Notes under the pieces: generated by a model
The model's database searches: none
Told to the model about the DNA's origin: nothing
What the model saw: only the letters and a program-made list of their open reading frames with translations
Source of the DNA: an uncultured virus (IMG/VR IMGVR_UViG_3300048883_000321)
Taxonomy: Duplodnaviria > Heunggongvirae > Uroviricota > Caudoviricetes
DNA length: 20,000 nucleotides
IMG/VR virus record: IMGVR_UViG_3300048883_000321
Strand: one strand, 5' to 3'
Shown here: positions 1 through 20,000 of the stretch, one piece after another
How positions within the stretch are numbered: position 1 is the stretch's first letter
Layout of the letters: every line of letters begins with the position of its first letter
Position numbers and translations under genes: made by a program

Positions 1-65
1 CGGGCCACAAACCGCGGATGCAACAACGACAAATCAACACGAGAAGAAACAACAGGAATAGACAT
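1..65 (-). CDS. 5' fragment of probable endolysin (M15 peptidase-like N-terminus), runs off the window
   Basis: Manual translation from the ATG at 65: MSIPVVSSRVDLSLLHPRFVAR. The 'LLHPxF..R' pattern resembles starts of M15-type phage lysins. GGTGGGGT lies upstream and the G/T-rich coding strand resembles the holin's. Only 21 codons are visible. Confidence 0.5.
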   Translation of the reverse strand, partial: MSIPVVSSRVDLSLLHPRFVA

Positions 66-262
66 ACCCCCACCATACCACAAACAACAAACCACCACCG
101 GACACCCCCACAAAACAACACCAAGTAAACAAACAGTTGACCCCAAAAAAAGGATTACAAAAATGCCGGGCCAACTAGACGCATGGGGGGAGGGGGGGGT
201 ACATACGTTCGACGCGATGGGGGGTCACCCTTAGTGGTTTTGTGACCGCGGTTTGTGGTTTT

Positions 263-350
263 GCTCTCTAAGCGTCGTATAGGCTCTCTAGGGCGTTTGG
301 GTGCGTTTAGGTCATAAGTGCCCACGCGCACCCTAGAAACGCGTTAGGGC
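263..350 (-). repeat. ~90-bp periodic element, copy A (reverse orientation)
   Basis: Reverse complement CCCTAACGCGTTTCTAGGGTGCGCGTGGG...CCTATACG aligns with the copy at 6163-6248 (CCCTACGGCGTTTCTAGGGCGCGCGTGGG...CCTATACG). Confidence 0.65.
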
Positions 351-447
351 GGTTTCCCGTTGTTTTGGTGGGGGCTCTGGCGGTGGTAGTTGTTGGGGCT
401 CTGTGGTGGCTAGTTGGTGGTGGTTTACCGTGAGAGCGACGCAGAGA

Positions 448-538
448 GCCCCTAGAGCGACGCTAGGGGGCTAGGTGGGTCTTAGGTCATCTGGCACCAC
501 CGCGACGCCTTAGGTGGCCTATACGGGGCTCTAGGCGC
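448..538 (+). repeat. ~90-bp periodic element, copy B
   Basis: 24 bp CTTAGGTGGCCTATACGGGGCTCT (509-532) is identical to 6219-6242. The ends CCTAGAGC/GCTCTAGG are inverted. Confidence 0.7.
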
Positions 539-542
539 GAAA

Positions 543-572
543 GAGCCCCCACCGCGTACACGGTGGGGGTTC
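543..572 (-). terminator. Hairpin downstream of 585-941
   Basis: GAGCCCCCACCG-cgtaca-CGGTGGGGGTTC stem just past the stop, followed by TTT on the minus strand. Confidence 0.6.
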
Positions 573-584
573 TAGCGTTGGTGG

Positions 585-941
585 CTACCGCAGTAGCAAG
601 TCTTCAAGGTCTACGCCCTCGGCGAGAATCTTAAAAACATCCGTCAGTACGGAGGGCTCTACCTCTGACCAGTCCAAAACATTTAGCGACCCGTCGTGGT
701 CAGTAATGGCGGTCATCATTGTGTGGTATCCCTCCACCGGATTGACCACCGCGGCGAAGTGTGTAGCACCATTAAAGCCAAACAATAACCAGTCGCCGGC
801 ATCACCAGCCGCGACCCGGATGCCGTAGTGGCCGAAGCCTGCCGGAGCGTCGACCATGACGAACCGCCGGACCGCGTCGCGTCCGTGGTGGTAGATTTGC
901 GCGTCTGCCATCGCGTTGTAGTTTTTCTGTGTTGGGAACAT
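585..941 (-). CDS. Hypothetical protein (118 aa)
   Basis: GAAAGAGG RBS, A/C-rich leader, downstream hairpin. Confidence 0.8.
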   Translation of the reverse strand: MFPTQKNYNAMADAQIYHHGRDAVRRFVMVDAPAGFGHYGIRVAAGDAGDWLLFGFNGATHFAAVVNPVEGYHTMMTAITDHDGSLNVLDWSEVEPSVLTDVFKILAEGVDLEDLLLR

Positions 942-1059
942 TGTTTTCCTCTTTCGTTGTTGGTTTAGTGGGAGTCTCCCACTTTCAAGCCACCACCACC
1001 GTTAGCGGTGGGGGCTTGAAAGTAGGCAGGGGCTTTCACCCCTGCCGACTCTCTAGCGG

Positions 1060-1440
1060 TCAGTCGTTGGTGGCCTCTAATGCTGCCGTAAAGGCTGCCC
1101 GCCGGTTGTCGCTGGTGCGCTTCGCACGTAGCAGGTAGTCGGTGTAGGTTCCCTTGCGTGTGCTGGCACGGTGGCTGCGGTCGTTGCCGTTGAAGCGCTC
1201 CTGAGCCGTTGCCCGATTTAGTTTGCGAAAGTAAACGTTAGTGGCGTCGCTTTCGGCTTTCATGCTTTCGGTGGTTACCGACTCTTTCACCGTTGCGTTG
1301 CGCAGAGCGTCAACGGCCAGAAAGTGAGTGAACGGTAATACTGAGTAGTACACGAAGTCGGGAACCATGCTAGATACTACTGCGGATCCGAGAGGGGCAG
1401 TGACTGCCTCGCTTTCGGCTGGTGGTGTGTGGTTGAACAT
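1060..1440 (-). CDS. Hypothetical protein (126 aa)
   Basis: GAAAGG RBS and an upstream TTGTAC...TAATAAT promoter-like sequence (~1483-1511). Confidence 0.75.
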   Translation of the reverse strand: MFNHTPPAESEAVTAPLGSAVVSSMVPDFVYYSVLPFTHFLAVDALRNATVKESVTTESMKAESDATNVYFRKLNRATAQERFNGNDRSHRASTRKGTYTDYLLRAKRTSDNRRAAFTAALEATND

Positions 1441-1596
1441 TTGGTGCCTTTCGTTTGGTTGCCGTTGTTAGCAACAAGCGTATTATTACAAACATTAAGG
1501 GTATGTACAACTACCCGTTGACCTTACCCCGCGACAGAACCCGACTTTCCCCTTTGTTTGTATAGCAAAAAACTTTCCAAACTTTCTCAGAATCAG

Positions 1597-1737
1597 AGCC
1601 CAAAAACAGCCCATAACCAAAAACACACCCCAAAAACTACCCAAAAAAAACACCCCAAAAACACCCCAAAAACACCCCAAAAAAACACCCCAAAAACTGC
1701 CACGCCGCGACCCCAAAAACTGCCACGCCGCGACCCC
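1597..1737. repeat. Low-complexity A/C tandem repeats (CCCCAAAAACA-type) plus 2x CCAAAAACTGCCACGCCGCGACC
   Basis: Directly visible. The ORFs across it are low-complexity artefacts. Confidence 0.85.
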
Positions 1738-1813
1738 ACCGCGGCGCGGCGTTCACCGTTGCGCAACGTCAGAACCCGCGCCACCTATTCCCAATAACGC
1801 ACCACTAACGGGA

Positions 1814-1887
1814 AACGCTAAGAGTGACCGACTGACCACCTAGAGCGTTAACGCTAAGAGTGACCGACCGAACGCCGAGAGTGAACC
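1814..1887 (+). repeat. Direct repeat AACGCTAAGAGTGACCGAC x2 plus a degenerate third copy
   Basis: Copies at 1814-1832, 1850-1868 and 1871-1887 (AACGCCGAGAGTGAACC). Confidence 0.8.
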
Positions 1888-1917
1888 CTAACCCTAAACC
1901 TGAGGTTGAGGGTTCAC
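1881..1917 (-). promoter_or_regulatory. AACCCTCAA-N7-TTKAGGGTT palindrome family, copy 1 (others at 2156-2180, 5001-5032, 8452-8483)
   Basis: Four near-identical copies of AACCCTCAACCTCTACTTKAGGGTT(AGGGTTC). The dyad resembles MerR/SoxR-type operators. Confidence 0.65.
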
Positions 1918-1967
1918 CCGAGCGCGTGGGCGCGTGTGCGTGTGCGCGCAAGCGGAGACGCGAACCC

Positions 1968-2126
1968 ACGTGTGAATCTGGCGGGTGAATCTGGCGGGTG
2001 AATCTCGCGGGTGAATCTTGGCGTGTGAATCTCACGTGTCAATCTTGGCGTGTCAATCTTTGATGTGTGAATACCTCCGGGAATAGACTGAATACGTGTG
2101 AATTTGAGACCTCACGGGTGAATCTC
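1968..2126 (+). repeat. Left tandem cluster of the GTGAAT motif (13-14 bp period)
   Basis: CGTGTGAATCT/GCGGGTGAATCT x5 in tandem, two GTCAATCT variants, then three more copies. Confidence 0.9.
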
Positions 2127-2212
2127 ACTGAGGCTACCGGCCGGGGCCGACACCAAACTCTCAACCTCTACTTGAGGGTTACAGTTCGCAAGGGCCGGGG
2201 CGATTCCAAAAT

Positions 2213-2226
2213 CGAACAGGTGTTCG
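2213..2226. promoter_or_regulatory. LexA (SOS/Cheo)-type box CGAAC-AGGT-GTTCG
   Basis: Perfect match to the Gram-positive/actinobacterial SOS consensus CGAAC-N4-GTTCG. Confidence 0.6.
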
Positions 2227-2332
2227 GTCTCGCTATTGTTGCTAAAATCCCGTTTCGGCCATTATAGGTTTCGCCACCCCCGGGGCCACCTCGCATACCC
2301 CGAGAGCCGAAGCCCCCGGGGTTGCGGTGTTC

Positions 2333-2590
2333 CTAGTCCGTTAAGACCATAACTTGAAGGCCGACCGAGCCGGAGAACTCGCCGGTTGTCCGGGTGGAGT
2401 CAGACCAGAAGTGAACGTCAACGTCGTCGCCGACCAAATCGGTGGTCAAGACCATGACGAACTCGCCGCCTCGGAAGCGTACTTGGGTGTCACCTAAGAA
2501 GAAGCGGTTGCCTCCGGGGCCCATTGGCCACTCGTTGAGAACCCTGTCGGTTGCTACCAAGTCTGCGAGTTTTTTGAGTGTTACTTTCAT
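2333..2590 (-). CDS. Hypothetical protein (85 aa)
   Basis: AAAGGAG RBS and a full cassette promoter upstream. Confidence 0.85.
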   Translation of the reverse strand: MKVTLKKLADLVATDRVLNEWPMGPGGNRFFLGDTQVRFRGGEFVMVLTTDLVGDDVDVHFWSDSTRTTGEFSGSVGLQVMVLTD

Positions 2591-2624
2591 GTTTGCTCCT
2601 TTGTTGTTGTTTGCTTATAGGTTT

Positions 2625-2689
2625 AGTATACACTAGGGAACCCCCATGCGCAACCTTTCGGTAAAGATTTCTTTGTGACTTTTGTCACA
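2625..2689 (-). promoter_or_regulatory. Cassette promoter: TGTGA-N6-TCACA box (2674-2689), TTGCGC-17-TATACT
   Basis: -35 at 2648-2653, -10 at 2625-2630. The same layout recurs throughout the window. Confidence 0.85.
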
Positions 2690-2760
2690 GCCGGGGCCGA
2701 CTCGAGCCCCCCGGGGCCGACGACAAAAAAAGACGGGAGCCGAAGCCCCCGCCTTGGATT

Positions 2761-2871
2761 TTATTTTGTGGCCTTTGGCTTACCGCCTCGGCGATTGAAG
2801 TTGCCTGCGCCTCCGACGAACTTGGTCGGTGGGCGTTTGTGGGAGCGAGCCCGTCCTTGATATGCTTTCAT
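2761..2871 (-). CDS. Small basic peptide (36 aa, MKAYQGRARSHKRPPTKFVGGAGNFNRRGGKPKATK)
   Basis: Not in the ORF track. AAGGAGG RBS, cassette-type GGTTGC promoter upstream, hairpin downstream. Confidence 0.7.
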   Translation of the reverse strand: MKAYQGRARSHKRPPTKFVGGAGNFNRRGGKPKATK

Positions 2872-2991
2872 TGTGCCTCCTTGGCGTAGTTGCTTACAAA
2901 GTAAGTGTATCAAAGGGAACAACCAGAAGCAACCTCAACCGGAAACTTTCTTAGATTTCTTTTAAGTTCCCAGCCGGGGCCGAAATCCGTA

Positions 2992-3056
2992 TGTGACACA
3001 TGTCACAAAGAAATCTTTGCTTTGGGGTTGCGCATGATGGTTATCTCTGCTATACT
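2992..3056 (+). promoter_or_regulatory. Cassette promoter (+): TGTGACACATGTCACA, TTGCGC-17-TATACT with TG extension
   Basis: Box 2992-3007, -35 3028-3033, -10 3051-3056. Confidence 0.85.
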
Positions 3057-3093
3057 TACACTTGTAAGCAACCAACGGCAAAGGAGCCAAATC

Positions 3094-3192
3094 ATGGAAT
3101 GCGAAGACTGCGAAGAATACGAAGAAGATTGTACCTGCGGAGACCGACCCGCCCCATGGGACACCCGAGGCGAAGCCAACGGAGACCGATAG
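3094..3192 (+). CDS. Small acidic Cys-rich peptide (32 aa, MECEDCEEYEEDCTCGDRPAPWDTRGEANGDR)
   Basis: AAAGGAG RBS, own promoter and terminator. Start reassigned from the 2905 ORF. Confidence 0.75.
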   Translation: MECEDCEEYEEDCTCGDRPAPWDTRGEANGDR

Positions 3193-3201
3193 CCACCAGC
3201 G

Positions 3202-3225
3202 AGCCTGCCCCGAAAGGGGCGGGCT
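3202..3225 (+). terminator. Hairpin with GAAA tetraloop
   Basis: AGCCTGCCCC-GAAA-GGGGCGGGCT just after the stop. Confidence 0.65.
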
Positions 3226-3475
3226 TCAGGCCCCGGTAGTACCTCCGGGGCACAAACGCGTGTGAATCCCATCGTGTGAAAACAAGCCAGCGATGCGGCA
3301 GCGACGAAAAGGTCGGGCGTGAATATACCCGGTAGTACTCCGGGGCGGTGGCGTGTGGTTTCGTCGATGAAGCCATTGTAGCGTGGCCTACCCTGAAACC
3401 CAACCTTACCCGAATCTTTTCTTTTTCGCCTGCTAGGTTAAAGAACGGTTCTATTAAGGTTATATTACGGTTCAT

Positions 3476-3562
3476 GGTTCAAAGCCTGAACCTGCTGCCG
3501 GTTCAAAGCCTGAACCTGCTGCCGTGTCAGAGCCTGAACCTGCTGCCGGTTCACAGTGAACC
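3476..3562 (+). repeat. 24-bp tandem repeat GGTTCAAAGCCTGAACCTGCTGCC x3 plus a partial copy
   Basis: Units at 3476, 3500, 3524 (degenerate) and 3548 (partial). Internal dyad GGTTCA-N5-TGAACC. Confidence 0.85.
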
Positions 3563-3708
3563 TAAACACCAGTTGACCTTATCCGCTATCTCCGGGGCTT
3601 CGTAGGGTCAGAGTGAACCTACAAGGGCTCCGGTAATACTCCGGGGCCTTTGTGCGTAAATCGGTTGGGCCGGGCCGAGGGCCGAAGCCCCCAGCCTCTA
3701 GCCGTTGG

Positions 3709-3867
3709 TTAGCGGACTGCTTTTTTGAGTGCGTCCTTTTGGGCATCCGTCCAAACGTTGCCGTCAAGGTCGGTGAGGGTCCACCGGTCGTTATGAACGT
3801 CGGCCCTAGCCAACTGGTACGCAACTCCCGCTGCCCATGGGTCTAGGTTTATAAGTAGGTCGTTCAT
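3709..3867 (-). CDS. Hypothetical protein (52 aa, MNDLLINLDPWAAGVAYQLARADVHNDRWTLTDLDGNVWTDAQKDALKKAVR)
   Basis: Not in the ORF track. AAAGGAG RBS and cassette promoter (TTGCTT-17-TATACT, box 3949-3964). Confidence 0.8.
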   Translation of the reverse strand: MNDLLINLDPWAAGVAYQLARADVHNDRWTLTDLDGNVWTDAQKDALKKAVR

Positions 3868-4032
3868 GTTTGCTCCTTTGTTGTTTGTTTGATAAGGTTA
3901 GTATAGCACAGGTAACCACCAGAAGCAACCCCGAAACAAAGATTTCTTTGTGACTTTTGTCACACCACAAGCGGCACCCCCCGGGGCTTGACAGGTGAAA
4001 CGGCCACCAGCCCGTTTAAGGACTGGTGGCCG

Positions 4033-4070
4033 GAGCCGGGGGAGGGAAAGGAGGTAACCTCTCCCGCCTC
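4033..4070 (-). ncRNA. 3'-UTR hairpin with anti-SD loop (ACCUCCUUU)
   Basis: Minus strand GGGAGAGG-TTACCTCCTTTC-CCTCCC, followed by a second hairpin at 4001-4032. Confidence 0.5.
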
Positions 4071-4079
4071 TATTTTGGT

Positions 4080-4226
4080 CTAGCGGATTGGCGAGAAGTT
4101 TAGTTCCTCGATTATTCCGACGAGTTCTTCTTGTTTGGTGACCATTTCTTCGCTTGCTTCGGCGAGGGCTCGGTTGGTTGCCATCATTTTACGGAAGGCG
4201 ATTTCGGTTGGGTGGTCCGGGTTCAT
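4080..4226 (-). CDS. Hypothetical protein (48 aa, MNPDHPTEIAFRKMMATNRALAEASEEMVTKQEELVGIIEELNFSPIR)
   Basis: Not in the ORF track. AGGAG RBS and promoter TTGCTT-17-TATACT with box at 4314-4329. Confidence 0.8.
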   Translation of the reverse strand: MNPDHPTEIAFRKMMATNRALAEASEEMVTKQEELVGIIEELNFSPIR

Positions 4227-4368
4227 GTCTTGCTCCTGTTCGTGTGTTGTTTGCTTATAGGTTTAGTATACACCAAGGGATGCCCGAAAGCAACCCCTAG
4301 AGGAAGATTTCTTTGTGACACCTGTCACAGCACCTCGGGCCGGGGCCGAAGCCCCAACCCGCTGACCG

Positions 4369-4596
4369 CTAGAGCAAGCCCAACTCACGGCAGACAACGA
4401 AGCGCCCATCGGCCATGCGCCGACTTGACCAGCAAGCCACGCCGTCGCCCTCCACATGAGCCCATGTGGCATTTATGGCGTTTTGAGAAGTACGCTCTAC
4501 CTTAAAAAGTTCGGTTCGCATGAGTAGTGCGAGGGTAGCGTTATGACGGATAGCGTCAAGGATTTCGATTTTCATGTTTGGCTTTTCGTTGTTCAT
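4369..4596 (-). CDS. Hypothetical protein (75 aa)
   Basis: AAAGGAG RBS and promoter TTGGTT-17-TATAAT with box at 4678-4693. Confidence 0.8.
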   Translation of the reverse strand: MNNEKPNMKIEILDAIRHNATLALLMRTELFKVERTSQNAINATWAHVEGDGVACWSSRRMADGRFVVCRELGLL

Positions 4597-4751
4597 TTTT
4601 GCTCCTTTGTAGTTTGCTTGATAGTTGTATTATAGTGGGACTAAAGCCCATAACCAACCTCTAACTTAAAGTTTCTTTGTGACATCTGGCACAGGGGCCG
4701 GGGCCGCGGTTCGGCTGGCCGACTCGGTTAGGAGCCGACCAGCCGAGGGGT

Positions 4752-4886
4752 TTAGCCCGCCAGCAATACTATGCCGACGAAAAACGAGCAGTTAACTAGG
4801 ACGTAAAGCCCAACGATAACCCTTGCTTTAGGGTAACCCTGTTGGAACTGTTCGGCTAGGTTTTCTAGTGCCGTTGATAGGTTCAT
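4752..4886 (-). CDS. Small membrane protein (44 aa, C-terminal hydrophobic helix)
   Basis: Start reassigned to MNLST after the AAAGGAG RBS. Promoter TTGCTT-17-TATACT with box at 4969-4984. Confidence 0.75.
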   Translation of the reverse strand: MNLSTALENLAEQFQQGYPKARVIVGLYVLVNCSFFVGIVLLAG

Positions 4887-5102
4887 GTTTTCTCCTTTCC
4901 TCCTTGTTGGTATACCTTTAGTATACACCATAAGGTAGGCAAAAGCAACCCCTAGAGGAAGATTTCTTTGTGACATTTGTCACAGGGGCCGGGCCGCGTC
5001 AACCCTCAACCTCTACTAGAGGGTTAGGGTTCCGCCCCAACCCAATCCGGCCGCGTGTGACATAAGTCACATGTGACACATGACCACCAACCCGGCCGAG
5101 GG

Positions 5103-5297
5103 TTACATCACGACCTTTAAGATTTGGACTGGCACGTGACGGAAAATGGTAGGGTTGATGCTGCCGGTGGGTGCTGCCGTGGTGATTACCTTGCCGTTGA
5201 TTTCTACGATTTCAAGCAGTTCAAAACCGGTGGGTACGGTGATGGCTACAACGTCCCCGATTACTAGGTGCTTGGTGTAGGTGTTGGTTAGTTTCAT
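5103..5297 (-). CDS. Hypothetical protein (64 aa, small beta-rich)
   Basis: AAAGGAG RBS and TTGCGG-18-TAGTAT promoter. Confidence 0.8.
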   Translation of the reverse strand: MKLTNTYTKHLVIGDVVAITVPTGFELLEIVEINGKVITTAAPTGSINPTIFRHVPVQILKVVM

Positions 5298-5396
5298 TTT
5301 GGCTCCTTTGCCGTTGCTTCGTTAACCCCATACTATCGTTGTTTTACCCAATACCGCAACCTCAAACTAAAACTTTTCTAGATTTCTTTTCGGGGG

Positions 5397-5410
5397 CGAA
5401 CGTGTGTTCT
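5397..5410. promoter_or_regulatory. LexA-type box CGAAC-GTGT-GTTCT
   Basis: One mismatch to CGAAC-N4-GTTCG. Confidence 0.45.
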
Positions 5411-5502
5411 GTCGCGCTCCCGGCATTACCTCCGGGCCTTTTCTCGGGGGGATTCGGTGGGCTGGTTTGGCGGTAGCCCATTGACTACCGCCACCCTGCC
5501 CG

Positions 5503-5760
5503 CTATGGGGTCTCAACGGCAAACAGCACGTATGTGTGCCCTTGGCCGTCCCCTATGTACTTAAAGCCGTCAAGGTCGGCGTGGTCGTAGCGTACGACCT
5601 GTACGCCCTTGTAACGGTCTAAGCGTCCGCCATAGGTAAAGTGGTCGCACATGTTGCCGACCCGTGTACCGGTGACCGGATGGTGGTCAACAAAAATGTC
5701 GTATTCAATGTTTTCACCTCCGTTGATAAAGGTGTGGTGAATCATGGCTAGGTCTTTCAT
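5503..5760 (-). CDS. Hypothetical protein (85 aa)
   Basis: AAGGAGG RBS and downstream hairpin at ~5469-5493. Confidence 0.8.
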   Translation of the reverse strand: MKDLAMIHHTFINGGENIEYDIFVDHHPVTGTRVGNMCDHFTYGGRLDRYKGVQVVRYDHADLDGFKYIGDGQGHTYVLFAVETP

Positions 5761-5922
5761 GGTGCCTCCTTAAGGCTTGGGCTACTTGCCCTCCCCCATA
5801 ACGATACAGGGTAAACCAACGATTGACGAGGCTAGACAACCATTCATTTTGGTCATAAGTCACACGGCCAGCGGAGAGTGGTCAATCGGTCACAAATAGC
5901 GGTCAAAAAGTGCTTTATTTTC

Positions 5923-6024
5923 GAAGCCACCATTTGCCCTCTAAGACGTTTTCAGCCGATTTATGGGTGGTAGTCCCATAACGACCTTTAACCGCATACG
6001 CGGGCTATACGTGGCTCTGAGGGG
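5923..6024 (+). repeat. ~90-100-bp periodic element, copy C
   Basis: Begins GAAGCCACCATTTGC and ends CTATACGTGGCTCTGAGGGG. Confidence 0.75.
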
Positions 6025-6146
6025 ATTCGCCTTTTATCACTCTTTGTGACCAAACGACCACTCTGAGTGAAGCCGGGGGCGCGCTGAAAATGCCACAGAG
6101 AGCGGTGGAGCGACCACAAATAGTGACGGGAAAACCGCTTGTTTTC

Positions 6147-6248
6147 GAAGCCACCATTTGCTCCCTACGGCGTTTCTAGGGCGCGCGTGGGGGGTTGTGT
6201 CGTATTCGGCCTAAACCGCTTAGGTGGCCTATACGGGGCTCTGAGGGG
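6147..6248 (+). repeat. ~90-100-bp periodic element, copy D
   Basis: Begins GAAGCCACCATTTGC and ends CTATACGGGGCTCTGAGGGG. Confidence 0.75.
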
Positions 6249-6446
6249 AAACCCAAAAAAAGCGGCCTCCGGTTCTTATCCCCCGGGGCTCATGTGTAAA
6301 TCTCACTCTGCGTGGCGGGTTGACCACTTTCCGCAGGCGAATGGTCAGGCGTCACATTTATGATAAATCTTGATTTTGGGGGTGCGAAGGTTGTTATTTT
6401 TGATAGACTCACTCTTGTAAGCAACTATCACCAAGGAGGTGAAAAA

Positions 6447-6827
6447 ATGATAACCATTCAACACAACACGAATCGGAAAAGTGACGGTAAGCCTCTCCAA
6501 GCAATGGGGATGCGCGCTAGTTTTCTCAAGTACTTGGAGGACGCGGTGAAAGCCGTAGCCACCGAGGGACTGAGCCCACTAGCGGCACTCCGTCCACTTG
6601 GCACGATTTACGCTTGGGCTGGGGCGAAAGTCACCATCCACGTGGCACGGGTTCATGGAGATGTCTACCGCATCTCTTGGAGCCGTCCAGCGGGGCGTGG
6701 AGGCATCGCCACCGGCACCAAGACCGTGGAGCGGGTAGCCACCATACGGTGCGCCACCAACCCTTTGGAGTTCCTCACGAACATCGTGGAGCATCCCGAG
6801 GGCTTGGACATTGAGCCCGTCGGTTAA
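6447..6827 (+). CDS. Hypothetical protein (126 aa), paralogue of 8697-9083
   Basis: AAGGAGGT RBS. Shares HNxxRKSDGKP..A.G.RAS and Y.(I/V)SW.RPAGR with 8697-9083. GAAA hairpin downstream. Confidence 0.85.
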   Translation: MITIQHNTNRKSDGKPLQAMGMRASFLKYLEDAVKAVATEGLSPLAALRPLGTIYAWAGAKVTIHVARVHGDVYRISWSRPAGRGGIATGTKTVERVATIRCATNPLEFLTNIVEHPEGLDIEPVG

Positions 6828-7061
6828 TCGGCAGGGGGTCGGCCCGAAAGGGTCGGCTCCCACCGGGCCCCCGGCAGTACCTCCGGGTTGCGTTCGTGTG
6901 AATCTGTGGGCGTGTGAATCCCGTATGCTCCCGGTTCTGCCCTAGACTGTATACGTGTGAATTTGGCCTCCGGTTACCCCGGGGTGCATAGGGGCGTGTG
7001 AATGGGCGTGTGAATCCTTACGCGACAGTTCCGCCCGGCTGGGGGGCAGGGCGGAACTGGA

Positions 7062-7098
7062 GCAGGCAGAGGCGAAAGGAGGGAAAGCCCCCGCCCGC
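7062..7098 (-). ncRNA. 3'-UTR hairpin with anti-SD loop (UUUCCCUCCUUUC)
   Basis: Minus strand GCGGGCGGGGGC-TTTCCCTCCTTTC-GCCTCTGCCTGC, followed by a hairpin at 7026-7059 with a C-rich loop. Confidence 0.55.
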
Positions 7099-7289
7099 TA
7101 TGGCTTAGTATACAGGGTGCCGTCGCTCATCCTGAGGAGGATGGGCTGGCCATCTTCGCTGAAAATGATTTCCTCGGTGGTTGGTGCCCCGGGGTCGTTC
7201 ATCCATGTGATGGCTTCTAGGGCTAGTGCGAAAGTGATAACCCCGGCGATGATGACGGCCGCGGCCATGACCCGGTCGCCCGCCCCCAT
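7098..7289 (-). CDS. Small membrane protein (63 aa)
   Basis: TAATG overlap with the upstream stop. Hydrophobic N-terminal helix. Confidence 0.7.
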   Translation of the reverse strand: MGAGDRVMAAAVIIAGVITFALALEAITWMNDPGAPTTEEIIFSEDGQPILLRMSDGTLYTKP

Positions 7290-7573
7290 TACAGTGCCCC
7301 GCATTCACGGAGTGCTGACAGGTCAACGCTTTTCCATTCGGATGGGCGGGTGCCGTTCATGAGTGGGTGGACTTTGGTTGCGGTTTTCATGGAGGCATTG
7401 ACGACGATGCCGGAGTGGCCGTTGGTGGTGGGCCAGATGTAGCAGATGTCGCCACCGTTGTAGGTGAATGCCTTCATGTCTTTGTGGGTGTTAAGCCATT
7501 GGCGGGCATCGTCTAGACTGCCGAATGAGTACCGTGGCCGATTGTAGGCTAGGTCGTGGGTTATTGTTTTCAT
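7289..7573 (-). CDS. Hypothetical protein (94 aa)
   Basis: AAGGAG RBS, TATAAT at 7603-7608, box at 7642-7657. Confidence 0.8.
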   Translation of the reverse strand: MKTITHDLAYNRPRYSFGSLDDARQWLNTHKDMKAFTYNGGDICYIWPTTNGHSGIVVNASMKTATKVHPLMNGTRPSEWKSVDLSALRECGAL

Positions 7574-7777
7574 GTTTGCTCCTTGTAGTTGGTTATAGAG
7601 TCATTATACATGGTGGAGGGTGGGCTTGCTACCCTATTTGGTGTGGCATCCGTCACATCTCCCCCGGGGCTCCGTGTGTGTGACGAATGTCACAGAGAAA
7701 CTTTGGGTCAGAGGTTGCGTTATGGTGGTTACCTCCGCTATACTGGGGTTATGACAAGGAGGGAGGAGGTGAAAAAA

Positions 7778-7990
7778 ATGATAATCAAAAAAGACTACAT
7801 CATACTTTGGGAAACCTCAGAGGGCGAACTTGCTGCCGAAGAGGCACCAAACGCCACCGTAAGCGAGTTGGAGTTCCTCATAGAACACCCGCTAGTTACC
7901 GGCGACCGCATCAAAGAGGACACCGTGAAGGTGTTTGAACTGGGCGAACAGGTCTGGTACGGCACCGGCGCACCGCCAGTGCGCATTTAG
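7778..7990 (+). CDS. Hypothetical acidic protein (70 aa)
   Basis: GGAGGT RBS, box 7679-7694, TTGCGT-18-TATACT, downstream hairpin at ~7997-8025. Confidence 0.8.
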   Translation: MIIKKDYIILWETSEGELAAEEAPNATVSELEFLIEHPLVTGDRIKEDTVKVFELGEQVWYGTGAPPVRI

Positions 7991-8144
7991 GCCACAGGGT
8001 CGGCTCCCTCACCGGGAGTCGGCCCACCGGGCCTCCGGTTACCCCGGTTGCGAGCAGGTGTGGAAAGCCGCGTGTGAATCTGGGCTCCCGGGCCTGAATA
8101 GACTGAATACGTGTGAATTTGGGCTCCCGGGCGGGTAGCCAAGA

Positions 8145-8175
8145 GCCCCACCCCCAAGGAGGGGAGGGGTGGGGC
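8145..8175 (-). ncRNA. 3'-UTR hairpin with anti-SD-like loop (UCCCCUCCUUG)
   Basis: Minus strand GCCCCACCCC-TCCCCTCCTTG-GGGGTGGGGC just after the stop at 8184. Confidence 0.5.
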
Positions 8176-8183
8176 GAGGTTGG

Positions 8184-8333
8184 CTATCGGGTGATGCCGA
8201 AGGCGATGTCCATTATGGCTGCCAGTTCGGGGAGAGGGTTCCCGGCCTTGGCGTACCGTTCGGCAGCGTCTTGGATGGCAGCATCTTCTTTCTCTGCCTT
8301 GACGTAGTCCGATGGGTCTGGTTCGTAGGTCAT
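8184..8333 (-). CDS. Hypothetical protein (49 aa)
   Basis: Start reassigned to MTYEP after GAAAGGA. TTGGTA-16-TATAAT, box at 8416-8431. Confidence 0.75.
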   Translation of the reverse strand: MTYEPDPSDYVKAEKEDAAIQDAAERYAKAGNPLPELAAIMDIAFGITR

Positions 8334-8521
8334 GTGTTTTCCTTTCGTGTAGTTGGTGTTACCTTTATTATACAGGCTGGGAACCCAATACCAACCCCGA
8401 AACAAAGATTTCTTTTGTGCCATGCGTCACACGACACCCCCGGGCCAGCGCAACCCTCAACCTCTACTTTAGGGTTAGGGTTCACGGCGGGCAGAACTCC
8501 CGGCCGGGGCGCGGAGCAAAA

Positions 8522-8601
8522 TGTGACGGATGTCACATGTGACAAATGACCGCTGTGACACATGACCGGTGTGACAAATGACCGCTGTGACGTATGGCAC
8601 A
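8522..8601 (+). repeat. Five tandem 16-bp units each starting TGTGAC
   Basis: TGTGACGGATGTCACA TGTGACAAATGACCGC TGTGACACATGACCGG TGTGACAAATGACCGC TGTGACGTATGGCACA. Confidence 0.9.
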
Positions 8602-8696
8602 TGGATTCGCCCGGCCACCTCCGGCTATCTCCGGCGGGAATCTCGCGGGTGGTTTGGTGGGGGAGGGTGACCGCTCACGGCCACCCTCCCGAACTG

Positions 8697-9083
8697 CTAG
8701 ATAACCTCGATTTCTATCGCGGTTGGTTGGTTTTCAATGTCGGCGAAGTAGCCGATAAGGTCGGTAGCGGTGTTGACCGTGACCGAGCGGACGATTTCCG
8801 CTTTGCCCATAGCGTCGCTGTAGGTGTTCTTGCGACCTGCGGGGCGTATCCATGACACGCTGTACCGGTCGGCACCTATGCGGGTGATGGATGCGAAGCA
8901 GACAGCGCCTGCGAAGAAAGAGAACCACGAACCTTGACGGTTATGGTTGACGGGGCGAACTACTTTCTCGCCGAGCCCTTTAGACAGTTGGTCAAGACTC
9001 GCTATTAGCGAAGCACGTTGACCGGCTGCTTTCATGGGCTTGCCGTCGCTCTTCCTTTCTTTGTTGTGGGTGAGTGTTGCCAT
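8697..9083 (-). CDS. Hypothetical protein (128 aa), paralogue of 6447-6827
   Basis: AGGAGG RBS before MATLT. Collinear similarity to 6447-6827. Confidence 0.85.
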   Translation of the reverse strand: MATLTHNKERKSDGKPMKAAGQRASLIASLDQLSKGLGEKVVRPVNHNRQGSWFSFFAGAVCFASITRIGADRYSVSWIRPAGRKNTYSDAMGKAEIVRSVTVNTATDLIGYFADIENQPTAIEIEVI

Positions 9084-9238
9084 GGGTGAACCTCCTAGGT
9101 TCGGGTTCAAGGTGTTTCCTTGATAAATACCATGCTAGAGGTTGCGTACCCAAAAATGACAGATTGTGACGGATGCCACACAACAATCTTAGAGTGGTCA
9201 AGCCACCACTTAGAGCGCACAAAAAAACGCTCATTTCT

Positions 9239-9341
9239 GAAGCCACCATTTGCCCCATGTGGCGTTTCTAGGTCACCGGTGGGGGATAGGGTCATTATAG
9301 GGGTCAAAGCCCACAGCGGGCTTGTGTGTGGCTGTGAGGGG
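9239..9341 (+). repeat. ~90-100-bp periodic element, copy E
   Basis: GAAGCCACCATTTGC...GGCGTTTCTAGG...GGCTGTGAGGGGAAA. Confidence 0.7.
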
Positions 9342-9379
9342 AAACGCTGGGAGTGGTTAGAAGAACGCTCTAAGCGAAG

Positions 9380-9408
9380 CGAACAGGTGTTCGCCGAACG
9401 TGTGTTCG
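9380..9408. promoter_or_regulatory. Two adjacent LexA-type boxes
   Basis: CGAACAGGTGTTCG-C-CGAACGTGTGTTCG, both perfect CGAAC-N4-GTTCG. Confidence 0.65.
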
Positions 9409-9649
9409 AGCCCAAAAAACGCCTCCGGTACTCCCGGTTGCATTGGCGGGGGGATTCTGGCGTGTGAATCCTCCGGTGGCCCCTCCGGTGGCCCTCCCGG
9501 TTTATGTTACGACTTTACACGTGTGAATCTGCCCCCGGGTGTGGTGTGTCAGATGTCACAAAGAAAACTTTGGGGGAGGTTGGTTCTTGGGAGTTTGGGG
9601 TGTATGCTTACGGCTGTAAGGCAAGTCAACCAACTACGAAAGAGAAAAC

Positions 9650-9856
9650 ATGAAACTGATTCAAGTTCAAGACGGGAGCCAAATGCTTTTGGTTCATCTG
9701 ATTCATTGCGCTGCCGACGCAACCAACAGCACAGAGCGGGAACTGACAACGGTAACCATGTCATGCGCCATGCTTGAACGTTTGGTTCGGGATGCTCAAG
9801 AAGCCGCCGGAGAGTTTCGGAGTGGTGAACATTGGGCGAGATTAGCCTCCCGCTAG
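9650..9856 (+). CDS. Hypothetical protein (68 aa)
   Basis: GAAAGAG RBS, box 9545-9560, TTGGTT-17-TATGCT, UUCG hairpin at 9863-9886. Confidence 0.8.
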   Translation: MKLIQVQDGSQMLLVHLIHCAADATNSTERELTTVTMSCAMLERLVRDAQEAAGEFRSGEHWARLASR

Positions 9857-10076
9857 CGGGCAGGGGTTGGCCTTCGGGTCAGCCCCACCCCCCCCGGGTC
9901 TCAAGCAGACCTCTCCCGGGACGGCCCCCGGTTTACTTTACGGCTTTACAGGTGTGAATCTGAGCCCCCGGTTGCAGCGGGGTTTTTATCGGGGCGTGTG
10001 AAAATGGGGGCCACAGGTGTAAGCAAGACCTGTGACCCCCGGCCACCGGCCCCAAAGTGAGGGGAGGGGCGGTGGT

Positions 10077-10114
10077 TCCCGGAGGGCGAAGGAGGTTCAA
10101 AAAACCCTCCGGGA
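10077..10114 (-). ncRNA. 3'-UTR hairpin with anti-SD loop (ACCUCCUUC)
   Basis: Minus strand TCCCGGAGGG-TTTTTTGAACCTCCTTCG-CCCTCCGGGA, followed by a hairpin at ~10041-10076 with a C-rich loop. Confidence 0.55.
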
Positions 10115-10119
10115 GATTG

Positions 10120-10437
10120 TTAGCCGTATAGTAGCGTGTTCGTTTCTATTGGGTAGGGTTGGTAGCGGGCATCGGATTCTGTGGCGGATTCCATCCAGTA
10201 GCCGCAGTGTTCTTTGAAGTGGTCTCCGGTGAGGGGTTCGTCTAGCATCATGGTGAAGCAGTCGAAGTTGACCCATTCGGTGGTTACGCCGTCCGGTGTG
10301 ATGGTTTGGCCTTCTCGCCAGACGTTTATGGTTTGTTGGGTGCTGCTCCCGGTTATGGCGGTGAATCGGAACTCTGCGCCTATGCTGGTGTTGATGTGGA
10401 TGAAGTCGTAGTCGTCCGGGCTCTGTAGGTTGGTCAT
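10120..10437 (-). CDS. Hypothetical protein (105 aa)
   Basis: AGAAAG RBS and TTGGTT-17-TATAGT promoter. Confidence 0.85.
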   Translation of the reverse strand: MTNLQSPDDYDFIHINTSIGAEFRFTAITGSSTQQTINVWREGQTITPDGVTTEWVNFDCFTMMLDEPLTGDHFKEHCGYWMESATESDARYQPYPIETNTLLYG

Positions 10438-10520
10438 TTGCTTACTTCTTTCTTGTAGTTGGTGTTAGTTATACTATACAGGGTGAAGGCTGGAAAACCA
10501 ACCTCCACCCAAAGTTTTTC

Positions 10521-10802
10521 TTAGCCGACCCGGCCGAGGTTAATGTCGGTTTCAAGGCGGTCAAGGGAACGCTCCATGTCTACGTAAATCCCGGCGATGA
10601 CCCGAGGGTCAAAGAACTCTAGGGTGGCGTAGAGATGGTTTTCTAAATCTTCAACGCTGTCCGGTAGGTTGTTGAGGTCGTGTTGGATGTTGGCTGCCCA
10701 GTCGGAAGCCCGGACGAGGTCTCTAATACATTCCTCATCTTCTCCGGTGCCGAACAGTTCGGCCAGCACTCGGCTTGGGTCTATTGCTAGTTTGTAGGTC
10801 AT
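10521..10802 (-). CDS. Hypothetical acidic protein (93 aa)
   Basis: AGAAGGA RBS and TTGGTA-16-TATAAT promoter. Confidence 0.85.
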   Translation of the reverse strand: MTYKLAIDPSRVLAELFGTGEDEECIRDLVRASDWAANIQHDLNNLPDSVEDLENHLYATLEFFDPRVIAGIYVDMERSLDRLETDINLGRVG

Positions 10803-10882
10803 GTTTCCTTCTTTCTTGTAGTTGGTTGTATTGTCTATTATAGGGGTATGTCAGGGAATACCAACCCCGAAACCAAAGTTTC

Positions 10883-11032
10883 TTAGGAATGTTTTCCTCG
10901 GCATCCCCGGCGGGCTTTTTCCTTCCTCCGGTCTGTATAGGTGCTAGCCCGGACTTTGCGCCCATCGCGGAGAGCGTCAAGGTATGCGTCCCGGCTTAGG
11001 GTTTTGATGGTGGTTTTCGCTCGTTTGGTCAT
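10883..11032 (-). CDS. Small basic protein (49 aa, MTKRAKTTIKTLSRDAYLDALRDGRKVRASTYTDRRKEKARRGCRGKHS), apparently leaderless
   Basis: Not in the ORF track. TATACT at 11040-11045 ends 7 nt before the ATG. No RBS. Box at 11068-11083. Confidence 0.7.
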   Translation of the reverse strand: MTKRAKTTIKTLSRDAYLDALRDGRKVRASTYTDRRKEKARRGCRGKHS

Positions 11033-11098
11033 AAGGTTGAGTATAGCAGCACTAGCCGAAAAGCGTGGGTGGCATGCGTCACACCCCCCCCGGTGGGG

Positions 11099-11998
11099 CT
11101 AGCCCGCCACCAACACCTCCGGGAGAGCAGCAGCCTCTTTCAGAATAAAGTTCACAGCCTTGGAAGCCTGTCCGGCGGCATCCCATACGAACTTGTTATC
11201 ATTGTTCAAGGCTTTAAGCCAAGAAGCGATGTATTCGCAATGGTCCGGCCGAGGGTCAGTTTCGACACCTAAACGATTGGCGAGAAACACCGCGCCCAGT
11301 TCAGCGACCAGTTCCTCAAAAGCGTACCCGGCCCGACCATCGTTATCTTTCTTACGGTCAGCCCGGTTCGCTGGCTTCGTCCAATGAGTGAACTCATGAG
11401 CCACGGTACCGAACCATCCGGCGGGAGAATCAAACTGGACATCTTCAGGTGTGGAAATGTAGTCTCCACTAGGGCTGTAGAACGCCCGGTCAGATGGTAC
11501 TTCTCGCCAGTCGGCACCTAAAGTTTGGAACCACTCCCGGTAGACCTGTACGTCCATGTCAGGTGAGATTATAGGTTGCTCGTACTCCGGTGCGTCGTCT
11601 ACTTGGCTAGCGTGAAACACGTTGTAGGCGCGGGCCATCATGCGTCGGGAGGATGCCCCGGCGTGGCGTGGGCATGGCTTGGATGCCCACTTGTTACAGG
11701 TACCGCAAACGTAGGACGAACCCCAGAAGAGGATAGATGTCCCGGTTTCGCCTTTTTTGACTTGTGCGCCTAGTTTGACCCAACCTTTATAGGTTGACCA
11801 GCGCGGGTCGGCTGGGTCCGGTGACATGATGGCTAGGGTCATCATGTTGCCACCAGAGTAGATTGTCCCGGTCTGCGGGTTGTGGGGCATTCCTGAAACG
11901 CCTTGCCATGGTTGTGTCCATTCGCCCGGCGTGTTGGTTAGCGCGTCTATGACGCTTTGGGTTAGTTTGGTTTGTATTGCTTCGGTTTTTTCGCTCAT
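11099..11998 (-). CDS. ardC: ArdC-family ssDNA-binding antirestriction protein (DUF1738 N-domain plus zincin-like MPTase domain)
   Basis: WxxPW, PxNxxTGxxYxGxN, RWxTYxxWxxLGAQVKKGE, YNVF, AFYSPxxDYI, HEFTHW, YAFEELVAELGA and YIASWLKAL motifs. Confidence 0.92.
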   Translation of the reverse strand: MSEKTEAIQTKLTQSVIDALTNTPGEWTQPWQGVSGMPHNPQTGTIYSGGNMMTLAIMSPDPADPRWSTYKGWVKLGAQVKKGETGTSILFWGSSYVCGTCNKWASKPCPRHAGASSRRMMARAYNVFHASQVDDAPEYEQPIISPDMDVQVYREWFQTLGADWREVPSDRAFYSPSGDYISTPEDVQFDSPAGWFGTVAHEFTHWTKPANRADRKKDNDGRAGYAFEELVAELGAVFLANRLGVETDPRPDHCEYIASWLKALNNDNKFVWDAAGQASKAVNFILKEAAALPEVLVAG

Positions 11999-12257
11999 GT
12001 TTTTTTCTTTCTTGTAGTTGGGTGTGCCCTCATACTACAGCGTCAACTACCGATTTACTCACTTTTTGGTGTGGCATGTGTCACACCGCCCCCGGTACAG
12101 AAAAACCAGACCCACACGCCCCGGTCGAGCCCCCAACTACAAGGGCTCCCGGTTGCATCCCTTAGATGCGTTTTGCGTGTGAATCTGGCGTGTAAATACG
12201 GGCGTGTGAATCTCAGCCCGTGTAAATCTGTACCCGGTCGCCCAAAACCATTTCTGC

Positions 12258-12452
12258 TTATTTCCAAGGATTGACGATTGTTACCTCTGGACGCGCTTCC
12301 CATACGTCACCCTCTAACAGCACTTCGCGCTCCCGGTCATCGGTTTGACCCCACATTTCTTCGGCGATAGAGCGGGCTTCATCTTCTGACCCGGCTTCAA
12401 TCTCTACACATAGGGAGTAGGTGTCCACGATTTCTACATAGTATTCTGGCAT
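12258..12452 (-). CDS. Small protein with YxV...(I/V)EAxSEDEA motif (DpnD/PcfM-like), 64 aa
   Basis: Start at MPEYY, directly after the upstream stop. Motif shared with 13878-14057 and 18751-18924. Confidence 0.75.
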   Translation of the reverse strand: MPEYYVEIVDTYSLCVEIEAGSEDEARSIAEEMWGQTDDREREVLLEGDVWEARPEVTIVNPWK

Positions 12453-12454
12453 GA

Positions 12455-12859
12455 CTACGCCCTCTCGGCTTCGTACATGTTTTCGCAGACCACGCAAATG
12501 TTCCCGGCGTACTCTACATGGTCAATGCCACGGTCGAAAATGTCTAGGTCGCCGTTAGGGTCGTCCTTGATTCCGCAATGGTCACAATGAACGGTTACAG
12601 GCCACCCGGTATCGGAGTACATCATTTGGTCGTACATGGTGTCGAACTCAACGAAGAGGTCGAGGTAGGTGACTTCGCCTACGCCCGGTCGGATGTCGGT
12701 GTCGTTGTATCGGCTTGAGTTGCCGAAATCTTTAACCCATCCTTCTATGGATTGTTCTAAACCGTCAATGAGGTAGAAGCCTCCGGTTGGGGCACGGTGT
12801 AGGTCGCCCCGGTTGACGCATAGTCGGGCTTCGCTTCCTGCTCGGGATACTGGTTTCAT
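12455..12859 (-). CDS. Hypothetical protein with C-terminal CxxC...CxxC (134 aa)
   Basis: AGAAAG RBS, TTGGTT-17-TAGAGT promoter, CDHC/CVVC. Confidence 0.8.
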   Translation of the reverse strand: MKPVSRAGSEARLCVNRGDLHRAPTGGFYLIDGLEQSIEGWVKDFGNSSRYNDTDIRPGVGEVTYLDLFVEFDTMYDQMMYSDTGWPVTVHCDHCGIKDDPNGDLDIFDRGIDHVEYAGNICVVCENMYEAERA

Positions 12860-12953
12860 GGTAGTTGTCTTTCTGGTAGTTGGTTGGTTACAAGTACTAC
12901 TCTAGGGGTAAGGATAGCCAAAACCAACCTCACCCCTAAAGTTTCTCAAATAG

Positions 12954-13271
12954 TTATGCGTTCACGACCCGGTACATAGCCCGCCCATCATTAGCCCGCC
13001 ACCCGGTCGGCAACGACTCCACACGCACAACCTCAGCCCCCGGCATGTATTTACACCGGAAAGTTTCAGCCGTTTTACGGTAACGCCACACAGACGCCGT
13101 GTGAATGTCAGGTGTGAAATAGTGGCGACCAAGCGAACGGTAATACGAACCCCGGTGGGTAGCCAAATCCGACTCCCGAAGAGCCCAAACCTCAAACGCC
13201 CTGCCCACTCTGCCGCGGGGGTCAATCCGACGACGCTCATGAACCACCCATCCGGTGGCAAACTGGCTCAT
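12954..13271 (-). CDS. Hypothetical basic protein (105 aa)
   Basis: ATGA overlap with the stop of 13268-13876. Confidence 0.7.
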   Translation of the reverse strand: MSQFATGWVVHERRRIDPRGRVGRAFEVWALRESDLATHRGSYYRSLGRHYFTPDIHTASVWRYRKTAETFRCKYMPGAEVVRVESLPTGWRANDGRAMYRVVNA

Positions 13272-13876
13272 ACCTTGACCTCGTTAATGGCGCACGATAA
13301 CGCTCCCTCCGGCGACAACTCCCATTCAGGGTATTTGTCAGCAGGGTAGATTATGCTAGTAAACCCGCGGTCAAACTCTACCTGCCATTCGTCGTACCCA
13401 GATTCGTACATTGCCATTGGAGCGTCCGGTGTGTAATCGGTTTGGAGAGCCCGTACCGCACCATTAACAAAAACCGTCCGGTGACGCCACGCTGGTTGCT
13501 CTTCAATGCTTAACGTAACGAATACGGCTTCGGGGAACATTTTGGAAATCGTTTTAATGGCGATGTCCGGTGTGTCCCAAGGGGTAGTAAATGTGAATGT
13601 GTTTGGATGGTCATGCGGGTAGGCGTGATTGTCCGGCCATTTGGTGCCCCAGTTTTTGAGAGCCCAGCCGTAACCGTCAATGGTGCCCGGTTGGCCGCCG
13701 TCGTTGAAAACAGTGAACCCGCCCTCAACTTGACGCTGCCCGGCTTCGGGGAATGGGATGAACTTGTCAATGAACGAACCGCCATCGGCGATGTGTTCGT
13801 CTATCTGTTTAGTGGCAGCAGCGACATCTTCGTCACGCCCGGTGATGTGTAGTGTGTTGTAAACGTAGTTCGGCAT
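13268..13876 (-). CDS. DUF1281/YubB ferredoxin-like family protein
   Basis: MPNxxxNxLxIxG start, WxxxNWGTKW and FxTPWxxP motifs. Confidence 0.8.
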   Translation of the reverse strand: MPNYVYNTLHITGRDEDVAAATKQIDEHIADGGSFIDKFIPFPEAGQRQVEGGFTVFNDGGQPGTIDGYGWALKNWGTKWPDNHAYPHDHPNTFTFTTPWDTPDIAIKTISKMFPEAVFVTLSIEEQPAWRHRTVFVNGAVRALQTDYTPDAPMAMYESGYDEWQVEFDRGFTSIIYPADKYPEWELSPEGALSCAINEVKV

Positions 13877-13877
13877 T

Positions 13878-14057
13878 CTAAACCTCCGTGGTTTCGGTTA
13901 CTTCAGGTTCAATGATTTCTAGCAGTGTTGCGCCATCCCAGTTGATGTCCGGTGAGAACCCTTCAACGAGGTCTCCAGCGGTTTCGGCATCCGGTGCCTC
14001 TACTCGAATCCAATAGTTTGATGTTGCTGTGAATGAAACTTCATAAGTGTTTGTCAT
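13878..14057 (-). CDS. Small YxV...VEAxDAExA motif protein (59 aa)
   Basis: AGAAAG RBS before MTNTY. Confidence 0.75.
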   Translation of the reverse strand: MTNTYEVSFTATSNYWIRVEAPDAETAGDLVEGFSPDINWDGATLLEIIEPEVTETTEV

Positions 14058-14120
14058 GTTGGTCTTTCTGGTTGGTGGGGGCATCGCCTGCGTTGGACGA
14101 TGCCCCCGGTTGGTGGTTGG

Positions 14121-14438
14121 TTAAACGCTGGTGATTCTAAGGTTTTCGACTGCCTCTTGGATTCCCCGGCGTACATCGTCGGCGACTGCTTCGGCAACAA
14201 CGTCGCCGACTTTTTCGTCAATAGCGTCGCTAAGCATGTCAGAGGTGACTAGGTCGTAGTCGTAGTCCCAAGAAATGTTGTCTAGTTGGGTGCTGACCCG
14301 GCCCTCTAGTTCGGAGTCAAGGTGGTCATTGACAAGGGTAGATACGACCTCGGTGACGCTTTCAAGCGGGTCCGGTTGTGGTAGGTAGGGGGCGATGGCT
14401 TCAGCCAAAGCCTTGAGTAGTGGGGTTAATGTGTCCAT
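14121..14438 (-). CDS. Hypothetical acidic helical protein (105 aa)
   Basis: AGAAAG RBS, TAGTAT at 14489-14494, box at 14537-14552, 5'-UTR hairpin at 14461-14483. Confidence 0.8.
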   Translation of the reverse strand: MDTLTPLLKALAEAIAPYLPQPDPLESVTEVVSTLVNDHLDSELEGRVSTQLDNISWDYDYDLVTSDMLSDAIDEKVGDVVAEAVADDVRRGIQEAVENLRITSV

Positions 14439-14564
14439 AGTTGGTTTTCTTTCTGTTAAGTAGTGGGGGAGGTTCCCCCACTAAAATCATACTATCGTGA
14501 GAATCAGGGAACCGAAACGTCTAGTTGACTTTATTATGTGTCATCCGTCACACGCCGCCCCCGG

Positions 14565-15362
14565 TTAGAACTTCTTGACAAACTCGGCCATCCCGACCGG
14601 CAGGTGCCGTGCCCGGCCCTTCGCATACAACGCCACGATGGAACCAAACGGGTCGTCGTAACGAAAATCCGTCCGGTCGCCGTTAATAACTGGCATCCCA
14701 TACCAAGTGTCGGCATACCCGGTCTCTTTATGTTCTTTAGGGAATACAACAGCGACGCTGCCCCCGGCCCGCACCTTGGCGCGGATGTCGTCTATTCCGT
14801 GGCGTTCGGTCGCCGAGAAAGTTAAACGGTATCGGCGTTGAGGGTCCCGGTCGCGGTCCCAGTTTTTGGTGTAATCGTAGGTGCGGACGTTCTCCGGTGC
14901 CTCGTAAAATAGCCACGGTGCTACATCCTCCCACGCAATGTCTGACACGATGTTAAGCCTCCGGCCGAGGATTTCGGTTTTCTTGGATGCTTTGACGGTC
15001 TCCCAATGAATCAACGACACCGCGGCGTCGGGGTCAGAGTAGAGGAAACGTGTCCGGTCTATCCCTAGTTGTTGGGCGTAGGGCATGTCTAGGCGACCGG
15101 TGTGGCGTATACAGACTGCCCGGCATTGTGGCGTGGATTGTGGGCATACGTTGTGGCCGGATAGGCGGTGAGGGCTCCCGGTGAACGAAACGGTGTGGTG
15201 TTCGTTTTTGCGTAGTTTAGCATTTGGTTCGGATAGGTATGGGGCTTTAATGGTCCGGTATCCGTTTTGTTCTCGGAATGCGTACCACGCTGCCCGGCTG
15301 TCTAGTTCTGGGACTAGGTCGGCGTGTAGTTTGGTGGGTCGGGTTATCTGTAGGTTGGTCAT
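14565..15362 (-). CDS. Phage Gp88-family protein (Cys triad, radical-SAM-like), apparently leaderless
   Basis: SGxNVCPxSTxxCxxxC, RLNxxSDIxWE, YDYTK, YxLTFS, VINGDxTDxRxxDP and IVxLxAKG motifs. TAGCAT -10 ends 6 nt before the ATG. Confidence 0.8.
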   Translation of the reverse strand: MTNLQITRPTKLHADLVPELDSRAAWYAFREQNGYRTIKAPYLSEPNAKLRKNEHHTVSFTGSPHRLSGHNVCPQSTPQCRAVCIRHTGRLDMPYAQQLGIDRTRFLYSDPDAAVSLIHWETVKASKKTEILGRRLNIVSDIAWEDVAPWLFYEAPENVRTYDYTKNWDRDRDPQRRYRLTFSATERHGIDDIRAKVRAGGSVAVVFPKEHKETGYADTWYGMPVINGDRTDFRYDDPFGSIVALYAKGRARHLPVGMAEFVKKF

Positions 15363-15575
15363 ACCTAGATGCTATCGGGTAAACCACCGGTTTACTCTAT
15401 GACATGTGTCACACCATCCCCGGTACCCCAAAACCCGCTCCGGTCCGAGGGGAGCGGCCCGGGAGCAAGGATGACCAACAAACCTGCCCCCGGACAAATC
15501 AGGGAATACAATGCCACCCAACAAGGGGCGTGTGAATCTGGGAATACAGCGGCCGGCGACTAGGCTCGTGTGAAT

Positions 15576-15896
15576 TTACGCTCGGGCGTTTTCCCACGCC
15601 ATATCCGCAAGCAACTCTGAGTAAAGCCGCGACCACGAACGTTCTACCTTGGGAAGCGTGGCTCTGTCTCGTTTCATCCCAATCCACCAGAGAACCTCCG
15701 ACCCATAGATATGAGGGATGCTTAGTGTTGAGGCCCCGGCGTTAACAGTCACCGATATTCCCCACCATTTTGGTGCGTCCCCGCAGGTTCGGCCAAACTC
15801 CCGGCCGTTAGTTAAGGGAGGTTCGTTGAAGTTAAGGTTATGTATAATCATGTCGGCGGTCATGTCGGTTATTGTTATAACGATTGGGTCGCTCAT
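15576..15896 (-). CDS. Hypothetical protein (106 aa)
   Basis: ATGA coupling and AAGGA RBS. Confidence 0.75.
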   Translation of the reverse strand: MSDPIVITITDMTADMIIHNLNFNEPPLTNGREFGRTCGDAPKWWGISVTVNAGASTLSIPHIYGSEVLWWIGMKRDRATLPKVERSWSRLYSELLADMAWENARA

Positions 15897-16195
15897 TGTT
15901 TGTCCTTAGCGTCAAGTAGCCCAAAGTCGCAGACAAGTTGGGTAACTAACTCTTTTGCCACTTCCCGGTCTAAGACCACGGTGACTTTACCCTCGTCGTC
16001 GTCCCGGTAGAAGCAAACACGGAAGGTGTTTTCAAGGTCGCCGGGGCTAGCGTCCACGGAAGCATCACGCATCACGAACACGTGTCCCTCTAGCCGATAC
16101 TGAGGGAAGGACGACGCATCGCAGGTGAGTTTGATCCCGGCAACACCGGTGTTTAGGTTGACGGTCTGGATGCCGTTTTGGTTATTGATGTGCAT
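15893..16195 (-). CDS. Hypothetical protein (100 aa)
   Basis: Operon context and GGGAG RBS. Confidence 0.75.
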   Translation of the reverse strand: MHINNQNGIQTVNLNTGVAGIKLTCDASSFPQYRLEGHVFVMRDASVDASPGDLENTFRVCFYRDDDEGKVTVVLDREVAKELVTQLVCDFGLLDAKDKQ

Positions 16196-16490
16196 TGTGA
16201 GACTCCCAGCAGTCGTGGCATACCCGGTCGTCGTCTAAGTATTTGACGTTGAGGCTTCCGTTGCCCATGTTGTGGTTAGTTCCACAATGGTCGCAGTTTT
16301 CTTCGTGGCTCGCTACGGAATGCATATAGAAATGCACGGATACGTCTTCGTTGATGTCTCGGAGCATGGACGCTACGAGGTCTACGGAGTCGTTCCAGCC
16401 CCAGCCTTGGTCCGGTGTGCCGTCTGCTTTGAGGCGGTGTATGTCGTCGGCGGGAATGTTGACCCTGACGAGTAATGTGTGGTCGCTCAT
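16182..16490 (-). CDS. Hypothetical protein with CxxC...CxxC (102 aa)
   Basis: AAGGAG RBS, ATGA coupling, CDHC/CHDC. Confidence 0.75.
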   Translation of the reverse strand: MSDHTLLVRVNIPADDIHRLKADGTPDQGWGWNDSVDLVASMLRDINEDVSVHFYMHSVASHEENCDHCGTNHNMGNGSLNVKYLDDDRVCHDCWESHNAHQ

Positions 16491-16690
16491 TGTTGTTCTC
16501 CTTCTGCAATGTCGTCCGCCCACTCGTTAAAGGTCATGCTGACCGTACCCAGATGGGTGTCCGTGTCTGGCGTGAACCCTCGCAGGAACACATCCATAAT
16601 GATGCCCTCTTCGGTAATGTTGATGTCTAGGTGCCGACCATCATCCAGTTTGACGCTCATCCGGTGGCAAACTCGCTTTTTGTTGCTCAT
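16487..16690 (-). CDS. Hypothetical protein (67 aa)
   Basis: Start MSNKK with AAGGAG RBS and ATGA coupling. Confidence 0.75.
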   Translation of the reverse strand: MSNKKRVCHRMSVKLDDGRHLDINITEEGIIMDVFLRGFTPDTDTHLGTVSMTFNEWADDIAEGEQQ

Positions 16691-16887
16691 TGGTTTTCTC
16701 CTTGGTGCCCGGTTGTGGTTGCGCCGAGTCGGTGAAGTAGTTCGGATGAGATGTCGCCGTAGTTGCTGGCTTCGGTGAACTCGTTCCATAGGTCGCCCGG
16801 GACGGTGGAGGCGTTTAGTTCAAACGATTCCTCTTTCAGGAAGTAGGTTCCTGTGCCGGGATGGATGATTAGTGTTTGGTCACTCAT
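16687..16887 (-). CDS. Hypothetical protein (66 aa)
   Basis: AGAAAG RBS and TTGGTT-17-TATAGT promoter. Confidence 0.8.
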   Translation of the reverse strand: MSDQTLIIHPGTGTYFLKEESFELNASTVPGDLWNEFTEASNYGDISSELLHRLGATTTGHQGENQ

Positions 16888-16941
16888 GTTGGTCTTTCTG
16901 TTTGTTGGTTTGTGTTAAGTACTACTATACAGGGTTGAAGG

Positions 16942-17421
16942 CTAAGAACCAACCTCCGAGGTAGATTTTATTAGTTCTAGGTCGGTTATGTAAAAAGACA
17001 AAGTCCCATCCTCGCCCTCCTCCATCCAATCCGCCCGGTCATCATCCAACACAACAACACGGTTAATGTCATCCATGCGAACAACAAGCCCAGTAATGTC
17101 CTGCTCCCGATGAGCCACCCGGTTCCCAACCCAAATAGCGGTATTCCGTTTCAGCCAAGTCATAACCTCCAAACCGGAGTCACTAGCCACCCGGTCAACA
17201 TCTTGTGCGGAAAACACAAACAGCAAATCCTCAGGGTGATGCTCAGGGTGCTTAAAGAAATGGTCAGGGTGGCACGGGATGTCCAAACCCAGAATCTCAT
17301 CCATTGTCCAGTCGTCGCGAATCAACCCGGCGACCTCTTCTTGCTGAGAGCCCTCTAAGAACGTTGGCCGTCTATCCGGCCCGTAAGGGCGTATTGTGTT
17401 AACTGGCTTGCGGGTTCTCAT
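16942..17421 (-). CDS. Hypothetical protein (159 aa)
   Basis: Start MRTRK by ATGA coupling to 17418-17510. Confidence 0.75.
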   Translation of the reverse strand: MRTRKPVNTIRPYGPDRRPTFLEGSQQEEVAGLIRDDWTMDEILGLDIPCHPDHFFKHPEHHPEDLLFVFSAQDVDRVASDSGLEVMTWLKRNTAIWVGNRVAHREQDITGLVVRMDDINRVVVLDDDRADWMEEGEDGTLSFYITDLELIKSTSEVGS

Positions 17422-17510
17422 GCTGCCACCCCGCCTAGTAGCCATGCGAGCAGGACTAGACCGGTGACGATTAAGGCCACATTGACCCGGCGGTAATCGG
17501 TGGGAGTCAT
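17418..17510 (-). CDS. Small membrane peptide (30 aa, MTPTDYRRVNVALIVTGLVLLAWLLGGVAA)
   Basis: Not in the ORF track. ATGA overlaps at both ends and a single hydrophobic helix. Confidence 0.7.
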   Translation of the reverse strand: MTPTDYRRVNVALIVTGLVLLAWLLGGVAA

Positions 17511-17842
17511 GCTGCCACCCGGCCGTCCATCTCGGCTTCAATAGCGTCAACGAGGTTAGCGAAGTTGTGTTCGTTCAGGAAAATGGAGACATCGCCGATG
17601 TTTAGGACTACATACGGGTCTGACCCGTCTACCTGCCCGGCGGTGACTAATGTTCCTTGGGATGCGCGTGGGGTGTGGATGGTGACTCGGTTAAAGTCAT
17701 GGCCTTCACCCACCCGGCGGAACTCAACAACCTCAACCGATAGGCGGTCTTCGGATTGGTCGTACTCCGAAACCCATCTGGCTGAGGTGGCGATGGCGGT
17801 TCCGCAATCGTTTTCTTCGTGGTCAAATACTACGTTTTTCAT
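17507..17842 (-). CDS. Hypothetical protein (111 aa)
   Basis: AGAAAG RBS, TTGGTA-16-TAGAAT, box at 17934-17949. Confidence 0.8.
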   Translation of the reverse strand: MKNVVFDHEENDCGTAIATSARWVSEYDQSEDRLSVEVVEFRRVGEGHDFNRVTIHTPRASQGTLVTAGQVDGSDPYVVLNIGDVSIFLNEHNFANLVDAIEAEMDGRVAA

Positions 17843-18071
17843 GGTTGGTCTTTCTGTTAGTTGGTTATGTGTTCCCCCCCATTCTAGGCCGTAGAAGTGC
17901 GATACCAACCCCAAAACCCGGATTTCTCAGAAATGTGACAGGAGTCACACCAACCCCCCGGCAGTAACCCCGGCCCCAAAGTGACAAACGTCACACCCCG
18001 AAAAGCCCCCGGTGTATCAGGGAATGCAACGATCAGGGAATACAGGCGTGTGAATCTAGCAGCGTGTGAAT

Positions 18072-18443
18072 CTACACCAACGCCAACGACTCGCTACACA
18101 AATCGCAAGTGTAACCCCACAAAGAATCCTCAGAAAGACGGTACTTGTCGTCGAAATCAGGATGCTCTATCTCATCAAGGTCGCCGCCCACAGGTTCCCC
18201 GGGATTAAGCCGCAACCGGCGACCGACCTGCGGTTGCGCCTGCTCGTTAATGCATTGCCCGCAAATATCGAACTGGGTAGGTGCCGGGTTGAGGCCATCA
18301 GCGTTCGTGGCTTCTTGCCAAGCATCAACATCATCCCCGGCGTTTTCGTATCGCCCGTGTTCCCATGGTTTCTTATTCGTTCTTTCTCTTTGCAGGTTTG
18401 CGTCCCAAGCCTTGAAGAACTCTTTACCTATGTTCGTTGTCAT
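18072..18443 (-). CDS. Hypothetical protein with CxxC...CxxC (123 aa)
   Basis: AAGGAG RBS, ATGA coupling, CGQC/CDLC. Confidence 0.75.
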   Translation of the reverse strand: MTTNIGKEFFKAWDANLQRERTNKKPWEHGRYENAGDDVDAWQEATNADGLNPAPTQFDICGQCINEQAQPQVGRRLRLNPGEPVGGDLDEIEHPDFDDKYRLSEDSLWGYTCDLCSESLALV

Positions 18444-18754
18444 TTCTTCTCCTTCGTCGAACTCCATTGTTGAAGTGACCACTGCGTTGTTGAACCGACC
18501 GCAGCGTTGATGAGTGTGTTGAGTGCGTCGCATAGTTGCGCTTCTCGCATCATAACTGACCATTCGTCGGCAGGTATCCCATTCTCGCACCACCCGCACA
18601 TCAGGTCGGCTCCGCTGGGATGCCCGGTGTAGGTGCCGTGTTCGCAATGGAACTCTCGTCGGTCGTCGTGGCTGTCAACTACCGGCCACGCTGCTTTCAT
18701 TACTCGGCTCGCTTCGGTAGCGGCCTTCATCAGGTCGTGTGAGTTTTTATTCAT
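18440..18754 (-). CDS. Hypothetical protein with CEHG...CGWC motif (104 aa)
   Basis: ATGA coupling and a putative Zn-binding CxH...CxxC. Confidence 0.75.
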   Translation of the reverse strand: MNKNSHDLMKAATEASRVMKAAWPVVDSHDDRREFHCEHGTYTGHPSGADLMCGWCENGIPADEWSVMMREAQLCDALNTLINAAVGSTTQWSLQQWSSTKEKK

Positions 18755-18924
18755 GATTGTTCATCCTCTAGCCGCGCCCAGCCGAAGCGGTCAACGACTC
18801 TGCCGTTGGCTTCGTCCCATTCAAATAACGCTAGTTCTACGGCTTCTTTTTCCGAGTCCGCGCTAACTGTGTGGGCGCCGCCGATGCTGACGGTGATTTC
18901 AACTGTGTAGTTCTTTTTACTCAT
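18751..18924 (-). CDS. Small YxV...VSADSEKEA motif protein (57 aa)
   Basis: AAAGGA RBS before MSKKN. Confidence 0.75.
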   Translation of the reverse strand: MSKKNYTVEITVSIGGAHTVSADSEKEAVELALFEWDEANGRVVDRFGWARLEDEQS

Positions 18925-18947
18925 GTTCTGATCCTTTGGTTGTTGGT

Positions 18948-19205
18948 TTATTGTTCGTGAACAGGGCAAGTATCGCCCTGATGGTTGTTGGGGTCGTCAG
19001 ACGTACGGAACATCCGGCAGTCGCCGATGAGACGGCTGGCGAAGTGCAATGCTTCTTCAACGGTGAGGACGGCCTCAAATGAATCTGATTGGAGGTTGGT
19101 TTCGCCGACCCGTAATGTGATGGCGATGCCCTCTCCCTCGTACCGTTCACTCCGTGCTGAGTTGAAGGGGTTTAGTTCTCCCTCTTTGTAGTATTGTCTT
19201 TTCAT
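18948..19205 (-). CDS. Hypothetical protein (85 aa, ends GDTCPVHE)
   Basis: AGAAAG RBS, TTGGCA-16-TATAAT, box at 19297-19312. Confidence 0.8.
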   Translation of the reverse strand: MKRQYYKEGELNPFNSARSERYEGEGIAITLRVGETNLQSDSFEAVLTVEEALHFASRLIGDCRMFRTSDDPNNHQGDTCPVHEQ

Positions 19206-19393
19206 GGTTGGTCTTTCTGTTAGTTGGTTTGGTTACTCTGTCCCCCCATTATAGGCCGCGAACATCCAATGCCAACACCAAAAACAAGATTTATCATGTG
19301 ACATCAGACACACCGGGCCCGGTCCACCCCCCGGTTAATCACCCCCGGTCCACCCCCCGGTCAATCAGGGAATACAGGGGAGGCCCCCCGGTG

Positions 19394-19590
19394 GCGTGTG
19401 AATCTGCGTCCCGGCGACTGGGCAGGTGTGAATCTGGGTATGCAGGGGGCCACTCGGGGAGGCGTGTGAATCTCAGGGTTTGCAGTCGACGTTCTGGGTT
19501 TGCGTGTGAATCTCAGGGTTTGCGTGTGAATCTCAGGGTTTGCGTGTGAATCTGGGTTTACAGCGCCACGACGTAACCGCCGTGTGAATC
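19394..19590 (+). repeat. Right cluster of the GTGAAT motif, including a 20-bp tandem GGGTTTGCGTGTGAATCTCA x3
   Basis: Seven GTGTGAATC copies. Tandem units at 19496, 19516 and 19536. Confidence 0.9.
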
Positions 19591-19702
19591 CGCTGTGAGA
19601 AAAACCGCGAATCAACTTGAAACACAAAACGCTCCAAAAGTAAAACCCCGCAAAAAACGAGACAAAACCCCCAAAACAAACCAAACCCAAAAACTAACAA
19701 AA

Positions 19703-19912
19703 TCAGCCAACCAACGAAGAAGAACCCCGCACACCAACCAACCGAGCAGCAGCAGCACCCTTCAACACAGCCAAACCAGCCGAAACACCAGCCATCAACA
19801 CCAACTTCCACGAATCAACACCCAAATCAAACACCCCATTAGTACCCAAAGCACCCAACGAAGCCTGAACAAAGGTAGCCAAAACCCTCTCACCCAAATC
19901 ACGAAAATCCAT
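19703..19912 (-). CDS. Holin, r1t-type/actinobacteriophage (69 aa)
   Basis: DLGERVLATFVQA...W...A.LAVLK...SSL pattern, two hydrophobic segments, GGGAG RBS. Confidence 0.8.
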   Translation of the reverse strand: MDFRDLGERVLATFVQASLGALGTNGVFDLGVDSWKLVLMAGVSAGLAVLKGAAAARLVGVRGSSSLVG

Positions 19913-20000
19913 AACCATCATCTCCCAAAAAAACCAGCCACCCACACAAGCCCGTGAAGGGATGGTTTTTTGTTTTGTTTTGTTGTTTTTTGTTTTGTTT

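Follow-up and report, generated by a model that had tools for sequence, protein, structure and literature searches.

Results

The window, i.e. the whole 20,000-nucleotide stretch that was analysed, stems from an uncultured marine phage (IMGVR_UViG_3300048883_000321), and most of its genes lie on the - strand. A holin-like gene (19703..19945, - strand; phrog_443, E 3e-8) is followed in gene direction by a 17.6 kb block of small early genes, including anti-restriction-type genes (ArdC-like, DpnD/PcfM-like). The first block gene (18948-19205, - strand) is served by a sigma-70-type promoter, TTGGCA-16-TATAAT (19248..19275, - strand), and upstream of this first early promoter lies a palindrome of the TGTGAC-N4-GTCACA type (19297..19312), one of 18 in the window. 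Only four genes of the window are located on the + strand (3096-3192, 6447-6827, 7778-7990 and 9650-9856).

The block is punctuated by a short motif with a strict strand bias. GTGTGAAT occurs 29 times on the + strand of the window and never on the - strand; in 200 shuffles the mean was 0.69 copies and the largest count 3, so that 29 was reached in 0 of 200. Allowing one mismatch to CGTGTGAATCT yields 34 sites on the + strand and none on the - strand, two mismatches yield 39 and 1, and the GTGAAT core alone is likewise found 39 times on the + strand and once on the - strand. The original prediction of about 33 sites on the + strand is a fair manual count, and the strict polarity that it described is confirmed. 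Since most window genes are on the - strand, we read the motif in gene orientation as AGATTCACAC(G) and named it A. Its consensus core on the gene strand, A(G/A)ATTCACAC(G), is 10-11 bp long, asymmetric and non-palindromic. The sites are almost wholly intergenic: a looser pattern (ATT[CGT]AC[AC]C, - strand) placed 37 of 39 sites between genes and 2 of 39 within them, and against a baseline of 60% of the window covered by curated genes the enrichment is significant (binomial test on 2 of 38 genic sites, p 1.2e-12). The sole exact GTGTGAAT in a curated gene (13098..13108) lies within 12954-13271 (- strand).

Every cluster named in the original prediction is present, and all sites point in the + direction. 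The entry cluster (19395..19591), directly downstream of the holin-like gene in gene direction, has seven A sites, of the CGTGTGAATCT type on the + strand and AGATTCACACG on the gene strand, and contains three 20-bp tandem units (19503-19562). In one population variant the number of these units differs, with 20 bases left out at 19496. At the other end of the block, the exit cluster (1969..2125) holds nine sites with at most one mismatch in a 13-14 bp tandem spacing, including the variants GGGTGAAT and GTGTCAAT and repeats of families D8, D12 and D19. One copy of an extended form lies here (2085-2106); as predicted, this form, repeat family D12, recurs at 2085, 6944 and 8100.

Smaller clusters lie in between. 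Two sites 16 bp apart are found at 18047..18073; in gene direction, the first of them shares bases with the TAG stop of gene 18072-18443 (- strand). Two more at 15529..15577 begin at the stop codon of gene 15576-15896 (- strand), and the GP88-like gene (14565-15362, - strand) starts 175-213 nt downstream of them. The ArdC-like gene (11099-11998, - strand) is preceded, in gene direction, by three to four sites at 12176..12229, 186-229 nt away. A single site, GGTGTGAATCT, is located at 9951..9961 with a degenerate copy at 9995, and two sites at 9461..9530 enclose three 12-bp repeats of a second motif, B (see below); a variant leaves out a 12-base unit at 9470. The two sites at 8071..8120 follow the terminator hairpin of gene 8184-8333 (- strand) and are succeeded, in gene direction, by B motifs and then the + strand cassette 7778-7990; a variant population skips positions 7676-8020. 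Five sites at 6895..7017, one of them with two mismatches, are interleaved with B motifs between genes 7098-7304 (- strand) and 6447-6827 (+ strand), and a single site at 3259..3269 lies beside the + strand mini-gene 3096-3192. At all four + strand genes the polarity of the adjoining A sites is unchanged, without any reverse site, just as had been claimed for flipped cassettes. Start-to-start spacings are 12-16, 20 and 36-41 bp with a minimum of 12-14 bp; none is 10-11 bp.

The A arrays are part of an ordered module, which in gene direction reads A array, polar B motif (A)CCGGRR, TGTGAC-N4-GTCACA palindrome, sigma-70-type promoter and gene. At the entry cluster, five ACCGGG-type B motifs (19335..19415, - strand) separate the A sites from the operator palindrome, and B motifs, palindrome and promoter all lie between the cluster at 12176..12229 and the ArdC-like gene. 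In 10 of 11 clusters of the window and in 6 of 7, 6 of 7 and 4 of 8 clusters of its relatives, the last A site is followed by B motifs at a distance of no more than 150 nt. Where it was detected, the palindrome follows the last A site of a cluster by 91-126 nt in this count and by 73-126 nt overall. No palindrome was found within 250 nt of the exit cluster, and in gene direction about 540 nt separate this cluster from the start of the next gene. Modules with A accompany only a subset of early promoter cassettes: at 2333-5760, eight cassettes carry classical hairpin terminators, and the only A site among them is the one at 3259. In addition, A-B modules are sometimes separated from the promoter by + strand cassettes of 300-600 bp.

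The relatives that carry the motif are uncultured phage contigs with 44-61% GC that are 9-83% complete; their proteins share 50-65% identity with those of the window. A scan of genome contigs gave no lead to a host. While other intergenic DNA of these relatives is unalignable, the A core is the same letter for letter. The 37-40 bp spacing recurs in four genomes. The strand counts are 29:0 in the window, 19:0, 19:0 and 13:0 in the blocks of three relatives and 25:0 in the block of locus L198. In all relatives the holin-like gene forms the upstream edge of the motif-bearing block, which begins just past it and spans 10-18 kb of small early genes. In G001, G002 and G004 (blocks of 10-13 kb), the block holds 19 of 20, 19 of 21 and 13 of 17 copies in the forward direction, leaving 1, 2 and 4 copies in the remaining 29-51 kb, which is near chance. 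Two of the outlier copies outside the blocks encode the residues REIHT within a conserved gene. The block of G002 has - strand genes with no reverse A sites beside them.

Position relative to conserved genes is also maintained. All 5 of 5 genomes have A sites 179-269 nt ahead of the start of the ArdC-like gene, and 4 of 5 have them 173-252 nt ahead of that of the GP88-like gene; none was found within 300 nt after the stop of either gene. In 14 of 14 loci, an A cluster starts 7-167 nt past the stop of the holin-like gene. The distance to the downstream start is constant (173-269 nt), whereas the distance to the upstream stop varies between 0 and 441 nt. Because A is anchored to downstream promoters on the same strand, its polarity is not flipped beside + strand cassettes. 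The claim that the signal is tied to genome direction and not to local transcription is not borne out as a genome-wide property: the sites are confined to one block and anchored to same-strand promoters.

Finally, we compared the ends of same-strand genes. A strong hairpin (dG -20 or lower) is present at 2 of 6 ends that have an A site no more than 120 nt away and at 14 of 17 ends without A sites. This contrast is weak (Fisher p 0.045 for 23 gene ends; p 0.16 if the two ends whose A sites are distal are moved to the A-bearing group). Two A arrays begin directly at the stop codon and are not preceded by a hairpin. As two A arrays sit behind strong hairpins, A arrays are not simple replacements of terminators.

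Discussion

Our data indicate that A is probably a docking site for a putative regulatory protein rather than a genome-wide direction signal. The asymmetric protein-binding signal suggested originally appears to be the best reading, considering the non-palindromic 10-11 bp core and its identical letters in relatives; moreover, the minimum spacing of 12-14 bp together with the recurring 37-40 bp is as expected for a protein footprint. With a probability of roughly 0.4, we consider the A sites to be asymmetric recognition sites for a putative sequence-specific DNA-binding protein, which form the outer part of early-promoter control regions and most likely act as a polar barrier. The putative protein would bind the array head to tail, and the bound array would stop RNA polymerase coming from an upstream unit ahead of the next early promoter; at the big entry cluster, the late terminase-lysis operon is one such unit. 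The single polarity would then follow from a fixed orientation to same-strand promoters, with no genome-wide directional process involved. That a protein binds, and that it blocks transcription instead of activating or repressing the promoter, is what we infer. The arrays at stop codons, the terminator cassettes at 2333-5760 with their near absence of A sites and, more weakly, the hairpin contrast count for such a barrier role. No binding protein was found: the predicted structures of two conserved block proteins, a 126-aa family and the GP88-like protein, revealed no DNA-binding fold: the modelled 126-aa family had no structural match (Foldseek E at least 0.26; VIA Z at most 3.5), and the modelled GP88-like protein gave weak matches only, mostly to TIM-barrel enzymes.

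The anchoring to the downstream start codon suits an upstream activator or repressor array equally well. Here, a regulator bound head to tail to the A (and B) repeats would switch the adjacent early promoter on or off, the polarity being the orientation to the promoter and no barrier being involved. We regard this as unlikely but worth serious attention, as the constant start distance, the variable stop distance and the fixed order of A, B, palindrome and promoter are all in line with it. Candidate regulators are a host response regulator of the OmpR/PhoB type or a small winged-helix protein of phage origin similar to Cox, Apl or Xis: OmpR-family boxes typically contain direct repeats resembling TGTGAA/TTCACA, Cox and Apl bind direct-repeat arrays, and the arrays of P2 Cox, 186 Apl, lambda Xis or OmpR/PhoB resemble A as head-to-tail short asymmetric repeats upstream of promoters. 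However, these known arrays have a 10-11 bp phasing and occur in one to three places per genome, whereas A has spacings of 12-14, 16, 20 and 37-40 bp and about 11 places per 17.6 kb; OmpR/PhoB-type boxes were rejected on this phasing. Further points against promoter switching are the 300-600 bp + strand cassettes tolerated between A-B modules and the promoter, the many promoters of the same type without A sites (2333-5760), and the exit cluster, which lacks a nearby promoter module.

A barrier of this kind would be reminiscent of the stoperators of Cluster A mycobacteriophages. These are short asymmetric sites present in more than 20 copies within short intergenic spaces, with an orientation correlated with the direction of transcription (PMC9283540), and to that extent the A sites are alike. 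In the right arm of L5 (43000-52297), sites matching the stoperator pattern lie 6:0 on the strand opposite the genes, as A does, and a GP88-family gene is shared. Like the stoperator, a non-palindromic site of about 13 bp, A is asymmetric with its 10-11 bp. In contrast, stoperators are distributed across the whole genome and both arms, while A is confined to one block and forms tandem arrays of up to 9-10 sites. Stoperator orientation flips with the genes; A is never flipped beside + strand genes and agrees with the majority direction. A stoperator copy overlaps the early lytic promoter, whereas A lies upstream of the palindrome, which is the promoter-proximal operator-like element here and differs from A in sequence. 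With 6-7 of 13 letters shared by eye, the 13-mer consensus of L5 is unrelated to A, and its pattern is absent from this DNA. A tblastn search with the L5 protein gp71 in the window, G001, G002, G004, G005 and six small loci (contigs 9-83% complete) returned no match better than E 4.4, and the incomplete sequence examined yielded no integrase. The proposed barrier is probably stoperator-like in action but not a member of the stoperator family, and the suggestion of stoperator-like sites survives as an analogy.

A further option is an element acting at the RNA level, in which AGAUUCACAC in read-through or 3'-untranslated RNA of the gene strand would be the site of an RNA-binding protein or ribonuclease, or part of a C-rich loading zone for Rho. 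The polarity of A does equal the direction of nearly all genes, two arrays start at stop codons without a preceding hairpin, and the arrays are richer in C than in G on the gene strand (C 0.35-0.44, G 0.16-0.26). Nevertheless, we judge this improbable. We found no conserved RNA hairpin including A sites, no other conserved secondary structure at them and no match to an Rfam family; three arrays sit behind strong terminator-like hairpins, the exact conservation of 10 letters far exceeds the needs of a Rho site, and A is anchored to the downstream promoter and not to the upstream stop.

The original prediction also pointed to DnaA boxes or initiator iterons, i.e. arrays that would bind host DnaA or a phage O-like initiator as origins or titration sites. 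ATTCACA, the last seven letters of a weak DnaA-box variant, is shared with A, the 20-bp tandem units at 19503-19562 have an iteron-like length, relatives encode an O-like HTH_36 initiator, and no other iterons were seen near its gene. We found no positive support for this reading beyond such likeness and consider it quite improbable. The DnaA-box consensus is TTWTNCACA, but A has AG or AA before ATT at the first two positions, and its conserved trailing C(G) falls outside the box. Initiator iterons are repeats of 17-22 bp at the initiator gene or origin, whereas A forms about 11 separate clusters per block, unlike an origin, its placement tracks promoters, and in G002 about 18 kb separate the O-like initiator gene, which has no A sites, from the block.

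Alternatively, the A-B arrays might be joints for the gain and loss of cassettes, either by short homology or by a strand-specific, integron-like site-specific recombinase. All arrays consist of direct repeats and sit between cassettes of both orientations, unit copy number differs in close variants (20 out at 19496, 12 out at 9470), and one gene indel that distinguishes loci L007 and L028 has an end no more than 5 nt from an A site. On the other hand, the clean variant deletions (3640 to 3981 and 4303 to 4668) lie in an A-free part of the array and join promoter modules and not A sites, a scan of proteins from these incomplete genomes revealed neither an integrase nor a recombinase, and the A sites form neither an imperfect palindrome nor the hairpin of an integron attC. 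We hold a recombination role to be highly improbable.

Scarcely credible is a signal that would give a translocase or nuclease the direction of the genome (similar to Chi, KOPS, packaging or injection-stop signals, or strand-specific nick sites). It would suit the strict polarity, the dense clusters at both block ends and the anti-restriction-type early genes, as in a first-injected region, but the Chi/KOPS, packaging and injection readings fail on distribution: a Chi/KOPS-type signal is spread genome-wide including coding DNA, with strand skew, whereas in the assembled contigs analysed here A is excluded from coding DNA (37 of 39 intergenic) and anchored to promoters, and outside the block, over the other 29-51 kb of three relatives, it is missing or no commoner than by chance.

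Taken as a whole, the array resembles the PeSL promoter-terminator cassettes of T4-type phages, which form hyperplastic small-gene regions with repeated promoter or terminator modules and deletions by recombination between modules (PMC2839356; PMC4122927). The repeat families D3, D5 and D6 and the deletion joints in promoter modules fit this description. A PeSL is the promoter plus stem-loop itself, whereas A is an additional, separately conserved asymmetric element upstream of only some modules and absent from the observed deletion joints.

A strictly polar motif in gene direction

The window is phage DNA rich in small genes, of which almost all lie on the - strand. It carries GTGTGAAT 29 times on the + strand and never on the - strand, while dinucleotide shuffles of the window averaged 0.69 copies and never exceeded 3. 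The chance of 29 out of 29 sites sharing one strand is about 4e-9. Relaxed searches give the same picture, with strand counts of 39:1 for GTGAAT and of 34:0 (at most one mismatch) and 39:1 (at most two mismatches) for the 11-mer CGTGTGAATCT. The strict + strand polarity claimed in the original prediction is therefore borne out, each of the clusters it listed was recovered in the window, and the extended form described as recurrent is present in three copies (repeat family D12). Since the genes lie on the - strand, the motif in gene direction reads AGATTCACAC(G) and is termed A in the following. Start-to-start spacings of A sites are 12-16, 20 or 36-41 bp and never 10-11 bp. A half-unit, TGCA-N2-3-CCCAG, precedes many A sites, so that the full unit of the 20-bp tandem comprises about 20 bp. 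Readings of the motif as a sigma-54, ECF-type or extended -10 element were dropped by eye, because there is no second conserved element at a fixed distance. A full-text literature search with the two 8-letter strings of the motif returned no paper on a phage motif among the matches listed, which were apparently incidental.

A pattern scan of IMG/VR revealed related contigs in which this word is again arranged in one direction. Counts over whole records (majority:other strand) are 20:1 in G001 (38.6 kb), 21:0 in G002 (64 kb), 20:0 in G003, 17:1 in G004 (48.7 kb) and 5:0 in G005; G003 is not independent of G002, because both are 99.99% identical over the 14.9 kb compared, and G005 overlaps the right end of the window with 96.6% identity. 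A metagenome scan yielded, among the matches listed, the loci L198 (25:0, GC 61%) and L175 (11:0) together with smaller pieces; the contig of the window itself was not among the loci listed. The GC content of motif-bearing contigs ranges from 0.44 to 0.61, proteins common to the relatives and the window share 50-65% identity, and the 20 sequencing runs listed represent hydrothermal-vent, marine and seawater samples and one freshwater metagenome. The observation is thus confirmed and extends to a phage lineage of marine and vent metagenomes. In the relatives the core A(G/A)ATTCACAC never varies and the rest of the spacers lacks conservation, which rules out local slippage, considered in the original prediction, as the whole explanation; the conserved core points to selection acting on the word itself.

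Nearly all matches listed from a scan of genome contigs were single matches in unrelated genomes. A Saprospiraceae MAG of many contigs (G006, behind locus L146) contains AGATTCACAC 166 times versus once for the reversed control. These copies share the same ten letters with the phage motif and are mostly arranged as inverted pairs 38 bp apart, with 10-11 bp tandem arrays at contig ends; they probably represent an unrelated REP-like element.

Confinement to a variable early-gene block

Forward copies of A are concentrated inside one block of about 10-13 kb, which holds 19 of 20 copies in G001, 19 of 21 in G002 and 13 of 17 in G004, leaving one, two and four copies, respectively, for the other 29-51 kb. 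Two of these outliers simply encode the residues REIHT where a conserved helix-turn-helix gene of 95 aa ends. Due to this confinement, the motif marks a variable early-gene block and not the direction of the genome, as had been proposed. The block begins just after a holin-like gene (19703-19945 at the right edge of the window), with an A cluster 7-167 nt past its stop codon at 14 of 14 loci, and the large terminase gene is located about 5 kb upstream. In G002 an endolysin gene follows the end of the block, and locus L187 shows a six-site cluster upstream of an endolysin homologue. Since holin-like and endolysin genes flank it, the region in G002 (41499-57814) and L187 can be described as a variable early-gene block between lysis-type genes. 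The contigs G001 and G004 end 87 bp and 226 bp beyond the last A site, which could reflect an assembly break at the repeat or a real end. As a practical consequence, the A motif can serve as a metagenome marker for the variable early-gene block of this lineage, a likely source of new anti-restriction and host-takeover genes; in the window, the block encodes an ArdC-like anti-restriction protein (11099-11998), a DpnD/PcfM-like protein (12258-12497) and a GP88-family protein (14565-15362, - strand).

A composite module upstream of early promoters

Using the pattern ATT[CGT]AC[AC]C, 37 of 39 A sites are intergenic, with curated genes covering 60% of the window. The intergenic order in gene direction is fixed: the stop codon, sometimes with a hairpin, is followed by A, a second polar motif B ((A)CCGGRR), the palindrome TGTGAC-N4-GTCACA, a sigma-70-type promoter, a strong ribosome site and the next gene. 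Motif B is likewise strongly one-sided, with 49:4 for ACCGGG in the window, 47:2 for CCGGAG in G002 and 33:1 for ACCGGA in G004. Arrays of B between the A sites and the palindrome occur window-wide (for example 19335-19415 and 9430-9500) and also in G002 (47940-48010); inside curated genes, 31 copies of B lie on the gene strand versus 8 on the other.

The palindrome is present in 18 copies in the window, including those at 19297-19312, 17934-17949, 12070-12085, 4970-4985 and 2674-2689, and agrees with the CRP-family pattern TGTGA-N6-TCACA. It may be an operator of the early promoters for a host CRP-type or a phage protein. It is kept in G001, G004 and L198, with one copy in the block of G002. 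Counted by eye in the module at 2605-2690, about 28 nt separate the centre of the palindrome from the -35 hexamer downstream, which puts the centre near -63. At 8522-8599, five direct TGTGAC half-sites with 16-bp spacing abut a full palindrome (family D20); in gene direction they precede the promoter of gene 8184-8333, the place taken elsewhere by the A-B arrays.

A sites keep their distance to the following start codon, being situated 179-269 nt upstream of the ArdC-like gene in five of five genomes and 173-252 nt upstream of the GP88-like gene in four of five, and no A site was found within 300 nt after the stop codons of these two genes. Measured from the stop codon before it, by contrast, the first A site can lie anywhere between 0 and 441 nt away. 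This difference assigns the A sites to the 5' control region of the downstream cassette on the same strand. It also explains the earlier claim that polarity does not change beside + strand cassettes: nearby sites belong to the next - strand promoter module, whose A-B part and palindrome-promoter part are separated by the + strand cassette. Such an insert is lost or replaced in a population variant whose joint from 7676 to 8020 skips 343 bases, and without it about 163 nt would separate the A sites at 8071-8120 from the start of gene 7289-7573, near the usual range.

A possible polar barrier to transcription

The best reading of the A sites is that of asymmetric elements to which a protein would bind, as part of a composite module marking the upstream boundary of early promoters. 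Among the possible functions a polar transcription barrier is the likeliest, a reading to which we assign a probability of roughly 0.4. Among gene ends on the same strand, a strong hairpin is found at two of the six that have an A site no more than 120 nt away and at 14 of the 17 without A sites (Fisher p 0.045), although the contrast drops to 4/8 versus 14/17 (p 0.16) once the two ends whose A sites lie at 163 and 212 nt are included among the A-bearing ones. Two A arrays start at the stop codon itself, and eight cassettes at 2333-5760 have classical terminator hairpins and no A sites save one at 3259. The largest array occupies the junction of the long upstream operon (terminase to holin-like gene) and the first early promoter, where the hairpin is weak (dG -14). 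With thin statistics, the placement of hairpins and arrays favours a barrier to incoming transcription. If the arrays are protein-dependent, orientation-specific barriers, lytic phages would insulate early and anti-defence genes from each other, these individually promoted and rapidly exchanged genes would also be shielded from late transcription, and a compact polar insulator for engineering would be at hand.

An upstream activator or repressor array accounts equally well for the anchoring to start codons; that the A array regulates the adjacent promoter in this way is rather unlikely in our estimation. One-direction regulatory sites are rare, and to our knowledge the mycobacteriophage stoperator is the sole well-studied phage case. 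For the L5 repressor, the orientation of its sites is reported to correlate with transcription direction, and repression is abolished once a site is reversed (PMC9283540). In the right arm of L5, stoperators lie on the strand opposite to the genes (6:0), as do the sites in the window. Of the original stoperator-like reading, what stands is a close resemblance in kind, but the sequence differs, the sites are not spread over the whole genome and do not flip where genes flip, and no copy overlaps a promoter. A gp71 homologue was not found in the incomplete genomes examined. The A motif thus adds a second motif, unrelated to the stoperator, with the same kind of strict polarity, and places it in uncultured marine and hydrothermal-vent phages as tandem arrays of a conserved multi-part module upstream of promoters.

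Action of the A sites as an RNA element is improbable, as we found no conserved RNA hairpin involving them, and Rfam searches up to E 0.1 gave 0 matches. Quite improbable, too, are DnaA boxes or iterons: the large relatives do encode an O-like HTH_36 initiator outside the block (52-61% identical among them), but no convincing iterons lie near its gene in G002. The same relatives carry further conserved candidate binders outside the block, namely the 95-aa HTH protein (65-73% identical; G002 25118-25405) and two ParB-N proteins (70-75% identical; G002 29185-30501 and 31336-32919). In the window, none of the 32 proteins scanned matched a DNA-binding family, and computationally no link was found between the HTH, ParB-N or O-like candidates and the motif.

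That A sites serve as recombination sites is very doubtful. Contigs of the sequencing run X11 represent a population 90-99% similar to the window and exhibit two clean cassette deletions (3640 to 3981 and 4303 to 4668), as well as several gene-sized replacements; one 20-bp A unit and one 12-bp B unit are also missing. Besides the two deletions, the segments absent or replaced are 7676-8020, 9648-9854, 15588-15906, 16165-16686 and 18778-19011. These differences are direct evidence that the cassette array is reshuffled in nature, and by its deletions, replacements and unit losses it resembles in its behaviour the PeSL-type hyperplastic regions reported for T4-type phages (PMC2839356, PMC4122927). 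The joints of both clean deletions fall inside repeated promoter modules, and no A site was observed at a deletion joint. A more elaborate version, in which the A-B arrays would be recombination sites of a phage-borne, integron-like platform, appears highly improbable to us. There, a putative strand-specific recombinase would use the one-way sites to integrate and remove self-contained cassettes of promoter, gene and terminator, whichever way the gene points. This would account for arrays that separate cassettes, never flip, and bracket the whole block from the holin-like gene to, in G002, the endolysin gene. Finally, the genome-direction, Chi/KOPS, packaging and origin readings of the original prediction are not supported, and translocase or nick signals deserve hardly any weight.

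Proteins and further repeats of the window

At the DNA level, megablast of the whole window against GenBank phages gave no match, nor did tblastn with a 202-aa window protein. The GP88-like protein has solely distant matches in GenBank (under 60%), to Cluster A mycobacteriophages (about 36% identity) and others, and the relatives of the G002 TerL reach 41-44% only; neither provided a lead to the host. Invariant cysteines of the GP88-like protein are C73, C80 and C84. Its model (pLDDT 89.7) returned weak Foldseek rows, mostly TIM-barrel enzymes (E >=0.03), and phmmer against PDB sequences gave no match.

A family of 124-129 aa is represented by two paralogues, 6447-6827 (+ strand) and 8697-9083 (- strand), which are 34% identical. 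The family was seen in metagenomes only and has further members, one in G001 and two in G002, encoded in either orientation. The AlphaFold model of this conserved 126-aa family shows a confident fold (pLDDT 86) with no Foldseek match (best E 0.26), VIA-align Z values of at most 3.5 and no similar solved structure, and Atlas, Pfam and PHROG searches gave no match either. A tRNA search yielded 0 hits.

Three repeats of about 103 nt (family D7; 5875-5977, 6099-6201 and 9191-9293), 65-72% alike, lie in long non-coding spacers and share the text '...ctagaaacgcc...ggcaaatggtggcttc...'; they could be small RNAs, with no match in Rfam. Tandem repeats that are rich in A and C on the + strand (CCCCAAAAACA type, family D1; 1599-1697 and 19622-19719) flank both dense A clusters just on the outside, are G/T-rich with GGGG runs on the gene strand, and are absent at the block entry of the relatives inspected. 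Two mini-genes, 2761-2871 (- strand) and 3096-3192 (+ strand), each possess their own promoter module; one encodes a very basic peptide of 36 aa and the other an acidic, cysteine-rich peptide of 32 aa.

Follow-up and report, generated by a model that had tools for sequence, protein, structure and literature searches.

Promoter-bearing gene cassettes and their turnover in a variable island of an uncultured marine phage

What kind of element is a long run of small genes, many of them preceded by much the same upstream sequence and some of them turned round together with it? The question is raised by a stretch of 20,000 nucleotides (the window) from the uncultured virus record IMGVR_UViG_3300048883_000321. 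Its variable region (2333..19312, ~17 kb, hereafter the island) holds 39 genes in ~25 transcription units, 35 genes on the minus and 4 on the plus strand, and probably represents the hyperplastic accessory region in a family of uncultured phages from marine or vent habitats. The original prediction, made from the letters alone, described an array of individually promoted cassettes with mostly unfamiliar cargo that is shuffled, as in an integron, by recombination between promoter modules. The cargo is indeed mostly without assignment, as 35 of the 39 genes have no Pfam family. Among the families named at the time, ArdC and GP88 score over the Pfam cut-offs, which places an ArdC-type anti-restriction protein among the recognisable cargo, but DUF1281_C falls below (20.6 against 22.8 bits). 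Altogether, ArdcN with MPTase-PolyVal, GP88 and DpnD/PcfM exceed their thresholds. The small ORFs are real genes, because seven of the eight common to the window and its relatives have dN/dS values of 0.07-0.24.

The shared upstream module is real and confined to the island, to which all palindromes are also restricted in G001 (11/11) and G004 (4/4). The palindrome TGTGAC-N4-GTCACA (up to 2 mismatches) occurs at 21 sites against 0.88 expected, a count reached in 0 of 200 shuffles; the core AAGAAAYYTT-N8-GGTTGS (up to 3 mismatches) has 19 matches against 0.93 expected, and the GC tract CCGGGGCC has 11 copies against 2.0. A full cassette comprises the GC tract, the CRP-type palindrome of 16 bp, an A-rich box, the -35-like GGTTGS and the TAnnnT -10 box; after these come a leader rich in CA, an SD, one small ORF and a hairpin rich in GC. 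In all, 25 promoters are predicted for the 39 genes. The GGTTGS/TAnnnT type (TTGSnn, 16-18 nt, TAnnnT) is predicted at 18 genes (g3-g10, g12, g15, g16, g18, g19, g20, g24, g34, g37 and g41), and one more copy lacks an ORF (3375..3423); six further predicted promoters (g14, g17, g21, g22, g28 and g29) have a palindrome without the GGTTGS box. The spacing originally given as 16/18 bp stands only if TTGSnn is taken as the -35 hexamer (16-18 nt), since 18-20 nt separate the end of GGTTGS from the -10 box. The features are listed from left to right, d being the distance from palindrome to -10 box.

2591..2689, minus: full module of g3 (palindrome 2674-2689, AAGAAATCTT, GGTTGC, -10 box TATACT 2625-2630; d = 51), also with CA-rich leader and SD
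2872..2963, minus: module of g4, without its own palindrome, divergent from the g5 module
2992..3093, plus: full module of inverted cassette g5 (gene 3094-3192, hairpin ~3195-3232)
3375..3423, minus: orphan promoter core (core match 3400-3423), no ORF behind it
3649..3993, minus: complete g6 cassette (hairpin, gene 3709-3867, module, palindrome 3949-3964)
4227..4329, minus: full module of g7 (d = 51)
4349..4711, minus: g8 cassette (gene 4369-4596, module 4597-4693, GGCCGGGGCC tract 4696-4705)
4752..4984, minus: g9 cassette with full module (palindrome 4969-4984)
5056-5085: two-unit copy of the operator-like array, family D18
5298..5393, minus: module of g10, in which the A-rich box is doubled and a palindrome is lacking
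6352..6850, plus: g12 cassette, inverted (gene 6447-6827 with a degenerate module and a hairpin)
7574..7777, minus and plus: predicted divergent promoter pair g14/g15
7642-7657, minus: g14 palindrome (d = 41)
7679-7694, plus: g15 palindrome (d = 52) of an inverted cassette, gene 7778-7990
8334..8431, minus: full module of g16 (d = 51)
8522..8601: five operator-like units of 16 nt in tandem, family D18
9084..9180, minus: palindrome-type promoter of g17, -10 box uncertain
9545..9890, plus: g18 cassette, inverted (gene 9650-9856 with module 9545-9649 and a hairpin)
10438..10521, minus: module of g19, stem-loop between -35 and -10
10803..10884, minus: predicted module of g20
11033..11083, minus: leaderless palindrome promoter of g21 (-10 box 7 nt ahead of ATG; d = 30)
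11099-11998 (with promoter to 12085), minus: ArdC-like gene (ArdcN 3e-22, MPTase-PolyVal 1.7e-35, phrog_7245)
12070-12085, minus: palindrome promoter of the ArdC-like gene (d = 40 by hand count)
12258..12947, minus: operon g24-g23 (module 12860-12947; g23 DpnD/PcfM-like)
14439..14552, minus: operon g28-g25, promoter of the palindrome type (d = 50, counted by hand)
14565..15413, minus: GP88-family gene and promoter (Pfam GP88 4.3e-25)
15398-15413, minus: leaderless palindrome promoter of the GP88-family gene (d = 31)
16888..16972, minus: predicted module of operon g34-g30
17843..17995, minus: module of operon g37-g35 (palindromes 17934-17949 and 17980-17995; d = 55, out of phase)
19206..19312, minus: module of operon g41-g38 (d = 51)
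19703..19912, minus: holin (phrog_443, 3.1e-8), last conserved gene ahead of the island

The four cassettes said to be inverted (3094-3192, 6447-6827, 7778-7990 and 9650-9856, all plus strand) each have their own module and hairpin. The picture of one gene per promoter fits about 2.3-11 kb, but from 12 to 19 kb the genes form operons of 2-5. The terminal hairpins stand out at -20 kcal/mol or below, where they follow 15 of the 27 operon ends and occur in 1 of 60 windows drawn at random from coding sequence; the contrast is weak at -15 kcal/mol (18/27 against 18/60). A stem-loop lies between -35 and -10 in g19, g20 and g24. The g12 gene is paralogous to g17 (34% identity, E 1e-22).

A further regularity, not part of the original prediction, is that the distance between palindrome and -10 box is helically phased (30, 40, 50 or 60 bp). 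Thirty-six of 59 TAnnnT matches have d mod 10 equal to 0 or 1 against ~12 expected, in counts that include paralogous copies. Among the 11 GGTTGS promoters with a palindrome, ten have it at 50-52 nt and g37 at 55; g37 is thus out of phase, and g17 is unclear. Because of these distances, we suggest that the palindrome would bind a dimeric regulator that contacts RNA polymerase on a single side of the DNA helix. Also new here is that this island-confined putative operator matches the CRP-type consensus, TGTGA-N6-TCACA in PMC5758884. As in CRP class I and class II promoters, the site follows this consensus of 16 bp, is separated from the -35 by an A-rich stretch, and takes positions that differ by one turn of the helix. 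With the E. coli class I and class II positions as reference for the centre offsets, the island sites are centred ~1-2 bp more upstream and include a class at roughly -52.5, and their binding protein is only putative. A host activator of CRP/FNR type and a regulator encoded by the phage are about equally probable; no CRP-family domain scores over the cut-off in 5 partial phage records.

How the island varies can be followed in three short metagenome contigs (L004, L008 and L010) and one marine run (X11), possibly one population. The contigs share 88-95% identity with the window, and 99.8-100% with one another in their overlaps. These close relatives vary by whole-cassette gains, losses and one replacement: g6 is missing from all three contigs, g8 from L010, L004 and X11, and g9 is found in L010 and not in L004, while L008 and L004 each have one extra small-ORF cassette between two module copies, that of L004 at the g10 module encoding a 47-aa ORF. 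Orthologous cassettes have the same neighbours, and the orientation of g5 (in L008 and L010) and g12 is unchanged. Of four crossovers mapped by three-way alignment, two fall in the CCGGGGC tract, one in the palindrome/A-rich box and one in an RBS-ATG stretch of 23 nt, all of them within segments of 7-28 nt common to cassettes; at two junctions the shared homology is only 7-10 nt, i.e., microhomology. Direct 7-nt copies of CCGGGGC border the g6 cassette on both sides, the g8 crossover lies in the GGCCCCGGCC tract, that of the extra L008 cassette in the g3 palindrome/A-rich box, and that of the extra L004 cassette in the identical RBS-ATG segment. Cargo thus varies at breakpoints in or beside the module, as predicted.

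We consider it reasonably probable that the island consists of self-sufficient cassettes that share a module and are turned over by short-homology recombination between its dispersed copies. Such recombination would add, delete or replace cassettes, and between inverted copies would flip them; it could be carried out by a host or phage annealing recombinase, and each product would retain a working promoter and terminator, as proposed for the promoter-early stem-loops (PeSLs) of T4-type phages. The modules would be read by host sigma-70-type polymerase and are therefore probably early.

A possible though unlikely reading is that the modules are conserved promoters and operators of one regulon, without a causal part in turnover, which would be the usual mosaicism of phages, produced by illegitimate recombination at any position and subsequent selection for genes left intact. 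Breakpoints inside genes would be purged by selection, and intergenic junctions are therefore partly expected anyway. Run X11 has 7 skip joints with at least 28 letters on the shorter side. One (3640>3981) removes exactly the g6 cassette at a module, with 7 letters fitting either side, and another (4303>4668) exactly the g8 cassette, also at a module. Four of the seven, by which g23 (precisely missing at 12242>12459), g30, g32+g33 and 18778>19011 are affected, lie inside operons at module-free gene boundaries, and modules are therefore not a prerequisite of plasticity; in some of these joints 12-37 letters are replaced. The whole region after the holin also differs among family relatives, including L028/L031 with one palindrome. 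Against mosaicism of this kind, each of the five left-half cassette indels relative to L004, L008 and L010 has a copy of the same shared sequence at either end, every recombinant module is a clean chimera of its two parental copies, and L004 and L010 differ in cassettes though their flanks are 99.8% identical. At a loose end at 9648, X11 has another ORF after the same g18 leader, from the start codon on.

It is very improbable that a site-specific recombinase encoded outside the window inserts, excises and inverts cassettes at the palindrome or the CCGGGGCC tract in an integron-like manner. The precise repeat around g6, the g8 junction, the palindrome near most left-half boundaries, its central 4 nt, which differ among W_g3 and both parental copies, and the four inverted cassettes would suit such an enzyme. 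The crossovers, however, fall at three kinds of short shared sequence, including the palindrome/A-rich box and the RBS-ATG stretch, and the phased distance to the -10 box points to transcription rather than recombination. Domain searches of 42 window ORFs and 24 ORFs of relatives gave no integrase, recombinase or invertase, no attC-like site was found, and every cassette has its own promoter, because of which the integron analogy is not supported; of the proposed recombination island, the variable cargo at modules stands. That the array is a metagenomic chimera, collapsed or joined at repeated modules, is scarcely credible: ~100-nt repeats at 60-80% identity can mislead assemblers, and Logan contigs of several runs break near modules, but contigs of run X4 match 5272-11409 (6138 nt), 2493-4017 and 11382-14479 with 0-1 differences, the first two with 0 and spanning all four inverted cassettes in a sample that is not flagged as source, parts of the stretch occur in 24 runs of 16 studies, and orthologous cassettes keep their neighbours.

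The nearest known counterpart is the PeSL regulatory cassette rather than the integron. As described by Arbiol et al. 2010 (PMC2839356) and Comeau et al. 2014 (PMC4122927), PeSLs are repeated ~100-nt units with sigma-70-like -35 and -10 boxes, an A/T-rich upstream part and a stem-loop, sometimes between -35 and -10; they are concentrated in hyperplastic regions ahead of ORFans, bound indels between close relatives, and are proposed to act by homologous exchange between units, all of which resembles the island. Unlike PeSLs, the island is not in a T4-type genome (its relatives' records, 13-64 kb, have terminase, lysin and holin upstream of the island, the terminase being nearest to psiM100 and Gordonia phages), and it has the CRP-type 16-bp palindrome at phased distances, crossovers also in GC tracts and the RBS-ATG stretch, four inverted cassettes and a second, polar 9-mer; mini-circles were not seen in its contigs, and contigs of 4 runs, which drop rare forms, gave no strand-change joint or circle junction. 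With integron arrays it shares a linear array of small, mostly unfamiliar, individually mobile cassettes and repeated boundary sequences, but no intI was found, and its boundary palindrome has the placement of a transcription-factor site. The SPO1 host-takeover module, which lies in the terminal redundancy, groups some two dozen small early genes into numerous short operons, each with a strong promoter of its own; the likeness is in gene layout alone (clustered small genes in short operons with own promoters), with no shared sequences. Conserved sequences at gene starts also recall the SAS/ESAS of cluster K mycobacteriophages, which in the available text of PMC3203893 lie where translation of many non-structural genes begins and in half of the cases have an inverted repeat upstream; they are conserved across the cluster, with function unknown. 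Unlike the island modules, SAS are start-associated 13-mers, not whole promoters, and cassette indels at them are not described in that text.

Across longer distances genes switch neighbours, promoter type and orientation. Family relatives (54-65% GP88 identity) are collinear upstream of the holin and keep a holin-GP88-ArdC backbone, and most cargo differs: downstream of the holin, five distinct relatives have homologs for only 9 of the 39 window genes. The holin is kept in L027, L028 and L030-L032, and in L029 by tblastn, and the GP88 promoter geometry in L027, L030 and L032. Order and orientation had been expected to vary, and do for some genes among these more distant relatives, with changed position or strand for F2, F16, F15, F17 and g33; the g12 ortholog is co-oriented with GP88 in L027 and inverted in L028/L031.

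A second repeat, the 9-mer GTGTGAATC, is new here and punctuates operon ends on one strand only (38 of 39 copies on plus). In relatives it is conserved, single-stranded and island-confined (37/40 in three records).

1963..2124, plus: left-hand cluster of 10 GTGTGAATC-type 9-mers, 13-14 nt period
3260, 6896-7016, 8072-8119, 9462-9529, 9952, 12177-12228, 15530-15576 and 18048-18072: smaller clusters
19396..19590, plus: right-hand cluster of 7 copies, between holin and first island promoter

Like the stoperators of cluster A mycobacteriophages described in PMC9283540, GTGTGAATC is asymmetric, has more than 20 copies and occupies short gaps between genes, always in the same orientation to transcription. 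Unlike them, it forms island-confined tandem clusters at operon ends, keeps its strand beside inverted cassettes, and had no repressor identified here. Finally, run X10 has a copy-number joint at the operator-like array 8522..8601.

The repeated upstream module that the original prediction placed before the genes of the island (2333-19312) is borne out by motif counts. In the window, the palindrome TGTGAC-N4-GTCACA occurs 21 times with up to two mismatches (0.88 expected), the core AAGAAAYYTT-N8-GGTTGS 19 times with up to three (0.93 expected), and CCGGGGCC 11 times (2.0 expected). Read on the gene strand, GGTTGS is followed by a correctly spaced TAnnnT box, a CA-rich leader and an SD sequence at 18 genes, and the leader of these promoters is constant in length, the ATG following the -10 box at a distance of 29-42 nt. 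The palindrome without the GGTTGS box is found in six further promoters (g14, g17, g21, g22, g28 and g29, the genes of the window being numbered g1-g42), and one extra copy of the promoter core lies on the minus strand at 3423-3375 without an ORF. The promoter total is 25 for 39 island genes. Both g21 and the GP88 gene (g29) look leaderless: 7 and 6 nt, respectively, separate their -10 boxes from the ATG (11033-11045 and 15363-15374), and the leaderless arrangement of the GP88 gene is kept in L027, L030 and L032, three IMG/VR loci at family level. A simple scan with the sigma-70 consensus gave 11 promoter-like sites compared with 10.5 in shuffles and is uninformative on function either way; there is no excess because the -35 part is GGTTGS and not the scanned consensus. 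The view of the island as individually promoted cassettes holds for 2.3-11 kb, where single-gene cassettes prevail, but not for 12-19 kb, where operons of two to five genes do.

Hairpins with a strength of at least -20 kcal/mol stand behind 15 of 27 operon ends, compared with 1 of 60 random coding windows. This cut-off was chosen; one of -15 kcal/mol separates poorly (18/27 operon ends and 18/60 coding controls). A U-tail is present in only one hairpin, and the promoters of g19, g20 and g24 have a stem-loop lying after the -35 and before the -10 box. Elsewhere, the strict module pattern gave no match in a scan of viral_contigs and a broader pattern only two single, unrelated matches, while a distant search among phage records with one module returned matches at chance level only. 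Scanning genome_contigs gave 12 single matches in unrelated bacteria and archaea, without arrays; they are taken as chance or ordinary sites. Besides the orphan core, the gene-free stretch 3240-3650 contains a 24-nt repeat in three tandem copies (3476-3550), within which loose ends of the public sequencing run X8 fall, and hairpins of the form CCGG-TAnTAC-CCGG that recur.

The window has a GC content of about 54% and 42 called genes, 38 on the minus and 4 on the plus strand. Gene products were named from Pfam and PHROGs.

Plus-strand genes and named gene products of the window
3094-3192, plus strand, gene
6447-6827, plus strand, gene (g12)
7778-7990, plus strand, gene
9650-9856, plus strand, gene (g18)
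11099-11998, minus strand, ArdC-type protein (Pfam ArdcN 3e-22, MPTase-PolyVal 1.7e-35)
12258-12452, minus strand, DpnD/PcfM (Pfam/PHROGs)
13268-13876, minus strand, DUF1281_C, sub-threshold (Pfam)
14565-15362, minus strand, GP88 (Pfam/PHROGs)
19703-19912, minus strand, holin (Pfam/PHROGs)

For 35 of the 39 genes within 2333-19312 there is no Pfam family. Among eight small ORFs common to the window and its close relatives, seven have dN/dS values of 0.07-0.24 and are therefore real genes. The window had no match in a near-identity search of 50,697 phage records, g12 had no usable match in the protein atlas, a tRNA scan of the window found none, and an Rfam scan gave a single sub-threshold sRNA match. 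Tiny Cys/Asp/Glu-rich ORFs with a CEDCE-type motif recur as separate cassettes, at 3094-3192 in the window (32 aa) and at 961-1104 on the reverse complement of the close-relative contig L004 (47 aa), as do tiny Lys/Arg-rich ORFs (g4, 36 aa, and an extra ORF of the close-relative contig L008, 43 aa).

Cassette turnover shows in three short contigs (L004, L008 and L010) that came up when metagenomes were scanned for the module pattern. Their identity to the window is 88-95%, and among themselves they are 99.8-100% identical over their overlaps. The g6 cassette (3649-3993) is missing from all three, g8 from L010, and g8 and g9 from L004. In L008, two module copies upstream of g3 enclose an additional basic ORF of 43 aa, and in L004 two copies of the g10-type promoter enclose an additional Cys/Asp-rich ORF of 47 aa; L004 and L010 are unequal in cassette content despite flanks that are 99.8% identical. 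Crossovers, placed by three-way alignment, fall in a 7-nt CCGGGGC direct repeat for g6, a GGCCCCGGCC tract for g8, the palindrome/A-rich box, where some 28 nt are shared, for the extra cassette of L008, and an identical 23-nt RBS-ATG segment for that of L004.

Parts of the window are present in 24 public sequencing runs from 16 studies, labelled as hydrothermal-vent, marine, seawater, freshwater or plain metagenomes, and the contigs of four runs were compared with it. Those of run X4 match 5272-11409, 2493-4017 and 11382-14479 with 0-1 differences, and the assembly is therefore supported, including all four inverted cassettes. Run X11 carries a relative at 90-97% identity, with seven well-supported joints at which its contigs skip part of the window.

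Skip joints in run X11 (window positions)
3640>3981, g6, 7 letters fit both sides
4303>4668, g8, within the A-rich box
10829>11077, g21, leading from the leader of g20 to the palindrome of g21
12242>12459, exactly g23, no module at the junction
15588>15906, g30, no module at the junction
16165>16686, g32 and g33, no module at the junction
18778>19011, no module at the junction

Two of the seven joints remove one cassette at the module, and four are module-free. The predicted turnover of cargo with breakpoints in the module is seen in 1640-6870, where 5/5 cassette indels are bounded by modules with chimeric elements at the junction, whereas the four module-free joints of X11 do not follow it. 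At a loose end of X11 at 9648, another ORF follows the g18 leader, starting at the start codon. Neither strand-change joints nor circle-type joints, as expected of excised mini-circles, occur in the contigs of the four runs, a type of data that drops rare forms. Two joints that go back, one by 36 and the other by 47 nt, reflect a changed copy number in tandem motif arrays. The X11 joints 2181>5098, 2693>8490 and 2938>5297 were discarded as repeat-induced (shorter sides 25-26).

At a greater distance, an alignment of GP88 homologs retrieved the IMG/VR loci L027-L032 (54-65% identity). No relative turned up in viral_contigs when GP88 or ArdC alone served as query, and a g26 query found only loci at 29% identity that are without the motifs. 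The records of the relatives span 13-64 kb at an estimated completeness of 17-83%, and their terminase is nearest to those of psiM100/psiM2 and Gordonia phages. Upstream of the holin, the loci L027-L032 agree in gene order, with genes for terminase, 2OG-Fe(II) oxygenases, methyltransferase and lysin. Downstream of it, just nine (g12, g17, g22, g25, g26, g28, g29, g33 and g35) of the 39 genes in the window have family homologs, and 30 island genes are without a homolog in these relatives. The g12 ortholog has the same direction as GP88 in L027 and is inverted in the window and in L028 and L031, while g12 and g17 are inverted paralogs inside the window (34% identity). Both place and strand of the DUF3846 gene (family F16) vary among the relatives; the families F15 and F17 and the g33 homolog switch sides of GP88, and one gene family can stand behind differing promoter and leader types.

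A likeness to integrons, suggested by the original prediction, finds no support: no integrase was found (recombinase domains in 0/42 window ORFs and 0/24 ORFs of relatives), and where integron cassettes are promoterless behind one common promoter, there are here 25 promoters for 39 genes. Integron cassettes also carry attC at each end; the crossovers mapped here lie at three kinds of sequence. Architecture and turnover of the island instead match the PeSL (promoter-early stem-loop) cassettes of T4-type phages in four of the six features that define them (Arbiol et al. 2010, PMC2839356; Comeau et al. 2014, PMC4122927). As described there, PeSLs provide many sigma-70-like -35/-10 copies with an A/T-rich upstream element, to which the cores and promoters of the island correspond, and a stable stem-loop (terminator or attenuator) joined to the promoter, as at the operon ends and at g19, g20 and g24. 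They occupy a hyperplastic region upstream of ORFans, which agrees with the many genes without a Pfam family and the confinement of the palindromes to the island, and indels among relatives are bounded by the elements and chimeric at the junction. Two features remain. PeSLs belong to T4-type myovirus genomes, whereas the records here are partial, small and have the terminase affinities noted for the relatives. Excised mini-circles are reported for PeSLs; none shows in the contigs of the four runs, in which rare forms are lost. The cassettes work like PeSLs without membership of the T4 set. Promoter-cassette shuffling, described so far for T4-type phages, would thereby reach a phage family that is unrelated to them and much smaller. 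We rate as new the phased CRP-type operator, the several mapped crossover handles, the family-level evidence for flipping and a polar 9-mer. Real crossover points are mapped at nucleotide resolution, and operator, GC tract and ribosome-binding stretch can each be a handle.

The palindrome equals the CRP consensus TGTGA-N6-TCACA as quoted in PMC5758884; the window has 9 exact copies and 20 with at most one mismatch. In whole records of relatives it is restricted to the island (11/11 sites in G001 and 4/4 in G004). The window, L027, L030 and L032 have it, whereas L028 and L031 almost lack it. When the distances from palindrome centres to TAnnnT starts downstream are tallied without bias for the window and for L027, L029, L030 and L032, the histogram has peaks at 30-31 (14), 40-41 (7), 50-52 (15) and 60-62 nt (4). 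Two of ten phases hold 36 of the 59 TAnnnT matches, many of which are paralogous copies, and the four separate distance classes have one phase in common. The leaderless GP88 promoter keeps a distance of 30-31 nt in four lineages, and the lone palindrome promoter of L028 has one of 50 nt with the boxes TTGACT/TAGAAT. The freshwater contigs L002 and L003 (GC 46%), without protein homology to the window, contain tandem 86-nt units of palindrome, AAGAAACTTT, TTGACT, 17 nt and TAGAAT, with a distance of 51 nt by hand count; their phasing histogram was set aside, as the AT-rich units hold several TAnnnT each. In these promoter arrays (L003 660-1110 and L002 1400-2000) there is no ORF between units, and the L003 array as a query matched nothing among phage records. 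From sequence, a predicted dimeric regulator would act on RNA polymerase from one face of the helix. No CRP-family HTH (HTH_Crp_2) exceeded the cut-off in five partial phage records, and weak matches were rejected as a phage CRP, the protein being an HTH_36 replication initiator. Head-to-tail 16-nt operator-like units (TGTGAC-N4-G.C.C.; five at 8522-8601 and two at 5056-5085) occupy the gap that separates a terminator hairpin from the next module, and run X10 has a copy-number variant of the former array (joint 8568>8522).

The polar 9-mer GTGTGAATC is present 39 times in the window with at most one mismatch (4.4 expected), 38 times on the plus strand; all 22 exact copies are intergenic and on the plus strand. 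Its clusters stand behind minus-strand operon ends and behind the holin, and its strand is unchanged even beside inverted cassettes.

Clusters of GTGTGAATC in the window
1963-2124, 3260, 6896-7016, 8072-8119, 9462-9529, 9952, 12177-12228, 15530-15576, 18048-18072 and 19396-19590

In relatives the 9-mer is kept, always opposite the gene strand (strand counts 20/0, 0/10, 0/10 and 0/2), and in three records the island holds 37 of the 40 copies. It may be a polar insulator, a stoperator-like site or a set of iterons. Cluster A stoperators (PMC9283540) are similar in asymmetry, copy number, intergenic place and polarity, but are spread genome-wide and bound by the immunity repressor, whereas the 9-mer is clustered and island-confined. 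A fixed partnership with GGTTGC, 20 nt upstream in 5-6 window copies, was dropped since in L028 the two do not keep their relative orientation. An HTH_36/O-like replication initiator is conserved in the family outside the island (L049 829-1713, minus strand; L050 1375-2139, plus strand), and is a candidate binder of the iteron-like cluster at 1963-2124.

From the sigma-70-type promoters and the ArdC, DpnD/PcfM and DUF3846 cargo, we infer a probably early timing and a possible enrichment in anti-defence functions. A wider reading, a private regulatory code over an accessory/anti-defence island in a whole marine phage family, appears unlikely with all its parts taken together. A CRP/FNR-type global regulator of the host would be recruited at phased sites (about -42, -52, -62 and -72) of some 20 promoters, so that island expression would track host metabolic state; clusters of the 9-mer, strictly polar and reading GATTCACAC along the gene strand, would be protein-dependent insulators at operon ends; and the same conserved pieces would double as recombination handles, making each gene a plug-and-play, invertible expression cassette. 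The operator, A-rich box and 51-bp geometry shared by the unrelated L002 and L003 would point to a widespread host factor. The phased, island-specific operator offers a testable link from host physiology to expression of an accessory island with an ArdC-type anti-restriction gene among its cargo. In the cassettes, about 30 unknown small proteins come as natural, compact expression units, a defined list for host-modulating or counter-defence screens.

Other repeats are found in the window. One of them, non-coding and some 220 nt long (families D7/D19, core 'GAAGCCACCATTTGCC'), lies at 5855-6095, 6079-6320, 9171-9420 and, more weakly, 290-560; it stands upstream of the paralogs g12 and g17, and could, judged from its sequence, serve as a small RNA or as a binding region. 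Long A/C-rich plus-strand tracts (family D1, repeats of the CCCCAAAAACA type) lie on either side of the island and its flanks, at 1-130, 1560-1740 and 19600-19900. A hairpin family, D16 (AACCCTCAACCTCTAC..GAGGGTTAGGGTT), is present at several cassette boundaries (1884-1915, 2158-2187, 5001-5032 and 8452-8483), and twice adjoins operator arrays.

Follow-up and report, generated by a model that had tools for sequence, protein, structure and literature searches.

Hairpins at gene ends in the window

The DNA analysed here, a stretch of 20,000 nucleotides from an uncultured virus (the window), carries on its minus strand four hairpins directly behind the ends of genes. H1 (4033-4070; 11 pairs, -17.6 kcal/mol) lies 9 nt past the stop codon of a 48-aa gene (4080-4226, start site ACAGGAGCAAGACAUG) and has the loop UUACCUCCUUUC (4046-4057) in its minimum free energy structure, from which the other three loops were likewise taken. 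H2 (7061-7099) closes two overlapping genes (7289-7573 and 7098-7304, together 7098-7573, first start site CAAGGAGCAAACAUG); its stem of 13 pairs, three of them G-U, starts within the stop codon of the gene 7098-7304, and its loop is UUUCCCUCCUUUC (7074-7086). H3 (8145-8175; 11 pairs, -23.2 kcal/mol; loop CCCCUCCUU, 8156-8164) follows a 49-aa gene (8184-8333, promoter-like site 8394-8367) and sits inside an outer helix (8136-8186) that takes in the stop codon of this gene. H4 (10077-10114; -21.1 kcal/mol; 16-nt loop UUUUUGAACCUCCUUC, 10088-10103) begins 5 nt past the stop of the gene 10120-10437, which occupies the interval 10120-10802 together with the gene 10521-10802, both having AGAAAG-type start sites. 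All four hairpins that a sequence-only reading of this DNA had placed after minus-strand stop codons were found behind these ORFs, beginning 0-9 nt past the stops. The word CCUCCUU, proposed as their shared loop, is unpaired in 4/4 and lies on the RNA of the coding strand, in loops of 9-16 nt; the loop boundaries had to be corrected, since H3 as first drawn took in the closing U and G and the loop of H4 is longer than had been assumed. The 3' regions of H1, H2, H3 and H4 fold with -47.1, -49.0, -32.4 and -67.8 kcal/mol (z = -5.4, -5.8, -4.6 and -7.0), and 0/200 shuffles folded equally well in each case. H2 has a variant in a contig of run X11 with single-base deletions at 7064, 7073, 7087 and 7092, two per stem arm.

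A further hairpin had been noticed behind three of the four, C-rich in two cases, and this arrangement was recovered. H1 is followed by a hairpin at 4001-4032 (minus strand, 13 pairs, loop UUAAAC, then GUUU), which is likely the actual terminator. Behind H2 lies a hairpin with the C-rich interior UGCCCCCCAGCC and without a U run (7026-7059, minus). The likewise C-rich one behind H4 (10043-10075, minus, loop CCCCUCACUUU) is succeeded by a third (10006-10040, minus, 13 pairs, then AUUUU), the likely terminator at this gene end; homologous copies of these two stand at the start of the related contig L033. Folding of the 3' region gave no second hairpin behind H3. A U run directly 3' of the stem is absent at H1-H4, where either the next hairpin adjoins (H1, H2, H4) or CUCUUGGCU follows (H3). 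The stems are GC-rich, yet the loops exceed the short loop (about 3-8 nt) of an intrinsic terminator, and a terminator scan could not list H1-H4 because of their loop length.

AAGGAGG, the reverse complement of the loop word, occurs six times on the + strand of the window, namely in the four hairpin loops and in the start sites of two + genes. One of these belongs to a 126-aa protein family (6447-6827, start site CCAAGGAGGUGAAAAAAUG, convergent on H2), the other encodes 70 aa (7778-7990, start site CAAGGAGGGAGGAGGUGAAAAAAAUG, convergent on H3). If hairpins are defined leniently (at least 8 pairs, at most one mismatch, loop of 7-22 nt), 4.6% of the minus-strand positions lie in loops, yet 4/6 CCTCCTT words do (binomial P = 6e-5), as against 0/3 such words in loops on the + strand; for each of the 34 remaining permutations of CCTCCTT at most one copy lies in a loop. 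Repeated cassettes abound in the window, and for this reason other repeated 7-mers also attain four copies in loops; the flanks of those 7-mers are homologous, unlike the stems of the CCUCCUU hairpins.

Loop words and start sites in related phages

Relatives were retrieved from metagenomes via a GP88-like protein and the 126-aa family; their proteins are about 55-65% identical to those of the window. Hairpins of the same kind, with different stems and on the strand along which the genes mainly run, are present in L003-type contigs, L002, L024/L025 and L029, only one per relative, and start 41-57 nt past stop codons. The L003 hairpin (6707-6763) has nearly the H2 loop (UACUUUCCCUCCUUUCGAC) on another stem and shares the context of H2: ArdC plus small genes precede it, and ATTCACAC arrays together with convergent genes follow. 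The hairpins of L002 (14930-14966, loop AUACCUCCCUUCC), L024 (4989-5027, loop UACCUCCCUUC, identical in L025) and L029 (2608-2647, loop AUGUUCUCCCUA) are orthologous, with 4/14 pairs changed on both sides. In their alignment paired cells amount to 92.9%, compared with 28.6-54.8% when the partners are slid, and 27/500 shuffles attain the observed score. CUCCCU is invariant across the three loops while the inner stem has been replaced, so that the idea of a loop kept under stem turnover extends to the homologues.

The loop follows the start-site dialect of its own phage: CCUCCUU occurs with AAGGAG(G), CUCCCUU with AAGGGAG and UCUCCCUA with CUAGGGAGA. The early-gene start sites read AAGGAG(G/C) in the window and L003, CAAGGGAGAA in L002/L024, and CUAGGGAGAC and CAAGGGAGAA in L029. 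If a match is taken as an uninterrupted complement of 7 nt or more between loop and start site, in lists that include unverified ORFs, the window loops match 8-13/54 sites in the window and 6-12/34 in L003, but just 0-5/43 in L002 and 0-1/19 in L024. Conversely, the L002 loop matches 6/43 sites in L002 and 10/19 in L024, as against 1/54 in the window and 2/34 in L003, and the L029 loop 10/34 in L029 (8 of them over at least 8 nt), 3/54 in the window and 1/34 in L003. Three dialect states, from a handful of related lineages, form the basis of this argument.

In each phage the antisense word of its own dialect is almost confined, on the coding strand, to the loops and to positions opposite the starts of reverse genes. 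The window has six copies (four in loops, two opposite reverse starts), L002 and L024 two each (one in the loop, one opposite a reverse start), L029 three (one and two) and L003 four (one and two, and one unexplained).

The start sites of a hairpin's own operon match the loop over a contiguous 5-6 nt (window) or 6-8 nt (L002/L024/L029), whereas up to 9-10 nt are reached with other genes, a length within chance for about 50 start sites. Own-operon pairing is weaker than that to other genes, though intramolecular pairing may need less. The gene 6447-6827 has one of the start sites that best complement the H1, H3 and H4 loops (8-9 nt), the H2 loop finds its best match at the start site of 7778-7990 (9 nt), and the start site of the forward paralogue in the 126-aa family (8697-9083, minus, CUAGGAGGUUCACCCAUG) is complementary to the H4 loop over 10 nt. 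A single specific target cannot be named because a 7-nt match to the shared start-site consensus hits many genes. No loop is complementary to AGAAAG-type start sites. Genes led by such sites would therefore be spared, as would a candidate leaderless gene at 11032-10883, in agreement with what the sequence-only reading had proposed for leaderless and, possibly, AGAAAG-only genes.

Possible functions of the loops

The hairpins could be ordinary 3' ends, terminators or exonuclease blocks, whose pyrimidine-rich loops are by-products without a pairing role, either slipped duplicates of the 3' arm or a compositional habit; we regard this as unlikely, though deserving of serious attention. All of them stand where terminators are expected, and in H1, H4, L002, L024 and L003 a 5' arm of the type GGGAG(A)G/GGAGGG faces a CCUCCC-like 3' arm that the loop repeats, the stem being built of GGGAGG/CCUCCC-like words in 5/8 hairpins of window and relatives. 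Lower-GC relatives with the same ATTCACAC arrays do without such hairpins: 0/6 have one of at least 9 pairs with such a loop, and folding of these six gave 3 weak forward-strand candidates (+0.4, -5.8 and -12.4 kcal/mol) versus 10 on the reverse strand. However, a GGAGG-like 5' arm is absent from H2 and H3, and the L029 loop lacks CCUCC and yet has a 9-nt match to its own CUAGGGAGA. The loops, 9-19 nt long, contrast with the tight UUCG, AAUG or CUAACC loops of the remaining gene-end hairpins of the window, and the H1 and H4 clusters have their separate U-run hairpins (GUUU, AUUUU) behind. Also at odds with a by-product are the persistence of the loop while the inner stem is replaced and the avoidance of the word elsewhere on the coding strand. 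Landing sites for Rho or another RNA-binding protein would agree with the C-richness of the following hairpins (UGCCCCCCAGCC, CCCCUCACUUU) and with the missing U tracts, but loops of this size are short for a Rho site, and neither the exact CCUCCUU nor its dialect-linked shift would be explained, so that we give this possibility hardly any credence.

It was also conceivable that the signal belongs to the other strand, AAGGAGG marking real or decayed + strand start sites or SD-like words of reverse transcripts, and the hairpins being bidirectional terminators between convergent genes. H2, H3, H4 and the L003 hairpin do lie between convergent genes, the strongest AAGGAGGUGAAAAAAUG sites belong to reverse genes, the H4 loop, read as its reverse complement, looks like a AAGGAGGUGAAAAAAUG site with its A-rich spacer, and the L029 loop, once its closing bases are included, is precisely antisense to CTAGGGAGAACATG. 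Whether the + strand AGGAGG serves real ORFs had been raised as a concern in the sequence-only reading, and in the window it applies to H3 only, where a GTG 6 nt after AAGGAGG opens a 126-codon frame (8169-8549) that crosses the promoter/operator region with its repeats and reads as a low-quality protein. Overall, a start codon at usable distance exists on the reverse strand in just 2/8 hairpins; both ORFs are implausible and antisense to conserved or better genes, that of L029 to a gene found conserved across three phages. No convergent junction is present at H1 or at the hairpins of L002, L024 and L029, and a decaying relic would not be expected to keep a perfect SD word during stem turnover. 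In 8/10 hairpins tested the coding-strand RNA folds better owing to G-U pairs, which disfavour the reverse strand for H2 (-23.6 kcal/mol on the minus versus -12.6 on the + strand), L003 and L024; H1 is an exception (-20.2 on the + strand versus -17.6). We therefore consider an origin on the other strand very improbable. Mimicry of the 16S rRNA 3' tail, as the sequence-only reading had it, would have a global effect, whether by targeting the strong SDs of host mRNAs or by serving as decoy to some tail-binding factor, and would shift translation to leaderless and AGAAAG-led phage genes. H1 (ACCUCCUUUC) and H2 (CCUCCUUUC) show long matches to what we take to be the usual Gram-positive-type tail, which may not be that of the host; the sequence-only reading had presumed an actinobacterial tail. 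The candidate leaderless gene, the lack of complementarity to AGAAAG sites and the AGAAAG-led genes that head most operons above position 10120 fit such a shift. A simple copy of the tail does not account for the loops of L002/L024 (CCUCCCUU) and L029 (UCUCCCUA), which depart from the 16S consensus toward their own AAGGGAG and CUAGGGAGA sites, and for a few loop copies of 7-9 nt to compete with every SD in the cell, the RNA would have to be very abundant. Since the loops shift with the dialect of their phage, its start sites are the likelier partner, and plain 16S mimicry appears rather improbable.

The reading that we prefer has about an even chance in our estimate: the 3'-end hairpins would be regulators that base-pair to Shine-Dalgarno regions, more probably those of other transcripts (in trans) than their own (in cis). 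It builds on observed features, namely the folds, the strand preference, the conservation of the loop across stem turnover, its complementarity to the dialect and the scarcity of the word elsewhere on the coding strand. Short early phage transcripts would end in hairpins whose large loops each keep 7-10 nt single-stranded, complementary to the phage's own strong Shine-Dalgarno dialect. Most likely, the loops would pair with Shine-Dalgarno regions of phage mRNAs with GGAG-type sites, which cluster in the same genome region and include those of the reverse-strand genes, while AGAAAG-led and leaderless genes would escape. Trans action is favoured because a hairpin's own gene is a poor match (5-6 nt) compared with other genes (9-10 nt). 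Pairing would lower translation and perhaps stability, provided that the RNAs are made, are stable and pair in the cell so as to repress. They may be processed, stable sRNAs derived from 3' UTRs, in line with the sequence-only reading. The mirror-image loops thus suggest RNA ends that may bind the ribosome-binding sites of the same phage and so dampen translation.

Comparison with known anti-Shine-Dalgarno RNAs

An E-value scan of the whole window with Rfam covariance models (c4, 6C, RsaE and RNAIII included) gave no family at the gathering threshold; the sole match was Atu_C7 at 8140-8258 (minus strand; E = 0.33), whose 21 bits fall short of the gathering score of 45. For c4, neither the sequence nor the model gave a match in the window. 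The 6C RNA of actinobacteria has a comparable C-rich loop that pairs with SD regions. Together with RNAIII and the Rsa RNAs it is host-encoded, independently transcribed and conserved in overall architecture, unlike the phage hairpins. In RNAIII and the Rsa RNAs of Gram-positive bacteria, C-rich/UCCC loops likewise seed pairing to SD regions, as summarised in PMC4615179. A phage precedent is the c4 antisense RNA of P1/P7, whose loops, as portrayed in PMC12197685, pair around a ribosome-binding site and block translation; it is a dedicated RNA that arises by processing and serves a single target operon in phages of enterobacteria.

In loop and stem the phage hairpins resemble the cuckoo RNAs of alphaproteobacteria (RSs0680/C14/A6), which in the description of PMC4615179 are defined by anti-SD-like loop motifs on variable stems, the loop being conserved while the stems vary by compensatory change, and are presumed to occlude ribosome-binding sites. 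The same combination of conserved loop and compensatory stem changes is found here. Cuckoo RNAs are free-standing sRNA genes of 2-4 adjacent modules, all with CCUCCUCCC, whereas the phage has a single anti-SD-loop hairpin at each such transcript end, immediately after a protein gene, with CCUCCUU or a phage-specific variant (CCCUCCUU or ACCUCCUU) and neighbours whose loops differ. In position, the phage hairpins resemble icaR of S. aureus and the long-range anti-SD words of B. subtilis, pyrimidine-rich words in the 3' part of the mRNA (here 0-9 nt past the stops in the window and 41-57 nt in relatives). According to PMC3868564, the motif UCCCCUG of the icaR 3'UTR pairs with the SD of its own mRNA, and PMC12697547 reports repressive pairing of the RBS with aSD-like 8-mers that lie hundreds of nt further downstream, and a depletion of such 8-mers from genes. 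Both systems act in cis, the icaR-type pairing creating an RNase III substrate; in them SD pairing blocks initiation and promotes decay (PMC3868564, PMC12697547), whereas the phage hairpins match their own sites over 5-6 nt and others over up to 9-10 nt, use a dedicated large loop and recur at several genes. By analogy, the phage hairpins would extend a known kind of regulator, joining loops of the cuckoo/RNAIII type to 3'UTRs of the icaR type.

Gene-end hairpins in an early-type region

The DNA of the window is phage-like and of early type, with 54% GC, and the credible genes are, with few exceptions, small and located on the minus strand. Many of the small genes possess a promoter-like site of their own and a repeated TGTGACnnnnGTCACA operator; cassettes of promoter, operator and 5'UTR recur in front of them (2605-2691, 3880-3966, 4245-4331, 4900-4986 and others), and tandem operator half-sites are present at 8522-8599 and 5056-5085. 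Matches to known families were obtained only for an ArdC-like (11099-11998) and a GP88-like protein (14565-15362). Three genes (6447-6827, 7778-7990 and 9650-9856) run opposite to the main direction on the plus strand. A candidate leaderless gene at 10883-11032 (minus strand), with its ATG 7 nt past a TATACT -10-like hexamer and without a Shine-Dalgarno (SD) sequence, would encode a basic product of 49 aa. GenBank phages gave no DNA match, near or distant, to the region 3900-10300 and only remote ArdC-like matches to it at the protein level; no Rfam match over the window reached the threshold, and ARAGORN found neither a tRNA nor a tmRNA.

Four minus-strand hairpins, H1 to H4 (4033-4070, 7061-7099, 8145-8175 and 10077-10114), follow the stop codons of the genes 4080-4226, 7098-7304, 8184-8333 and 10120-10437 at a distance of 0-9 nt. 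The sequence-only reading had described hairpins that display an anti-Shine-Dalgarno (aSD) loop at these places, and all four sites indeed fold as stated, with CCUCCUU unpaired in loops of 9-16 nt. The 3' regions reach fold energies of -47.1, -49.0, -32.4 and -67.8 kcal/mol (z -4.6 to -7.0), and at each of the four sites none of 200 shuffles folded as well as the real sequence. With a lenient definition of a hairpin, four of the six minus-strand copies of CCTCCTT are within loops, which account for 4.6% of the positions (P = 6e-5), and each of the other 34 permutations of this word is present at most once in a loop. AAGGAGG is found six times on the plus strand: four copies correspond to the loops, and the other two serve as start sites of the plus-strand genes 6447 and 7778. 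Further hairpins come after H1, H2 and H4, and a short U run is located on the last hairpin of the H1 cluster and of the H4 cluster; there, the aSD hairpin is thus an extra element ahead of a likely terminator. Elsewhere in the window, gene-end hairpins are closed by tight loops, among them UUCG, AAUG and CUAACC. Contigs from four DNA sequencing runs were compared with the window; among the differences listed, those in the hairpins are four single-base deletions in H2, two in each stem arm, in a naturally occurring variant from run X11. The DNA runs with variant genomes contain 34-93% of the sequence words of the region, and no RNA run was among the runs listed. An extra hairpin at 166-217 (minus strand) has a 16-nt poly-C loop that contains CCUCC (CCCCCCCCUCCCCCC) and lacks CCUCCUU.

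That the plus-strand AGGAGG could simply be the ribosome-binding site of real plus-strand ORFs, an objection raised by the sequence-only reading against itself, does not hold, and we rejected such ORFs. Of the four loops, only that of H3 is followed at a usable distance by a start codon, and the frame in question (126 codons, 8169-8549) crosses promoter and operator repeats that belong to the minus-strand gene and reads poorly, whereas the minus-strand gene at H3 reads like a normal small protein. The coding strand gave the better fold in 8 of 10 hairpins tested, relatives included, with H1 as an exception; H2, which has three G-U pairs, reaches -23.6 kcal/mol on the minus strand versus -12.6 on the plus strand. 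A frame of 55 codons at 9933-10100 (minus strand), with a UUG within the H4 loop 7 nt past the stem sequence GGAGGG, extends across hairpins as well as array motifs and is unlikely to be genuine.

An asymmetric motif, GTGTGAAT on the plus strand and ATTCACAC(G) in gene direction, forms intergenic arrays at 1963-2133, 6881-7016, 8039-8121, 9431-9531, 9941-10004, 12146-12228, 15494-15577, 18012-18073 and 19360-19553. Their orientation is always the same and they are accompanied by CCGGAG/ACCGGAGG and GCAACCGGG words. The arrays may be binding sites of a protein, in the manner of 'stoperators'. Each of the four aSD hairpins has an array or a degenerate copy after it, and like arrays are present in all related contigs. 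A host search with a GP88-like profile revealed no relatives among 185,579 species genomes, hits of the array pattern were spread over many phyla and were for the most part isolated chance matches, and none of the 11 genome loci with at least four copies of the array motif was related to the window.

Hairpins of like kind in related phages

Related contigs were collected from IMG/VR and metagenomes with profiles of GP88 and of a 126-aa protein family, and their hairpins were located by descriptor scans. Searches of IMG/VR with single window proteins detected no relatives, the operator pattern detected one unrelated contig, and the 126-aa family added no contigs to the relatives already found. 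Common to the relatives are operators, one-orientation arrays of the asymmetric motif, small genes and reverse-strand genes.

The hairpins of like kind in the relatives are on the main-gene strand. That of contig L003 (6707-6763, loop UACUUUCCCUCCUUUCGAC), with a stem unrelated to H2, has copies of about 94% identity in L006, L027 and L030. The hairpins of L002 (14930-14966, loop AUACCUCCCUUCC), L024 (4989-5027, identical in L025, loop UACCUCCCUUC) and L029 (2608-2647, loop AUGUUCUCCCUA) are orthologous, each with a conserved 40-aa gene before and a truncated tmRNA-like element after it. In the alignment of these three, CUCCCU is invariant in the loop, 4 of 14 stem pairs are altered on both sides, and 92.9% of the cells are paired versus 28.6-54.8% with slid partners; with three sequences and a score that 27 of 500 shuffles reached, the paired stem changes are suggestive only. 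The forward strands of 13 oriented sequences contain 122 large-loop hairpins, of which 8 have CCTCC and none has GGAGG; the corresponding numbers on the reverse strand are 4 and 6 of 146. No convincing aSD-loop hairpin was found in six array-bearing members of lower GC content. L029 2570-2603 (loop CCCCUCCCAAGAAA) was rejected as an instance, since the opposite strand gives a longer hairpin (-24.6 versus -18.0).

The truncated element, a 'mini-tmRNA' of 82 nt (L002 14971-15052; L024 4904-4985, minus strand; L029 2652-2733), begins 3-4 nt past the aSD hairpin. It comprises the tmRNA acceptor stem, T arm and first helix, with 12 nt in place of 304 pseudoknot and tag-frame model positions, and scores 63-65 bits with Rfam RF00023 (gathering threshold 47). 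It joins directly (CCA-CU-AUG) to a gene for a Cys-rich protein of 76 aa without an SD sequence, was missed by ARAGORN and is absent from the window.

Each phage has one or two members of the 126-aa family, whose orientation may agree with that of the main genes or oppose it: 6447-6827 (plus) and 8697-9083 (minus) in the window, 15928-16311 in L002, and 7493-7873 and 11225-11671 (both minus) in L003. The family has no match in Pfam or PHROG. AF2 predicted its fold with confidence (pLDDT 85.7), and neither Foldseek (E <= 0.001) nor the structure-match search VIA (Z >= 5) found a match to the model.

Loops and start-site dialects

Early genes of the window and of L003 have AAGGAG(G/C) at their start sites, those of L002 and L024 CAAGGGAGAA, and those of L029 both CUAGGGAGAC and CAAGGGAGAA. 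We counted the start sites (listed by simple ORF rules) that can pair with a loop over 7 or more contiguous nt, and by these counts the complementarity of the loops follows the dialect of their own clade. The window loops match 8-13 of 54 window sites and 6-12 of 34 sites in L003; for L002 the corresponding count is 0-5 of 43, and for L024 it is 0-1 of 19. The L002 loop matches 6 of 43 sites in L002 and 10 of 19 in L024, versus 1 of 54 in the window and 2 of 34 in L003. The L029 loop matches 10 of its own 34 sites and, although devoid of any CCUCC, still allows a 9-nt pairing with CUAGGGAGA. The antisense word to a phage's own dialect is almost confined, on the coding strand, to the loops and to positions opposite the start sites of reverse genes. 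This scarcity elsewhere agrees with PMC12697547, which reports that bacterial genes are depleted of aSD-like words, and makes the loops deliberate exceptions.

The sequence-only reading had suggested that the loops may be mimics of the 16S rRNA tail. The loops shift with the start-site dialect of their own phage, and this argues instead for pairing with phage start sites. On this comparison of few independent lineages, we consider it about as likely as not that the loops pair with phage SD regions. Alternatively, the loops might have originated by slippage, and the stems are often made of SD-like and aSD-like words. Unwinding by ribosomes through nearness to the stop codon is out as a general feature because of spacers of 41-57 nt in the relatives, and a function as insulator against read-through into the next gene fits H1 only.

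The genes that carry the hairpins match the loops poorly (5-6 nt), and H4 closes an operon with AGAAAG-type sites. Matches of 9-10 nt exist to other genes (7778 with H2, 6447 with H3, 4886 with H1 and 9083 with H4); with about 50 start sites, matches of this length do not exceed chance, and we claim no specific target. Operon heads from 10120 upward (10120-19205) have AGAAAG-type sites, while those from 9083 downward (2333-9083) and the reverse genes have GGAG-type (AAGGAG) sites. The GGAG type includes the start sites of 6447, 7778, 9083, 5760 and 4886, and the AGAAAG type those of 10802 and 11998. All four hairpins are inside or border the GGAG region, and a complement to AGAAAG sites is absent from every loop tested. 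We regard it as improbable, if conceivable, that these two classes constitute a translational switch in which hairpins exported at the ends of early transcripts silence all GGAG-led messages in trans. Among the silenced messages would then be those of the reverse-strand genes and perhaps mRNAs of the host, AGAAAG-type or leaderless operons (above 10120) would be immune, and the loop would be re-tuned to the own dialect in each phage lineage.

Significance and relation to known RNAs

Bacterial small RNAs are known to employ loops with an aSD word; here such loops are located at the ends of several early phage genes, and the word varies with the ribosome-binding-site dialect of the phage itself. 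Selection normally acts against aSD words in mRNAs. Real pairing would provide the phage with a simple RNA-only means to set the translation of a whole gene class, and would represent a clear natural case of co-evolution between loop and SD sequence. If the pairing is not real, the hairpins are a caution that a regulatory motif can be imitated by pyrimidine-rich terminators together with repeated cassettes of start sites. Keyword searches of the open-access literature retrieved no report of aSD loops at phage gene ends. The hairpins differ from each of their nearest counterparts in motif, arrangement or model score. The cuckoo sRNAs, with an aSD-like loop motif and variable stems (PMC4615179), are the closest in form, the icaR 3'UTR (PMC3868564) and long-range aSD repression (PMC12697547) are the closest in placement, and c4 RNA (PMC12197685) is the closest phage precedent.
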